This document shows positions 1 to 64,000 of a stretch of DNA of 64,000 bases, in pieces. How positions within the stretch are numbered: the first letter of the stretch is position 1; every line of letters starts with the position of its first letter. Position numbers and translations under genes: made by a program. Location of the stretch: NCBI GenBank assembly GCA_964036045.1, contig OZ038378.1:194246001-194310000 (forward strand), read 5' to 3'. The notes under the pieces were generated by a model. That model ran no database searches. It saw nothing but the letters and a program-made list of their open reading frames with translations, and had not been told where the DNA came from. Origin of the DNA: Eutreptiella sp. 'Long Island Sound 2002' (lineage: Eukaryota; Protista; Euglenida).

Positions 1-245
1 TTTCAGTCGTCCACAATGTGTTTGAGGATGATGCCATGAGGTGCCTGATGAGCAGGTCTCGGTACTCACAAGCCTGGGCTGTAGAAGCAGCGGACGCCGT
101 GAGAAAGCGGCTGCAAGCCACCGCAGAGCGGTGCCGTGCATTTCCTCGCGATTTTATGGAAGTGCGGGTCGTGCAAACCTCTCCGCAAGCCCCATGCCGT
201 ACATGCTCTGACGATTCTGACGAATGTATGGGCAGATGGGGATAG
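1..245 (+). CDS. eIF4E: eIF4E-like protein, 3' end of copy 0 (truncated by the window)
   Basis: The translation is identical to the C-terminal residues of the 445-aa ORFs at 16473, 36277 and 47420. Confidence 0.8.
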   Translation, partial: SVVHNVFEDDAMRCLMSRSRYSQAWAVEAADAVRKRLQATAERCRAFPRDFMEVRVVQTSPQAPCRTCSDDSDECMGRWG

Positions 246-281
246 TGCAAATCAGCGATGGATTTAATTTTGGCGCTACTC

Positions 282-823
282 GGGGGTCCGGGTCCGGGGC
301 CGGGGGGGGGGGGGCGGTCAGTTTTTGTGACTGGTCACAAAAAACATACAGGGCCATAGTGAGAAAGTGCGGCCCCGAAAAACTCTCCTGCGTCTGGCTG
401 TAGTGCAGATTGACCGTGACTGTGTCTGCTTGCACTTTTGCTCCTCCTTTGCATCTATCAGTACCAGTTCATCTAGTGACAGTGGCAGCGATAGTGGCAC
501 TGGCAGCGGCAGTGACAAGTGACAGTGATGGTAGCTGCAGGGAGCAAGACAATTTTGTCACTGTGAGTGATGATAGTGAATGACATTGAGACATTGAATG
601 ACATTGAATGACGTTAACAATGTTGCATCCAAAGGGCCCTATGCTTATCATGAGTGCTGTTGCATCCCCCCACCCCCCCCATGTACATGTATGGGCTGAG
701 GGCTGCCCCAAACCCCTGGTTTTAGGTCACCTTTTTTTGTGACCAGATATCTTGACCTTTTTCATGACCAAGGGGAGGGGGGTTGGTGGGGGGGGTGGTC
801 CGGGCCGGACACCCCCCCCCCCC
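282..823. mobile_element. MITE-like element just 3' of the eIF4E stop, copy 0
   Basis: Starts GGGGGTCCGGG and ends CCGGAC(A)CCCCC. Inverted subterminal GGTCACAAAAA/TTTTTGTGACC motifs and internal GACATTGAAT microrepeats. TSD not resolved. Confidence 0.5.
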
Positions 824-1964
824 AGTTAGATCCAACCCTGGTGCAAATGCGGCTGCAAGCCTATGGGCATATATGGGCCTGTGGGCATGTGCTGCTTTGC
901 ATGAAGGGGGCAGGTTTGTGCCTGTGGCATCGCTTGGCTTGAGGTACTGTTACACAATGTATGCATATCCTCTGTTGATGGCAACCACATGTTTCTCATG
1001 CATTGCAGGATGGCAATCCTTCCTTTTTGTACACAAATGGTGCGAGACCACCATTGCTCCTGCACTATGCAAGGGGGGCAGCCGGCATCCTATTTTGTGG
1101 ATGTTCCATCTGCTTTTGGACCGTGGCCCTGCCCTGACTGCCAAGCAGAAACCCGCCAGTGACCCTGATCCTGTGGAACCTGAACCCTTAAGGGTTCCGT
1201 TACAACAGCACCCTCAGCCGCAGGCAGGACGCACAAGGGATGTCCCAACTGGGCACTAATTCCACACGGCATCCCCCAAGCAAAGGGCAGCCGGGAGGAT
1301 GTGGCGCCGCATTCGTGACAAGGGGAGCGGTATGTCTGCATCAATGAGGTCTGGAACACGGATTATACCCCGACCAGTGGGTTGACTGCCAGAGTCACTC
1401 TGTTTTACAATAAAGGGCCTCCCTTTTCCTGCACTGAGCTGTAGACCAATACCGGTATCTTGTTGCATACACCTATAGATTTATGCATAGGCGTTTTACA
1501 AAGTTGCCCCTGCAATCCTTGCCATGCCTCAAATGCCCCTTACCCCTGGCCCGGGTGCCATCACACATGTCCCCCCCCCCCCAAATGCCCCACCAAACAT
1601 AACCGTCTTGAAACAAGCACATGGCTGTTGCATGGTTTGGAAGAGAAGGTCTGTCTGATCTGTGCGTTCGAACCTGATTGCGGTGGTGTTGATGGATCGC
1701 CTCGTTGGGCATATGGTTGAATGATGAAATGTTTGTGTCTGCTGGTCAACAAGCTTTTAAATTCAAGGGAACACATCTCATAGGAGGATGGCTGAAGAAG
1801 TGGAAGCAGCACGTATCGGGAGAGCTCCGACTGGTGCACTGAACACAGGATTGATGCCCTCCTCCTCCTCCAATGCCAAAGGGAGAGGGGGCTTCCTTTG
1901 CATCTCAGTTTTACTCCGTCACTGAGGATGACAAGTTGGCGCAGACCCCTTACAAAACTGTTAA

Positions 1965-2516
1965 ATGCCGAAAACACACACAGTATATGCTTTTTACAAA
2001 GGTGCCCCTGCAATTCTTATAACATCCTTTATGGTCAGCAGTGTCTCCACACGAGGCTGGCAGCTGCAAGGGACACACAACATTTGCACAAGTACTGACG
2101 CTTTGGACGACCTTGCTTACACAAGCGATCCCACAATATGTGTGTATTTGTTGGCTGATGTCAAAGCCTTTACCAGCACCCCTCATGCCGCTTTCCTACA
2201 GGCACCATCCTGTATTGCAACACCCCCCAGCCACCCCCCTCGCCAGCCCCTACTGATGCACTTTCAGCATGTTTATCAGATATCCTACAACAAATGCAGC
2301 GGCTTCACATACCCAGTGAACCGTGGTCTCAGGGCTGGGTACTTCCTATCCCACGCCCCATTCGCTTTGGCGCGCCTCACAAGGGCATTGATTTTTCAAA
2401 CGTTACAGTTGTTTGTCCACGTTGACGACAATACTATTGTGACTGCATCCCAGGCCCAGTTGCAAGCTGCCCTCTATACCGAGTGCATGTTTTGGACCCC
2501 CAAATATGAGCTCTGA
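1965..2516 (+). pseudogene. Non-LTR retrotransposon reverse transcriptase fragment (open 183-aa frame)
   Basis: LLADVKAFTSTPH resembles LD..KAFDSV.H; VNRGLRAGYFLS resembles RGLRQG..LSP; LFVHVDDNTIVAASQAQLQAAL resembles the YADD motif region. Confidence 0.75.
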
Positions 2517-3552
2517 TTCTTCTCACCCTCTACCTCTCCTCTGCTGCTGAATCATCTGAAAGGGACATTGCAATCCAATTGAAAACTGCTTCCTTCCCCT
2601 GCATCTGTGGGTTCAGTACCCTGCTCAGCTTTGTGTGGTATGAAATGCACTTCAGCTTTCCCCATGGGAAAGTGGACACTTGTGCAGTACTGCAGGCTTT
2701 GCATCAAGGAGTTGTCATCCTTTACCTTCCCTTCATCGGCATATGTTGGGGCGAGTCCGCGGGTGCTAGGACACCAACTACCCCTGCCGCCCCCACCTGC
2801 CCAACCCCCCCCCCCCCCCTGGCGCTTTTGGCCAGGCGCCTTTGGCCAACAGTTAGTGAAATGAGCCCTTTTTGAGCCCATTGCAAGCCATTTTGGCCAC
2901 TCCAAAGTCACAAAACGCCTTGAAAATGGGCTGTTTTGGGACCAAAAATCAGTCAAAAACGGATCAAAAATGTGCTTTTCCAAAGATATATTTGGACCAC
3001 TTGGGGTGCCTAAACAAGTGGAATGAGCCCATTTTCAGACCATGATGAACCATTTTGGCCCCTCTCAAGGCCGAAAGGGCCTTGAATATGGGCCAATCTG
3101 GGACCACAAATGGCTCAAAAACAGGTCAAAACCATGGTTTTCCAAAAATAATCCTAGTCCAGTTGTGGTGCCCAAACGGATGAACACAGCTCGTTTTGAG
3201 CCCCTTTTGAGCTGCTCTCATCCACTTTCCAGTGCGTACCTCATTTGTCGTTGAAGTCTCCTAGACGATGTTCCTTCCCCCACTAGCTCGGTCCCAATAT
3301 TCAATCCTGGTATGGTTAGAGAGAGGGCAAGGGGAGGTAAGGGGAGCCTGTGATGAACCAACGCTTGGCCTTGGGGGCATGTACCAGGGAAGGCTCTCCC
3401 ACCCCAGATGCCCTGTACTTAAGACCCCATCGCGGGACTTCATCATGCCCACGTACACCCCCCCCACCAAGCGACAGCGCAGGACCACTGTCGCCGAGCT
3501 GGATTCAATTGTGCAAGCTCTGAATTTTTCCCCTTACAAAGACAGTATGGGA

Positions 3553-3625
3553 GGCAGTGTGGTATAGTGGTTAACATCGTCGGCTATCGTCGCGTAGATC
3601 GCCGGTTCGAACCCGGCCTGTAGCA
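3553..3625 (+). pseudogene. tRNA-like sequence (degenerate tRNA pseudogene or SINE head)
   Basis: 73 nt with A box TGGTATAGTGG, perfect T arm GCCGG-TTCGAAC-CCGGC and ATC at the anticodon position. The acceptor and anticodon stems do not pair. Confidence 0.6.
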
Positions 3626-3877
3626 GTGCTCCCCCCCACCGGCCTCGCCCGACAGGGGACTGGGGCCCCTCCCGTTCAATCTATATTTTCACATTGACCT
3701 GGTATATTTCTTAATGAGCTGCTTTAGTTACTTACACCATCATCAACAAACAAAAAATGTGCCCGGGCGCCTGCAGCAGTGCGCCCCGCCACCGCCCACG
3801 CCCGATGGGAGGCTGCCACCCCACCCGTTGCTTGCCTTTGCCCGAGCCGCCGCTCCGCTTGATCCGGTTCTGGCGGC

Positions 3878-3950
3878 TCGGGCAGTGGGGTTCGAACCTG
3901 GGACCAGCGAAGCTGGAGTCCAGGGTGCTTCCACTGAAGCACGGGGCACC
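3878..3950 (-). pseudogene. Second, more degenerate tRNA-like sequence on the minus strand
   Basis: Minus strand reads GTGCTTC-AGTG-GAAGCAC (D-arm-like), CTGGACTCCAG (collapsed anticodon arm), CAGCTTCGCTG (variable-arm-like) and B box GGTTCGAACC. Confidence 0.35.
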
Positions 3951-6900
3951 TCACCAGAAATATGATCCCATAAGCACACAGCCACATGGCACACATGCAT
4001 CTACTACGCCTTCTGATTTCAGAGCCTTAATGTATGTTACCCCCCTACACTCTTTGAAACTAAACAGCGACAGACGGGGTAAGGCCGAATGAGTGCCATG
4101 CTTTGCAGCCCAGTCAGCTCGCATGTGACACAGTGAATGCAGTCCGCATTTATGGACGACTGCTTTATATTGATCCAGGTTGTTCACTAGAGTCGGCAGC
4201 AAAGGACAAGCACACAAGTGACCCACGGAGCTAACCGCAACGCCTCGCTGTATTTTACATAGTGGAGCACCCCAACCAAGAAGGGGACACGTGCATTGAT
4301 TGGATTTCGCAGTACTGCTGGACTAATGGCTGGAATTGTCTATGGCGGGGACATTCAGTCTATCAGAACCGACCATTGATCCCCCTTTAGTGCCTCAGCG
4401 GTTTAAGGACTGGTCCAATAGGGGGCCAGTCTTCACACAAGCCTGCGTGTTGAGTTGTGGGATTGGGTTGTGCATGCATGTGTGCTTTTATGCATATTGT
4501 TATCTGCTCCATTAGCTCGAGCTCCCCTGGTCTGTGATCAATCGGGACACGACTGGCACTTTCAATGGGCCTGGAACTGTTCCTTCCAATATTCCTGAGT
4601 TGCATTATTCTTCTTCATTTGCATTTACATCTGAGTTGCTGTATTGGGTGAGCATGCGAATCAATGATTCAAATGTCGCATGTTCATTGGTGCTATTAGA
4701 GTTGTTGCCACATTGGGCTGTGGTTTTGGATTACCCTGTGCAAAGGGGTTTCATACTCATGTAAGTGCCTTTCCCTGAAGGGTGTGCCAAGAACACACAT
4801 TGTAGGTGGGTTGGCATGGGCTCAAACCCACCTTCTCTGCTTCTTTTTATTATCACAAGATCTGTCAACAGCTCCAGCAGCAGCAAGCTTGGCAGCCATC
4901 TGTGATGTATGCAACGCCCTCATTCCCACATACCCGGAACAGAACTCAGGAGAAAGTTTGTGGGACGCCCTCAAGGCGTGTCAGTTGCATCCCGCTGCAT
5001 CCCCTGGTGACAGTGTACAAGTCTCAAGTACACGTCCCACCATCCTCTGACGGCATGTGGGTCCTCCACACAGGATAATATATGTTGCACTTTAAGTGCC
5101 ACACAGAGCCTGTCCGTCTGACCGAGCACTTATGAGGCACGGGTAAATCTGAGCAAAAAAAAAGTACATGGAACAGAACTCAACTCCTGTAGATTTGATT
5201 CACTCGCTCTTCTTTCAGAGGCTCATACCCTACCCCCTCCCTCGCGAGGAGATTGTCTATGGCGGGGACATTCGGTCAATCAGAACCGACCATTGATCCC
5301 CTCGTGAGGACAGCACCCTTGTCAGAACAATATGGGTGCTGTTTCTGCAACTTTTGAAACCATTGGCTTTCGTGCCCCCATTCCCCCCCCCCCCCCCTCC
5401 CTAGCCCCCCCCCCCCAGGGGGCCTCCTACCAACAGTTAGTTGGGGGGGGTAGTTGGCGTCCAGAACCGAGGGGTCACACCCCCGGGACTGTGCTGCACT
5501 GTGATGATACACAGTTGAAGTCATGAATCTTCCATCCTATGCTCCTGTATCCCATGGGGGTGCGTATCCCATGGGGGTGCCCTTAGCGCAGTGTGGGCGC
5601 AGTCTCTGAAGGGAACGTGGTGACAGACAATGTTCATCTTGTTCATCGGAAACAGCAACGTCGGGTTTTAGGGGAGGGGGCAAGAGACAACAGGCGGGAG
5701 CGGCGGGACGAGGGGCTCCCGAAGCTCCGCGGCAGGCACAGGGGGTCCCACATGACCCTCGGACCTGTGATCATTTTTCACAACGGGGATGAACAGGGGG
5801 CAGCCGTGCTCCTCGGTTGCATGGCCCATAGAGGACGGGGTGGGGGGATGACCCCCCCTCCTCCCCCCCTCGGGTCGGGCAGAGCAGCAAGTGGCCCGCC
5901 CCTGGTCAGGGAGGGGAGGGCAGCTTACGAGCCCAGGGTCAGGGCCCTGAAGGGCAGCAGGAGCAGATACCTGACCCCCTGATTGCAGGTCCTTCCCTTG
6001 CGCCCGCGCTCAAGGGGTCCATGGGGAGGATTCCCCCTGGGGCCCAGCACGCACGCCACGGGCCAGCCCAACCACCAGCCCCCAGCAGCGGGGGGAGGGG
6101 AATGAAGCGACAAAGGGAGACCCCTCCCCCACGGGATACCCGGCAAGCGCCCACGCTTGGTGCGCCCCGCGCAGCTGCACGGCCACGCGGGCACGGAGGT
6201 GACATAAACACCCCCCCCAGAGAGGCTCTGGCCTAGGCGAGGGCCGCATGGGGGGGAGAGGAGCCCTCTCTCCACCCACCGACCAGTGCGGGGGATCATC
6301 TGTGGGCACCCCTCCCTCTCTTTTTAGCACGCGGCCCGTAGACCCATGCAGGTCGCCCTCTTTAATATGGCATTCCCCCCTCCCTTGCGCCGAGTACACC
6401 CTGGGTGAAGCTCCAGGAGGTCAGGCAGCGGGCCTAGCTCGCCCCAATCTGCGTACACACAGCGTGCAGGACCTACAATGTCTGGCCTGTTTCCACATCT
6501 TTTGGAATTATGGCATTCAGTGGTCCTTTTTTCCGGTTGTCTATGAAGGGTTTTCTGTGATTTGGGGCTGAGGATGATCCTTTGGGGTTGCCAAGACAAC
6601 ATCTGGTCACCCTCTCGTTCACCTCCGTCCCTAGTCTGGCCTAGTCTGGTGAACCAAGCAACTCCTTGTCGGAGCAGCGGGAGGTGCTATTTTTGGCAAT
6701 TCCAGAAGGTCCAGTGAGCTGCGCTTGGCAGGGACCTTTCAGGCAAGCTGACGGGCTGATGGGTGTACCGGTAACAGGGAAAATGCTCCAACAACAAAGG
6801 CCCTTGGCGGGTAGCCGCAACAGCTAGGCCACTTCCCATGCCGGTGCTCCTGTGCATGCTCATGGCCATTCCCATGACCACAACCCAGGGAGCGAAATCT

Positions 6901-9900
6901 TGGCCTTGTGTGTGTCTGCAGGTTTCCTTGCTCGCTGTCCACCCTCCTTGCACACAGCCCTTCAATATAGAACGTTCGTGTCTGAGCATCCAGCTCCATA
7001 TTCTGACAACATCCAAAGCAAACATAACTCCCACACTTAAGAACGTATGTATACTGTCTCGAGTACTTGGCATTGGACATTTTGAGTCAGTCGCCAAAAC
7101 AAAAGAGGCATATGCCCCCCCCCCCCCCCCGGTGGTCCGAAATTCCAACCCCCAGCCCCCCCCAATCCCTTGAAGTTCTACCCCCGCCCTCCCCCCTTTT
7201 GCTAACATGGGCTTGTCCAAGCACGACGACCCCGTGTTTCCACGGTTTTGTGTTTTGTTTTTTGGAACCATGGTTGTTGCGGTTCCAATCCAATAGAGAA
7301 TGTGGTTTGTAGCTTGGTGCAGGCTGCAAGAAGGGTCAATATGGGTGGCAAAGTGGTGGTGTAGCTGTAATTCCATGTCCTTTTGTGTTCTGGGGTGTAT
7401 GCTGGCCTGTTGCTTTGTATTGTCATGTTTTGAGGGGTCAGGTTACTGTTTGCAACATGTGTTCTGTGTTACATGCCTCGCGGTACCACGGGTCTCTTCA
7501 TTTCCATTGACATGCAAGCGTGCAGGCTCTTTGCAGGATGGTAATTCCACAACGTGCGTCAGAGCTTCCTCCACCTGTCAGTCCATTGTCGGGATGGTTC
7601 TGTGGGGAGTGACTGAGCTCTTATATTATTGTTATTATTCTTATTGTCAGAAGTATAAGAATGATAATTACATGACATGCAGGCGTGCAGCTCTTTACGC
7701 CCTTCTGCTCTGCTCTGCTTAAGGAAGGAGCCTTTAGTCATACAGGGTGGAGCCAGTGTAACCACCATACTCACCTGACGCTGACGTCTGGTTAAGTGTA
7801 GATATGGTGATGACCCCATGGACTATTGCTCCTTAAGATGGTTTCCTTCCATCTGCTCTGCATATATGCTACTGCCAAGCCCGTTGCTGAGGCTGCTGCC
7901 ATCCCTTGTGCTGAACCCTCAGTCAAGGTGCAACCAAACCTGTCGCCAGGGTTGCAGTGTGGCTGGAGAGCCCATTCTGATGGACCCTGTTGAGCACGTG
8001 CAGCTCTTCAAAGTTGAGTTCTAGCACCAGCCAAAGCAAACAAAGCTCCCACACTTAAGAACGTATGTATACTATCTCGAGTTGGCATGAGACACTTTGA
8101 GTCAGCCCCCCCCCCCCCCAAAACAAGCATGTGTACCCCCCCCCCCCGGTGGGCCGAAATCCCAACCCCCACCCCCCGATCCCTTGAACTTAAACCCCCG
8201 CCCCCCCCCCCCTTTGTCCTAACACGGGCTTCTACACTTTTGTTTTTTGTTTTTTGGAACCCTGGTTGTTGCGGTTCCAATCCAATAGAGAAGGTGGTTT
8301 GTAGCTTGGTGCAGGCTGCAAGAAGGGTCAATATGGGTGGCAAAGTGGTGGTGTAGCTGTAATTCCATGTCCTCTTGTGTTCTGGGGTGCATGCTGGCCT
8401 GTTGCTTTGTATTGTCATGTTTTGAGGCTCAGGTTGGCTTATGTTTGCAACATGTGTTCTGTGTTACATGCCTCGTGGTAACACGGGCTGGTCCAAACAC
8501 GGCGACCCCATGTTTCCGCATTTTTGCCCATTGAACTAGGACCCGACCTGTGTTAGGACAGTGGGTGGGGGTTACACTTGTGCATGGCCAGAATTGACTG
8601 GGTTATGATGAGGGCCCCCATGTGCCTTGACCACAAAAACCACCCAGCTCCCCTCTTGGGCCGAAATCCCAACCCCCACCCCCCAATCCCTTGAAGGTTT
8701 ACCAACCTGTGTCACAATTGCAATTGCCCTGCATGCATGCCATGCATGCCTGCCTGTGTTTTGCAAAACGCTCAGACTTTACAATGTATCCTCCCATTCC
8801 GCCCCCCCCCACCCAAAAAATATTAAAGCTAACAGAATTGCCCCCCCCTCCCCGCGCCCCAGCAATCATTCTGCCAGCTTGCCGGGGTTTGTTGTGGCCC
8901 TCAGTCCCCATGTACTGTTGAATTTAGGTTAGAGGTCTTGGCGGACACCAGCGCCAGACTGTACATACGCAGATGTTTGATATTGATCTGGATCATCAGT
9001 GGAACTGCCGAACATTGCTGTATATGCATACCAGGACGTGCATGTGTGGAGCGCTTTGTTGACCTGCATGCGGCCCCTGCCCCAGCCGGAATGGACAATC
9101 ATGCGCCCCCACCCCAGCCCCCCAAACAATATTCCCCTCCCCCCAGCCCGGAGCGGACAACCATGGCCCGGCCATTTTGGACCAAATCTTGGACCAAATC
9201 TTTTCTGCTCCAAGAGCACACTGGGAAGCCCACGGGCGTGGTGGTTCCTGCTGCATAATCTGGAGTCAGAGCCAGATCAGACTAGCGCAAGTGATGTTCC
9301 ACCCCCCTCCCCCCCCACCATCATTTTCAAAGCACCTCTTCACCTTGACAACCCTAGAATGGTGCATTTCTGCAAACTGCAAATTGTCATTTACTGCGTT
9401 AAATGATTGGTTTCCAGTGCGCACCTTCTCTGGTCTGTAATCCATTCAATGAGCCAGAAACTGTTTCTTCTGTCATTCCTGGGGTGCATAGTTTCTCTTC
9501 ATTTCCATTGACATGCAAGTGTGCAGGCTCTTTGCAGGATGGTAATTCCACAACGTGCGTCAGAGCTTCCTCCACCTGTCAGTCCATTGTCGGGATGGTT
9601 CTGTGGGGAGTGAGTGAGCTCTTATATTATTTTTATTATTCTTATTGTCAGAAGTATAAGAACAATAATTACATGACATGGAGGCGTGCAGCAGACCCAA
9701 TGACCAGAGAGCACAATGGGCAATCAAACGCCCACGCACATGAAGGACATAACCCCACCAGGGACGCCAGGAAAGTTTTTCCCGGTTTTCTCATGACAGA
9801 AAATTTCCACATCAACAGATTTCATTCCTCGTTGCCCCAGTGGCGTGGCAGTTTCTGATACTGCATGAGCAGATGACAGATTACAGGTGAGCTTCAAGTA

Positions 9901-10238
9901 TACGTCCCGCCACCACGGGTGGTATGCGGCCCAGGTACCGCACGGGACAACATATGTTGTACTTACACTGTCATTTCTGATCCGGCCCGTCTGGCTGAGC
10001 ACTTACGAAGAACTTGTGAGTCTGAGCCAAAAAAAAAATACATGACATGGAGGCGTGCAGCCCTTTACGCCCCTGTGCTCTGCACACATGCTACTGCCAA
10101 GCCCGTTGCTGAGGCTGCTGCCATCCCTTGTGCTGAACCCTCAGTCAAGGTGCAACCAAACCTGCCGCCAGGGTCGCAGGCAAGTCTGCAGCCAAGCCTG
10201 TGGCTGGAGAATTTTGCTATTTCGACTTATGCAGTGTC

Positions 10239-10366
10239 CTTTGTAGGGAAGGTTTGCGGTCCACTCTTGGTGGACTTGGGGGCTCTTCTAGAGGAGGGTA
10301 AATCCGGGTTGAAAGTCAGGATAGTTTCTACAAAAGTAGCGCGCCGGGCAAACACCCCCCCCCCCC
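10239..10366 (+). mobile_element. Orphan right end of a related transposon
   Basis: CTTTGTAGGGAAGG...GGAGGGTAAATC.GGG.TGAA.GTC.GGATAGTT..TACAAAAGTAGCGCGCCGGGCAAACACCCCC is homologous to 25581-25714. Confidence 0.75.
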
Positions 10367-10863
10367 TTTAGTGCCTCAGGGCCGAAAGGGCCTTGAATAT
10401 GGGCCAATCTGGGACCACAAATGGCTCCAAAACAGGTCAAAACCATGGTTTTTCAAAAATAATCCTAGTCCAGTTGTGGTCCCCAAACGGATGAACATAG
10501 CTCGTTTTGAGCCCCTTTTGAGCTGCTCTCATCCACTTTCCAGTGCGTACCTCATTTGTCGTTGAAGTCTCCTAGACGATGTTCCTTCCCCCACTAGCTC
10601 GGTCCCAATATTCAATCCTGGTATGGTTAGAGAGAGGGCAAGGGGAGGTAAGGGGAGCCTGTGATGAACCAACGCTTGGCCTTGGGGGCATGTACCAGGG
10701 AAGGCTCTCCCACCCCAGATGCCCTGTACTTAAGACCCCATCGCGGGACTTCATCATGCCCACGTACACCCCCCCCACCAAGCGACAGCGCAGGACCACT
10801 GTCGCCGAGCTGGATTCGATTGTGCAAGCTCTGAATTTTTCCCCTTACAAAGACAGTATGGGA

Positions 10864-10936
10864 GGCAGTGTGGTATAGTGGTTAACATCGTCGGCTATCG
10901 TCGCGTAGATCGCCGGTTCGAACCCGGCCTGTAGCA
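10864..10936 (+). pseudogene. tRNA-like sequence, identical second copy
   Basis: Identical to 3553-3625. Confidence 0.6.
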
Positions 10937-11188
10937 GTGCTCCCCCCCACCGGCCTCGCCCGACAGGGGACTGGGGCCCCTCCCGTTCAATCTATATTTT
11001 CACATTGACCTGGTATATTTCTTAATGAGCTGCTTTAGTTACTTACACCATCATCAACAAACAAAAAATGTGCCCGGGCGCCTGCAGCAGTGCGCCCCGC
11101 CACCGCCCACGCCCGATGGGAGGCTGCCACCCCACCCGTTGCTTGCCTTTGCCCGAGCCGCCGCTCCGCTTGATCCGGTTCTGGCGGC

Positions 11189-11261
11189 TCGGGCAGTGGG
11201 GTTCGAACCTGGGACCAGCGAAGCTGGAGTCCAGGGTGCTTCCACTGAAGCACGGGGCACC
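11189..11261 (-). pseudogene. Minus-strand tRNA-like sequence, second copy
   Basis: Identical to 3878-3950. Confidence 0.35.
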
Positions 11262-14200
11262 TCACCAGAAATATGATCCCATAAGCACACAGCCACATGG
11301 CACACATGCATCTACTACGCCTTCTGATTTCAGAGCCTTAATGTATGTTACCCCCCTACACTCTTTGAAACTAAACAGCGACAGACGGGGTAAGGCCGAA
11401 TGAGTGCCATGCTTTGCAGCCCAGTCAGCTCGCATGTGACACAGTGAATGCAGTCCGCATTTATGGACGACTGCTTTATATTGATCCAGGTTGTTCACTA
11501 GAGTCGGCAGCAAAGGACAAGCACACAAGTGACCCACGGAGCTAACCGCAACGCCTCGCTGTATTTTACATAGTGGAGCACCCCAACCAAGAAGGGGACA
11601 CGTGCATTGATTGGATTTCGCAGTACTGCTGGACTAATGGCTGGAATTGTCTATGGCGGGGACATTCAGTCTATCAGAACCGACCATTGATCCCCCTTTA
11701 GTGCCTCAGCGGTTTAAGGACTGGTCCAATAGGGGGCCAGTCTTCACACAAGCCTGCGTGTTGAGTTGTGGGATTGGGTTGTGCATGCATGTGTGCTTTT
11801 ATGCATATTGTTATCTGCTCCATTAGCTCGAGCTCCCCTGGTCTGTGATCAATTGGGACACGACTGGCACTTTCAATGGGCCTGGAACTGTTCCTTCCAA
11901 TATTCCTGAGTTGCATTATTCTTCTTCATTTGCATTTACATCTGAGTTGCTGTATTGAGTGAGCATGCGAATCAATGATTCAAATGTCGCATGTTCATTG
12001 GTGCTATTAGAGTTGTTGCCACATTGGGCTGTGGTTTTGGATTACCCTGTGCAAAGGGGTTTCATACTCATGTAAGTGCCTTTCCCTGAAGGGTGTGCCA
12101 AGAACACACATTGTAGGTGGGTTGGCATGGGCTCAAACCCACCTTCTCTGCTTCTTTTTATTATCACAAGATCTGTCAACAGCTCCAGCAGCAGCAAGCT
12201 TGGCAGCCATCTGTGATGTATGCAACGCCCTCATTCCCACATACCCGGAACAGAACTCAGGAGAAAGTTTGTGGGACGCCCTCAAGGCGTGTCAGTTGCA
12301 TCCCGCTGCATCCCCTGGTGACAGTGTACAAGTCTCAAGTACACGTCCCACCATCCTCTGACGGCATGTGGGTCCTCCACACAGGATAATATATGTTGCA
12401 TTTTAAGTGCCACACAGAGCCGGTCCGTCTGACCGAGCACTTATGAGGCACGGGTAAATCTGAGCAAAAAAAAAGTACATGGAACAGAACTCAACTCCTG
12501 TAGATTTGATTCACTCGCTCTTCTTTCAGAGGCTCATACCCTACCCCCTCCCTCGCGAGGACATTGTCTATGGCGGGGACATTCGGTCAATCAGAACCGA
12601 CCATTGATCCCCTCGTGAGGACAGCACCCTTGTCAGAACAATATGGGGTGCTGTTTCTGCAACTTTTGAAACCATTGGCTTTCGTGGCCCCATTTTCTGG
12701 TTGTCTATGAGGTCAGGTTTTTTTTCTTTGATTTGAAGCAAGGAATAGTATTGATTGCTAGGGTGCCACTTGTTGCCCATAGGTAGGATACGTCTTGCCC
12801 CATTCTGCTCCTTGCTTCAGTGCAGAGAATGTATAATGCTTGTTTTTGAGGCCAATTCAGGGTCCGATTCTGATTTTCGTTCAGGGACAGACACCAGGTG
12901 TGATGGAGCCAGCTATGATGAGGTTTCTGAATCAGGTTCTGTGTCCGATTCAAGTTCCTTGTCAAATGCATCTTCCATTTCTTTGAACAGCAGTGGTCAG
13001 GCCAGGTGTTCTGGAGGACAACGGAGGATGCTTTGCTTTGCTCTCATTGCTCATGTCCTAACGGCGCACTCAAACAGCGCCCTTGGCAGATCAGGAGGGC
13101 CATTTAGTGTCATTTGTTAACTCTTTCTTTGCATACAAATACTTATTGCTCTGGTGTTGTGCAATGCCACATTTGTTGCTCGTTCTTTGGGGCAAAGAGA
13201 GTGCCTTCTTTCATTTGTAATGACAAAATTGGAGGTGGCACCCAGGGGCACCACCGTTGGTTAGGGGGTCCATATAGAAGAAAAAAGTGGAATGTGACTT
13301 GCGTCCGAATTGACGTATAGTGGCAGCTACAGGCGAACCAAGTTTGGCCCACCACAATGCTAGCGGACCCAAAATGGTGCTCTCAGGACCAATATGCATT
13401 GGCCAATGATTCAGCGTATGCATGTGTCAGCGTATGCTTGCCTAATGCTTGCGGATATTTCGGTCCTGTAGCCACCAACTCATCCCGCAGCCATGCAATC
13501 ACACTGAGATGCAAAACAATTGGTCTCAGAAATAACACCATTTGGCAGAGGGAGTGGTCATTGCACAAAGCAAACATTGCATATGCTAAAAAGCTAGCTG
13601 CAGCAATTTTACCATCGCATGCGGCGATGTTACAGCAATTCACGCACCTCCATTGCCACCTCGCGTCGCCGTATCATCGCGTGGAGGCGCCAAGGGACTC
13701 TTCCCCTTGACCACTACGACACACTGATGCAAACGTGCCACACCAGGAAGGAAAAGTTTTGGCTTCAATCCCTACGTACCTTGAGACATCGGTCAATGCA
13801 GGCACTCACACACGTTGCCACTCAACTACTAAGGGAAAACTGGTCAGCTGCGGAGGACCTGTTCCGAGCTGCCGTTGCCATCGTACATCACCTCAAAAAG
13901 CGCTCCCGGCCCTATGACACTGCAAACCCCAACCCAAAACGGACCTGCACGCCCCGCACTGCCCCTCAACCCTCCGAGTCCGAGACAGTGTGGCCTAATC
14001 CCTGAAGACAGGGACCAACCCCTCTACAGACTTGACATCTGACACTGGATTCTTGCACTTGGCGGTGGTGTCGGCTGCGCGCCAGTTCCTATTTTTTCAC
14101 CAACCCATGGCAGGTTGGCCCCCCTGTGGCGTCCTCCCCTTGTCTATTTTTTCCCCCACAGGTGTGGAATGCCACTCCCCAGCGCGCCGTAACCCTGCCT

Positions 14201-16188
14201 GTGTTCTACTTCCCACCTTCGCCCTCTTCTGTGTGTCACCGATCACTCCACAGCAGTGCGCTCTGCCCCAAGCGAATAGTGACCCTTTGTGCCTGATTGA
14301 CCAATTGTGCCTGAATGTCATCCCCTCCCACTCTGATAGTGTATGACAAGCAACCTGCTGATTCACCTCGGCCTTCAATCTTCACTCCGCTGTCTTTTTC
14401 AGCCTACAGTCATTGTGCCTCACGCACACTGGGAAGCCTACGGGCGTGGCAGTCTCCCACTGCATAACCTGGTTTCAGACTCAGCTCATCCTCACTACGT
14501 GTCAGATCCGCTACCACAGTCATTTGTGGGATCATTGTAGCACTGGACAGCTCTGAACCTTGATTCCGAGGGGTCACCTCGAGGACTGTGAAGTAAGCAG
14601 GCTACGCCAGCTCATCTTGGTCTGAGCCAAAAAAAAAAACATTGCATATGCTAAAAAGCTAGGGCAACCGTTACCACCCCCCACCCCCCAACTGTGAGCA
14701 CCAAAAGCGCTGAAAATGATGGAAACACCATCTCGCGCTCCAATTTTAAGCTGTCAACAAGAAGAGGTGCGTTCAAGAAAGTCAAAGAGCAGATGTCAAG
14801 AAGTTGGGAAGCGAATGATGGGATGTTGCATGTAGTTTGGAACAACCATTGGAGCATGGACCCTATGCTCTTGGCCGTCCCAACGCGCCTCTTGTGGTAT
14901 ACAAACCCCTGAACAACCACCGTAGCAGCTAGGACCAACGGGAGGTCCGCGTGACCTTACATGCTATACCCTGACAACACCATCCTTTTTGTCCCTTGTA
15001 CCTTCGATAACCCCACCAACAGGGGCATGGGGAAGGTCTCTCTTCAAGGTGCCTGGCCGAAGGCAATAGAACTTCTACAACCCCAGAGATCTACACTACT
15101 TCTCTTACGGCACCTTTTTTCGGTGGTGGTGTGCACTGTAAGGAGTACAGCTTCATGCCTGGTCATGGCCGTACCCCCCCTCCCCCTTGCGCAAGCACGG
15201 CCTTGTCTAAGCACAGAGTGGTGAGAACAGTGATTTCCTGCCGGTGGGATACCTGGGGTGACGGCCATCATCGGATTATGGCTAAGCATAGAGTGGGCGT
15301 TGAAACGCTGTTTTTAGGAAATTTTGGGACCACTGTTTTTGTCGTCCCAGATGTAAGATGGGGTTTAAAACCATTCTACCACACATTACAACCCGTGATT
15401 CTTAGCCAGTCCCGATATTCCCCTTCCACAGCCTGTCACCATCTGCATCTTCTGGAAATGGGCGGTCATGTGCGTTTGCCATCATGTGTGTCGCACGCGA
15501 GCATAGTGTTGTCTAAGCACCCGGTGGCCGTTGAACCGCTGTTTAGCCTGCTTTTTGGGACCACGGCTGTGCTTGCGCAGGGGGAGGGGGGTTACATTCA
15601 ACTAGAACCACTATCCTACAAGACCTTTGGGTATTTGGCCTACAGTCTGTAATCCTGCTCCTTCGCGGGGCAATACATAGTTGATGGCTTAGCCGACATC
15701 AGTGGTCAGGGCTGTTTGCCACTCTAGCACGTGGCCCTGGTGCAGCCCTAGTGCAGCAAGGAATCCCCACTGTTCGGGACTGTATGATGCCAATGTACAG
15801 GTCAAGCGTCAGATGATTTTGAAAATTGCACCACCTTGGAAAGCAGTTTTACGCTGCAGGTCTGTGGAACTTTCTGCGTTGGTTGCAGCCATGCATTGTT
15901 GCACATTGATGTGTTGTCCAATGTATCATGGGTCACACCACTAGGCACTTTGGAAGTGCACTCCAACCCTTTGACCGTGCACCCAATGAGGAGTTCATTG
16001 CACTGCAGTTGACAACCACCTTTCCTGGGCATTTCTCCAATATAAACCTGCAAGATCTGCCCCACCAAACTCAAGCCCCAACCTGCCCAAGAGCGAAATG
16101 CACACTTGAACAAGTACAGGAGACAGTGGCTGCTTTCAGCATATCCCTGAGTCCGAACCCAGATACAAGCCATGTTTTTTACGTGTTC

Positions 16189-16268
16189 GGGGGAGCGTTA
16201 GTGCGCCAGGCCCACGCCAGGCATCTTTTTTGACCCGTGCCCCACCGGTGACCTTTTAGGGGGTGCGC
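16189..16268 (+). mobile_element. Orphan left end of a related GGGGG transposon upstream of eIF4E
   Basis: GGGGGAGCGTTAGTGCGCCAGGCCCACGCCAGGCATCTTTTTTGACCCGTGCCCCACCGGTGACCTTTTAGGGGGTGCGC matches 24008-24087. Confidence 0.8.
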
Positions 16269-16472
16269 ACTAAGTGCAGTGCGCGCGCAGTGCAACTATT
16301 TGGACATCTAGCCATCCTAGAACCCCATACTTTGTGATACCTGCAAGATCTGCCCCACCAAACTCAAGCCCCAACCTGCTCAAGAGCCAAATGCACACTT
16401 GAACAAGTACAGGAGACAAGGAGACAGTGGCCGCTTTCAGCATATCCCTGAGGCAAACCCCAGATACAAGCA

Positions 16473-17810
16473 ATGTTTTTTTCGTGTTGCATGCATTTGT
16501 GGGTTGAACGAAGTTGCTGCACAACATTTGCACATGTTGTCTCCAGTTCTCATAAGAGCTTATTTCTTGACGCACCGATGTCGACTCGCTCAGCCACGCA
16601 TTCCATGGCCAGTGACCTCATGTTGGCACAAGAGTACTGTTTCTGGAGAGACAACTACGAGGTGGTGATTGTGAAGAATAGACGCCGAAAGTCGTCGCAG
16701 TGCACTGAGCTGGTGCAGTTGAATCGCGTCACCTCATGGGGCGCGTACCAAGCAAGCGTAATCATGCACATGGCCCAGACCCCACAGAACGGCAGTCTGC
16801 ACATCTTTCGCAAGGGAATCACCCCAGAGTACGACGATCCTTTGAATCGGAATGGCGGTCTCTTTAAGCTGACGTTTCAAGCCACAAGTTGTGCTGCGGA
16901 TGCGTTCACAGTGCTGTGCGGTTCCTTCGTGCTGGGGCACGTCCCGAACCACGTGGCAGTGAATGGGGTAACATTTGCCAAAAAGGGGACGAGTTGTGGT
17001 CTGAAGGTGTGGGTTGGGAGCAGGGCCAAGCAGGTGGTGGCCCACGTTCAGGAGTGGTTCACGAAAGAATTGGATGGCTTCATCTCGTCCTGTCTGTTCT
17101 GCCCCATTGTGTCGCTGCTGACCTCCATTCAGAAGAAGCAAGCTGCACTGTGTGTGCCACCACAGCCCATCCAGCAACCACAAGGCCCAAACCCTAGAGA
17201 CGCCATCGGGATCCTCAAGGTACCACCACCACCCCCAGTGATGATGCCCGCAGTCACCACCGCAGGCAACATGGGAATCATCCCTTGGGACTTGGTGCAA
17301 CAGCCGGATGTCGCTGGCAGCCCAAGCCTGTTTCTTCTCAACGAAGCATCGTTCTCGAGTGATGGTAGCGACCCTGACACGGCTGCGTCTGGTAGATCCC
17401 TGGGATACAGCAGTCAGGCCTCCACTTCCGACGTCAATGACCGAGCACGCGATTCGCAGCTGTTGTCGCTGTCCCGAGACGAGTGTATACTGGAGCAGGC
17501 CGTTGAAGAATGTGTACAGGATGTCCAACAAATGGAGGCATCGGGTCCTCAGGTGCCTGCCGCGCTTTCAGTCGTCCACAATGTGTTTGAGGATGATGCC
17601 ATGAGGTGCCTGATGAGCAGGTCTCGGTACTCACAAGCCTGGGCTGTAGAAGCAGCGGACGCCGTGAGAAAGCGGCTGCAAGCCACCGCAGAGCGGTGCC
17701 GTGCATTTCCTCGCGATTTTATGGAAGTGCGGGTCGTGCAAACCTCTCCGCAAGCCCCATGCCGTACATGCTCTGACGATTCTGACGAATGTATGGGCAG
17801 ATGGGGATAG
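16473..17810 (+). CDS. eIF4E: Atypical eIF4E-family cap-binding-fold protein with low-complexity C-terminal extension, copy 1 (likely true start ATG at 16578)
   Basis: Motifs EYCFW, SLHIFRKGITPEYDDPLNRNGGLF and NGVTFAKKG..LKVW align with the eIF4E core (RWALW, DYSLFKDGIEPMWEDEKNKRGGRW, VVNVRAKGDKIAIW). The ORF is uninterrupted. Confidence 0.88.
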   Translation: MFFSCCMHLWVERSCCTTFAHVVSSSHKSLFLDAPMSTRSATHSMASDLMLAQEYCFWRDNYEVVIVKNRRRKSSQCTELVQLNRVTSWGAYQASVIMHMAQTPQNGSLHIFRKGITPEYDDPLNRNGGLFKLTFQATSCAADAFTVLCGSFVLGHVPNHVAVNGVTFAKKGTSCGLKVWVGSRAKQVVAHVQEWFTKELDGFISSCLFCPIVSLLTSIQKKQAALCVPPQPIQQPQGPNPRDAIGILKVPPPPPVMMPAVTTAGNMGIIPWDLVQQPDVAGSPSLFLLNEASFSSDGSDPDTAASGRSLGYSSQASTSDVNDRARDSQLLSLSRDECILEQAVEECVQDVQQMEASGPQVPAALSVVHNVFEDDAMRCLMSRSRYSQAWAVEAADAVRKRLQATAERCRAFPRDFMEVRVVQTSPQAPCRTCSDDSDECMGRWG

Positions 17811-17846
17811 TGCAAATCAGCGATGGATTTAATTTTGGCGCTACTC

Positions 17847-18418
17847 GGGGGTCCGGGTCCGGGGCCGGGGGGGGGGGGCGGTCAGTTTTTGTGACTGGTC
17901 ACAAAAAACATACAGGGCCATAGTGAGAAAGTGCGGCCCCGAAAAAATCTTGTGACCAAAAAGGTTGTCTTCGGTAGAATGTCTCCTGCGTCTGGCTGTA
18001 GTGCAAATTGACCGTGACTGTGTCTGCTTGCACTTTTGCTCCTCCTTTGCATCTATCAGTACCAGTTCATCTAGTGACAGTGGCAGCGATAGTGGCACTG
18101 GCAGCGGCAGTGACAAGTGACAGTGATGGTAGCTGCAGGGAGCAAGACAATTTTGTCACTGTGAGTGATGATAGTGAATGACATTGAGACATTGAATGAC
18201 ATTGAATGACGTTAACAATGTTGCATCCACAGGGCCCTATGCTTATCATGAGTGCTGTTGCATCACCCCCCCCCCCCCCCACCCATGTACATGTATGGGC
18301 TGAGGGCTGCCCCAAACCCCTGGTTTTAGGTCACCTTTTTTTGTGACCAGATATTGTGACCTTTTTCATGACCAAGGGGAGGGGGGTTGGTGAGGGACCC
18401 CGGACCCCCCCCCCCCCC
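17847..18418. mobile_element. MITE-like element, copy 1
   Basis: 11-bp inverted repeat GGGGGTCCGGG (17847) / CCCGGACCCCC (18399) plus inverted TGTGACC subterminal motifs. Confidence 0.55.
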
Positions 18419-19077
18419 AGTTAGATCCAACCCTGGTGCAAATGCGGCTGCAAGCCTATGGGCATATATGGGCCTGTGGGCATGTGCTGCTTTGCATGAA
18501 GGGGGCAGGTTTGTGCCTGTGGCATCGCTTGGCTTGAGGTACTGTTACACAATGTATGCATATCCTCTGTTGATGGCAACCACATGTTTCTCATGCATTG
18601 CAGGATGGCAATCCTTCCTTTTTGTGCACAAATGGTGCGAGACCACCATTGCTCCTGCACCATGCAAGGGGGGCAGCCGGCATCCTATTTTGTGGATGTT
18701 CCATCTGCTTTTGGACCGTGGCCCTGCCCTGACTGCCAAGCAGAAACCCGCCAGTGACCCTGATCCTGTGGAACCTGAACCCTTAAGGGTTCCGTTACAA
18801 CAGCACCCTCAGCCGCAGGCAGGACGCACAAGGGATGTCCCAACTGGGCACTAATTCCACACGGCATCCCCCAAGCAAAGGGCAGCCGGGAGGATGTGGC
18901 GCCGCATCCGTGACAAGGGGAGCGGTATGTCTGCATCAATGAGGTCTGGAACACGGATTATACCCCGACCAGTGGGTTGACTGCCAGAGTCACTCTGTTT
19001 TACAATAAAGGGCCTCCCTTTTCCTGCACTGAGCTGTAGACCAATACCGGTATCTTCTTGCATACACCTATAGATTT

Positions 19078-19580
19078 ATGCATAGGCGTTTTACAAAGTT
19101 GCCCCTGCAATTCTTATCACATCCTTTACGGTCAGCAGTGTCTCCACACGAGGCTGGCAGCTGCAAGGGACACACAACATTTGCACAAGTACTGACGCTT
19201 TGGACGACCTTGCTTACACAAGCGATCCCACAAAATTTGTTGGCTGACGTCAAAACCTTTACCAGCACCCCTCATGCCGCTTTCCTACAGGCACCATCCT
19301 GTATTGCAACACCCCCCAGCCACCCCCCTCGCCAGCCCCTACTGATGCACTCCTAGCATGTTTATCAGATATCCTACAACAAATGCAGCGGCTTCACGTA
19401 CCCAGTGAACCGTGGTCTCAGGGCTGGGTACTTGCTATCCACACAAGGGCATTGATTTTTCAAACGTTACAGTTGTTTGTCCACGTTGACGATAATACTA
19501 TTGTGGCTGCATCCCAGGCCCAGTTGCAAGCTGCCCTCTATACCGAGTGCATGTTTTGGACCCCCAAATATGAGCGCTGA
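19078..19580 (+). pseudogene. Non-LTR RT fragment, frameshifted with in-frame stop
   Basis: Same RT motifs split over frames by small deletions and a TAG. Confidence 0.7.
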
Positions 19581-20232
19581 TTCTTGCACCGGAAAGGGCA
19601 TTCCATCCCAAATAGGACACTATTCCGTGCAGTTTGCGTCTCGTCCCGCCCCATTGGCTCCACGAGGCATGTATCACAGCATGCGCCTGGAAGTACAGGA
19701 CTGCCATGGATCAACGTGCCTGCCCTGTGTGCAACTGCAACAGGGCCTGTGGTTCTGATGTCACTGTCCCTTCCCTCCACAGGCCTTGCCATGCCTCAAA
19801 TGCCCCTTACCCCGGGCCCGGGTGCCATCACACATGTCCCCCCCCCCCCCCAATGCCCCACCAACCATAACCGTCTTGAAACAAGCACATGGCTGTTGCA
19901 TGGTTTGGAAGAGAAGGTCTGTCTGATCTGTGCGTTCGAACCTGATTGCGGTGGTGTTGATGGATCGCCTCGTTGGGCATATGGTTGAATGATGAAATGT
20001 TTGTGTCTGCTGGTCAACAAGCTTTTAAATTCAAGGGAACACATCTCATAGGAGGATGGCTGAAGAAGTGGAAGCAGCACATATCGGGAGAGCTCCGACT
20101 GGTGCACTGAACACAGGATTGATGCCCTCCTCCTCCACCAATGCCAAAGGGAGAGGGGGCTTCCTTTGCATCTCAGTTTTACTCCGTCACTGAGGATGAC
20201 AAGTTGGCGCAGACCCCTTACTAAACTGTTAA

Positions 20233-20784
20233 ATGCCGAAAACACACACAGTATATGCTTTTTACAAAGTTGCCCCTGCAATTCTTATAACATCCTTTAT
20301 GGTCAGCAGTGTCTCCACACGAGGCTGGCAGCTGCAAGGGACACACAACATTTGCACAAGTACTGACGCTTTGGACGACCTTGCTTACACAAGCGATCCC
20401 ACAATATGTGTGTATTTGTTGGCTGATGTCAAAGCCTTTACCAGCACCCCTCATGCCGCTTTCCTACAGGCACCATCCTGTATTGCAACACCCCCCAGCC
20501 ACCCCCCTCGCCAGCCCCTACTGATGCACTTTCAGCATGTTTATCAGATATCCTACAACAAATGCAGCGGCTTCACATACCCAGTGAACCGTGGTCTCAG
20601 GGCTGGGTACTTCCTATCCCACGCCCCATTCGCTTTGGCGCGCCTCACAAGGGCATTGATTTTTCAAACGTTACAGTTGTTTGTCCACGTTGACGACAAT
20701 ACTATTGTGGCTGCATCCCAGGCCCAGTTGCAAGCTGCCCTCTATACCAAGTGCATGTTTTGGACCCCCAAATATGAGCTCTGA
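20233..20784 (+). pseudogene. Non-LTR RT fragment (open 183-aa frame)
   Basis: Near-identical to 1965-2516. Confidence 0.75.
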
Positions 20785-21037
20785 TTCTTCTCACCCTCTA
20801 CCTCTCCTCTGCTGCTGAATCATCTGAAAGGGACATTGCAATCCAATTGAAAACTGCTTCCTTCCCCTGCATCTGTGGGTTCAGTACCCTGCTCAGCTTT
20901 GTGTGGTATGAAATGCACTTCAGCTTTCCCCACTGGGAAAGTGGACACTTGTGCAGTACTGCAGGCTTTGCATCAAGGAGTTGTCATCCTTTACCTTCCC
21001 TTCATCGGCATATGTTGGGGCGAGTCCGCAGGTGCTA

Positions 21038-21813
21038 GGACACCAACTACCCCTGCCGCCCCCACCTGCCCAACCCCCCCCCCCCCCCTGGCGCTTTTGG
21101 CCAGGCGCCTTTGGCCAACAGTTAGTGAAATGAGCCCTTTTTGAGCCCATTGCAAGCCATTTTGGCCACTCCAAAGTCACAAAACGCCTTGAAAATGGGC
21201 TGTTTTGGGACCAAAAATCAGTCAAAAATGGATCAAAAATGTGCTTTTCCAAAGATATATTTGGACCACTTGGGGTGCCTAAACAAGTGGAATGAGCCCA
21301 TTTTCAGACCATGATGAACCATTTTGGCCCCTCTCAAGGCCGAAAGGGCCTTGAATATGGGCCAATCTGGGACCACAAATGGCTCAAAAACAGGTCAAAA
21401 CCATGGTTTTTCAAAAATAATCCTAGTCCAGTTGTGGTGCCCAAACGGATGAACACAGCTCGTTTTGAGCCCCTTTTGAGCTGCTCTCATCCACTTTCCA
21501 GTGCGTACCTCATTTGTCGTTGAAGTCTCCTAGACGATGTTCCTTCCCCCACCAGCTCGGTCCCAATATTCAATCCTGGTATGGTTAGAGAGAGGGCAAG
21601 GGGAGGTAAGGGGAGCCTGTGATGAACCAACGCTTGGCCTTGGGGGCATGTACCCCCCAAATTGCCCCACCTGGACCCCCCTCCCCCAACCAACCCTCCC
21701 GGACTCCCCCGCTCTTGGGCAAAAGCCCCCCAAGACCCCCCCTCTCCCTAGCCCCCCCCCCCCCCCCCAGGGGGCCTCCTACCAACAGTTAGTTGGGGGG
21801 GTAGTTGGCGTCC
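21038..21813. mobile_element. About 776-bp non-autonomous TIR element (MITE-like)
   Basis: 16-bp inverted termini GGACACCAACTACCCC / GGGGTAGTTGGCGTCC (15/16). CCAACAGTTAG occurs near both ends in the same orientation. TSD not resolved. Confidence 0.6.
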
Positions 21814-24103
21814 AGAACCGAGGAGTCACCCCCGGGACTGTGCTGCACTGTGATGATACACAGTTAAAGCCATGAATCTTCCATCCTATGCTCCTGTATC
21901 CCATGGGGGTGCGTATCCCATGGGGGTGCCCTTAGCGCAGTGTGGGCGCAGTCTCTGAAGGGAACGTGGTGACAGACAATGTTCATCTTGTTCATCGGAA
22001 ACAGCAACGTCGGGTTTTAGGGGACGGGGCAAGAGACAACAGGCGGGAGCGGCGGGACGAGGGGCTCCCGAAGCTCCGCGGCAGGCACAGGGGGTCCCAC
22101 ATGACCCTCGGACCTGTGATCATTTTTCACAACGGGGATGAACAGGGGGCAGCCGTGCTCCCTGGTTGCATGGCCCATAGAGGACGGGGTGGGGGGATGA
22201 CCCCCCCTCCTCCCCCCCTTGGGTCGGGCAGAGCAGCAAGTGGCCCGCCCCTGGTCAGGGAGGGGAGGGCAGCTTACGAGCCCAGGGTCAGGGCCCTGAA
22301 GGGCAGCAGGAGCAGATACCTGACCCCCTGATTGCAGGTCCTTCCCTTGCGCCCGCGCTCAAGGGGTCCATGGGGAGGATTCCCCCTGGGGCCCAGCACG
22401 CACGCCACGGGCCAGCCCAACCACCAGCCCCCAGCAGCGGGGGGAGGGGAATGAAGCGACAAAGGGAGACCCCTCCCCCACGGGAGACCCGGCAAGCGCC
22501 CACGCTTGGCGCGCCCCGCGCAGCTGCACGGCCACGCGGGCACGGAGGTGACATAAACACCCCCCCCAGAGAGGCTCTGGCCTAGGCGAGGGCCGCATGG
22601 GGGGGAGAGGAGCCCTCTCTCCACCCACCGACCAGTGCGGGGGATCATCTGTGGGCACCCCTCCCTCTCTTTTTAGCACGCGGCCCGTAGACCCATGCAG
22701 GTCGTCCTATTTAATATGGCATTCCTTCCTCCCTTGCGCCGAGTACACCCTGGGTGAAGCTCCAGGAGGTCAGGCAGCGGGCCTAGCTCGCCCCAATCTG
22801 CGTACACACAGTGTGCAGGACCTACAATGTCTGGCCTGTTTCCACATCTTTTGGAATTATGGCATTCAGTGGTCCTTTTGTCCGGTTGTGTATGAAGGGT
22901 TTTCTGTGATTTGGGGCTGAGGATGATCCTTTGGGGTTGCCAAGACAACATCTGGTCACCCTCTCGTTCACCTCCGTCCCTAGTCTGGCCTAGTCTGGTG
23001 CAATCAAGCAACTCCCTTGTCGGAGCAGCGGGAGGTGCTATTTTTGGCAATTCCAGAAGGTCCAGTGAGCTGCGCTTGGCAGGGACCTTTCAGGCAAGCT
23101 GACGGGTTGATGGGTGTCCCGGTAACAGGGAAAATGCTCCAACAACAAAGGCCCTTGGCGGGTAGCCGCAACAGCTAGGCCACTTCCCATGCCGGTGCTC
23201 CTGTGCATGCTCATGGCTGCTCCCATGACCACAACCCAGGGAGCGAAATCTTGGCCTTGTGTGTGTCTGCAGGTTTCCTTGCTCGTTGTCCACCCTCCTT
23301 GCACACAGCCCTTCAATATAGAACGTTCGTGTCTGAGCATCCAGCTCCATATTCTGACAATATCCAAAGCAAACATAACTCCCACACTTAAGAACGTATG
23401 TATACTGTCTCGAGTACTTGGCATTGGACATTTTGAGTCAGTCGCCAAAACAAAAGAGGCATATGCCCCCCCCCCCCCCGGTGGTCCGAAATCCCAACCC
23501 CCAGCCCCCCCCAATCCCTTGAAGTTCTACCCCCGCCCTCCCCCCTTTTCCCAACATGGGCTTGTCCAAGCACGACGACCCCGTGTTTCCACGGTTTTGT
23601 GTTTTGTTTTTTGGAACCATGGTTGTTGCGGTTCCAATCCAATAGAGAATGTGGTTTGTAGCTTGGTGCAGGCTGCAAGAAGGGTCAATATGGGTGGCAA
23701 AGTGGTGGTGTAGCTGTAATTCCATGTCCTTTTGTGTTCTGGGGTGTATGCTGGCCTGTTGCTTTGTATTGTCATGTTTTGAGGGGTCAGGTTACTGTTT
23801 GCAACATGTGTTCTGTGTTACATGCCTCGCGGTACCACGGGTCTCTTCATTTCCATTGACATGCAAGCGTGCAGGCTCTTTGCAGGATGGTAATTCCACA
23901 ACGTGCGTCAGAGCTTCCTCCACCTGTCAGTCCATTGTCGGGATGGTTCTGTGGGGAGTGACTGAGCTCTTATATTATTTTTATTATTCTTATTGTTAGA
24001 AGTATAAGGGGGAACGTTAGCGCGCCGGACGCGCGCCAGGCATCTTTTTGGACCCGTGCCCCACCGGTGACCTTTTAGGGGGTGCGCTAAGGGGGCGCAC
24101 TTA

Positions 24104-24812
24104 GGACAATCTTTGAATCCACGCTTCGTTGCGTGCTGCATCATGGTGACCCCCGGCGTAGGTTTTGACTTCCGATTTTGTTCCCTTTGTTGGGGACCCC
24201 CGAGAATGCAGGGGTGATGTAGCATTTCCGCCCTCTTTTGGGCCCCAACCGTCCGGTGCTATTGACGAAACCGGGACAATCTTTGAATCCACGCTTTGTT
24301 GCGTGGTGCATCATGGTGACCCCCGGCGTAGGTTTTGAGTTTTGATTTTGTTCCCTTTGTTGGGGACCCCCGAGAATGCAGGGGTGATGTAGCATTTCCG
24401 CCCTCTTTTGGGCCCCAACCGTCCGGTGCTATTGAGGAAACCGGGACGATCTTTGAATCCACGCTTTGTTGCGTGGTGCATCATGGTGACCCCCGGCGTA
24501 GGTTTTGACTTCCGATTTTGTTCCCTTTGTTGGGGACCCCCGAGAATGCAAGGGTGATGTAGCATTTCCGCCCTCTTTTGGGCCCCAACCGTCCGGTGCT
24601 ATTGAGGAAACCGGGACAATCTTTGAATCCACGCTTTGTTGCGTGGTGCATCATGGTGACCCCCGGCGTAGCTTTTGAGTTTTGATTTTGTTCCCTTTGT
24701 TGGGGACCCCCGAGAATGCAGGGGTGATGTAGCATTTCCGCCCTCTTTTGGGCCCCAACCGTCCGGTACTATTGAGGAAACCGGGACAGTCTTTGAATCC
24801 ACGCTTTGTTGC
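24104..24812 (+). repeat. 170-bp tandem repeat (4 full units plus a partial) inside the transposon
   Basis: Unit starts at 24104, 24274, 24444, 24614 and 24784. Confidence 0.95.
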
Positions 24813-24844
24813 TTGTGTTGTTGTTTGTGTCCAATTCGCGCGTA

Positions 24845-25518
24845 CCATTGGCGGGATATGGAGTGCAGACCTGTGGAATCCTAAGTATGCGTCGCATGTT
24901 TACAAGGTCACTGTTGCCGTTGATATGTTGGGCAACATTGTATGGATTTGCCCCTTGGCCCCCGGGACATCAGCAGATGTTTTGATTTGGGATGGGTACG
25001 GACCTTCTCGTACCCGAGGGGATTTCTTTGATTTTGAAGTTGGGGGCCATGATGGCGCTTATAAAGGCCGGATTCATGTCATTGTGCCATTCATTGGAAG
25101 AAAGAATGGCACTTTGACAGCCCGCCAACAAGGTTACAATGATGTCCATGGGTGGTACAGGGCACGCATTGAGCAGCTGTTTGCTCGGTTGTGGCATTGG
25201 GGTTTGGTTAGGAACATCTGGCGTGGCGGCCCCAATGAGTTGCACCAGCCAGTCCGCATTTTGTTGCATTTCACTCCGTTTTGCATCCGGAGGCAAGTCC
25301 GTCACCCCCCCTACGGACCATGGGAGCATGTCCCGCCTCAGGTTTGGACTGACCAAAGCAACTCGGCCGCCACGCAAGATGAGGCAGAGGATGAGGCGGA
25401 AGTGTGTGTTTTGTGTTGCCAAAGGCGCTCCACCGTCGCAGTTTGTGATGAGTGTAAGGAGCAATATTGTAATGAATGTATTGACCCCCACACTTGTGGG
25501 ACCAATGTTGTTTGTTAA
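24845..25518 (+). pseudogene. Harbinger-type transposase, C-terminal part (second D and E present, first D deleted), with terminal Cys/His finger
   Basis: YKVTVAVDMLGNIVWI, PGTSAD, GHDGAY, RARIEQLF (D-39-E) and CVLCCQRRSTVAVCDECKEQYCNECIDPHTC. Confidence 0.85.
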
Positions 25519-26761
25519 GTGCAACACAAATGACAGTTGGAGTGGTTGAAGTCACAGATATTGCTTTATTTTGCAACGTGCTTTGTAGGGAAGGTGTGCA
25601 GTGCAATGTGGTCTACTTGGGGGGCTTCTCCATGGGAGGGTAAATCTGGGGCTGAAGTCGGGATAGTTAATACAAAAGTAGCGCGCCGGGCGCGCGCCGG
25701 GCAAACGTTCCCCCTAAGAATAATAATTACATGACATGCAGGCGTGCAGCTCTTTACGCCCTTCTGCTCTGCTCTGCTTAAGGAAGGAGCCTTTAGTCAT
25801 ACAGGGTGGAGCCAGTGTAACCACCATACTCACCTGACGCTGACGTCTGGTTAAGTGTAGATATGGTGATGACCCCATGGACTATTGCTCCTTAAGATGG
25901 TTTCCTTCCATCTGCTCTGCATATATGCTACTGCCAAGCCCGTTGCTGAGGCTGCTGCCATCCCTTGTGCTGAACCCTCAGTCAAGGTGCAACCAAACCT
26001 GTCGCCAGGGTTGCAGTGTGGCTGGAGAGCCCATTCTGATGGACCCTGTTGAGCACGTGCAACTCTTCAGCTCTTCAAAGTTGAGTTCTAGCACCAGCCA
26101 AAGCAAACAAAGCTCCCACACTTAAGAACGTATGTATACTATCTCGAGTTGGCATGAGACACTTTGAGTCAGCCCCCCCCCCCCCCCAAAACAAGCATGT
26201 GTACCCCCCCCCCCCCGGTGGGCCGAAATCCCAACCCCCACCCCCCGATCCCTTGAACTTAAACCCCCGCCCCCCCCCCCCTTTGTCCTAACACGGGCTT
26301 CCACACTTTCGTTTTTTGTTTTTTGGAACCATGGTTGTTGCGGTTCCAATCCAATAGAGAATGTGGTTTGTAGCTTGGTGCAGGCTGCAAGAAGGGTCAA
26401 TATGGGTGGCAAAGTGGTGGTGTAGCTGTAATTCCATGTCCTCTTGTGTTCTGGGGTGCATGCTGGCCTGTTGCTTTGTATTGTCATGTTTTGAGGCTCG
26501 GGTTGGCTTATGTTTGCAACATGTGTTCTGTGTTACATGCCTCGTGCTGACACGGGCTGGTCCAAACACGGCGACCCCATGTTTCCGCATTTTTGCCCAT
26601 TGAACTAGGACCCGACCTGTGTTAGGACAGTGGGTGGGGGTTACACTTGTGCATGGCCAGAATTGACTGGGTTATCATGAGGGCCCCCATGTGCCTTGAC
26701 CACAAATACCACCCAGCTCCCCCCTTGGGCCGAAATCCCAACCCCCACCCCCCAATCCCTT

Positions 26762-27200
26762 ATGCACCCCTGCTCACAGGAACGCTCTGTCTGAATGGAT
26801 GGTATGAACCAGAGGCTGGGCCTGCGGCTCCCTCACAGCCACGTTATCGCCACAGTGTCTGTAGTTATATGAATGAGATTGAGCCTAACACACACACACA
26901 CCACTGACCCTCTCTCTATGAGTGCTGACGGACGACATGACAGGTTGGCCGATTGAGAGCCAGCGTACCGCAAGCCTGTCCAGCCGCCTGTGGACCTCAA
27001 CCCCCCAGTACGTTAACATGCAGGCTAGAGGTTTTGGCCGACAAAACACGGCCAGAAAAGGGTGACTAGGCAAACATCAGTGCAACCTGTACATACGCAA
27101 AAGTGCTCGTGGAACCAACGTCTCAATGGAACTGCCGAACATTGCTGCATATGCATACCAGGACGTGCATGTGTGGAGCGCTTTGTTGACCTGCTTGCGG
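26762..27200 (+). other. 439-bp insertion flanked by a 13-bp duplication
   Basis: CCCCCAATCCCTT at 26749-26761 and 27201-27213. Absent from the equivalent sites at about 8680, 42000 and 55280. Confidence 0.85.
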
Positions 27201-28757
27201 CCCCCAATCCCTTGAAGGTTTACCAACCTGTGTCACAATTGCAATTGCCCTGCATGCATGCCATGCATGCCTGCCTGTGTTTTGCAAAACGCTCAGACTT
27301 TACAATGTATCCTCCCATTCCGCCCCCCCCCCCAAAAAAAAGAAAGCTAACAGAATTGCCCCCCCCCTCCCCGCGCCCCAGCAATCATTCTGCCAGCTTG
27401 CCGGGGTTTGTTGTGGCCCTCAGTCCCCATGTACTGTTGAATTTAGGTTAGAGGTCTTGGCGGACACCAGCGCCAGACTGTACATACGCAGATGTTTGAC
27501 ATTGATCTGGATCATCAGTGGAACTGCCGAACATTGCTGTATATGCATACCAGGACGTGCATGTGTGGAGCGCTTTGTTGACCTGCATGCGGCCCCTGCC
27601 CCAGCCGGAATGGACAATCATGCGCCCCCACCCCAGCCCCCCAAACAATATTCCCCTTCCCCCGGCCCGGAGCGGACAACCATGGCCCGGCCATTTTGGA
27701 CCAAATCTTGGACCAAATCTTTTCTGCTCCAAGAGCACACTGGGAAGCCCACGGGCGTGGTGGTTCCTGCTGCATAACCTGGAGTCAGAGCCAGATCAGA
27801 CTAGCGCAAGTGATGTTCCAGCCCCCTCCCCCCCCACCATCGTTTTCAAAGCACCTCTTCGCCTTGACAACCCTAGAATGGTGCATTTCTGCAAACTGCA
27901 AATTGTCATTTACTGCGTTAAATGATTGGTTTCCAGTGCGCACCTTCTCTGGTCTGTAATCCATTCAATGAGCCAGAAACTGTTTCTTCTGTCATTCCTG
28001 GGGTGCATAGTTTCTCTTCATTTCCATTGACATGCAAGTGTGCAGGCTCTTTGCAGGATGGTAATTCCACAACGTGCGTCAGAGCTTCCTCCACCTGTCA
28101 GTCCATTGTCGGGATGGTTCTGTGGGGAGTGAGTGAGCTCTTATATTATTTTTATTATTCTTATTGTCAGAAGTATAAGAACAATAATTACATGACATGG
28201 AGGCGTGCAGCAGACCCAATGACCAGAGAGCACAATGGGCAATCAAACGCCCACGCACATGAAGGACATAACCCCACCAGGGACGCCAGGAAAGTTTTTC
28301 CCGGTTTTCTCATGACAGAAAATTTCCACATCAACAGATTTCATTCCTCGTTGCCCCAGTGGCGTGGCAGTTTCTGATACTGCATGAGCAGATGACAGAT
28401 TACAGGTGAGCTTCAAGTATACGTCCCGCCACCACGGGTGGTATGCGGCCCAGGTACCGCACGGGACAACATATGTTGTACTTACACTGTCATTTCTGAA
28501 CCGGCCCGTCTGGCTGAGCACTTACGAAGAACTTGTGAGTCTGAGCCAAAAAAAAATTACATTACATGGAGGCGTGCAGCCCTTTACGCCCCTGTGCTCT
28601 GCACACATGCTACTGCCAAGCCCGTTGCTGAGGCTGCTGCCATCCCTTGTGCTGAACCCTCAGTCAAGGTGCAACCAAACCTGCCGCCAGGGTCGCAGGC
28701 AAGTCTGCAGCCAAGCCTGTGGCTGGAGAATTTTGCTATTTCGACTTATGCAGTGTC

Positions 28758-28885
28758 CTTTGTAGGGAAGGTTTGCGGTCCACTCTTGGTGGACTTGGGG
28801 GCTCTTCTAGAGGAGGGTAAATCCGGGTTGAAAGTCAGGATAGTTTCTACAAAAGTAGCGCGCCGGGCAAACACCCCCCCCCCCC
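28758..28885 (+). mobile_element. Orphan transposon right end
   Basis: Identical to 10239-10366. Confidence 0.75.
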
Positions 28886-29236
28886 TTTAGTGCCTCAGGG
28901 CCGAAAGGGCCTTGAATATGGGCCAATCTGGGACCACAAATGGCTCCAAAACAGGTCAAAACCATGGTTTTTCAAAAATAATCCTAGTCCAGTTGTGGTC
29001 CCCAAACGGATGAACATAGCTCGTTTTGAGCCCCTTTTGAGCTGCTCTCATCCACTTTCCAGTGCGTACCTCATTTGTCGTTGAAGTCTCCTAGACGATG
29101 TTCCTTCCCCCACTAGCTCGGTCCCAATATTCAATCCTGGTATGGTTAGAGAGAGGGCAAGGGGAGGTAAGGGGAGCCTGTGATGAACCAACGCTTGGCC
29201 TTGGGGGCATGTACCAGGGAAGGCTCTCCCACCCTA

Positions 29237-30055
29237 GGGGGTGTTGCCTGAACCGTGCGCGCACCGTGCGCGCACCGTGCGCGCACCGTGCATCCTTTTG
29301 CGTATTCTGTGTCCACCAGATCCACAATGCCTGAATCTGAGCTGCCCTAGCTTGTCGCCGGACTGCCTGTGTACTACCACCGCTCCAACGGGGATAGGGT
29401 GTCGGCCACTGTCGTTGACCCTTCTCCAAGAGGTGGGAGTCGCGTCTCTATTTGGTACGAATTGGGTGGTGAAGAGGTCTTGTACGAGCATGCACCCGAG
29501 GAGCGGTTGGAGTTTGCAATTGTGACTGCTGAGAGCCCCGATTCCCCCCAACCTATGCACCATGAGGCGCCGATGGATGCTTTGCTGGAGCCCCAATTAC
29601 CTGAAGTGGAAGCTGAAGCCCCTAGAATTGATGATCATGAGCCAGAATGCTGTGGCGGATGAAATTGAAATTCCCGTAACCCAACCAGTGTTGTCGCTTG
29701 TGTTGTCGCCTGTACATGGTTTGTTACGGAGGTGCGTGCAAGGTGCAGAAATTGGGAGCCTGGAACCTGTGACAAGCATCAGATTCAAAAAAAAAAAATT
29801 CCCGGTACGCCAATAGGGGCTGCAGGGTGCAGAAAATAGGACCCTGGAACCTGTGACAAGCATCAGACTAAAAATTGAAGAATCCTGGTATGCCAGTATG
29901 GACTGCAAGGTGCAGAAATCAGGACCCTGGGTGTGTTTCTATGGGGGCCATTCAACGGGGTACAAGTTGGGCAACCATCCCAAAAACATTGAACCGTGCG
30001 CGCACCGTGCACGCACCGTGCGCGCACCGTGCGCGCACCGTGCGACAACGCCCCC
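29237..30055 (+). mobile_element. 819-bp non-autonomous GGGGG...CCCCC element with CTA at both ends but non-matching flanks (recombinant)
   Basis: GGGGGTGTTG / CAACGCCCCC termini; (ACCGTGCGCGC)n at both ends; CTA at 29234-29236 and 30056-30058; internal 82-84 bp tandem repeat at about 29737-29930. Confidence 0.8.
29327..29662 (+). pseudogene. Tudor/SH3-like beta-barrel ORF with early stop (TAG at 29348)
   Basis: VYYHRSNGDRVSATVV...FAIVTAESP aligns with VFYTRSNGMRVPATVV...FAIPSADSP of the ORF at 50101. Confidence 0.6.
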
Positions 30056-30134
30056 CTAGAGGAGGGTAAATCTGGGTTGAAAGTCAGGATAGTTTCTACA
30101 AAAGTAGCGCGCCGGGCAAACACCCCCCCCCCCC
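30056..30134 (+). mobile_element. Partial orphan right end (target of the 819-bp element)
   Basis: Matches 10287-10366 from CTAGAGG onward. Confidence 0.7.
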
Positions 30135-33100
30135 TTTGGTGCCTCAGCGGTTTAAGGACTGGGCCAATAGGGGGCCAGTCTTCACACAAGCCTGCGTGTT
30201 GAGTTGTGGGATTGGGTTGTGCATGCATGTGTGCTTTTATGCATATTGTTATCTGCTCCATTAGCTCGAGCTCCCCTGGTCTGTGATCAATTGGGACACG
30301 ACTGGCACTTTCAATGGGCCTGGAACTGTTCCTTCCAATATTCCTGAGTTGCATTATTCTTCTTCATTTGCATTTACATCTGAGTTGCTGTATTGAGTGA
30401 GCATGCGAATCAATGATTCAAATGTCGCATGTTCATTGGTGCTATTAGAGTTGTTGCCACATTGGGCTGTGGTTTTGGATTACCCTGTGCAAAGGGGTTT
30501 CATACTCATGTAAGTGCCTTTCCCTGAAGGGTGTGCCAAGAACACACATTGTAGGTGGGTTGGCATGGGCTCAAACCCACCTTCTCTGCTTCTTTTTATT
30601 ATCACAAGATCTGTCAACAGCTCCAGCAGCAGCAAGCTTGGCAGCCATCTGTGATGTATGCAACGCCCTCATTCCCACATACCCGGAACAGAACTCAGGA
30701 GAAAGTTTGTGGGACGCCCTCAAGGCGTGTCAGTTGCATCCCGCTGCATCCCCTGGTGACAGTGTACAAGTCTCAAGTACACGTCCCACCATCCTCTGAT
30801 GGCATGTGGGTCCTCCACACGGGATAATATATGTTGCATTTTAAGTGCCACACAGAGCCGGTCCGTCTGACCGAGCACTTATGAGGCACGGGTAAATCTG
30901 AGCAAAAAGAAAGTACATGGAACAGAACTCAACTCCTGTAGATTTGATTCACTCGCTCTTCTTTCAGAGGCTCATACCCTACCCCCTCCCTCGCGAGGAC
31001 ATTGTCTATGGCGGGGACATTCGGTCAATCAGAACCGACCATTGATCCCCTCGTGAGGACAGCACCCTTGTCAGAACAATATGGGGTGCTGTTTCTGCAA
31101 CTTTTGAAACCATTGGCTTTCGTGGCCCCATTTTCTGGTTGTCTATGAGGTCAAGTTTTTTTTCTTTGATTTGAAGCAAGGAATAGTATTGATTGCTAGG
31201 CTGCCACTTGTTGCCCATAGGTAGGATACGTCTTGCCCCATTCTGCTCCTTGCTTCAGTGCAGAGAATGTATAATGCTTGTTTTTGAGGCCAATTCAGGG
31301 TCCGATTCTGATTTTCGTTCAGGGACAGACACCAGGTGTGATGGAGCCAGCTATGATGAGGTTTCTGAATCAGGTTCTGTGTCCGATTCAAGTTCCTTGT
31401 CAAATGCATCTTCCATTTCTTTGAACAGCAGTGGTCAGGCCAGGTGTTCTGGAGGACAACGGAGGATGCTTTGCTTTGCTCTCATTGCTCATGTCCTAAC
31501 GGCGCACTCAAACAGCGCCCTTGGCAGATCAGGAGGGCCATTTATTGTCATTTGGTAACTCTTTCTTTGCATACAAATACTTATTGCTCTGGTGTTGTGC
31601 AATGCCACATTTGTTGCTCGTTCTTTGGGGCAAAGAGAGTGCCTTCTTTCATTTGTAATGACAAAATTGGAGGTGGCACCCAGGGGCACCACCGTTGGTT
31701 AGGGGGTCCATATAGAAGAAAAAAGTGGAATGTGACTTGCGTCCGAATTGACGTATAGTGGCAGCTACAGGCGAACCAAGTTTGGCCCACCACAATGCTA
31801 GCGGACCCAAAATGGTGCTCTCAGGACCAATATGCATTGGCCAATGATTCAGCGTATGCATGTGTCAGCGTATGCTTGCCTAATGCTTGCGGATATTTCG
31901 GTCCTGTAGCCACCAACTCATCCCGCAGCCATGCAATCACACTGAGATGCAAAACAATTGGTCTCAGAAATAACACCATTTGGCAGAGGGAGTGGTCATT
32001 GCACAAAGCAAACATTGCATATGCTAAAAAGCTAGCTGCAGCAATTTTACCATCGCATGCGGCGATGTTACAGCAATTCACGCACCTCCATTGCCACCTC
32101 GCGTCGCCGTATCATCGCGTGGAGGCGCCAAGGGACTCTTCCCCTTGACCACTACGACACACTGATGCAAACGTGCCACACCAGGAAGGAAAAGTTTTGG
32201 CTTCAATCCCTACGTACCTTGAGACATCGGTCAATGCAGGCACTCACACACGTTGCCACTCAACTACTAAGGGAAAACTGGTCAGCTGCGGAGGACCTGT
32301 TCCGAGCTGCCATTGCCATCGTACATCACCTCAAAAAGCGCTCCCGGCCCTATGACACTGCAAACCCCAACCCAAAACGGACCTGCACGCCCCGCACTGC
32401 CCCTCAACCCTCCGAGTCCGAGACAGTGTGGCCTAATCCCTGAAGACAGGGACCAACCCCTCTACAGACTTGACATCTGACACTGGATTCTTGCACTTGG
32501 CGGCGGTGTCGGCTGCGCGCCAGTTCCTATTTTTTCACCAACCCATGGCAGGTTGGCCCCCCTGTGGCGTCCTCCCCTTGTCTATTTTTTCCCCCACAGG
32601 TGTGGAATGCCACTCCCCAGCGCGCCGTAACCCTGCCTGTGTTCTACTTCCCACCTTCGCCCTCTTCTGTGTGTCACCGATCACTCCACAGCAGTGCGCT
32701 CTGCCCCAAGCGAATAGTGACCCTTTGTGCCTGATTGACCAATTGTGCCTGAATGTCATCCCCTCCCACTCTGATAGTGTATGACAAGCAACCTGCTGAT
32801 TCACCTCGGCCTTCAATCTTCACTCCGCTGTCTTTTTCAGCCTACAGTCATTGTGCCTCACGCACACTGGGAAGCCTACGGGCGTGGCAGTCTCCCACTG
32901 CATAACCTGGTTTCAGACTCAGCTCATCCTCACTACGTGTCAGATCCGCTACCACAGTCATTTGTGGGATCATTGTAGCACTGGACAGCTCTGAACCTTG
33001 ATTCCGAGGGGTCACCTCGAGGACTGTGAAGTAAGCAGGCTACGCCAGCTCATCTTGGTCTGAGCCAAAAAAAAAACATTGCATATGCTAAAAAGCTAGG

Positions 33101-34359
33101 GCAACCGTTACCACCCCCCACCCCCCAACTGTGAGCACCAAAAGCGCTGAAAATGATGGAAACACCATCTCGCGCTCCAATTTTAAGCTGTCAACAAGAA
33201 GAGGTGCGTTCAAGAAAGTCCAAGAGCAGATGTCAAGAAGTTGGGAAGCGAATGATGGGATGTTGCATGTAGTTTGGAACAACCATTGGAGCATGGACCC
33301 TATGCTCTTGGCCGTCCCAACGCGCCTCTTGTGGTATACAAACCCCTGAACAACCACCGTAGCAGCTAGGACCAACGGGAGGCCCGCGTGACCTTACATG
33401 CTATACCCTGACAACACCATCCTTTTTGTCCCTTGTACCTTCGATAACCCCACCAACAGGGGCATGGGGAAGGTCTCTCTTCAAGGTGCCTGGCCGAAGG
33501 CAATAGAACTTCTACAACCCCAGAGATCTACACTACTTCTCTTACGGCACCTTTTTTCGGTGGTGGTGTGCACTGTAAGGAGTACAGCTTCATGCCTGGT
33601 CATGGCCGTACCCCCCCTCCCCCTTGCGCAAGCACGGCCTTGTCTAAGCACAGAGTGGTGAGAACAGTGATTTCCTGCCGGTGGGATACCTGGGGTGACG
33701 GCCATCGTCGGATTATGGCTAAGCATAGAGTGGGCGTTGAAACGCTGTTTTTAGGAAATTTTGGGACCACTGTTTTTGTCGTCCCAGATGTAAGATGGGG
33801 TTTAAAACCATTCTACCACACATTACAACCCGTGATTCTTAGCCAGTCCCGATATTCCCCTTCCACAGCCTGTCACCATCTGCATCTTCTGGAAATGGGC
33901 GGTCATGTGCGTTTGCCATCATGTGTGTCGCACGCGAGCATAGTGTTGTCTAAGCACCCGGTGGGCGTTGAACCGCTGTTTAGCCTGCTTTTTGGGACCA
34001 CGGCTGTGCTTGCGCAGGGGGAGGGGGGTTACATTCAACTAGAACCACTATCCTACAAGGCCTTTGGGTATTTGGCCTACAGTCTGTAATCCTGCTCCTT
34101 CGCGGGGCAATACATAGTTGATGGCTTAGCCGACATCAGTGGTCAGGGCTGTTTGCCACTCTAGCACGTGGCCCCGGTGCAGCCCTAGTGCAGCAAGGAA
34201 TCCCCACTGTTCGGGACTGTATGATGCCAATGTACAGGTCAAGCGTCAGATGATTTTGAAAATTGCACCACCTTGGAAAGCAGTTTTACGCTGCAGGTCT
34301 GTGGAACTTTCTGCGTTGGTTGCAGCCATGCATTGTTGCACATTGATGTGTTGTCCAAT

Positions 34360-35723
34360 GGGGGAACGTTAGCGCGCCGGGCGCGCGCCGGGCATCTTTT
34401 TGGACCCGTGCCCCACCGGTGACCTTTTAGGGGGTGCGCTAAGGGGGCGCACTTAGGACAATCTTTGAATCCACGCTTCGTTGCGTGCTGCATCATGGTG
34501 ACCCCCGGCGTAGGTTTTGACTTCCGATTTTGTTCCCTTTGTTGGGGACCCCCGAGAATGCAGGGGTGATGTAGCATTTCCGCCCTCTTTTGGGCCCCAA
34601 CCGTCCGGTGCTATTGAGTCATTGTTTCGATTTTTCTTCTGGATGAAACACACCCCACCGGCAGAGAGCGGTGCTTTCATGTCTCACGCAGAAGGTTCGG
34701 AGGTTGCCTGGCGGCAGAGTGTTGCCCGTGCTCGCGAATACCTTAACCATGTTGTTCAAGAGATTCGATGGGCCGACAGGTTGAATCCTTTCAACCATTG
34801 TCCCCATTTTCCATTCTTTATGATGCATTTCACAGACTCCATGCCCATCAGTTCCATTGGCGGGATATGGAGTGCAGACCTGTGGAATCCTAAGTATGCG
34901 TCGCATGTTTACAAGGTCACTGTTGCCGTTGATATGTTGGGCAACATTGTATGGATTTGCCCCTTGGCCCCCGGGACATCAGCAGATGTTTTGATTTGGG
35001 ATGGGTACGGACCTTCTCGTACCCGAGGGGATTTCTTTGATTTTGAAGTTGGGGGCCATAATGGCGCTTATAAAGGCCGGATTCATGTCATTGTGCCATT
35101 CATTGGAAGAAAGAATGGCACTTTGACAGCCCGCCAACAAGGTTACAATGATGTCCATGGGTGGTACAGGGCACGCATTGAGCAGCTGTTTGCTCGGTTG
35201 TGGCATTGGGGTTTGGTTAGGAACATCTGGCGTGGCGGCCCCAATGAGTTGCACCAGCCAGTCCGCATTTTGTTGCATTTCACTCCGTTTTGCATCCGGA
35301 GGCAAGTCCGTCACCCCCCCTACGGACCATGGGAGCATGTCCCGCCTCAGGTTTGGACTGACCAAAGCAACTCGGCCGCCACGCAAGATGAGGCAGAGGA
35401 TGAGGCGGAAGTGTGTGTTTTGTGTTGCCAAAGGCGCTCCACCGTCGCAGTTTGTGATGAGTGTAAGGAGCAATATTGTAATGAATGTATTGACCCCCAC
35501 ACTTGTGGGACCAATGTTGTTTGTTAAGTGCAACACAAATGACAGTTGGAGTGGTTGAAGTCACAGATATTGCTTTATTTTGCAACGTGCTTTGTAGGGA
35601 AGGTGTGCAGTGCAATGTGGTCTACTTGGGGGGCTTCTCCATGGGAGGGTAAATCTGGGGCTGAAGTCGGGATAGTTAATACAAAAGTAGCGCGCCGGGC
35701 GCGCGCCGGGCAAACATTCCCCC
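34360..35723 (+). mobile_element. PIF/Harbinger-type DNA transposon, internally deleted, 1364 bp, TSD AAT
   Basis: GGGGGAACGTT...AACATTCCCCC termini; AAT at 34357-34359 and 35724-35726; empty site GTCCAATGTATC at about 15917. Confidence 0.92.
34613..35527 (+). pseudogene. Harbinger-type transposase lacking its N-terminus; first D (HFTDS) and E present, second D mutated to N
   Basis: IESLFRFFFWMKH...HFTDSMP...GHNGAY...RARIEQLF. The frame stays open back to 34517 within the 170-bp unit. Confidence 0.85.
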
Positions 35724-35992
35724 AATGTATCATGGGTCACACCACTAGGCACTTTGGAAGTGCACTCCAACCCTTTGACCGTGCACCCAATGAGGAAATC
35801 ATTGCACTGCAGTTGACAACCACCTTTCCTGGGCATGTCTCCAATATAAACCTGCAAGATCTGCCCCACCAAACTCAAGCCCCAACCTGCCCAAGAGCGA
35901 AATGCACACTTGAACAAGTACAGGAGATGGTGGCCGCTTTCAGCATATCCCTGAGTCCGAACCCAGATACAAGCCATGTTTTTTACGTGTTC

Positions 35993-36072
35993 GGGGGAGC
36001 GTTAGTGCGCCAGGCCCACGCCAGGCATCTTTTTTGACCCGTGCCCCACCGGTGACCTTTTAGGGGGTGCGC
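35993..36072 (+). mobile_element. Orphan transposon left end upstream of eIF4E copy 2
   Basis: Identical to 16189-16268. Confidence 0.8.
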
Positions 36073-36276
36073 ACTAAGTGCAGTGCGCGCGCAGTGCAAC
36101 TATTTGGACGTCTAGCCATCCTAGAACCCCATACTTTGTGATACCTGCAAGATCTGCCCCACCAAACTCAAGCCCCAACCTGCTCAAGAGCCAAATGCAC
36201 ACTTGAACAAGTACAGGAGACAAGGAGACAGTGGCCGCTTTCAGCATATCCCTGAGGCAAACCCCAGATACAAGCA

Positions 36277-37614
36277 ATGTTTTTTTCGTGTTGCATGCAA
36301 TTGTGGGTTGAACGAAGTTGCTGCACAACATTTGCACATGTTGTCTCCAGTTCTCATAAAAGCTTATTTCTTGACGCACCGATGTCGACTCGCTCAGCCA
36401 CGCATTCCATGGCCAGTGACCTCATGTTGGCACAAGAGTACTGTTTCTGGAGAGACAACTACGAGGTGGTGATTGTGAAGAATAGACGCCGAAAGTCGTC
36501 GCAGCGCACTGAGCTGGTGCAGTTGAATCGCGTCACCTCATGGGGCGCGTACCAAGCAAGCGTAATCATGCACATGGCCCAGACCCCACAGAACGGCAGT
36601 CTGCACATCTTTCGCAAGGGAATCACCCCAGAGTACGAAGATCCTTTGAATCGGAATGGCGGTCTCTTTAAGCTGACGTTTCAAGCCACAAGTTGTGCTG
36701 CGGATGCGTTCACAGCGCTGTGCGGTTCCTTCGTGCTGGGGCACCTCCCGAACCACGTGGCAGTGAATGGGGTAACATTTGCCAAAAAGGGGACGAGTTG
36801 TGGTCTGAAGGTGTGGGTTGGGAGCAGGGCCAAGCAGGTGGTGGCCCACGTTCAGGAGTGGTTCACGAAAGAATTGGATGGCTTCATCTTGTCCTGTCTG
36901 TTCTGCCCCATTGTGTCGCTGCTGACCTCCATTCAGAAGAAGCAAGCTGCACTGTGTGTGCCACCACAGCCCATCCAGCAACCACAAGGCCCAAACCCTA
37001 GAGACGCCATCGGGATCCTCAAGGTACCACCACCACCCCCAGTGATGATGCCCGCAGTCACCACCACAGGCAACATGGGAATCATCCCTTGGGACTTGGT
37101 GCAACAGCCGGATGTCGCTGGCAGCCCAAGCCTGTTTCTTCTCAACGAAGCATCGTTCTCGAGTGATGGTAGCGACCCTGACACGGCTGCGTCTGGTAGA
37201 TCCCTGGGATACAGCAGTCAGGCCTCCACTTCCGACGTCAATGACCGAGCACGCGATTCGCAGCTGTTGTCGCTGTCCCGAGACGAGTGTATACTGGAGC
37301 AGGCCGTTGAAGAATGTGTACAGGATGTCCAACAAATGGAGGCATCGGGTCCTCAGGTGCCTGCCGCGCTTTCAGTCGTCCACAATGTGTTTGAGGATGA
37401 TGCCATGAGGTGCCTGATGAGCAGGTCTCGGTACTCACAAGCCTGGGCTGTAGAAGCAGCGGACGCCGTGAGAAAGCGGCTGCAAGCCACCGCAGAGCGG
37501 TGCCGTGCATTTCCTCGCGATTTTATGGAAGTGCGGGTCGTGCAAACCTCTCCGCAAGCCCCATGCCGTACATGCTCTGACGATTCTGACGAATGTATGG
37601 GCAGATGGGGATAG
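36277..37614 (+). CDS. eIF4E: Atypical eIF4E-family protein, copy 2 (likely start 36382)
   Basis: 445-aa ORF that differs from copy 1 by only a few residues; same eIF4E motifs (PEYED). Confidence 0.88.
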   Translation: MFFSCCMQLWVERSCCTTFAHVVSSSHKSLFLDAPMSTRSATHSMASDLMLAQEYCFWRDNYEVVIVKNRRRKSSQRTELVQLNRVTSWGAYQASVIMHMAQTPQNGSLHIFRKGITPEYEDPLNRNGGLFKLTFQATSCAADAFTALCGSFVLGHLPNHVAVNGVTFAKKGTSCGLKVWVGSRAKQVVAHVQEWFTKELDGFILSCLFCPIVSLLTSIQKKQAALCVPPQPIQQPQGPNPRDAIGILKVPPPPPVMMPAVTTTGNMGIIPWDLVQQPDVAGSPSLFLLNEASFSSDGSDPDTAASGRSLGYSSQASTSDVNDRARDSQLLSLSRDECILEQAVEECVQDVQQMEASGPQVPAALSVVHNVFEDDAMRCLMSRSRYSQAWAVEAADAVRKRLQATAERCRAFPRDFMEVRVVQTSPQAPCRTCSDDSDECMGRWG

Positions 37615-37650
37615 TGCAAATCAGCGATGGATTTAATTTTGGCGCTACTC

Positions 37651-38227
37651 GGGGGTCCGGGTCCGGGGCCGGGGCCGGGGGGGGGGGGGGGGGGCGGTCA
37701 GTTTTTGTGACTGGTCACAAAAAACATACAGGGCCATAGTGAGAAAGTGCGGCCCCGAAAAAATATCGTGACCAAAAAGGTTGTCTTCGGTAGAATGTCT
37801 CCTGCGTCTGGCTGTAGTGCAAATTGACCGTGACTGTGTCTGCTTGCACTTTTGCTCCTCCTTTGCATCTATCAGTACCAGTTCATCTAGTGACAGTGGC
37901 AGCGATAGTGGCACTGGCAGCGACAGTGACAAGTGACAGTGATGGTAGCTGCAGGGAGCAAGACAATTTTGTCACTGTGAGTGATGATAGTGAATGACAT
38001 TGAGACATTGAATGACATTGAATGACGTTAACAATGTTGCATCCACAGGGCCCTATGCTTATCATGAGTGCTGTTGCATCCCCCCCCCCCCCCCATGTAC
38101 ATGTATGGGCTGAGGGCTGCCCCAAACCCCTGGTTTTAGGTCACCTTTTTTTGTGACCAGATATTGTGACCTTTTTCATGACCAAGGGGGGGGGGTTGGT
38201 GAGGGACCCCGGACCCCCCCCCCCCCC
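37651..38227. mobile_element. MITE-like element, copy 2
   Basis: Same termini and internal motifs as 17847-18418. Confidence 0.55.
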
Positions 38228-38886
38228 AGTTAGATCCAACCCTGGTGCAAATGCGGCTGCAAGCCTGTGGGCATATATGGGCCTGTGGGCATGTGCTGCT
38301 TTGCATGAAGGGGGCAGGTTTGTGCCTGTGGCATCGCTTGGCTTGAGGTACTGTTACACAATGTATGCATATCCTCTGTTGATGGCAACCACATGTTTCT
38401 CATGCATTGCAGGATGGCAATCCTTCCTTTTTGTGCACAAATGGTGCGAGACCACCATTGCCCCTGCACCATGCAAGGGGGGCAGCCAGCATCCTATTTT
38501 GTGGATGTTCCATCTGCTTTTGGACCGTGGCCCTGCCCTGACTGCCAAGCAGAAACCCGCCAGTGACCCTGATCCTGTGGAACCTGAACCCTTAAGGGTT
38601 CCGTTACAACAGCACCCTCAGCCGCAGGCAGGACGCACAAGGGATGTCCCAACTGGGCACTACTTCCACACGGCATCCCCCAAGCAAAGGGCAGCCGGGA
38701 GGATGTGGCGCCGCATTCGTGACAAGGGGAGCGGTATGTCTGCATCAATGAGGTCTGGAACACGGATTATACCCCGACCAGTGGGTTGACTGCCAGAGTC
38801 ACTCTGTTTTACAATAAAGGGCCTCCCTTTTCCTGCACTGAGCTGTAGACCAATACCGGTATCTTCTTGCATACACCTATAGATTC

Positions 38887-39389
38887 ATGCATAGGCGTTT
38901 TACAAAGTTGCCCCTGCAATTCTTATCACATCCTTTACGGTCAGCAGTGTCTCCACACGAGGCTGGCAGCTGCAAGGGACACACAACATTTGCACAAGCA
39001 CTGACGCTTTGGACGACCTTGCTTACACAAACGATCCCACAAAATTTGTTGGCTGATGTCAAAACCTTTACCAGCACCCCTCATGCCGCTTTCCTACAGG
39101 CACCATCCTGTATTGCAACACCCCCCAGCCACCCCCCTCGCCAGCCCCTACTGATACACTCCTAGCATGTTTATCAGATATCCTACAACAAATGCGGCGG
39201 CTTCACGTACCCAGTGAATCGTGGTCTCAGGGCTGGGTACTTGCTATCCACACAAGGGCATTGATTTTTCAAACGTTACAGTTGTTTGTCCACGTTGACG
39301 ATAATACTATTGTGGCTGCATCCCAGGCCCAGTTGCAAGCTGCCCTCTATACCGAGTGCATGTTTTGGACCCCCAAATATGAGCGCTGA
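38887..39389 (+). pseudogene. Non-LTR RT fragment, disrupted
   Basis: Near-identical to 19078-19580. Confidence 0.7.
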
Positions 39390-40042
39390 TTCTTGCACCG
39401 GAAAGGACATTCCATCCCAAATAGGACACTATTCCGTGCAGTTTGCGTCTCGTCCCGCCCCATTGGCTCCACGAGGCATGTATCACAGCATGCGCCTGGA
39501 AGTACAGGACTGCCATGGATCAACGTGCCCGCCCTGTGTGCAACTGCAACAGGGCCTGTGGTTCTGATGTCACTGTCCCTTCCCTCCACAGGCCTTGCCA
39601 TGCCTCAAATGCCCCTTACCCCGGGCCCGGGTGCCATCACACATGTCCCCCCCCCCCCCCCAATGCCCCACCAACCATAACCGTCTTGAAACAAGCACAT
39701 GGCTGTTGCATGGTTTGGAAGAGAAGGTCTGTCTGATCTGTGCGTTCGAACCTGATTGTGGTGGTGTTGATGGATCGCCTCGTTGGGCATATGGTTGAAT
39801 GATGAAATGTTTGTGTCTGCTGGTCAACAAGCTTTTAAATTCAAGGGAACACATCTCATAGGAGGATGGCTGAAGAAGTGGAAGCAGCACATATCGGGAG
39901 AGCTCCGACTGGTGCACTGAACACAGGATTGATGCCCTCCTCCTCCTCCAATGCCAAAGGGAGAGGGGGCTTCCTTTGCATCTCAGTTTTGCTCCGTCAC
40001 TGAGGATGACAAGTTGGCGCAGACCCCTTACCAAACTGTTAA

Positions 40043-40594
40043 ATGCCGAAAACACACACAGTATATGCTTTTTACAAAGTTGCCCCTGCAATTCTTATAA
40101 CATCCTTTATGGTCAGCAGTGTCTCCACACGAGGCTGGCAGCTGCAAGGGACACACAACATTTGCACAAGTACTGACGCTTTGGACGACCTTGCTTACAC
40201 AAGCGATCCCACAATATGTGTGTATTTGTTGGCTGATGTCAAAGCCTTTACCAGCACCCCTCATGCCGCTTTCCTACAGGCACCATCCTGTATTGCAACA
40301 CCCCCCAGCCACCCCCCTCGCCAGCCCCTACTGATGCACTCCTAGCATGTTTATCAGATATCCTACAACAAATGCAGCGGCTTCACGTACCCAGTGAACC
40401 GTGGTCTCAGGGCTGGGTACTTCCTATCCCACGCCCCATTCGCTTTGGCGCGCCTCACAAGGGCATTGATTTTTCAAACGTTACAGTTGTTTGTCCACGT
40501 TGACGACAATACTATTGTGGCTGCATCCCAGGCCCAGTTGCAAGCTGCCCTCTATACCGAGTGCATGTTTTGGACCCCCAAATATGAGCTCTGA
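40043..40594 (+). pseudogene. Non-LTR RT fragment with internal TAG
   Basis: LLMHS* here versus LLMHFQ in the open copies; RT motifs present. Confidence 0.72.
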
Positions 40595-40847
40595 TTCTTC
40601 TCACCCTCTACCTCTCCTCTGCTGCTGAATCATCTGAAAGGGACATTGCAATCCAATTGAAAACTGCTTCCTTCCCCTGCATCTGTGGGATCAGTATCCT
40701 GCTCAGCTTTGTGTGGTATGAAATGCACTTCAGCTTTCCCCACTGGGAAAGTGGACACTTGTGCAGTACTGCAGGCTTTGCATCAAGGAGTTGTCATGCT
40801 TTACCTTCCCTTCATCGGCATATGTTGGGGCGAGTCCGCGGGTGCTA

Positions 40848-41619
40848 GGACACCAACTACCCCTGCCGCCCCCACCTGCCCAACCCCCCCCCCCCCTGGC
40901 GCTTTTGGCCAGGCGCCTTTGGCCAACAGTTAGTGAAATAAGCCCTTTTTGAGCCCATTGCAAGCCATTTTGGCCACTCCAAAGTCACAAAACGCCTTGA
41001 AAATGGGCTGTTTTGGGACCAAAAATCAGTCAAAAATGGATCAAAAATGTGCTTTTCCAAAGATATATTTGGACCACTTGGGGTGCCTAAACAAGTGGAA
41101 TGAGCCCATTTTCAGACCATGATGAACCATTTTGGCCCCTCTCAAGGCCGAAAGGGCCTTGAATATGGGCCAATCTGGGACCACAAATGGCTCAAAAACA
41201 GGTCAAAACCATGGTTTTCCAAAAATAATCCTAGTCCAGTTGTGGTGCCCAAACGGATGAACACAGCTCGTTTTGAGCCCCTTTTGAGCTGCTCTCATCC
41301 ACTTTCCAGTGCGTACCTCATTTGTCGTTGAAGTCTCCTAGACGATGTTCCTTCCCCCACTAGCTCGGTCCCAATATTCAATCCTGGTATGGTTAGAGAG
41401 AGGGCAAGGGGAGGTAAGGGGAGCCTGTGATGGACCAACGCTTGGCCTTGGGGGCATGTACCCCCCAAATTGCCCCACCTGGACCCCCCTCCCCCAACCA
41501 ACCCTCCCGGACTCCCCCGCTCTTGGGCAAAAGCCCCCCCAGACCCCCCCACTCCCTAGCCCCCCCCCCCCCCCAGGGGGCCTCCTACCAACGGTTAGTT
41601 GGGGGGGTAGTTGGCATCC
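40848..41619. mobile_element. About 772-bp MITE-like TIR element, copy
   Basis: Same termini and interior as 21038-21813. Confidence 0.6.
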
Positions 41620-43554
41620 AGAACCGAGGGGTCCCCCCCCCGGGCCATTATGGGTGGCAAAGTGGTGGTGTAGCTGTAATTCCATGTCCTCTTGTGTTCT
41701 GGGGTGCATGCTGGCCTGTTGCTTTGTATTGTCATGTTTTGAGGCTCGGGTTGGGTTATGTTTGCAACATGTGTTCTGTGTTACATGCCTCGTGCTGACA
41801 CGGGCTGGTCCAAACACGGCGACCCCATGTTTCTGCATTTTTGCCCATTGAACTAGGACCCGACCTGTGTTAGGACAGTGGGTGGGGGTTACACTTGTGC
41901 ATGGCCAGAATTGACTGGGTTATCATGAGGGCCCCCATGTGCCTTGACCACAAATACCACCCAGCTCCCCCCTTGGGCCGAAATCCCAACCCCCAGCCCC
42001 CAATCCCTTGAAGGTTTACCAACCTGTGTCACAATTGCAATTGCCCTGCATGCATGCCATGCATGCCTGCCTGTGTTTTGCAAAACGTTCAGACTTTACA
42101 ATGTATCCTCCCATTCCGCCCCCCCCCACCCAAAAATATTAAAGCTAACAGAATTGCCCCCCCCTCCCCACGCCCCAGCAATCATTCTGCCAGCTTGCCG
42201 GGGTTTGTTGTGGCCCTCAGTCCCCATGTACTGTTGAATTTAGGTTAGAGGTCTTGGCGGACACCAGCGCCAGACTGTACATACGCAGATGTTTGACATT
42301 GATCTGGATCATCAGTGGAACTGCCGAACATTGCTGTATATGCATACCAGGACGTGCATGTGTGGAGCGCTTTGTTGACCTGCATGCGGCCCCTGCCCCA
42401 GCCGGAATGGACAATCATGCGCCCCCACCCCAGCCCCCCAAACAATATTCCCCTTCCCCCGGCCCGGAGCGGACAACCATGGCCCGGCCATTTTGGACCA
42501 AATCTTGGACCAAATCTTTTCTGCTCCAAGAGCACACTGGGAAGCCCACGGGCGTGGTGGTTCCTGCTGCATAACCTGGAGTCAGAGCCAGATCAGACTA
42601 GCGCAAGTGATGTTCCAGCCCCCTCCCCCCCCACCATCGTTTTCAAAGCACCTCTTCACCTTGACAACCCTAGAATGGTGCATTTCTGCAAACTGCAAAT
42701 TGTCATTTACTGCGTTAAATGATTGGTTTCCAGTGTGCACCTTCTCTGGTCTGTAATCCATTCAATGAGCCAGAAACTGTTTCTTCTGTCATTCCTGGGG
42801 TGCATAGTTTCTCTTCATTTCCATTGACATGCAAGTGTGCAGGCTCTTTGCAGGATGGTAATTCCACAACGTGCGTCAGAGCTTCCTCCACCTGTCAGTC
42901 CATTGTCGGGATGGTTCTGTGGGGAGTGAGTGAGCTCTTATATTATTTTTATTATTCTTATTGTCAGAAGTATAAGAACAATAATTACATGACATGGAGG
43001 CGTGCAGCAGACCCAATGACCAGAGAGCACAATGGGCAATCAAACGCCCACGCACATGAAGGACATAACCCCACCAGGGACGCCAGGAAAGTTTTTCCCG
43101 GTTTTCTCATGACAGAAAATTTCCACATCAACAGATTTCATTCCTCGTTGCCCCAGTGGCGTGGCAGTTTCTGATACTGCATGAGCAGATGACAGATTAC
43201 AGGTGAGCTTCAAGTATACGTCCCGCCACCACGGGTGGTATGCGGCCCAGGTACCGCACGGGACAACATATGTTGTACTTACACTGTCATTTCTGAACCG
43301 GCCCGTCTGGCTGAGCACTTACGAAGAACTTGTGAGTCTGAGCCAAAAAAAAATTACATTACATGGAGGCGTGCAGCCCTTTACGCCCCTGTGCTCTGCA
43401 CACATGCTACTGCCAAGCCCGTTGCTGAGGCTGCTGCCATCCCTTGTGCTGAACCCTCAGTCAAGGTGCAACCAAACCTGCCGCCAGGGTCGCAGGCAAG
43501 TCTGCAGCCAAGCCTGTGGCTGGAGAATTTTGCTATTTCGACTTATGCAGTGTC

Positions 43555-43682
43555 CTTTGTAGGGAAGGTTTGCGGTCCACTCTTGGTGGACTTGGGGGCT
43601 CTTCTAGAGGAGGGTAAATCCGGGTTGAAAGTCAGGATAGTTTCTACAAAAGTAGCGCGCCGGGCAAACACCCCCCCCCCCC
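43555..43682 (+). mobile_element. Orphan transposon right end
   Basis: Identical to 10239-10366. Confidence 0.75.
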
Positions 43683-46600
43683 TTTGGTGCCTCAGCGGTT
43701 TAAGGACTGGTCCAATAGGGGGCCAGTCTTCACACAAGCCTGCGTGTTGAGTTGTGGGATTGGGTTGTGCATGCATGTGTGCTTTTATGCATATTGTTAT
43801 CTGCTCCATTAGCTCGAGCTCCCCTGGTCTGTGATCAATTGGGACACGACTGGCACTTTCGATGGGCCTGGAACTGTTCCTTCCAATATTCCTGAGTTGC
43901 ATTATTCTTCTTCATTTGCATTTACATCTGAGTTGCTGTATTGGGTGAGCATGCGAATCAATGATTCAAATGTCGCATGTTCATTGGTGCTATTAGAGTT
44001 GTTGCCACATTGGGCTGTGGTTTTGGATTACCCTGTGCAAAGGGGTTTCATACTCATGTAAGTGCCTTTCCCTGAAGGGTGTGCCAAGAACACACATTGT
44101 AGGTGGGTTGGCATGGGCTCAAACCCACCTTCTCTGCTTCTTTTTATTATCACAAGATCTGTCAACAGCTCCAGCAGCAGCAAGCTTGGCAGCCATCTGT
44201 GATGTATGCAACGCCCTCATTCCCACATACCCGGAACAGAACTCAGGAGGAAGTTTGTGGGACGCCCTCAAGGCGTGTCAGTTGCATCCCGCTGCATCCC
44301 CTGGTGACAGTGTACAAGTCTCAAGTACACGTCCCACCATCCTCTGACGGCATGTGGGTCCTCCACACGGGATAATATATGTTGCATTTTAAGTGCCACA
44401 CAGAGCCGGTCCGTCTGACCGAGCACTTATGAGGCACGGGTAAATCTGAGCAAAAAGAAAGTACATGGAACAGAACTCAACTCCTGTAGATTTGATTCAC
44501 TCGCTCTTCTTTCAGAGGCTCATACCCTACCCCCTCCCTCGCGAGGACATTGTCTATGGCGGGGACATTCGGTCAATCAGAACCGACCATTGATCCCCTC
44601 GTGAGGACAGCACCCTTGTCAGAACAATATGGGGTGCTGTTTCTGCAACTTTTGAAACCATTGGCTTTCGTGGCCCCATTTTCTGGTTGTTTATGAGGTC
44701 AAGTTTTTTTTCTTTGATTTGAAGCAAGGAATAGTATTGATTGCTAGGGTGCCACTTGTTGCCCATAGGTAGGATACGTCTTGCCCCATTCTGCTCCTTG
44801 CTTCAGTGCAGAGAATGTATAATGCTTGTTTTTGAGGCCAATTCAGGGTCCGATTCTGATTTTCGTTCAGGGACAGACACCAGGTGTGATGGAGCCAGCT
44901 ATGATGAGGTTTCTGAATCAGGTTCTGTGTCCGATTCAAGTTCCTTGTCAAATGCATCTTCCATTTCTTTGAACAGCAGTGGTCAGGCCAGGTGTTCTGG
45001 AGGACAACGGAGGATGCTTTGCTTTGCTCTCATTGCTCATGTCCTAACGGCGCACTCAAACAGCGCCCTTGGCAGATCAGGAGGGCCATTTATTGTCATT
45101 TGGTAACTCTTTCTTTGCATACAAATACTTATTGCTCTGGTGTTGTGCAATGCCACATTTGTTGCTCGTTCTTTGGGGCAAAGAGAGTGCCTTCTTTCAT
45201 TTGTAATGACAAAATTGGAGGTGGCACCCAGGGGCACCACTGTTGGTTAGGGGGTCCATATAGAAGAAAAAAGTGGAATGCGACTTGCGTCCGAATTGAC
45301 GTATAGTAGCAGCTACAGGCGAACCAAGTTTGGCCCACCACAATGCTAGCGGACCCAGAGCGGTACTCTCAGGACCAATATGCATTGGCCAATGATTCAG
45401 CGTATGCTTGTGTCAGCGTATGCTTGCCTAATGCTTGCGGATATTTCGGTCCTGTAGCCACCAACTCATCCCGCAGCCATGCAATCACACTGAGATGCAA
45501 AACAATTGGTCTCAGAGATAACACCATTTGGCAGAGGGAGTGGTGATTGCACAAAGCAAACATTACATATGCTAAAAAGCTAGGGCAACCGTTACCACCC
45601 CCCACCCCCCCAACTGTGAGCACCAAAAGCGCTGAAAATGATGGAAACACCATCTCGCGCTCCAATTTTAAGCTGTCAACAAGAAGAGGTGCGTTCAAGA
45701 AAGTCCAAGAGCAGATGTCAAGAAGTTGGGAAGCGAATGATGGGATGTTGCATGTAGTTTGGAACAACCATTGGAGCATGGATCCTATGCTCTTGGCCGT
45801 CCCAACGCGCATCTTGTGGTGTGCAAACCCCTGAACAACCACCGCAGCAGCTAGGACCAACGGATTTACTCTAGTAGAAGAAAAAAGGGAGGCCCGCGTG
45901 ACCTTACATGCTATACCCTGACAACACCATCCTTTCTGTCCCTTGTACCTTCGATAATCCCACCAACAGGGGCATGGGGAAGGTCTCTCTTCAAGGTGCC
46001 TGGCCGAAGGCAATAGAACTTCTACAACCCCAGAGATCTACACTACTTCTCTTACGGCACCTTTTTTCGGTGGTGGTGTGCACTGTAAGGAGTACAGCTT
46101 CATGCCTGGTCATGGCCGTACCCCCCCTCCCCCTTGCGCAAGCACGGCCTTGTCTAAGCACAGAGTGGTGAGAACAGTGATTTCCTGCCGGTGGGATACC
46201 GGGGGTGACGGCCATCGTCGGATTATGGCTAAGCATAGAGTGGGCGTTGAAACGCTGTTTTTAGGAAATTTTGGGACCACTGTTTTTGTCGTCCCAGATG
46301 TAAGATGGGGTTTAAAACCATTCTACCGCACATTACAACCCGTGATTCTTAGCCAGTCCCGATATTCCCCTTCCACAGCCTGTCACTATCTGCATCTTCT
46401 GGAAATGGGCGGTCATGTGTGTTTGCCATCCTGTGTGTCGCACGCGAGCATAGTGTTGTCTAAGCACCCGGTGGGCGTTGAACCGCTGTTTAGCCTGGTT
46501 TTTTGGGACCACGGCTGTGCTTGCGCAGGGGGCGGGGGTTACATTCAACTAGAACCACTATCCTACAAGACCTTTGGGTATTTGGCCTACAGTCTGTAAT

Positions 46601-47135
46601 CCTGCTCCTTCGCGGGGCAATACATAGTTGATGGCTTAGCCGACATCAGTGGTCAGGGCTGTTTGCCACTCTAGCACGCGGCCATGGTGCAGCCCTAGTG
46701 TAGCAAGGAATCCCCACTGTTCGGGACTGTATGATGCCAATGTACAGGTCAAGCGTCAGATGATTTTGAAAATTGCACCACCTTGGAAAGCAGTTTTACG
46801 CTGCAGGTCTGTGGAACTTTCTGCGTTGGTTGCAGCCATGCATTGTTGCACATTGGTGTGTTGTCCAATGTATCATGGGTCACACCACTAGGCACTTTGG
46901 AAGTGCACTCCAACCCTTTGACCGTGCACCCAATGAGGAAATCATTGCACTGCAGTTGACAACCACCTTTCCTGGGCATTTCTCCAATATAAACCTGCAA
47001 GATCTGCCCCACCAAACTCAAGCCCCAACCTGCCCAAGAGCGAAATGCACACTTGAACAAGTACAGGAGACAGTGGCCGCTTTCAGCATATCCCTGAGTC
47101 CAAACCCAGATACAAGCCATGTTTTTTACGTGTTC

Positions 47136-47215
47136 GGGGGAGCGTTAGTGCGCCAGGCCCACGCCAGGCATCTTTTTTGACCCGTGCCCCACCGGTGACC
47201 TTTTAGGGGGTGCGC
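47136..47215 (+). mobile_element. Orphan transposon left end upstream of eIF4E copy 3
   Basis: Identical to 16189-16268. Confidence 0.8.
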
Positions 47216-47419
47216 ACTAAGTGCAGTGCGCGCGCAGTGCAACTATTTGGACATCTAGCCATCCTAGAACCCCATACTTTGTGATACCTGCAAGATCTGC
47301 CCCACCAAACTCAAGCCCCAACCTGCTCAAGAGCCAAATGCACACTTGAACAAGTACAGGAGGCAAGGAGACAGTGGCCGCTTTCAGCATATCCCTGAGG
47401 CAAACCCCAGATACAAGCA

Positions 47420-48757
47420 ATGTTTTTTTCGTGTTGCATGCATTTGTGGGTTGAACGAAGTTGCTGCACAACATTTGCACATGTTGTCTCCAGTTCTCAT
47501 AAGAGCTTATTTCTTGACGCACCGATGTCGACTCGCTCAGCCACGCATTCCATGGCCAGTGACCTCATGTTGGCACAAGAGTACTGTTTCTGGAGAGACA
47601 ACTACGAGGTGGTGATTGTGAAGAATAGACGCCGAAAGTCGTCGCAGCGCACTGAGCTGGTGCAGTTGAATCGCGTCACCTCATGGGGCGCGTACCAAGC
47701 AAGCGTAATCATGCACATGGCCCAGACCCCACAGAACGGCAGTCTGCACATCTTTCGCAAGGGAATCGCCCCAGAGTACGAAGATCCTTTGAATCGGAAT
47801 GGCGGTCTCTTTAAGCTGACGTTTCAAGCCACAAGTTGTGCTGCGGATGCGTTCACAGTGCTGTGCGGTTCCTTCGTGCTGGGGCACCTCCCGAACCACG
47901 TGGCAGTGAATGGGGTAACATTTGCCAAAAAGGGGACGAGTTGTGGTCTGAAGGTGTGGGTTGGGAGCAGGGCCAAGCAGGTGGTGGCCCACGTTCAGGA
48001 GTGGTTCACGAAAGAATTGGATGGCTTCATCTCGTCCTGTCTGTTCTGCCCCATTGTGTCGCTGCTGACCTCCATTCAGAAGAAGCAAGCTGCACTGTGT
48101 GTGCCACCACAGCCCATCCAGCAACCACAAGGCCCAAACCCTAGAGACGCCATCGGGATCCTCAAGGTACCACCACCACCCCCAGTGATGATGCCCGCAG
48201 TCACCACCGCAGGCAACATGGGAATCATCCCTTGGGACTTGGTGCAACAGCCGGATGTCGCTGGCAGCCCAAGCCTGTTTCTTCTCAACGAAGCATCGTT
48301 CTCGAGTGATGGTAGCGACCCTGACACGGCTGCGTCTGGTAGATCCCTGGGATACAGCAGTCAGGCCTCCACTTCCGACGTCAATGACCGAGCACGCGAT
48401 TCGCAGCTGTTGTCGCTGTCCCGAGACGAGTGTATACTGGAGCAGGCCGTTGAAGAATGTGTACAGGATGTCCAACAAATGGAGGCATCGGGTCCTCAGG
48501 TGCCTGCCGCGCTTTCAGTCGTCCACAATGTGTTTGAGGATGATGCCATGAGGTGCCTGATGAGCAGGTCTCGGTACTCACAAGCCTGGGCTGTAGAAGC
48601 AGCGGACGCCGTGAGAAAGCGGCTGCAAGCCACCGCAGAGCGGTGCCGTGCATTTCCTCGCGATTTTATGGAAGTGCGGGTCGTGCAAACCTCTCCGCAA
48701 GCCCCATGCCGTACATGCTCTGACGATTCTGACGAATGTATGGGCAGATGGGGATAG
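47420..48757 (+). CDS. eIF4E: Atypical eIF4E-family protein, copy 3 (likely start 47525)
   Basis: 445-aa ORF, near-identical to copies 1 and 2. Confidence 0.88.
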   Translation: MFFSCCMHLWVERSCCTTFAHVVSSSHKSLFLDAPMSTRSATHSMASDLMLAQEYCFWRDNYEVVIVKNRRRKSSQRTELVQLNRVTSWGAYQASVIMHMAQTPQNGSLHIFRKGIAPEYEDPLNRNGGLFKLTFQATSCAADAFTVLCGSFVLGHLPNHVAVNGVTFAKKGTSCGLKVWVGSRAKQVVAHVQEWFTKELDGFISSCLFCPIVSLLTSIQKKQAALCVPPQPIQQPQGPNPRDAIGILKVPPPPPVMMPAVTTAGNMGIIPWDLVQQPDVAGSPSLFLLNEASFSSDGSDPDTAASGRSLGYSSQASTSDVNDRARDSQLLSLSRDECILEQAVEECVQDVQQMEASGPQVPAALSVVHNVFEDDAMRCLMSRSRYSQAWAVEAADAVRKRLQATAERCRAFPRDFMEVRVVQTSPQAPCRTCSDDSDECMGRWG

Positions 48758-48793
48758 TGCAAATCAGCGATGGATTTAATTTTGGCGCTACTC

Positions 48794-49361
48794 GGGGGTC
48801 CGGGTCCGGGGCCGGGGGGGGGAGGGGGGGCGGTCAGTTTTTGTGACTGGTCACAAAAAACATACAGGGCCATAGTGAGAAAGTGCGGCCCCGAAAAAAT
48901 CTTGTGACCAAAAAGGTTGTCTTCGGTAGAATGTCTCCTGCGTCTGGCTGTAGTGCAAATTGACCGTGACTGTGTCTGCTTGCACTTTTGCTCCTCCTTT
49001 GCATCTATCAGTACCAGTTCATCTAGTGACAGTGGCAGCGATAGTGGCACTGGCAGCGACAGTGACAAGTGACAGTGATGGTAGCTGCAGGGAGCAAGAC
49101 AATTTTGTCACTGTGAGTGATGATAGTGAATGACATTGAGACATTGAATGACATTGAATGACGTTAACAATGTTGCATCCACAGGGCCCTATGCTTATCA
49201 TGAGTGCTGTTGCATCACCCCCCCCCCCCCATGTACATGTATGGGCTGAGGGCTGCCCCAAACCCCTGGTTTTAGGTCACCTTTTTTTGTGACCAGATAT
49301 TGTGACCTTTTTCATGACCAAGGGGGGGGGGGTTGGTGAGGGGCCCCGGACCCCCCCCTCC
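48794..49361. mobile_element. MITE-like element, copy 3
   Basis: Same termini and internal motifs as 17847-18418. Confidence 0.55.
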
Positions 49362-49831
49362 AGTTAGATCCAACCCTGGTGCAAATGCGGCTGCAAGCCT
49401 ATGGGCATATATGGGCCTGTGGGCATGTGCTGCTTTGCATGAAGGGGGCAGGTTTGTGCCTGTGGCATCGCTTGGCTTGAGGTACTGTTACACAATGTAT
49501 GCATATCCTCTGTTGATGGCAACCACATGTTTCTCATGCATTGCAGGATGGCAATCCTTCCTTTTTGTGCACAAATGGTGCGAGACCACCATTGCTCCTG
49601 CCCCTCCTGCACCATGCAAGGGGGGCAGCCGGTATCCTATTTTGTGGATGTTCCATCTGCTTTTGGACCGTGGCCCTGCCCTGACTGCCAAGCAGAAACC
49701 CGCCAGTGACCCTGATCCTGTGGAACCTGAACCCTTAAGGGTTCCGTTACAACAGCACCCTCAGCCGCAGGCAGGACGCACAAGGGATGTCCCAACTGGG
49801 CACTACTTCCACACGGCATCCCCCAAGCAAA

Positions 49832-50769
49832 GGGGGTACCGTGCGCTGTGCGCGCGCTGTGCGCGCTTTGCGAAAAGTAGGCCATTTTCCACCACCGGTA
49901 AGCAGTTTTTTGGGTGTAGGATTGCCGCAGGGTACTATTGCCGTTGTGTGTCCTTGTAGCATCAACCCTCCCCCTTCTTGCATGTATGTACCCTTGCAAA
50001 CGGGCACCCTGAGGCCGGTATATGGTGATACATTCTCAGGGTGTTTGCTGCGGGGCATCATCTTTTGCTCTCATTTCTCAGACCCTCTATTGCACTCACC
50101 ATGGACTTTAATGTTGCTGATAGGGTGTTCTACACTCGCTCCAATGGGATGCGAGTTCCTGCCACAGTGGTGGGGTTTGCGCCCTACGGCTTGCTCCACT
50201 CGGAGTATTTCCAAGACGCGGTGAAGGTGGTGAATCGGCAGTGCAAAGTTGAGTCCATCTCCTTTGCCATCCCGAGTGCCGACTCACCGCCCCCCTCCAC
50301 ACGCAGCCCTTCGCCCCCACCCGACAATCGGAGAAGGAGTCCATCAAAATCGGCAACTCCATCACCCCGTGCAAAGCCGCGCGCCCCCAAGACTACAAAA
50401 CGGTCTCGGGAGGGTGGTAAGCAGCTCGCTGCCACCATGAAGATCTTGAAGGGTGGGCTGAGTTCGTTAATTTCGGAAGATTGGAAGGAAGTTCTTGAAT
50501 GGCTGCTGAAGCGGAAGGAGGACACGGGCAAGATGAAGTGGGATGACGCCGCTTGGCATTTCTTACCACGATGGGGAATTGCTGACAGCAACGACCCACA
50601 GTGGGATGCCTGGCGGCGGTGGATAATTCTGAGAACACGACACATTTGAATTTCGGACTTTTGAATTGCTCATGCATGCTTATAGAGGTGGCAGGTTTTC
50701 AGGCTGGCTGTTACCGGGATAAACACCGTAATAACTGGCGCTGTGCGCGCGCTGTGCGAAAACGCCCCC
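49832..50769 (+). mobile_element. 938-bp non-autonomous GGGGG...CCCCC element, TSD AAA
   Basis: AAA at 49829-49831 and 50770-50772; empty site AAGCAAAGGGCAGCC in three other units (for example about 1278); (GCTGTGCGCGC)n at both ends. Confidence 0.9.
50101..50649 (+). CDS. 182-aa transposon accessory protein: Tudor/SH3-like N-domain, Pro/Ser/Arg linker, Trp-rich Myb/SANT-like C-domain
   Basis: Intact ATG-to-TGA ORF filling the element. C-terminus EDWKEVLEWLL...KWDDAAWHFLPRWG...QWDAWRRW. Harbinger elements are known to encode a Myb/SANT-like second protein. The fold assignments are inference. Confidence 0.65.
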   Translation: MDFNVADRVFYTRSNGMRVPATVVGFAPYGLLHSEYFQDAVKVVNRQCKVESISFAIPSADSPPPSTRSPSPPPDNRRRSPSKSATPSPRAKPRAPKTTKRSREGGKQLAATMKILKGGLSSLISEDWKEVLEWLLKRKEDTGKMKWDDAAWHFLPRWGIADSNDPQWDAWRRWIILRTRHI

Positions 50770-50970
50770 AAAGGGCAGCCGGGAGGATGTGGCACCGCAT
50801 TCGTGACAAGGGGAGCGGTATGTCTGCATCAATGAGGTCTGGAACACGGATTATACCCCGACCAGTGGGTTGACTGCCAGAGTCACTCTGTTTTACAATA
50901 AAGGGCCTCCCTTTTCCTGCACTGAGCTGTAGACCAATACCGGTATCTTCTTGCATACACCTATAGATTT

Positions 50971-51483
50971 ATGCATAGGCGTTTTACAAAGTTGCCCCTG
51001 CAATTCTTATCACATCCTTTACGGTCAGCAGTGTCTCCACACGAGGCTGGCAGCTGCAAGGGACGCACAACATTTGCACAAGTACTGACGCTTTGGACGA
51101 CCTTGCTTACACAAGCGATCCCACAAAATTTGTTGGCTGATGTCAAAACCTTTACCAGCACCCCTCATGCCGCTTTCCTACAGGCACCATCCTGTATTGC
51201 AACACCCCCCAGCCACCCCCCTCGCCAGCCCCTACTGATGCACTCCTAGCATGTTTATCAGATATCCTACAACAAATGCAGCAGCTTCACGTACCCAGTG
51301 AACCGTGGTCTCAGGGCTGGGTACTTCCTATCCCACGCCCCATTTACAAGGGCATTGATTTTTCAAATGTCCCAGTTGTTTGTCCACGTTGACGACAATA
51401 CTATTGTGGCTGCATCCCAGGCCCAGTTGCAAGCTGCCCTCTATACCGAGTGCATGTTTTGGACCCCCAAATATGAGCGCTGA
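50971..51483 (+). pseudogene. Non-LTR RT fragment, disrupted
   Basis: RT motifs; first of three tandem copies. Confidence 0.7.
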
Positions 51484-52137
51484 TTCTTGCACCGGAAAGG
51501 GCATTCCATCCCAAATAGGACACTATTCCGTGCAGTTTGCGTCTCGTCCCGCCCCATTGGCTCCACGAGGCATGTATCACAGCATGCGCCTGGAAGTACA
51601 GGACTGCCATGGATCAACGTGCCCGCCCTGTGTGCAACTGCAACAGGGCCTGTGGTTCTGATGTCACTGTCCCTTCCCTCCACAGGCCTTGCCATGCCTC
51701 AAATGCCCCTTACCCCGGGCCCGGGTGCCACCACACATGTTCCCCCCCCCCCCCCCAATGCCCCACCAAACATAACCGTCTTGAAACAAGCACATGGCTG
51801 TTGCATGGTTTGGAAGAGAAGGTCTGTCTGATCTGTGCGTTCGAACCTGATTGCGGTGGTGTTGATGGATCGCCTCGTTGGGCATATGGTTGAATGATGA
51901 AATGTTTGTGTCTGCTGGTCAACAAGCTTTTAAATTCAAGGGAACACATCTCATAGGAGGTCGGCTGAAGAAGTGGAAGCAGCACATATTGGGAGAGCTC
52001 TGACTGGTGCACTGAACACAGGATTGATGCCCTCCTCCTCCTCCAATGCCAAAGGGAGAGGGGGCTTCCTTTGCATCTCAGTTTTGCTCCGTCACTGAGG
52101 ATGACAAGTTGGCGCAGACCCCTTACTAAACTGTTAA

Positions 52138-52674
52138 ATGCCGAAAACACACACAGTATATGCTTTTTACAAAGTTGCCCCTGCAATTCTTATAACATCC
52201 TTTATGGTCAGCAGTGTCTCCACACGAGGCGGGCAGCTGCAAGGGACACACAACATTTGCACAAGCACTGACGCTTTGGACGACCTTGCTTACACAAGCG
52301 ATCCCACAATATGTGTGTATTTGTTGGCTGACGTCAAAACCTTTACCAGCACCCCTCATGCCGCTTTCCTACAGGCACCATCCTGTATTGCAACACCCCC
52401 CAGCCACCCCCCTCGCCAGCCCCTACTGATGCACTCCTAGCATGTTTATCAGATATCCTACAACAAATGCAGCGGCTTCACGTACCCAGTGAACCGTGGT
52501 CTCAGGGCTGGGTACTTCCTATCCCACGCCCCATTTACAAGGGCATTGATTTTTCAAATGTCCCAGTTGTTTGTCCACGTTGACGATAATACTATTGTGG
52601 CTGCATCCCAGGCCCAGTTGCAAGCTGCCCTCTATACCGAGTGCATGTTTTGGACCCCCAAATATGAGCGCTGA
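52138..52674 (+). pseudogene. Non-LTR RT fragment with internal TAG
   Basis: RT motifs; second tandem copy. Confidence 0.7.
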
Positions 52675-53327
52675 TTCTTGCACCGGAAAGGGCATTCCAT
52701 CCCAAATAGGACACTATTCCGTGTAGTTTGCGTCTCGTCCCGCCCCATTGGCTCCACGAGGCATGTATCACAGCATGCGCCTGGAAGTACAGGACTGCCA
52801 TGGATCAACGTGCCCGCCCTGTGTGCAACTGCAACAGGGCCTGTGGTTCTGATGTCACTGTCCCTTCCCTCCACAGGCCTTGCCATGCCTCAAATGCCCC
52901 TTACCCCGGGCCCGGGTGCCACCACACATGTCCCCCCCCCCTCCCCAATGCCCCACCAACCATAACCGTCTTGAAACAAGCACATGGCTGTTGCATGGTT
53001 TGGAAGAGAAGGTCTGTCTGATCTGTGCGTTCGAACCTGATTGCGGTGGTGTTGATGGATCGCCTCGTTGGGCATATGGTTGAATGATGAAATGTTTGTG
53101 TCTGCTGGTCAACAAGCTTTTAAATTCAAGGGAACACATCTCATAGGAGGTCGGCTGAAGAAGTGGAAGCAGCACATATTGGGAGAGCTCCGACTGGTGC
53201 ACTGAACACAGGATTGATGCCCTCCTCCTCCTCCAATGCCAAAGGGAGAGGGGGCTTCCTTTGCATCTCAGTTTTGCTCCGTCACTGAGGATGACAAGTT
53301 GGCGCAGACCCCTTACCAAACTGTTAA

Positions 53328-53879
53328 ATGCCGAAAACACACACAGTATATGCTTTTTACAAAGTTGCCCCTGCAATTCTTATAACATCCTTTATGGTCA
53401 GCAGTGTCTCCACACGAGGCTGGCAGCTGCAAGGGACACACAACATTTGCACAAGTACTGACGCTTTGGACGACCTTGCTTACACAAGCGATCCCACAAT
53501 ATGTGTGTATTTGTTGGCTGACGTCAAAGCCTTTACCAGCACCCCTCATGCCGCTTTCCTACAGGCACCATCCTGTATTGCAACACCCCCCAGCCACCCC
53601 CCTCGCCAGCCCCTACTGATGCACTCCTAGCATGTTTATCAGATATCCTACAACAAATGCAGCGGCTTCACGTACCCAGTGAACCGTGGTCTCAGGGCTG
53701 GGTACTTCCTATCCCACGCCCCATTCGCTTTGGCGCGCCTCACAAGGGCATTGATTTTTCAAACGTTACAGTTGTTTGTCCACGTTGACGACAATACTAT
53801 TGTGACTGCATCCCAGGCCCAGTTGCAAGCTGCCCTCTATACTGAGTGCATGTTTTGGACCCCCAAATATGAGCTCTGA
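53328..53879 (+). pseudogene. Non-LTR RT fragment with internal TAG
   Basis: RT motifs; third tandem copy. Confidence 0.7.
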
Positions 53880-54132
53880 TTCTTCTCACCCTCTACCTCT
53901 CCTCTGCTGCTGAATCATCTGAAAGGGACATTGCAATCCAATTGAAAACTGCTTCCTTCCCCTGCATCTGTGGGATCAGTATCCTGCTCAGCTTTGTGTG
54001 GTATGAAATGCACTTCAGCTTTCCCCACTGGGAAAGTGGACACTTGTGCAGTACTGCAGGCTTTGCATCAAGGAGTTGTCATGCTTTACCTTCCCTTCAT
54101 CGGCATATGTTGGGGCGAGTCCGCGGGTGCTA

Positions 54133-54905
54133 GGACACCAACTACCCCTGCCGCCCCCACCTGCCCAACCCCCCCCCCCCCCTGGCGCTTTTGGCCAGGC
54201 GCCTTTGGCCAACAGTTAGTGAAATAAGCCCTTTTTGAGCCCATTGCAAGCCATTTTGGCCACTCCAAAGTCACAAAACGCCTTGAAAATGGGCTGTTTT
54301 GGGACCAAAAATCAGTCAAAAATGGATCAAAAATGTGCTTTTCCAAAGATATATTTGGACCACTTGGGGTGCCTAAACAAGTGGAATGAGCCCATTTTCA
54401 GACCATGATGAACCATTTTGGCCCCTCTCAAGGCCGAAAGGGCCTTGAATATGGGCCAATCTGGGACCACAAATGGCTCAAAAACAGGTCAAAACCATGG
54501 TTTTCCAAAAATAATCCTAGTCCAGTTGTGGTGCCCAAACGGATGAACACAGCTCGTTTTGAGCCCCTTTTGAGCTGCTCTCATCCACTTTCCAGTGCGT
54601 ACCTCATTTGTCGTTGAAGTCTCCTAGACGATGTTCCTTCCCCCACCAGCTCGGTCCCAATATTCAATCCTGGTATGGTTAGAGAGAGGGCAAGGGGAGG
54701 TAAGGGGAGCCTGTGATGGACCAACGCTTGGCCTTGGGGGCATGTACCCCCCAAATTGCCCCACCTGGACCCCCCTCCCCCAACCAACCCTCCCGGACTC
54801 CCCCGCTCTTGGGCAAAAGCCCCCCCACATCCCCCCTTCCCTAGCCGCCCCCCCCCCCCCAGGGGGCCTCCTACCAACGGTTAGTTGGGGGGGTAGTTGG
54901 CATCC
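54133..54905. mobile_element. About 773-bp MITE-like TIR element, copy
   Basis: Same termini and interior as 21038-21813. Confidence 0.6.
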
Positions 54906-56424
54906 AGAACCGAGGGGTCCCCCCCCCAGGTCAATATGGGTGGCAAAGTGGTGGTGTAGCTGTAATTCCATGTCCTCTTGTGTTCTGGGGTGCATGCTGG
55001 CCTGTTGCTTTGTATTGTCATGTTTTGAGGCTCGGGTTGGCTTATGTTTGCAACATGTGTTCTGTGTTACATGCCTCGTGGTAACACGGGCTGGTCCAAA
55101 CACGGCGACCCCATGTTTCTGCATTTTTGCCCATTGAACTAGGACCCGACCTGTGTTAGGACAGTGGGTGACACTTGTGCATGGCCAGAATTGACTGGGT
55201 TATCATGAGGGCCCCCATGTGCCTTGACCACAAATACCACCCAGCTCCCCCCTTGGGCCGAAATCCCAACCCCCACCCCCCAATCCCTTGAAGGTTTACC
55301 AACCTGTGTCACAATTGCAATTGCCCTGCATGCATGCCATGCATGCCTGCCTGTGTTTTGCAAAACCCTCAGACTTTACAATGTATCCTCCCATTCCGCC
55401 CCCCCCCCCCCAAAAAAATATTAAAGCTAACAGAATTGCCCCCCCTCCCCACGCCCCAGCAATCATTCTGCCAGCTTGTCGGGGTTTGTTGTGGCCCTCA
55501 GTCCCCATGTACTGTTGAATTTAGGTTAGAGGTCTTGGCGGACACCAGCGCCAGACTGTACATACGCAGATGTTTGACATTGATCTGAATCATCAGTGGA
55601 ACTGCCGAACATTGCTGTATATGCATACCAGGACGTGCATGTGTGGAGCGCTTTGTTGACCTGCATGCGGCCCCTGCCCCAGCCGGAATGGACAATCATG
55701 CGCCCCCACCCCAGCCCCCCAAACAATATTCCCCTCCCCCCAGCCCGGAGCGGACAACCATGGCCCGGCCATTTTGGACCAAATCTTGGACCAAATCTTT
55801 TCTGCTCCAAGAGCACACTGGGAAGCCCACGGGCGTGGTGGTTCCTGCTGCATAACCTGGAGTCAGAGCCAGATCAGACTAGCGCAAGTGATGTTCCAGC
55901 CCCCTCCCCCCCCACCATCGTTTTCAAAGCACCTCTTCACCTTGACAACCCTAGAATGGTGCATTTCTGCAAACTGCAAATTGTCATTTACTGCGTTAAA
56001 TGATTGGTTTCCAGTGCGCACCTTCTCTGGTCTGTAATCCATTCAATGAGCCAGAAACTGTTTCTTCTGTCATTCCTGGGGTGCATAGTTTCTCTTCATT
56101 TCCATTGACATGCAAGTGTGCAGGCTCTTTGCAGGATTGTAATTCCACAACGTGCGTCAGAGCTTCCTCCACCTGTCAGTCCATTGTCGGGATGGTTCTG
56201 TGGGGAGTGAGTGAGCTCTTATATTATTTTTATTATTCTTATTGTCAGAAGTATAAGAACAATAATTACATGACATGGAGGCGTGCAGCAGACCCAATGA
56301 CCAGAGAGCACAATGGGCAATCAAACGCCCACGCACATGGGGGACATAACCCCACCAGGGACGCCAGGAAAGTTTTTCCCGGTTTTCTCATGACAGAAAT
56401 TTTCCACATCAACAGATTTCATTT

Positions 56425-56726
56425 CACGGTCGGGCCGCCTTATCTTATGCCATATTTGTCAGGGTATGAAGCCTGCCCCCCGCCCCCCCCCTTTCTTGGC
56501 AGCCCCCCCTTCCCCACCCCACCCACCCAGCCCCCCCCCCCCTTTCTTGGCAGCCCCCCCCCTTTGTTGGCAGCCCCCTTTCCCCCCCCCCCAGACCCAG
56601 CCCCCCCCCCCCCCTCTCTTCTTGGCCCCCCAGTCCCACCCCCCCCCCCCCCCTCCCCCCCGCCCTGAAAGTGGTCCGAGAGTGGGAGGGAGTCGGCGTA
56701 TGGCCCGTTGCTACGGCCCCCCCGTG
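56425..56726. mobile_element. 302-bp C-rich MITE, hAT-like (13-bp TIR, 8-bp TSD with 1 mismatch)
   Basis: CACGGTCGGGCCG versus the reverse complement of CGGCCCCCCCGTG (11/13). Flanks TTTCATTT / TTTCATTC. Empty site at about 9820, 28338 and 43135. Confidence 0.75.
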
Positions 56727-59700
56727 TTTCATTCCTCGTTGCCCCAGTGGCGTGGCAGACAGATTACAGGTGAGCTTCAAGTATACGTCCCGCCACCACG
56801 GGTGGTATGCGGCCCAGGTACCGCACGGGACAACATATGTTGTACTTACACTGTCATTTTTGATCCGGCCCGTCTGGCTGAGCACTTACGAAGGACTTGT
56901 GAGTCTGAGCCAAAAAAAAAAATTACATGACATGGAGGCGTGCAGCCCTTTACACCCTTGTGCTCTGCAAACATGCTACTGCCAAGCCCGTTGCTGAGGC
57001 TGCTGCCATCCCTTGTGCTGAACCCTCAGTCAAGGTGCAACCAAACCTGCCGCCAGGGTCGCAGGTAAGTCTGCAGCCAAGCCTGTGGCTGGAGAATTTT
57101 GCTATTTCGACTTATGCCCCCCCCTTTGGTGCCTCAGCGGTTTAAGGACCGGTTCAAGAGGGGGCCAGTCTTCACACAAGCCTGCATGTTGAGTTGTGGG
57201 ATTGGGTTGTGCATGCATGTGTGCTTTTATGCATATTGTTATCTGCTCCATTAGCTCGAGCTCCCCTGGTCTGTGATCAATCGGGACACGACTGGCACTT
57301 TCAATGGGCCTGGAACTGTTCCTTCCAATATTCCTGAGTTGCATTATTCTTCTTCATTTGCATTTACATCTGAGTTGCTGTATTGGGTGAGCATGCGAAT
57401 CAATGATTCAAATGTCGCATGTTCATTGGTGCTATTAGAGTTGTTGCCACATTGGGCTGTGGTTTTGGATTACCCTGTGCAAAGGGGTTTCATACTCATG
57501 TAAGTGCCTTTCCCTGAAGGGTGTGCCAAGAACACACATTGTAGGTGGGTTGGCATGGGCTCAAACCCACCTTCTCTGCTTCTTTTTGTTATCACAAGAT
57601 CTGTCAACAGCTCCAGCAGCAGCAAGCTTGGCAGCCATCTGTGATGTATGCAACGCCCTCATTCCCACATACCCGGAACAGAACTCAGGAGAAAGTTTGT
57701 GGGACGCCCTCAAGGCGTGTCAGTTGCATCCCGCTGCATCCCCTGGTGACAGTGTACAAGTCTCAAGTACACGTCCCACCATCCTCTGACGGCATGTGGG
57801 TCCTCCACACGGGATAATATATGTTGCATTTTAAGTGCCACACAGAGCCGGTCCGTCTGACCGAGCACTTATGAGGCACGGGTAAATCTGAGCAAAAAGA
57901 AAGTACATGGAACAGAACTCAACTCCTGTAGATTTGATTCACTCGCTCTTCTTTCAGAGGCTCATACCCTACCCCCTCCCTCGCGAGGACATTGTCTATG
58001 GCGGGGACATTCGGTCAATCAGAACCGACCATTGATCCCCTCGTGAGGACAGCACCCTTGTCAGAACAATATGGGGTGCTGTTTCTGCAACTTTTGAAAC
58101 CATTGGCTTTCGTGGCCCCATTTTCTGGTTGTTTATGAGGTCAAGTTTTTTTTCTTTGATTTGAAGCAAGGAATAGTATTGATTGCTAGGCTGCCACTTG
58201 TTGCCCATAGGTAGGATACGTCTTGCCCCATTCTGCTCCTTGCTTCAGTGCAGAGAATGTATAATGCTTGTTTTTGAGGCCAATTCAGGGTCCGATTCTG
58301 ATTTTCGTTCAGGGACAGACACCAGGTGTGATGGAGCCAGCTATGATGAGGTTTCTGAATCAGGTTCTGTGTCCGATTCAAGTTCCTTGTCAAATGCATC
58401 TTCCATTTCTTTGAACAGCAGTGGTCAGGCCAGGTGTTCTGGAGGACAACGGCATGTGGATCTTGTCTAGACATCAAGGATGTTTTGCTTTGCTCTCATT
58501 GCTCATGTCCTCACGGCGCACTCAAACAGCGCCCTTGGCAGATCAGGAGGGCCATTTATTGTCATTTGGTAACTCCTTCTTTGCATACAAATACTTATTG
58601 CTCTGGTGTTGTGCAATGCCACATTTGTCGCTCGTTCTTTGGGGCAAAGAGAGTGCCTTCTTTCATTTGTAATGACAAAATTGGAGGTGGCACCCAGGGG
58701 CACCACCGTTGGTTAGGGGGTCCATATAGAAGAAAAAAGTGGAATGTGACTTGCGTTCGAATTGACGTATAGTGGCAGCTACAGGCGAACCAAGTTTGGC
58801 CCACCACAATGCTAGCGGACCCAAAATGGTGCTCTCAGGACCAATATGCATTGGCCAATGATTCAGCGTATGCTTGCGTCATTGTATGCTTGCCTAATGC
58901 TTGCGGATATTTCGGTCCTGTAGCCACCAACTCATCCCGCAGCCATGCAATCACACTGAGATGCAAAACAATTGGTCTCAGAAATAACACCATTTGGCAG
59001 AGGGAGTGGTCATTGCACAAAGCAAACATTGCATATGCTAAAAAGCTAGCTGCAGCAATTTTACCATCGCATGCGGCGATGTTACAGCAATTCACGCACC
59101 TCCATTGCCACCTCGCGTCGCCGTATCATCGCGTGGAGGCGCCAAGGGACTCTTCCCCTTGACCACTACGACACACTGATGCAAACGTGCCACACCAGGA
59201 AGGAAAAGTTTTGGCTTCAATCCCTACGTACCTTGAGACATCGGTCAATGCAGGCACTCACACACGTTGCCACTCAACTACTAAGGGAAAACTGGTCAGC
59301 TGCGGAGGACCTGTTCCGAGCTGCCGTTGCCATCGTACATCACCTCAAAAAGCGCTCCCGGCCCTATGACACTGCAAACCCCAACCCAAAACGGACCTGC
59401 ACGCCCCGCACTGCCCCTCAACCCGAGACAGTGTGGCCTAATCCCTGAAGACAGGGACCAACCCCTCTACAGACTTGACATCTGACACTGGATTCTTGCA
59501 CTTGGCGGCGGTGTCGGCTGCGCGCCAGTTCCTATTTTTTCACCAACCCATGGCAGGTTGGCCCCCCTGTGGCGTCCTCCCCTTGTCTATTTTTTCCCCC
59601 ACAGGTGTGGAATGCCACTCCCCAGCGCGCCGTAACCCTGCCTGTGTTCTACTTCCCACCTTCGCCCTCTTCTGTGTGTCACCGATCACTCCACAGCAGC

Positions 59701-60784
59701 GCACTCAAACAGCGCCCTTGGCAGATCAGGAGGGCCATTTATTGTCATTTGTTAACTCCTTCTTTGCATACAAATACTTATTGCTCTGGTGTTGTGCAAT
59801 GCCACATTTGTCGCTCGTTCTTTGGGGCAAAGAGAGTGCCTTCTTTCATTTGTAGTGACAAAATTGGAGGTGGCACCCAGGGGCACCACTGTTGGTTAGG
59901 GGGTCCATAAAAAAGTGGAATGCGACTTGCGTCCGAATTGACGTATAGTAGCAGCTACAGGCGAACCAAGTTTGGCCCACCACAATGCTAGCGGACCTAA
60001 AATGGTGCTCTCAGGACCAATATGCATTGGCCAATGATTCAACGTATGCTTGTGTCATCGAATGCTTGCCTAATGCTTGCGGATATTTCGGTCCTGTAGC
60101 CACCAACTCATCCCGCAGCCATGCAATCACACTGAGATGCAAAACAATTGGTCTCAGAGATAACACCATTTGGCAGAGGGAGTGGTGATTGCACAAAGCA
60201 AACATTGCATATGCTAAAAAGCTAGGGCAACCGTTACCACCCCCCACCCCCCAACTGTGAGCACCAAAAGCGCTGAAAATGATGGAAACACCATCTCGCG
60301 CTCCAATTTGAAGCTGTCAACAAGAAGAGGTGCGTTCAAGAAAGTCCAAGAGCAGATGTCAAGAAGTTGGGAAGCGAATGATGGGATGTTGCATGTAGTT
60401 TGGAACAACCATTGGAGCATGGACCCGATGCTCTTGGCCGTCCCAACGCGCCTCTTGTGGTATACAAACCCCTGAACAACCACCGTAGCAGCTAGGACCA
60501 GCGGATTTACTCTAGTAGAAGAAAAAAGGGAGGCCCGCGTGACCTTACATGCTATACCCTGACAACACCATCCTTTTTGTCCCTTGTACCTTCGATAACC
60601 CCACCAACAGGGGCATGGGGAAGGTCTCTCTTCAAGGTGCCTGGCCGAAGGCAATAGAACTTCTACAACCCCAGAGATCTACACTACTTCTCTTACGGCA
60701 CCTTTTTTCGGTGGTGGTGTGCACTGTAGGGAGTACAGCTTCATGCCTGGTCATGGCCGTACCCCCCCTCCCCCTTGCGCAAGC

Positions 60785-60810
60785 ACTTTCTGAGTGTCTA
60801 TTTTTTTTCG
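60785..60810 (+). other. Full-length euglenid spliced-leader exon sequence in genomic DNA
   Basis: ACTTTCTGAGTGTCTATTTTTTTTCG is the 26-nt Euglena SL as I recall it. It is followed by a 14-nt UTR and ATG, not by a GT donor. Confidence 0.92.
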
Positions 60811-60824
60811 ATTTTATTTCGTCC

Positions 60825-61727
60825 ATGGCTGAGCTGTGGTTCCGGAGGAGGGCGATCCCTCTCTGGAAAGAAGTTCGGTCAATAGCCGAAGCCACGATGG
60901 AGAAAGAAGTGGACGCTCGGATTGTGTCCAACTCACTGACTACACCAACACTCCGGCAGCCGCTTCCGGACAACGGCGGGCCGCTGGCGGACTCTTCCAA
61001 GAGCATCCCACGAAGCATTGACAGGAGATGGCGGATGATACCAGGGGACGGCAGGATCGTCGGCAAGGCAAATGCCAAGGCCGACAGCCGGCCTCACGCT
61101 GATCTACTGCCGCAGAAGAGTTCTGACAAAATTCCCAATTTTATGCTGCAGTTTGGATACCCATTTGCACGGGACCCCAAAAACCCTCGAAGTGGGCACG
61201 GAGATCCTGAGCCCAATTCAGCTTTCAAGTTTGGTGACCATGACGTGCAGCACAATGCAGGAGACAACATACCTAATGAGCTGGAAGTGCAACGCAATGC
61301 AGGAGGCAACATTCTTAATGAGCTGGAGGTGCAGTGCACTGCAGGAGGCAGCATTCCTAATGAGCGAGAAGCGCAGCGCCATGCAGGAGGCAACATTCCT
61401 AATGAGCTGGAAGTGCAGCACGATGCAGGAGGCAACGTTCCTAATGAGCTGGAAGTGCGGCGCAATGCAGGAGGCGACATTCTTAATGAGCTGGAAGTGC
61501 AGCACAATGCAAGAGGCAACATTTCTAACGAGCTGGCAACAAGCCCCGCGCCCTGTCGCGGAGGGTCTCACTGGTGTTATGCCACCGGTGAGAACACGGA
61601 CCTATTCCCCTCCAAGCGCCCCGTCTTTGGATGTGTGAAGGATGGGTTTGACGTCATTATGAAGATCAGTAACACCCCAACCGACTGCCGCGACAGCCCA
61701 CAGGATCCGGGGGGAGGATTCAAATGA
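60825..61727 (+). CDS. 300-aa unknown protein with seven 14-aa repeats (retrogene)
   Basis: ATG 14 nt after the SL and an open frame to TGA at 61727, with repeats EVQHNAGGNIPNEL. No family recognised. Confidence 0.7.
   Translation: MAELWFRRRAIPLWKEVRSIAEATMEKEVDARIVSNSLTTPTLRQPLPDNGGPLADSSKSIPRSIDRRWRMIPGDGRIVGKANAKADSRPHADLLPQKSSDKIPNFMLQFGYPFARDPKNPRSGHGDPEPNSAFKFGDHDVQHNAGDNIPNELEVQRNAGGNILNELEVQCTAGGSIPNEREAQRHAGGNIPNELEVQHDAGGNVPNELEVRRNAGGDILNELEVQHNARGNISNELATSPAPCRGGSHWCYATGENTDLFPSKRPVFGCVKDGFDVIMKISNTPTDCRDSPQDPGGGFK
61242..61535 (+). repeat. In-frame 42-bp tandem repeat x7
   Basis: Units start at 61242, 61284, 61326, 61368, 61410, 61452 and 61494. Confidence 0.95.
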
Positions 61728-63130
61728 TCAATATTGAGAGGACTAATTGATTGTCTTGGACATGCGCGTAGTTGAGCCCCGTTGCTCGGTTGCATCTGGA
61801 CACCTGTCAGGAGCAGTGGCCGAATGCGGCTCCAGTGGAAATGTCACCGGCACTTCAGGAGTTAGATGATCAGTTTTGAGCCTGCTTCTTTTCAACATGC
61901 CGAGCCAACCAGGCAGTGAGTGACCAGTATATATAGATTTTACACTTTGTTTGATTACAGGCAGCCGAATTTGGTGCTTCAGGGCCCCTCCGGCCCTGAC
62001 CCCACTACCCGCGGTTTCTCTAAGTGTTGGCAACGACCTGTCAGCCTTCGCTCTCTCTGAGTGTCGCTGACGTTTGGGCAGGGGCGTAAAGCTTCCTATG
62101 GCCCGCTGTTGGATTCCCCAAGACCGAATGAGTGTCGGGGAGCACTGTAGAGCCTCTGCAACGCTTTTAAGCTTCACTTGTGGGTCTCCAGCCGGGGGAA
62201 CTCGGAAGGCATGATATTACATTATGTCAAGGTGCAATGATATCGAAGTTGAGATCTTCATGTTGAGGATCGCTTGAGGTAGACAATTTTGAGGTGCTAT
62301 AGTATTGTTGTTTCGTAAGCAGAGCAGACCTGTGAGCAGGTACACAAAGGAACATTCCAGTCGTGATTAATGCACAATACGAAGAACTGAACTTTGCGTG
62401 GCAATGACCGGTCGCCTGTGACACGGGGGCGTTCGGTAGCCAAGTATCCGTTGCTTCATGGCCCCAAGCAGAAGCCACAGTCAGCAGCCTCTGGAGTGGT
62501 ACAGAACTGGTTTGCGCTGCAGTGCAGCGAGGAAAAACACTGAACTATGTGGTGATGACCATGCGCCTGTGACACGGGGGCGTATGCGAGCCCAGTATCC
62601 GTTGCCTCATGGCCTTGCGCAAGCACGGCCTTGTCTAAGCACAGAGTGGTGAGAACAGTGATTTCCTGCCGGTGGGATACCGGGGGTGACGGCCATCGTC
62701 GGATTACGGCTAAGCATAGAGTGGGCGTTGAAACGCTGTTTTTAGGAACTTTTGGGACCACTGTTTTTGTCGTCCCAGATGTAAGATGGGGTTTAAAACC
62801 ATTCTACCACACATTGCAACCCATGTTTGTTTTGATGTGATTCTTAGCCAGTCCCGATATTCCCCTTCCACAGCCTGTCACTATCTGCATCTTCTGGAAA
62901 TGGGCGGTCATGTGTGTTTGTCATCATGTGTGTCGCACGCAAGCAAAGTGTTGTCTAAGCACCTAGTAGGTGTGAACCGCTGTTTAGCCTGGTTTTTTGG
63001 GACCACGGCTGTGCTTGCGCAGGGGGCGGGGGTTACATTCAACTAGAACCACTATCCTACAAGACCTTTGGGTATTTGGCCTACAGTCTATAATCCTGCT
63101 CCTTCGCGGGGCAATACATAGTTGATGGCT

Positions 63131-63552
63131 GTTCAAGTGTGCATTTCGCTTTTGGGCAGGTTGGGGCTTGAGTTTGGTGGGGCAGATCTTGCAGGTTTAT
63201 ATTGGAGAAATGCCCAGGAAAGGTGGTTGTCAACTGCAGTGCAATGATTTCCTCATTGGGTGCACGGTCAAAGGGTTGGAGTGCACTTCCAAAGTGCCTA
63301 GTGGTGTGACCCATGATACATTGGACAACACATCAATGTGCAACAATGCATGGCTGCAACCAACGCAGAAAGTTCCACAGACCTGCAGCGTAAAACTGCT
63401 TTCCAAGGTGGTGCAATTTTCACAATCATCTGACGCTTGACCTGTACATTGGCATCATACAGTCCCGAACAGTGGGGATTCCTTGCTGCACTAGGGCTGC
63501 ACCAGGGCCGCGTGCTAGAGTGGCAAACAGCCCTGAGCACTGATGTCGGCTA
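63131..63552 (-). other. 422-bp inversion relative to the other units
   Basis: Reverse complement of 15690-16111, with 2 bp lost at the breakpoints. Confidence 0.92.
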
Positions 63553-63626
63553 GTACAGGAGACGGTGGCCGCTTTCAGCATATCCCTACGGCAGAACCCA
63601 GATACAAGCCCTGTTGTTTACGTGTT

Positions 63627-63707
63627 GGGGGGAGCGTTAGTGCGCCAGGCCCACGCCAGGCATCTTTTTTGACCCGTGCCCCACCGGTGACCTTTTAGGG
63701 GGTGCGC
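63627..63707 (+). mobile_element. Orphan transposon left end upstream of eIF4E copy 4
   Basis: Matches 16189-16268. Confidence 0.8.
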
Positions 63708-63911
63708 ACTAAGTGCAGTGCGCGCGCAGTGCAACTATTTGGACGTCTAGCCATCCTAGAACCCCATACTTTGTGATACCTGCAAGATCTGCCCCACCAA
63801 ACTCAAGCCCCAACCTGCTCAAGAGCCAAATGCACACTTGAGCAAGTACAGGAGACAAGGAGACAGTGGCCGCTTTCATCATATCCCTGAGGCAAACCCC
63901 AGATACAAGCA

Positions 63912-64000
63912 ATGTTTTTTTCGTGTTGCATGCAATTGTGGGTTGAACGAAGTTGCTGCACAACATTTGCACATGTTGTCTCCAGTTCTCATAAGAGCTT
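63912..64000 (+). CDS. eIF4E: Start of the eIF4E-like ORF, copy 4 (only the upstream extension; cut by the window end)
   Basis: Sequence matches 16473-16561 and is preceded by the same orphan transposon left end. Confidence 0.6.
   Translation, partial: MFFSCCMQLWVERSCCTTFAHVVSSSHKS

Follow-up and report, generated by a model that had tools for sequence, protein, structure and literature searches.

The window, by which we mean the whole 64-kb stretch of DNA analysed here, carries near-identical genes for an eIF4E-like protein with a long C-terminal tail. The features of copy 1 are as follows, with residues numbered along its longest ORF except where the cluster representative P0001 is named.

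16473-17810, + strand: longest ORF of copy 1 from the ORF call, 445 codons and a stop, of which the leading 35 codons probably belong to the 5' UTR
16473-16484, + strand: T-run ending in CG, ATGTTTTTTTCG, a possible spliced-leader relic or polypyrimidine tract
16578-17810, + strand: probable coding sequence of copy 1, starting at M36; its 410 aa equal P0001
16608, + strand: alternative start M46 of copy 1, used where M36 is lost
16608-17177, + strand: eIF4E core domain, residues 46-235 (Pfam, AlphaFold2, Foldseek and column table)
16656, 16698, 16737, 16749, 16830 and 17010: the key core codons Y62, Q76, W89, Q93, Y120 and W180, respectively
16671-16688, + strand: VKNRRR, residues 67-72, the basic tip of a long hairpin predicted for strands beta1 and beta2 (DSSP of the model; alignment)
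17178-17594, + strand: Pro/Ser-rich tail linker, predicted to be disordered and evolving faster than the core
17595-17696, + strand: conserved C-terminal helical module, residues 375-408 (invariant columns; helices at pLDDT 61-71)
17697-17807, + strand: C-terminal end, finishing in an aromatic residue or Met followed by Gly (RWG in copy 1)

A sequence-only reading of this DNA had placed the gene at 16473-17810. The frame of 445 codons is real, but the ATG at 16473 is probably not the true start of copy 1: gene callers and paralogs place the start at M36 (16578) or M46 (16608), and the codons upstream of these two are not conserved as coding in the paralogs. Transcripts, on whose existence the same reading had staked itself, are present, and the gene is transcribed. 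In three estuary metatranscriptomes, Logan contigs run across 16492-17897 at 99% or more and show no joints, with zero cover over 530 bp at 15668-16200 in the same three runs; as assembled contigs, they do not tell which copy is expressed. JGI contigs L003 and L004 encode the same protein as the window gene, the P0034 paralog is 100% identical to an Eutreptiella braarudii MMETSP protein (EukProt; P0033 versus P0034), and the comparison of P0038 with P0186 gives 99.8% identity to an E. braarudii MMETSP protein (EukProt). On these two matches we assign the DNA to Eutreptiella and reject Euglena gracilis as its source. The gene contains no introns, as had been proposed: the RNA contigs are colinear with it, and the genomic ORF of a paralog equals its transcript-derived protein.

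The N-terminal approximately 190 residues from M46 are predicted to form a bona fide eIF4E core with the cupped-hand alpha/beta fold. Residues 51-200 match Pfam IF4E (PF01652; E 6.8e-13, 49.1 bits against a cut-off of 28.7), hhalign against canonical eIF4E profiles gives a probability of 99.6, and the AlphaFold2 model of the core, made from a 92-sequence alignment, has a mean pLDDT of 93.8 and a pTM of 0.88. The top 50 Foldseek matches are all eIF4Es (prob 1.0, TM 0.64-0.78) and include Leishmania IF4E-1, yeast, 4EHP and human eIF4E, while single-sequence matches to solved eIF4Es are weak (best E 1.4e-3). In the model, the W56-bearing S1-S2 loop of canonical eIF4E gives way to a long beta-hairpin with strands at residues 50-66 and 73-88.

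To map functional residues we used 95 homologues aligned with MAFFT, HMMER alignments of profiles with PDB chains, phmmer, and hhalign against canonical homologues. The W102 position is occupied by Y120 in the phmmer, profile and hhalign alignments alike, as the sequence-only reading had it, and on these alignments the loss of W102 is a swap for another aromatic residue. Human position 103 corresponds to D121 in copy 1 and to E121 in copies 2 and 3, and the W113 position to F131. W43 is replaced by Tyr (Y55) while W46 and W166 are retained as W58 and W180, all in line with the earlier assignments, and W180 is invariant in 92 homologues. Both elements of N7-methylguanine recognition, W166 and an acidic residue at 103, are thus present as W180 and D121/E121, and the R112 position is Leu. 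The proposed retention of the basic R157 and K162 holds for the former, which is K171, but K162 has no strict equivalent, K170 and K178 lying nearby.

No W, Y, F or H residue lies between Y62 and W89, and the W56 position is therefore non-aromatic in any register; a gapless count from helix alpha1 puts Q76 there. Profile alignments, which might have overturned the earlier claim of a missing W56, do not restore an aromatic, and of the two-aromatic m7G sandwich (W56 and W102 positions) the protein has Y120 only. Paralog P0004 reads SWQ versus SSQ in the window copies, with its Trp beside the W56 column and aligned to S75. The only aromatic near the W56 position, Y62, sits on the beta1 strand; the relation between an aromatic four residues after W46 and W56 loss is too untidy in the 95 homologues (counts 47, 25, 14 and 9) to make a case for it as a W56 substitute.

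On the dorsal face, the assignment of W73 depends on the register. Gapless homology of VTSWGAYQ in the window family versus VTSWEQFW in closer relatives places Q93 at W73 and W89 at human V69, while phmmer and hhalign open a 4-column gap that slides W89 onto W73. We accept the Q93 register because the spacing to the flanking conserved blocks is identical and helix alpha1 starts at W89. In this register, the protein does not have the Class I motif (S/T)V(E/D)(E/D)FW with its Trp at W73. In either register a Trp is present on helix alpha1; in the accepted one, W89 precedes the W73 position by one helical turn and shares its face, within the surface that contacts eIF4G and 4E-BPs. The earlier claim that the W73 motif is lost thus stands, in a register-dependent way, for the Gln at W73, but a Trp remains on the helix.

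The nearest relatives of this protein are euglenid. A word search with the core alone gave no match outside the window family; an exhaustive profile search gave 230 matches at E≤1e-3, the nearest outside the window family being euglenid proteins, several of which share the build of an N-terminal core and a long tail. Those with this build include P0038 and P0040 of Eutreptiella, P0041-P0043 of the Euglena mutabilis group, EG_transcript_5210 of Euglena gracilis, and proteins of Jenningsia, Anisonema and Entosiphon. In a maximum-likelihood tree, all proteins with the W102-to-Tyr change lie beyond one branch (43 rows, SH-aLRT 98), and the window family forms a 10-row clade with a support of 100 and a long stem inside a 21-row subclade with a support of 99. 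Every named member of the Tyr-102 clade is euglenid (Entosiphon, Euglena gracilis, E. mutabilis, Eutreptiella, Jenningsia and Anisonema), and the window gene has its P-x-Y-(D/E)-D motif and the aromatic four residues after W46 and groups with the named euglenids. Judged from alignment and tree, the window gene belongs to a Eutreptiella-lineage subfamily inside an old euglenid-wide eIF4E clade with Tyr at W102. A literature search, weighted away from subscription journals, found no description of this clade. Searched against the PDB, the clade profile matches canonical eIF4E and 4EHP at 1e-21 to 1e-14 and matches no kinetoplastid EIF4E5 or EIF4E6 chain at E≤1. Orthology with kinetoplastid EIF4E5/6 was rejected at the sequence level on this ground, and the Tyr-102 common to the euglenid clade and EIF4E5 looks convergent because the clade profile matches canonical eIF4E rather than EIF4E5 or EIF4E6.

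The tail after the core comprises roughly 215 residues. It had been described as a disordered C-tail of about 220 aa, and most of it is indeed predicted to be disordered (P0001 residues 195-339 in the full-length prediction), but residues 340-373 of P0001 form a conserved helical module and the tail is therefore not wholly disordered. Helices are predicted at P0001 residues 340-347 and 353-373 (pLDDT 61-71), with the pattern LM..SR....W...RL..T..C, in which M346, R350, W355, R366, L367 and T370 are invariant. The module is common to Eutreptiella and Euglena mutabilis-group relatives whose overall identity is about 30%, and the six invariant residues hold even against the latter group. Most members end in an aromatic residue or Met followed by Gly, namely RWG in the window gene and HFG, IYG, VFG or IMG in relatives. 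Pfam gave no match on the tails of four clade members, and the ESM Atlas gave no usable match to the tail module.

Within Eutreptiella the subfamily is large. A word-based protein search returned 10 cluster representatives with 56-99% identity to the window protein, and the three clusters queried have 16, 5 and 10 members; at least 12 members of the P0001 cluster (ENA) are on one 2.5-Mb contig. About 40 paralogs are found on at least 8 contigs, with identity down to 56% and all frames open. By the Nei-Gojobori method, dN/dS between diverged paralog pairs is 0.32-0.71 over the whole gene, and it is 0.18-0.33 in the eIF4E core (deep pairs, dS 0.35-1.1), 0.46-0.68 in the linker and about 0.34-0.48 in the C-terminal part (deep pairs). 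The core is under purifying selection between subfamilies, and Y120, W58, W180 and the GG motif are invariant within the subfamily.

The window itself contains three intact copies and parts of two more, in agreement with the earlier count of at least five near-identical copies (about 99% alike):

1-245, + strand: 3' end of another copy, truncated where the window begins (self-BLAST)
17818-18241, no strand assigned: 424-bp insertion immediately behind the stop codon; the window copies and L004 have it, L003 does not
24748-25518: second PIF/Harbinger transposase fragment, context outside the gene
34517-35527, + strand: fragment of a PIF/Harbinger-type transposase (DDE_Tnp_4) that lies about 750 bp ahead of copy 2, context outside the gene
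36277-37614, + strand: copy 2, intact 445-codon ORF, 8 nt from copy 1, of which 7 are nonsynonymous
47420-48757, + strand: copy 3, intact 445-codon ORF, 4 nt from copy 1, all nonsynonymous
63912-64000, + strand: 5' end of another copy, truncated where the window stops (self-BLAST)

The copies share their flanks, and the recent amplification is clearly a DNA-level segmental duplication. Their spacing is irregular (11-20 kb) in a transposon-rich mosaic of 93-99% identical segmental repeats; insertions vary between array units, as with the 424 bp after the stop codon, and in the L005 and L007 paralog loci the gap after the stop codon is larger, to 18471. An Rfam scan of the 64-kb window gave no match. 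The three intact copies differ by 4-8 nt per 1338 of coding sequence, with nonsynonymous to synonymous counts of 7:1, 4:0 and 5:1, and there is no detectable constraint among these youngest duplicates, which are too young for dN/dS to have power. This pattern raises the alternative that the array copies are redundant passengers of a transposon-driven segmental duplication of a functional founder, drifting to pseudogenes without selection for dosage. The 95-99% repeat mosaic with its Harbinger transposase fragments and insertions between units, the irregular spacing, the excess of nonsynonymous differences and a coding divergence (0.3-0.6%) only slightly below that of the flanks (0.5-1.3%) all point in that direction. 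However, every copy examined keeps the full frame, contigs of the window subtype are present in three metatranscriptomes, and the age of the copies is too low for the substitution counts to weigh much; we consider the passenger explanation improbable.

The spliced leader links the window to euglenids and bears on how the subfamily arose. The euglenid spliced leader, TTTCTGAGTGTCTATTTTTTTTCG, occurs once exactly in the window, at 60787-60810, and the dinoflagellate spliced leader has no match in the window at up to 3 mismatches; a dinoflagellate origin was rejected on these results. The view of the gene as an amplified, intronless, non-canonical euglenozoan eIF4E holds. The P0001, P0002, P0004 and P0005 groups all conserve the T-run with CG, which lies approximately 130 nt ahead of M46, and in the sister copy L003 it reads ATTTTTTTTCG, equal to the last 11 nt of the spliced leader. 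The RNA contig ends at 16492 and 16557 show no loose leader sequence that would mark a spliced-leader junction. It is conceivable that the founder of the subfamily was a retrogene, made from a spliced-leader-capped mRNA and later multiplied as DNA; the lack of introns, the conserved T-run with its leader-like form in L003 and a retrocopy headed by the spliced leader in the same window at 60787 are consistent with this origin. Yet paralog homology continues upstream of the T-run, which may be a mere polypyrimidine tract, a poly(A) relic was looked for after the stop codon and none was seen, and the deeper paralogs P0006, P0007 and P0010 do not have the T-run. Moreover, the genomic P0034 and P0186 ORFs match transcript-derived proteins unbroken, so the lack of introns is not special to the window branch. 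We therefore give a retrogene founder little credence. As for the sequence-only suggestion of a recently amplified retrogene, the recent amplification and the intronless gene stand, but the spread occurred at the DNA level, in an old family (dS between paralogs reaches up to 1.2) belonging to a euglenid-wide clade; the gene is more than a young retrogene, and this origin is not the main story.

In the model that we favour, with a little better than even confidence, the window gene is a transcribed unit in a tandem or segmental array of an eIF4E-like subfamily whose products would act as an atypical cap-binding adaptor or regulator outside canonical eIF4F; the sequence-only reading had offered a cap-specificity variant, a decoy or a regulator as candidate roles. 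A reduced pocket made up of Y120, D/E121, W180 and the nearby lysines would still contact the cap, while the long basic beta-hairpin in place of the second stacking Trp could reach phosphates or the spliced leader's first nucleotides. Gln at the W73 position and the lack of a His-Pro-Leu motif make a canonical eIF4F complex improbable; partners would instead be recruited via the conserved C-terminal helical module and the aromatic-Gly end. The protein would then serve as a specialised cap-binding adaptor or regulator, either a repressor or a selective activator. The fold, the open frames, the constrained core, the transcripts, the clade and the tail module speak for this model, as do T. cruzi EIF4E5, T. 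brucei EIF4E6 with its EIF4G5 binding, and eIF4E3, which stay functional with comparable substitutions. We counted the change of R112 to Leu, the non-aromatic W56 position, the poor cap binding of EIF4E6 in some laboratories and the youngest copies, which show no sign of constraint, against this model.

Several of the same residues would also fit a cap-independent pseudo-eIF4E, in which the fold is kept as a scaffold for a decoy that titrates 4E-binding partners or for RNA binding via the basic hairpin, and in which the tail serves localisation. The non-aromatic W56 position, the Leu at R112, the Gln at W73 and the strongly basic hairpin tip KNRRRK argue for it, as do the EIF4E6 proteins of Leishmania and T. 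brucei, which have milder changes and in some laboratories bind the cap poorly or not at all (PMC10810786). On the other hand, the most m7G-specific residues (Tyr at W102, acidic 103 and W166) are invariant under purifying selection, which would be unexpected for an unused pocket. We regard a cap-independent protein as unlikely.

Euglena spliced-leader mRNAs carry a trimethylguanosine cap (PMC3388326), and because the trans-spliced mRNAs of euglenids have this cap, dedicated or dual-specificity cap binders are expected. It is tempting to speculate that the Tyr-102 proteins are a euglenid-own class of cap binders, with Tyr at 102 and a basic beta-hairpin for the W56 loop, that read the trimethylguanosine-capped spliced leader, and that the Eutreptiella branch of about 40 copies, which is also without the eIF4G-binding Trp, acts as a dosage-dependent selector or repressor of spliced-leader mRNAs via its C-terminal docking module. 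Taken as a whole we hold this proposal to be quite unlikely. Euglenid cap-binding proteins are almost unstudied, even though the mRNAs are trans-spliced and trimethylguanosine-capped, and our findings indicate a whole euglenid eIF4E-like clade in which the cap pocket is rebuilt and a tail module conserved, including a heavily amplified, expressed branch that lacks Trp at two of the three positions where it is critical for function. Should the proteins bind caps, they would add a third way of recognising the cap to the Trp-Trp sandwich and the mode of eIF4E3, and would offer a handle on the selection of spliced-leader mRNAs for translation; should they not, nature would here have put the eIF4E fold to a second use as a scaffold. 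In both cases our claim stays modest: divergent eIF4E paralogs are already the rule in Euglenozoa.

Among known systems, trypanosomatid EIF4E5 (Group 3; T. cruzi structure 6o7y) resembles the window gene in being euglenozoan, in having Tyr at W102 and in its long, remodelled S1-S2 connection; in the T. cruzi protein this Tyr, Y83, stacks on m7G (PMC6582342), and EIF4E5 is not a general translation factor (PMC6582342, PMC5750579). Unlike the window protein, EIF4E5 keeps a Trp (W33) as W56 equivalent as well as W73 and, at about 195-220 aa, is a small protein lacking a C-terminal tail. T. brucei EIF4E6 likewise has no aromatic at the W73 position, where it has H51; it still binds EIF4G5, and its cap binding is weak or disputed (PMC10810786). 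In contrast to the window protein, it keeps Phe at W56 and W102, is a single-copy protein of 186 aa without a tail, and has no specific sequence affinity to the euglenid Tyr-102 clade. With 410 aa and a tail, no W56 aromatic and no EIF4E5/6 profile match, the window protein falls outside kinetoplastid Group 3; the trypanosomatid eIF4E groups and residue tables are given in PMC5750579. The one euglenid eIF4E analysis that our literature search found, of E. gracilis only, described two proteins apparently orthologous to kinetoplastid EIF4E1 (PMC5862402).

Beyond Euglenozoa, metazoan eIF4E3 (Class III) and 4EHP/eIF4E2 (Class II) are similar in that one stacking Trp, W56, is substituted, and among PDB sequences it is 4EHP that the clade profile matches best (7.8e-21). 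Class II has another aromatic at W43 and W56, and Class III has Cys or Tyr at W56 (PMC5750579); W102 is presumably unchanged in both. The window gene, with W43 changed to Tyr, Gln or Ser at the W56 position and W102 changed to Tyr, fits neither class and, with Class I counted in, falls outside all three. eIF4E3, which has Cys at the W56 position, keeps a functional cap pocket despite this substitution, and in both eIF4E3 and 4EHP the pocket works at lower affinity and the protein has a regulatory rather than a general role (summarised in PMC6582342). Both differ from the window gene in keeping W102 and W73 and in having neither a long C-terminal tail nor an amplification. The m2,2,7G-binding eIF4Es of nematodes and flatworms share the setting, that is, a host with trans-spliced, trimethylguanosine-capped mRNAs. 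These eIF4Es for m2,2,7G spliced-leader caps keep the canonical Trp sandwich. Each single substitution in the window gene has a precedent in other eIF4Es, and it is the combination, together with the tail and the approximately 40-fold amplification, that is new.

A spliced-leader-headed ORF, two Harbinger transposase fragments and an insertion next to a stop codon accompany the eIF4E copies in the window:

60787-61727, + strand: spliced-leader-headed ORF region (exact leader match; Pfam Pro_isomerase)
24748-25518, + strand: ORF fragment with a domain match to DDE_Tnp_4 (PIF/Harbinger transposase)
34517-35527, + strand: second ORF fragment with a domain match to DDE_Tnp_4 (PIF/Harbinger transposase)
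17818-18241: 424-bp insertion directly 3' of the stop codon of eIF4E copy 1

The first of these appears to have arisen by retrocopying of a trans-spliced mRNA. It opens with an exact match to the 24-nt euglenid spliced leader (60787-60810, + strand), which is followed 18 nt downstream by an ATG, and the ORF contains tandem 'NAGGNIPNELEVQ'-like repeats and, C-terminally, a cyclophilin-type fragment (Pro_isomerase, E 3.8e-6).

The two DDE_Tnp_4 fragments are 99.7% identical to each other; one sits as an insertion ~750 bp 5' of eIF4E copy 2, and the equivalent place of copy 1 lacks it. The 424-bp insertion, which contains homopolymer runs of G and C, is present in the window copies and in the sister copy on JGI contig L004 and is absent from that on L003; copies carrying it would have an altered 3' UTR.

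Just upstream of eIF4E copy 1, positions 16204-16337 are flanked by 150-bp direct repeats (16046-16187 and 16339-16488) that are 89% identical. In the Logan contigs of three estuary metatranscriptomes, the summed contig depth of this stretch is ~10-fold above that of the gene, and many of the RNA contigs that include it continue into unrelated sequence. The stretch is probably a small, highly repeated transcribed element of SINE- or MITE-like character.

Among the proteins returned by the exhaustive profile search for eIF4E relatives are some very long ones in which one stretch or several resemble eIF4E: P0088, P0097 and P0130 have 746-922 aa, and P0059 has 1156 aa with six stretches matched. 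P0072, together with P0094, P0101, P0121 and P0134, forms a distinct group of short-loop eIF4E homologues in which W102 (human numbering) is kept as Trp and Met stands four residues after W46. P0072 itself (219 aa) is encoded on an 878585-nt ENA contig that possibly belongs to the same assembly as the window; if so, this genome also has more conventional eIF4E paralogs.

Follow-up and report, generated by a model that had tools for sequence, protein, structure and literature searches.

Four insertions lie in a 64,000-nucleotide stretch of the Eutreptiella sp. genome (the window), and each carries at both of its ends 11-bp GC-rich repeats that run in the same direction. We asked what kind of element these insertions represent and whether the direction of the repeats matters to the recognition of their ends. 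Inspection of the sequences indicated that all four insertions are real, with GGGGG...CCCCC tips and matching 3-bp flanks as originally noted, and their coordinates were slightly corrected (Table 1).

Table 1. Insertions E1 to E4, their parts, paralogous empty sites and related fragments in the window.
Feature	Position	Strand	Description
E1, family 1	24008..25714	+	internally deleted copy, 1707 bp
E1 TSD	24005-24007, 25715-25717		TAA
E1 left end	tip 24008-24019, units 24020-24041		CpG-type changes in both units
E1 tandem repeats	24104-24812		170-bp
E1 ORF	~24846-25519		truncated DDE and finger
E1 right end	units 25681-25702, tip 25703-25714
E2, family 1	34360..35723	+	deleted copy, 1364 bp
E2 TSD	34357-34359, 35724-35726		AAT
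E2 left end	tip 34360-34371, units 34372-34393
E2 ORF	34643-35527		294 aa, DDE core and B-box-like finger
E2 right end	units 35690-35711, tip 35712-35723
E3, family 2	29237..30055	+	819 bp, CTA flanking both sides
E3 left end	tip 29237-29251, units 29252-29291		units ACCGTGCGCGC
E3 ORF	29369-29662		97 aa, Tudor-like
E3 internal repeats	29737-29930		83-bp
E3 right end	units 29993-30043, tip 30044-30055
E4, family 3	49832..50769	+	deletion derivative, 938 bp, TSD AAA
E4 left end	tip 49832-49840, units 49845-49866		family tip minus 2 bp; units GCTGTGCGCGC
E4 ORF	50101-50649		182 aa, Tudor-like barrel and Trp-rich helical domain
E4 right end	units 50740-50758, tip 50759-50769
E1 empty site, paralogous	7616..7695	+	single TAA
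E2 empty site, paralogous	46825..46906	+	single AAT
E2 empty site, paralogous	15877-15959		single AAT
E4 empty site, paralogous	38644..38725	+	single AAA
E4 empty sites, paralogous	1241-1321, 18837-18916		single AAA
Rearranged stretch around E3	28807..30147	+
Solo right end, family-1-like	28746..28885	+	80% identical; one GCGCGCCGGGC unit, long C run
Old left-end fragment, family-1-like	35993..36110	+	CpG-decayed repeats, then family-4-type unit GCAGTGCGCGCGCAGTGC

In the search for empty sites, each insertion site was rebuilt with a single copy of the TSD and paralogues were sought in the 64-kb window. Paralogous empty sites were recovered for E1, E2 and E4, and none was found in the window for E3; by eye, sites resembling the E1 empty site were also noticed near 28175 and 42975. 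E3 is a member of a near-identical family-2 burst, and a perfect 3-bp TSD was present in 23/23 genomic copies of family 2 whose left and right ends were paired by coordinates. The 3-bp duplications of variable sequence noted earlier are thus borne out by the empty sites of E1, E2 and E4 and, for E3, by the copies of its family. Perfect 3-bp TSDs were likewise found in 22 of 26 complete family-1 copies, with 16 different triplets. Empty sites and TSDs alike show that the mobility of these elements is real. The four window insertions are recent.

The surroundings of E3 are rearranged. A 92-bp duplication (28807-28898 and 30056-30147) encloses 336 bp of foreign DNA (28899-29234) together with E3, which sits on the rearrangement junction, its left and right flanks continuing different sequence blocks; the left junction falls within CTA. 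The sequence of the solo right end listed in Table 1 is repeated at 30061-30135 and 43545-43683, and the old left-end fragment has a paralogous copy at 47138-47255.

The insertion target is a loose C-WNW-G, of which 3 bp are duplicated, and not TWA. Hand tallies of the flanks in two families gave C at -4 in 55-56% and G at +4 in 58-62%; the first position of the TSD was A or T in ~87% and the third was not C in ~95%. Each end of an element consists of a 9-15-bp tip beginning with GGGGG, followed directly by one to four tandem 11-bp units, and the tip is the sole truly inverted part. Strict inverted tips measured 11 bp in family 1 (10/11 matching); for family 2 the figure was ~10/12, and family 3 had 8 bp. 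The earlier reading of only 5-11 bp of true terminal inverted repeat was right as to short tips; the 5-bp value of E4 reflects a 2-bp deletion, present in 4/100 family-3 copies. Genome-wide, exact matches to the ends numbered 3158, 1504, 472 and 937 in the 2.28-Gb host genome, and the reversed-pattern controls gave zero. Genomic sequence was drawn from 38 loci, and families 2 and 3 were studied through genome pattern searches and ENA contigs encoding homologous proteins.

The interiors of the three families had been thought unrelated; this did not hold, as their ORFs are homologous and encode parts of one protein type. Full-length copies of family 1, 3-4 kb long, hold one gene only; it is interrupted by one GT-AG intron of 95 nt and comprises ~830 codons once that is taken out. 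The spliced frame was checked as open, and the searches used its exons together with the uninterrupted family-3 ORF. The protein starts with a Tudor-like barrel, a Ser/Pro-rich linker, a Trp-rich helical domain and a low-complexity linker, after which come an HTH-like region with the DDE core and then a B-box-like finger. Full family-3 copies (~2 kb) show the same layout, the transposases of families 1 and 3 share 54% identity, and no second ORF was found in the full copies (3.0-4.0 kb and 2.0 kb).

All members tested, eight proteins, matched DDE_Tnp_4 (Pfam PF13359) at 28.6-48.9 bits (cut-off 24.8), and similarity to the IS5 family model NF033581 was weak. Residues D171, D246 and E286 are invariant among 10 diverse members; the E2 ORF has Asn in place of the second catalytic Asp. 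Structure matches of the modelled N-terminal barrel (Z 7-8, TM 0.75 by target) point to a Tudor fold, and whole-protein structure searches returned Tudor/PWWP barrels alone; the B-box-like finger gave weak matches. No Pfam match to Myb/SANT/MADF at E<=1 was obtained in the proteins tested. The helical domain was considered as a Myb/SANT domain and this was rejected, with no Pfam match, no Atlas neighbour and no Foldseek match (separate model, pLDDT 68). A Harbinger system split over elements, with the transposase in family 1 and the helper in family 3, was also rejected because full copies of both families hold both parts in one gene. The DDE_Tnp_4 matches above the Pfam cut-off, the invariant D/D/E, the tips and the 3-bp TSDs support the proposed PHIS lineage, and it is on balance probable that the four insertions are defective copies from three sister subfamilies of one PHIS (DDE_Tnp_4) cut-and-paste clan.

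The clan appears to fit none of the six PHIS groups as described (PMC4482050), either in target site or in coding layout. NuwaII is alike in its DDE_Tnp_4-type core, 3-bp TSD, GG-initial tips and C/G preference beside the TSD, but its duplication is strictly TNA, with C before and G after it, and it has transposase and Myb/SANT ORFs (PMC4482050). Here the triplet is WNW-like, with TNA at ~17% of targets, and one fused gene carries the Tudor-like barrel and B-box-like finger. Canonical PIF/Harbinger elements (Harbinger3_DR, Ping/mPing) belong to the same superfamily, likewise have a 3-bp TSD and short TIRs beginning with G, and come with many short derivatives. PIF/Harbinger sensu stricto, however, duplicates TWA, which makes up ~10% of targets here (TAA/TTA in 9/95 unique family-1 left flanks, hand tally), and it has transposase and Myb/SANT (MADF, trihelix) genes in place of a single gene; the repeats here also differ from those of the canonical elements in standing in tandem with a unit of exactly 11 bp and a GC core, and in running the same way at the two ends.

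Pangu differs by its ANT duplication (~15% of family-1 left flanks here, hand tally) and NuwaI by its CWG duplication, CAG or CTG occurring in 0/22 paired family-1 TSDs and in ~2/95 of the flank tally. ISL2EU has a 2-bp AT duplication, a THAP-containing transposase and a YqaJ ORF, whereas the TSD here is 3 bp and the proteins tested gave no Pfam match to THAP or YqaJ; Spy has no TSD, whereas the empty sites here show a single copy of the flanking triplet. Amplified non-catalytic modules also occur in Caenorhabditis inopinata as MADF-only Harbinger derivatives (PMC13668399), comparable to families 2 and 3 with their retained Tudor-like and helical part, but there the element has two genes, one for each function, while these are pieces of one gene after internal deletion. 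A profile search of 1.84 billion representatives brought up 1483 relatives, with E<1e-30 for 141; the best 150 of the 1483 included no named relative, all being fragments of the same broad clade. No published description of this very abundant clan was found in a literature search, and it is apparently undescribed, as had been suggested.

Within the window, period-11 GC-rich arrays are confined to the ends of these elements. The repeat period is exactly 11 bp, in keeping with the predicted helical-turn spacing, and left and right units share one direction in each of the four window copies, in all complete family-1 copies that were inspected, in a 1990-bp family-3 copy (L040) and in two further families (L042, L041); inverted subterminal repeats were not seen in the full-length copies inspected. 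The first 100 genomic family-1 left-array/interior junctions comprised 96 with GCGCGCCGGGC and four with point variants, and none had an inverted unit. The 11-bp design is common to families 4-6 and to an environmental contig with a 55% identical transposase. Copies that look active have between 1 and 3 units, and the first full core, as read from the sequences, is centred ~21.5-25.5 bp from either tip in three families. Several short subterminal protein-binding motifs beside short terminal repeats are known from En/Spm (CACTA), Ac, Mu, Tn7 and the P element, whose ends are not mirror images either; these belong, however, to other superfamilies, whose motifs are not known to form phased tandem units of 11 bp around a self-complementary core.

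Each unit combines 1-3 spacer bases with a (GC)3-4 core, 8-10 bp long and self-complementary, so that polarity rests solely on the spacers. When an array is set against its own reverse complement, 22 bp hold 2 mismatches in families 1 and 2, and 6 in family 3; the polarity-bearing bases per unit are one in families 1, 2 and 4 and three in family 3. The oddity of the direct repeats is smaller than it appears, most of the unit reading alike on both strands. The 10-bp palindromes were considered as strong evidence of dimer binding, which was toned down because an 8-bp (GC)4 core would be expected to gain one more symmetric pair by chance in a quarter of families. In family-1 copies CpG transitions were ~2.5 times as frequent as non-CpG ones, which hints weakly at the methylation sensitivity proposed for the CpG-rich arrays, and the decayed arrays of old copies carry CpG-type changes.

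The explanation that we favour, with modest confidence, is that of one PHIS clan whose arrays are candidate protein landing sites and in which their direction is probably immaterial. By analogy with Harbinger3_DR, whose own Myb-like DNA-binding protein is reported to bind a 9-bp subterminal motif (PMC9710019), the arrays would offer the element's own protein a series of phased landing sites spaced one helical turn apart. The G5 tip may be the site read and cut by the catalytic core, the N-terminal modules would hang on a long disordered linker, and the spacer bases would confer on each subfamily a specificity of its own. Given dyad-symmetric units and such a linker, array direction would probably be immaterial to a symmetric cutting complex. 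The array spacers do differ between subfamilies with different transposases, in agreement with the family-specific codes that had been predicted.

A less likely alternative is polar recognition, in which a module would read the whole asymmetric 11-mer, spacer included, head-to-tail and with one absolute direction shared by the two ends, so that left and right ends would be functionally different, as they are in Mu, Tn7 and the P element. The want of inverted units in the 100 sampled family-1 left ends favours it, as do the spacers (CGG, CCG-type, TGT, AGT), which differ between families yet match at both ends in the families with both ends seen. Mutations have spread inside one array and not between ends (L004, L032), with no sign of conversion between them, and bases flanking the arrays are directly repeated too, for example GCTGTGCGAAAA at both family-3 ends. 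This spacer identity at both ends with no cross-end spread suggests that the spacers are read and that binding may thus be polar, which counts against the explanation that we favour; the core positions at the two family-1 ends, 4 bp out of register, were also counted for the polar reading and against the favoured one. Polar reading is opposed by the self-complementarity of 8-10 of the 11 bp, only 1/11 bases being directional in families 1, 2 and 4, and by the recent descent of family copies from one master, so that their uniformity says little on constraint. Of the asymmetric recognition originally predicted, the direct arrays were confirmed, and polarity itself is possible although unlikely.

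Somewhat more doubtful still is that the direct orientation is functional, the module coating both ends one way, the spacer triplet serving as a swappable code and the fused Tudor-like reader steering insertion. If true, eukaryotic PHIS ends would be told apart by the direction of a protein array and not by inverted sites, and the spacer triplet would separate co-resident subfamilies. It is improbable that the arrays are not transposase-binding sites and act via DNA structure or host factors, whether as Z-DNA- or cruciform-prone GC aiding end opening, as CpG-rich promoter or anti-silencing modules or as a mere result of slippage in replication. In favour of this, purine and pyrimidine alternate perfectly throughout the cores, unit number varies freely with clear slippage (L004) and the CpG-type changes noted above agree with it, but the arrays directly adjoin both tips in every family, are retained in short non-autonomous copies that keep little else, and have spacers that co-vary with the transposase subfamily, as expected of recognition sites.

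Taken as one PHIS clan, these elements would widen the range of PIF/Harbinger-type transposons, with one fused gene instead of two, chromatin-reader and zinc-finger additions and a relaxed target. Their short tips and countable 11-bp units make them a compact natural test case for two questions, how a transposase tells its own ends from those of sister families and whether the orientation of subterminal sites is of consequence. Hardly anything has been described of the mobile DNA in the protist lineage to which the host belongs, and with the end signatures a large part of the repeats of this genome can be annotated cleanly. Because thousands of near-identical copies are present, some elements may be active still, or may have been so until very recently.

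The assembly (2.28 Gb) is eukaryotic and the window, with a GC content of ~52%, is made up of large paralogous blocks, so that an uninterrupted paralogue can be compared with the block bearing an insertion. Paralogous intronless eIF4E-like gene copies are found within duplicated blocks at 36380-37615 and 47520-48755. Both flanks of each element were joined with one triplet copy and matched within the window. Since uninterrupted sites matched the joined flanks, E1, E2 and E4 are genuine insertions with 3-bp duplications; an empty site for E3 was looked for in the window by the same flank joining and was not found.

Elements of the clan in the window, with the triplets that flank them and the positions of the empty sites
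Element	Position in window	Flanking triplet	Empty sites in window
E1	24008-25714	TAA	7616
E2	34360-35723	AAT	15877 and 46825
E3	29237-30055	CTA	
E4	49832-50769	AAA	1241, 18837, 38644

The right flank of E3 is the continuation of a block that is intact at 43604, the left flank belongs to another block, seen at 10715 and 3404 and running to two bases before the element, and a 92-bp duplication lies on both sides of the whole stretch (28807-30147). The two different flanking blocks and the 92-bp bracket place E3 at a rearrangement junction with the breakpoint inside CTA. The blocks joined exactly at E3 are two unrelated paralogous blocks, and the junction may stem from faulty repair after the transposase had cut the left end, or from unequal exchange between neighbouring repeat units. 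When exact left and right ends of family 2 on chromosome 1 were matched by coordinates, all 23 pairs carried identical 3-bp flanks, and perfect triplets of 16 kinds were present in 22 of the 26 complete family-1 copies among the fetched loci. Together with the empty sites of E1, E2 and E4 these counts bear out the original prediction of insertions with 3-bp TSDs of variable sequence.

Full family-1 copies (L031-L034) measure 3.0-4.0 kb and carry one gene, in which a canonical 95-nt GT-AG intron separates an exon covering the N-terminal barrel and the first part of a Trp-rich domain from the remainder; the spliced frame is open for ~830 codons by frame check alone. The interiors of the families had been taken as unrelated, but the N-terminal part of this gene has homologues in the ORFs of E3 and E4. 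Moreover, in P0069, an internally deleted protein, a P0019-type DDE core is joined to the N-terminus of family 3, and in the family-3 copy at locus L040 both parts are adjacent. This homology and linkage indicate that families 1-3 are sister subfamilies. Transposase identity to family 1 is 54% for family 3 and 65% for the family-4 type (P0020). All four window copies are deletion derivatives. E2 carries at 35056-35064 a change of the second catalytic Asp to Asn (GGHNGAYKG versus family GGHDGAYKG) and, judged from its sequence, would be unable to specify an active enzyme even if its N-terminal part were intact. Family-1 elements harbor, upstream of the coding part, a tandem 170-bp unit (4.2 copies at 24104-24812) whose copy number differs between genomic copies and which could be a promoter or contain further binding sites. 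In one family-1 copy of 7890 bp (L038:1900-9790, contig G000:C15), a 1629-aa retroelement ORF interrupts the element.

DDE_Tnp_4 scored above the Pfam cut-off in 8 of 8 members tested, a weak similarity to one IS5 family model was seen, and an alignment of ten members revealed that the D, D and E residues are invariant and that a C-terminal Cys/His cluster, with weak matches alone to B-box models and structures, is conserved. The N-terminal 58 residues form a predicted five-stranded barrel (pLDDT about 90), which in structure comparisons came closest to Tudor and PWWP domains (target TM of 0.75 in Foldseek to PHF20 Tudor 2; VIA Z 7-8). C-terminal to it lies a Trp-rich helical domain with a predicted fold of modest confidence (pLDDT 68); family, Atlas and fold searches gave no match and so no support for a Myb-like label. 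Neither a second ORF nor a Myb/SANT/MADF domain was found.

TRF indicated that GC-rich arrays of period 11 occur in the window only at the ends of E1-E4. The left end of family 1 reads GGGGGAACGTT-A-(GCGCGCCGGGC)n-ATC and the right end GTA-(GCGCGCCGGGC)n-AAACATTCCCCC, n being 1 to 3 and differing among copies; the units of families 2 and 3 are ACCGTGCGCGC and GCTGTGCGCGC. Unit direction is identical at the left and right ends in families 1, 2 and 3, in a 1990-bp family-3 copy with TSD TGA (L040:3238-5227), in a family-4 element (L042, unit GCGCGCAGTGC) and in a decayed relative of family 4 (L041). Two further ends share the 11-bp design, one from another family at L042 (unit GCGGTGCGCAC) and one from the environmental contig L039 (unit GCGCGCGCAGA; transposase 55% identical to family 1), each seen at one end. 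Among the first 100 family-1 left junctions between array and interior genome-wide, 96 had the direct unit, 4 were point variants and none was inverted. Direct orientation between ends, as originally proposed, thus holds in all families with both ends seen.

The family-1 array is GGCGCGCGCC plus G, that of family 2 GTGCGCGCAC plus C and that of family 4, by eye, TGCGCGCGCA plus G, each a 10-bp palindrome and one base, while in family 3 and in the environmental contig the array is GCGCGCGC and three bases. Compared with its own reverse complement, an array shows, in every 22 bp, 2 mismatches for families 1 and 2 and 6 for family 3, and the family-2 ends form an imperfect inverted repeat of >50 bp when one gap is allowed. 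By our own count the centre of the first complete core lies 21.5-25.5 bp from either tip, the left and right distances differing by 4 bp in family 1 and by 1 bp in families 2 and 3. "Direct, not inverted" is accordingly literally true, yet depends on the one to three spacer bases that each unit has. The 10-bp palindromes were given no weight as such, since beyond an 8-bp (GC)4 core an extra symmetric pair is not surprising. The 5-bp inverted tip of E4, once read as its true end structure, proved a copy-specific defect: its left tip form GGGGGTACC occurs in 4 of 100 sampled family-3 left ends and the family tip GGGGGCGT in 90. Solo right ends resembling family 1 (28868-28885, 30120-30135, 43668-43683) carry a terminal run of at least 12 C instead of 5, which looks like an expanded run.

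The shortest derivatives still have the units, and subfamilies with different transposases carry different spacers. By analogy with Harbinger3_DR, whose Myb-like protein is cited in PMC9710019 as binding a 9-bp subterminal motif, the units probably serve as docking points at which the element's own protein binds once per helical turn, and the catalytic core would read and cut the tip. The N-terminal modules are joined to the core through long low-complexity stretches rich in Ser/Pro and QPKP; given such tethers and the dyad symmetry of the unit cores, we infer that array direction need not matter. The original prediction of polar recognition, by which an asymmetric site is fully read and its direction is meaningful, is kept as a serious rival, because spacers match between ends in every family yet differ from family to family, and array mutations are shared within one array and not passed to the opposite end (one change is common to all three left units in copy L004; the ends of L032 are unlike each other), as expected for selection on such a site. 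Its sequence basis is thinner than first thought; we consider it possible though rather doubtful. The spacers follow the transposase subfamily, which makes it less likely that the arrays act through DNA structure or host factors alone. In 30 family-1 copies, transitions at CpG were ~2.5 times as frequent as those at other G/C positions, and decayed arrays of old copies show CpG-type changes, a weak hint that the CpG-rich unit sites may be methylated.

Genome-wide pattern searches gave 3158 exact right and 1504 exact left ends for family 1, 472 left and 391 right for family 2 and 937 left for family 3; reversed-pattern controls for every end search gave zero matches genome-wide. Family-2 copies are 99-100% identical across the whole element, which points to a probable very recent burst.

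The target was tallied by hand from ~90 unique family-1 ends per side and 97-100 family-2 ends. Position 1 of the triplet is A or T in ~87% and position 3 is not C in ~95%, the preceding base is C in 55-56% (T in 27% for family 1) and the following base is G in 58-62%, which defines a loose C|WNW|G target; TAA or TTA account for ~10%, TNA for ~17% and ANT for ~15%. PHIS groups are set by target site, namely TWA in PIF/Harbinger, AT in ISL2EU, none in Spy, ANT in Pangu, CWG in NuwaI and C|TNA|G in NuwaII (Han et al. 2015, PMC4482050). The flanking C and G recall NuwaII, whose TNA triplet is far stricter. In target site and in gene layout alike, the clan stands apart from all PHIS groups described. 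A literature search found no publication on euglenid Harbinger-type elements.

Word-based and exhaustive searches retrieved many relatives, all unnamed, from ENA, JGI and Logan assemblies. Distant transposase relatives on environmental contigs (P0158, P0164, P0181; E about 1e-55 to 1e-81 against the clan profile) have differing tails, by eye one with a PHD-like Cys/His cluster and one with a chromo-like segment, which suggests that chromatin-reader modules may have been fused repeatedly in this transposase lineage. Elements of the clan are of the PHIS type and move by cut and paste; their ends have a short G5 tip next to which lie 11-bp units in phase, and the lineage appears to be undescribed in the literature searched. 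Clan members 54-55% identical to family 1 are encoded on the metagenome contigs L039 and L043 (ENA sample ERZ27267618), and the L039 array (L039:3095-3150) sits near the 3' end; the 11-bp design is therefore present in other organisms in nature.

Follow-up and report, generated by a model that had tools for sequence, protein, structure and literature searches.

A young insertion with a complete spliced leader in Euglena DNA, very likely a member of a cyclophilin-mRNA-derived retroposon family

Background

The 'stringent' LINEs, e.g., UnaL2 of the eel, form pairs with SINEs such as UnaSINE1, in which the SINE and the LINE have a common 3' tail. Template switching gives rise to chimeric retrocopies, of which the human U6/L1 and mRNA/L1 chimeras are examples, and the R2 reverse transcriptase makes end-to-end template jumps. 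The closest known case to the sequence described here is the mRNA recycling of dinoflagellates, where retrogenes tagged with the DinoSL leader were described by Slamovits and Keeling in 2008 (reviewed in PMC6050394; PMC5585692; PMC12014239). Leader-tagged retrocopies are a hallmark of dinoflagellate genome evolution. No published report of such retrocopies in Euglena or other euglenids was found in the literature searched. The 2.4-Gb Euglena genome consists mostly of unclassified repeats (PMC11252322).

The DNA analyzed here is a stretch of 64,000 nt, termed the window. Positions 60787–62612 very likely represent a young insertion that is one member of a multi-copy, non-autonomous Euglena retroposon family derived from a cyclophilin mRNA. 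Features of the locus are listed in Table 1.

Table 1. Features of the insertion and its surroundings (window coordinates)
Feature	Positions	Strand	Remarks
Pre-existing target: C-run and left 14-bp duplication (60773–60786)	60759–60786	+	Empty-site comparison
Complete 26-nt Euglena gracilis spliced leader in DNA	60785–60810	+	First two bases, AC, overlap the duplication
14-nt 5' UTR	60811–60824	+	Sequence; sister copies L025 and L026 have clear relics at the same place
300-aa ORF, decayed cyclophilin derivative	60825–61727	+	ATG at 60825
Seven tandem 42-nt (14-aa) repeats within the ORF	61245–61536	+	
3' UTR of the retroposon unit	61728–62385	+	Colinear in all copies
LINE-like 3' tail of the unit (X#1)	62386–62465	+	Every family copy ends here (...CTTCATGGCC[CC])
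147-nt 5'-truncated LINE 3' end (X#2)	62466–62612	+	Ends exactly at the duplication
Right 14-bp duplication of the target site	62613–62626	+	Initial CC ambiguous with the element tail
Right inverted-repeat arm of the MITE-like host element	63004–63037	-	One-mismatch 14-mer copy, minus strand, 63011–63024

Results and Discussion

The insertion and its target site

The insert is 1826 bp in length, is precise and is accompanied by a 14-bp duplication, as determined by alignment to three sister units. The 14-mer CCTTGCGCAAGCAC is present on both sides of the insert and occurs once at each of positions 15185, 33622 and 46132 in the window. At these three positions the flanks are uninterrupted and represent empty sites, each with an identical C-run and one copy of the 14-mer. 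Both parts of the insert, the retroposon unit and the LINE fragment, are missing from all three. The pre-integration site is thus preserved three times in the window. It shows directly that the C-run and the 14-mer were already part of the target, that no bases were gained at the 5' junction, and that the leader was copied through to its first base. Owing to these three empty sites, the copy in the window is more informative than any other family member read. At the 3' junction a CC can be assigned either to the insert or to the target.

The insertion hit a small MITE-like element of ~420 bp within its terminal inverted repeat. The left arm of this ~30-nt repeat, which includes the upstream C-run, is at positions 60759–60786; the arms in one sister unit are at positions 15171–15205 and 15562–15595. 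An eIF4E ORF lies ~1.3 kb downstream of the insertion point, as judged by position in a sister unit. The upstream TCATGGCC and C-run had raised the suspicion that the insertion flanks are copies of the tail repeat; local alignment against shuffled sequences showed nothing beyond the 14-mer.

The window copy has 99.35% identity to the copy at L020, compared with ~97% among the host sister units themselves. This difference points to a recent insertion, and the insertion happened after the duplication of the host units.

The spliced leader

The 26-mer ACTTTCTGAGTGTCTATTTTTTTTCG is found once in the window, with 0 occurrences expected by chance, and is the spliced leader (SL) of E. gracilis as printed (PMC6242988). 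It is complete, is fused directly to the 5' UTR and ORF, and is not followed by a GT splice donor. It lies outside of any SL-RNA gene; a search of the window with Rfam revealed no SL-RNA gene and no other Rfam family, including no tRNA, 5S or 7SL match. Contig mapping shows a spike in depth at the leader, and some contigs share the leader alone.

A preliminary description of this locus had reported an exact 26-nt SL ahead of a 300-aa ORF, taken to be the leader of this organism, with its first two bases (AC) coinciding with a flanking duplication of 12–14 bp, a site empty in three sister units and no poly(A) tail. These observations are confirmed; the duplication is 14 bp, and the 3' junction lacks an A-run. 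Its view that the insert goes back to reverse transcription and recent integration of an RNA with the leader and a complete 5' end also holds.

An assembly chimera or cDNA contamination, such that the insert is not in the DNA of the organism at 60787–62612, is highly improbable. Among the contigs listed for the four mapped runs none bridges either insert junction, and the mapped data are contigs and not raw genomic reads (judged by depth, the contigs of all four runs are probably RNA). However, contaminating cDNA would not yield a precise 14-bp target duplication, the eleven other copies read have their own duplications on contigs of 0.1–4 Mb, and the left flank is found in an X2 contig that has, at position 60729, the base specific to the filled unit. 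The many near-identical copies could also be donors if a copy already present elsewhere had been transferred at the DNA level, through gene conversion or ectopic recombination. The probability of such a transfer is close to nil: homology to other copies stops exactly at the start of the SL and at the end of the tail, and the flanks consist of duplicated target, not of donor flank.

Copies and boundaries of the family

The family has roughly 100 or more ORF variants. Fifteen paralogous ORFs are on large contigs, and there are clusters of 27 and 54 members on distinct contigs. The copies are dispersed, with mutual identities of 95–99.5%. Boundaries were compared in 12 copies, i.e., the window copy and 11 others on contigs of 0.1–4 Mb. 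All nine full-length copies start with the SL or with stacked or truncated SL relics, and all 12 end at one identical base (...CATGG/CC). Target duplications of 6–15 nt that start with CC at a C-run are present in every copy (12/12) and follow CATGG directly in 11 of them. Two of the 12 (L024 and L029) are 5'-truncated. Dispersal in many copies, duplicated target sites, a constant 3' end and members truncated at the 5' side are the properties of a LINE-dependent retroposon.

Neither the window copy nor any of the 11 others has a poly(A) between the 3' end and the duplication, as a poly(A) processed pseudogene would. The family resembles L1-type processed pseudogenes in being RNA-derived, in having a target-site duplication and in appearing dead on arrival by its codon patterns. 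It differs from them in the lack of poly(A), in a C-run target in place of a T-rich one, and in amplification over several generations. Transcripts of the family are present in a run recorded as RNA (X15 contigs of 519 and 713 nt); these contigs carry L020-type bases at positions 60854 and 60894 and are not evidence for transcription of the window copy.

The preliminary description expected an intron-containing parent gene as the source and considered that the missing poly(A) and the microhomologies argue against classical target-primed reverse transcription (TPRT). Both points have to be revised, given a multi-copy family whose sampled full-length copies bear the leader, and given the fixed 3' end (12/12), the CC-initial duplications and the two truncated copies. 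That an ordinary host mRNA was retrocopied once, recently, by RNA/cDNA-templated break repair or by template switching at a break and not by TPRT would agree with the complete SL, the AC and CC microhomologies at the junctions and the absence of poly(A). It is nevertheless very improbable, in that the unit is multi-copy, all copies read end at the same base of a LINE-like tail, the duplications are regular (6–15 nt, starting with CC at C-runs), some copies are 5'-truncated, and no intron-bearing parent of the ORF was found. The immediate sources of the unit are other copies of the retroposon family.

The cyclophilin-derived ORF

The ORF has a match to the Pro_isomerase profile at positions 76–150 of 159 (E 1.6e-6). 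Homology to the canonical cyclophilin P0014/P0045 starts at position 61131, and the stretch directly ahead of this point in the canonical protein is YYNGIHFHRV. The ORF thus does not encode a complete Pro_isomerase domain: it lacks the N-terminal half, in which the FHR(V/I) active-site stretch lies, and its C-terminus is changed by a frameshift. A segment of 186 nt kept by L025 is missing from most copies. The number of tandem repeats differs between family members by multiples of 42 nt. Purifying selection on the ORF was considered and rejected, as there is no third-position excess among copies and no codon-position bias. The family copies diverge in a neutral pattern.

Stacked leader relics

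The first 11 nt of the 5' UTR, ATTTTATTTCG, match SL positions 16–26 at 10 of 11 positions, and this start of the 5' UTR could be the decayed remnant of an older leader. In L025 and L026 the SL is accompanied by a relic, TGTCTATTTTTTTTCG (SL positions 11–26), cut exactly after the AG of the leader. Triple leader relics are found in L021 and L031. In further copies, read-through ORFs include the translated SL behind proline runs, which are C-runs in the DNA. Leaders that are stacked, some of them cut after the internal AG, imply that copies in the DNA gave rise to transcripts that were trans-spliced once more and then inserted anew. These relics in sister copies support, in spirit, the earlier proposal of a euglenid gene-recycling route.

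As in dinoflagellate recycling, a leader that is added post-transcriptionally is encoded in DNA directly before a gene, and tandem or truncated relics, here in sister copies, are traces of successive cycles of transcription, trans-splicing and retroposition. The two cases differ in phylum and in leader. The tagged RNA here belongs not to thousands of ordinary genes but to one amplified family, which has a LINE-derived tail, precise duplications, a partner LINE that can be defined, and copies that diverge in a neutral pattern.

The LINE-like tail and the partner LINE

The last ~70–80 nt of the family resemble the 3' end of a LINE of the same genome that has zf-RVT and RNase H ORFs. The family tail and the tail of the LINE at L021 are homologous over 66–78 nt with about 80–82% identity. 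A predicted stem-loop is common to both tails, with three compensatory pairs, the fold being drawn from two lineages. At L021 the LINE is inserted within a family copy and has its own duplication of 6–8 nt. Comparison of the LINE ORFs with PDB sequences gave RNase H matches only. The LINEs that lie beside L020, L026 and L028 were rejected as partners; they have no nucleotide similarity to the L021 LINE, so that proximity is no evidence of partnership. A search of metagenome contigs with an 18-mer of the tail gave 19 unrelated loci, and the only match, in L005, is a chance match of 29 nt.

The tail gives the family properties in common with UnaL2/UnaSINE1: a non-autonomous element has the 3' end and stem-loop of its partner LINE, a fixed end, no requirement for poly(A), target duplications and 5' truncation. 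In contrast to SINEs of the UnaSINE1 type, the head is a trans-spliced protein-coding mRNA with its leader and not a Pol III promoter derived from tRNA, 5S or 7SL. In the strict sense, therefore, the family does not count as a SINE.

The LINE fragment behind the unit

In the window copy the unit is followed by a LINE fragment with 91% identity to the L021 LINE tail and 89% to that of L031. It represents a sequence of very high copy number; in contig mapping its depth is about 30–100 times that of the body, the depth of the LINE tail climbs toward the 3' end, and 83 contigs diverge after position 62614. The fragment lies inside the same 14-bp duplication as the retroposon unit. The junction between unit and fragment (62465/62466), which includes CC(CC), is absent from the 11 other copies.

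This arrangement, a 5' full-length RNA copy and a 5'-truncated LINE 3' end enclosed by a single duplication, is that of a template-switch chimera, and the composite was probably inserted in one event. Two separate insertions at one spot, the unit first and then the 147-nt truncated LINE at the CC behind the tail, or the reverse, are improbable. The LINE does target C-runs next to family copies, since at L031 an independent LINE fragment with its own 14-nt duplication has landed within an SL relic, at a C-run beside a family copy, and at L021 a LINE is inside a family copy; the junction of unit and fragment has CC(CC). Two insertions would, however, imply that the second event left a duplication of only 2–4 nt. 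The composite is bracketed by one 14-bp duplication with no second duplication of 6–15 nt, and neither part is present at the empty sister sites. Like the U6/L1 chimeras, the composite has a full-length RNA of cellular type at the 5' side joined to a 5'-truncated LINE 3' end within one bracketing duplication. It differs from them in that there is no poly(A), the acceptor RNA itself has a LINE-like tail, and the single-event origin is inferred.

A model for mobilization

The fixed end in a LINE-like tail, the CC-initial duplications of 6–15 nt at a C-run and the 5' truncation are, at the level of sequence, the signature of LINE-driven TPRT. The shared tail suggests that the LINE recognizes its own 3' tail and that the partner LINE mobilizes the unit. 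In this model the LINE enzyme would nick the G-run strand, the terminal GG of the primer would pair with the terminal CC of the tail, and the enzyme would recognize the stem-loop of the tail, so that poly(A) would not be needed. The enzyme would then copy the RNA up to the capped leader, and the 5' end would be joined via a microhomology of 0–10 nt (AC in the window copy). In the window copy, cDNA synthesis would first have taken 147 nt of the 3' end of a LINE RNA and then, through an end-to-end template jump, have gone on along the retroposon RNA. The LINE fragment could instead come from a read-through transcript of a source copy that was already followed by it.

Conclusion

Comparison within the family points to a LINE that shares the tail and targets C-runs as the likely machinery, and the LINE-like tail would account for the absence of poly(A). 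In place of a loosely defined 'recycling route' there is now a LINE/mRNA-retroposon system that can be tested. Each new copy would supply its own leader relic, and the preferred C-run together with the relic would form a pyrimidine tract plus AG, i.e., a ready trans-splice acceptor. Copies that land in any transcribed DNA could be re-capped and re-mobilized. The canonical cyclophilin ORF P0045 may itself lie behind a decayed leader. We tentatively suggest, as a possibility somewhat short of even, that an mRNA that gains a LINE 3' tail can become a self-propagating 'messenger retroposon' in euglenids, and that leader-tagged retroposition is a general route of gene duplication in Euglena, parallel to that of dinoflagellates.

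Leader and insertion site

The 26-mer at the start of the insert is the sole match to the spliced leader (SL) in the window, even when up to three mismatches are tolerated; no chance match is expected. It is identical at every base to the E. gracilis SL published in PMC6242988, and the SL primer of PMC5654406 has the same 26-mer as its core. A 14-nt UTR and an ATG come directly after the leader; there is no splice donor at this position, and an Rfam search of the whole window yielded neither an SL-RNA gene nor any other family. A 14-mer, CCTTGCGCAAGCAC, is present on both sides of the insert and occurs once in each of three sister units. Alignment shows that the three sister sites consist of the flanks without interruption, which defines a precise 1826-bp insertion with a 14-bp duplication. 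As the empty sites prove, both C-run and 14-mer were present in the target before insertion, and the 5' junction gained no bases. No A-run is found at the 3' junction. The preliminary description had reported an exact leader, a short UTR and a 300-aa ORF at a site empty in three sister units, with a 12-14 bp duplication and no poly(A), and all of this stands, the duplication being 14 bp.

The insert is composite, as the leader-tagged unit is followed by a LINE 3' fragment and a single duplication surrounds both. The target is a MITE-like element whose inverted repeat consists of the C-run and TTGCGCAAGCAC; the retroposon landed in the left arm. Judged from a sister unit, an eIF4E ORF follows ~1.3 kb downstream of the target, and the counterpart of this ORF in the filled unit is expected just past the window end.

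Features of the insert and of the surrounding repeated units (window coordinates)
Feature	Coordinates	Remarks
14-bp duplication	60773-60786; 62613-62626	single copies in sister units at 15185, 33622, 46132
Spliced leader	60785-60810	26 nt
Candidate older leader relic	60811-60821	10/11 to SL positions 16-26
ORF, 300 aa	60825-61727	seven 42-nt tandem repeats at 61245-61536
Leader-tagged unit	60785-62465	
LINE 3' fragment	62466-62612	147 nt
MITE-like element, ~420 bp	15171-15595 (sister unit); 60759-60786 and 62627-63037 (filled unit)	bounded by ~30-nt inverted repeat
eIF4E ORF, 445 aa, continuous	47420-48757 (sister unit)	Pfam IF4E, E 2.2e-13; ~1.3 kb downstream of empty site
Inverted segment, 423 bp	63130-63552	inverted relative to sister units; opposite-strand match 16112-15690 and 47059-46637, 98.6%
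Tandem repeats, ~1180-1190 bp	51128-53808; 2146, 19235, 20414, 39044, 40224	inside the large 12-18-kb sister units

A family of related copies

A protein search gave 15 related ORFs, all on large ENA contigs from assembly ERZ25074135; two 90% clusters of these ORFs comprise 27 and 54 distinct sequences, on distinct contigs. Boundaries were compared in 12 family copies including that of the window, the genomic places examined being L020-L031. The SL or SL relics are present at the start of all nine full-length copies, and in further copies read-through ORFs translate the SL behind proline runs, which are C-runs in the DNA. The terminal base is the homologue of window 62463-62465 in 12/12 copies (...CTTCATGGCC, often then CC). 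All 12 have direct repeats of 6-15 nt with CC at the start of each and a C-run at or just before the upstream repeat. The repeat starts directly after CATGG in 11 of the 12, and 2 nt later in the remaining one. The copies in L024 and L029 are 5'-truncated, starting at the homologues of window 61058 and 61592, and each has its own duplications. Unlike the window copy, that in L026 has 12 additional bases, a G-run and CAC, between duplication and SL. This filler (nine G then CAC, positions 3789-3800) is the only one among the 12 copies and may represent untemplated or cap-related additions by reverse transcriptase.

Identities among copies are 95-99.5%, with length differences in steps of 42 nt in the repeat and two small UTR indels, both of which are also present in RNA contigs. 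The window and L020 copies are 99.35% identical over 1680 nt, whereas the host sister units around the site are only ~97% alike. Insertion therefore postdates duplication of the units, in agreement with the recent integration proposed in the preliminary description.

Two 5' variants of the family are observed, which have a common part from 60907 onward and differ upstream of it. An 82-nt segment that starts with the ATG (60825-60906) is found in the window copy, L020 and several 300-aa ORFs; in its place L021-L028, L030 and L031 have only 16 nt from the ATG (ATGGATCATGCATCAC). RNA contigs exist for both variants.

Probable LINE partner and mechanism of insertion

Window positions 62476-62614 show 91% identity to the 3' end of a LINE in L021. 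This LINE is 3.6 kb, 5'-truncated (L021 561-4142) and interrupts a family copy at the homologue of window 61160-61167. Its own duplication of 6-8 nt likewise has CC at the start. The ORFs of this LINE yield zf-RVT (E 1.8e-8) and RNase H (E 6.7e-23) matches, and a 213-aa ORF in it has no Pfam match. L031 has a 234-nt fragment with 96% identity to the L021 LINE 3' end; window 62476-62614 is 89% identical to this fragment. A 5'-truncated LINE fragment (L031 5857-6170) is situated in a tandem family pair, inside its first SL relic, and has its own duplication, CCCCCACTTTCTGA. One tandem family pair appears to be present in L031 and L021 as paralogous copies.

The family tail (62386-62465) has ~80% identity to the last 66-78 nt of the L021 LINE. 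A predicted stem-loop is common to both tails, and three pairs are changed on both sides with pairing kept. As a link to the LINE, this modeled fold, from two lineages only, is supportive but not conclusive. LINEs that recognize their own 3' end, and the elements dependent on them, are characterized by a constant 3' end lacking poly(A), a common tail, regular duplications and 5' truncation, e.g., in the UnaL2/UnaSINE1 and R2 literature. A nicked G-run primer would pair with the CC at the end of the tail, which fits the constant CC at the duplication starts. The window copy is a member of an amplified, probably LINE-dependent family, and its insertion was most likely by target-primed reverse transcription (TPRT). 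The interpretation in the preliminary description is thus partly supported: the leader-tagged retrocopy is retained, and break repair is disfavored.

The junction between the unit and the LINE fragment is found in 0/11 other copies. It could have formed within one TPRT event by an end-to-end template jump in which synthesis passed from LINE RNA onto the unit RNA at its 3' end, or a read-through transcript of a source copy already followed by the LINE fragment could have been reverse-transcribed. Two separate hits at one spot would also give this arrangement. L031, where independent LINE fragments land at C-runs beside family copies, keeps the read-through and two-hit routes alive, but two hits are the least likely because there is a single 14-bp duplication with no second one and the sister sites are empty of both parts.

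Transcripts and environmental sequences

Four sequencing runs, all in the form of contigs, were compared with the window; X15 is recorded as RNA, and the depths of the others fit RNA better than DNA. The body of the insert is present at ~97-99% identity and deviates systematically from the window. Contig bases at 60854 and 60894 are those of the L020 copy and differ from the window's, so family transcripts exist but may not stem from the window copy. One 1110-nt contig tracks 61382-62465 and then diverges. Among the contigs listed in the four runs, none bridges either insert junction. Depth rises ~30- to 100-fold over 62462-62649, and 83 contigs of run X1 cease matching after 62614 and continue into diverse sequence; the insert's final ~147 nt are thus an element of very high copy number, and the two have a common 3' end.

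Metagenome and metatranscriptome runs from estuary and sediment (X7, X10, X11, X15 and others) contain 17-46% of the words of the window stretch. They also contain family contigs at 97-99% identity, which shows that Euglena-like cells with the family occur in those samples.

Relation to known systems

The nearest known phenomenon is mRNA recycling in dinoflagellates (PMC6050394, PMC5585692, PMC12014239), and the nearest mechanisms are LINE-dependent retroposons with a common tail and template-switch chimeras. The window element is not a strict SINE, as it has no Pol III head, nor a classical processed pseudogene, as it has no poly(A). The chromosome-level Euglena genome paper (PMC11252322) lists LINEs as 1.5% of the genome and unclassified repeats as 32.7%, and 'spliced leader' occurs nowhere in its text. 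Full-text searches of literature with few subscription journals gave no account of leader-tagged retrocopies in Euglena, so their novelty is provisional.

Origin of the ORF and repeated rounds of retroposition

Pfam matches a cyclophilin domain in the C-terminal half of the ORF only. The canonical proteins compared are P0014, a cyclophilin by its JGI name, and its genomic counterpart P0045. In these, YYNGIHFHRV immediately precedes the start of homology with the family, and the 14-aa unit is present once, compared with seven copies in the window ORF. The C-terminus differs due to a frameshift in the family. A separate contig represents the canonical transcript and aligns at ~89% to 61131-61196 and 61607-61705, but not to the repeat region. 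L025 retains 186 nt of the domain core, which is absent from the other aligned copies. Variable sites among copies are 12.1%, 8.0% and 12.6% by codon position and 9.7% in the UTR; on these counts the variation among the family ORFs is of a neutral pattern. The open frame is attributed to the youth of the copies and not to demonstrated selection.

In L025 and L026 the SL is followed by TGTCTATTTTTTTTCG, which is SL positions 11-26. This is the remnant produced where splicing of a fresh leader uses the AG within an earlier one already encoded in DNA. Three relics stand in succession in L021 and in L031; in dinoflagellates, stacked relics serve to count rounds of retroposition (PMC6050394). The window copy has one candidate older relic only, ATTTTATTTCG, which is suggestive only. 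The canonical cyclophilin P0045 is a continuous 362-aa genomic ORF on an ENA contig of 648,856 nt. Just ahead of its ATG is HTQGLLFLDI, and every difference from the SL translation LSECLFFFD is reachable by one base. The canonical cyclophilin host gene may itself be situated behind a decayed leader.
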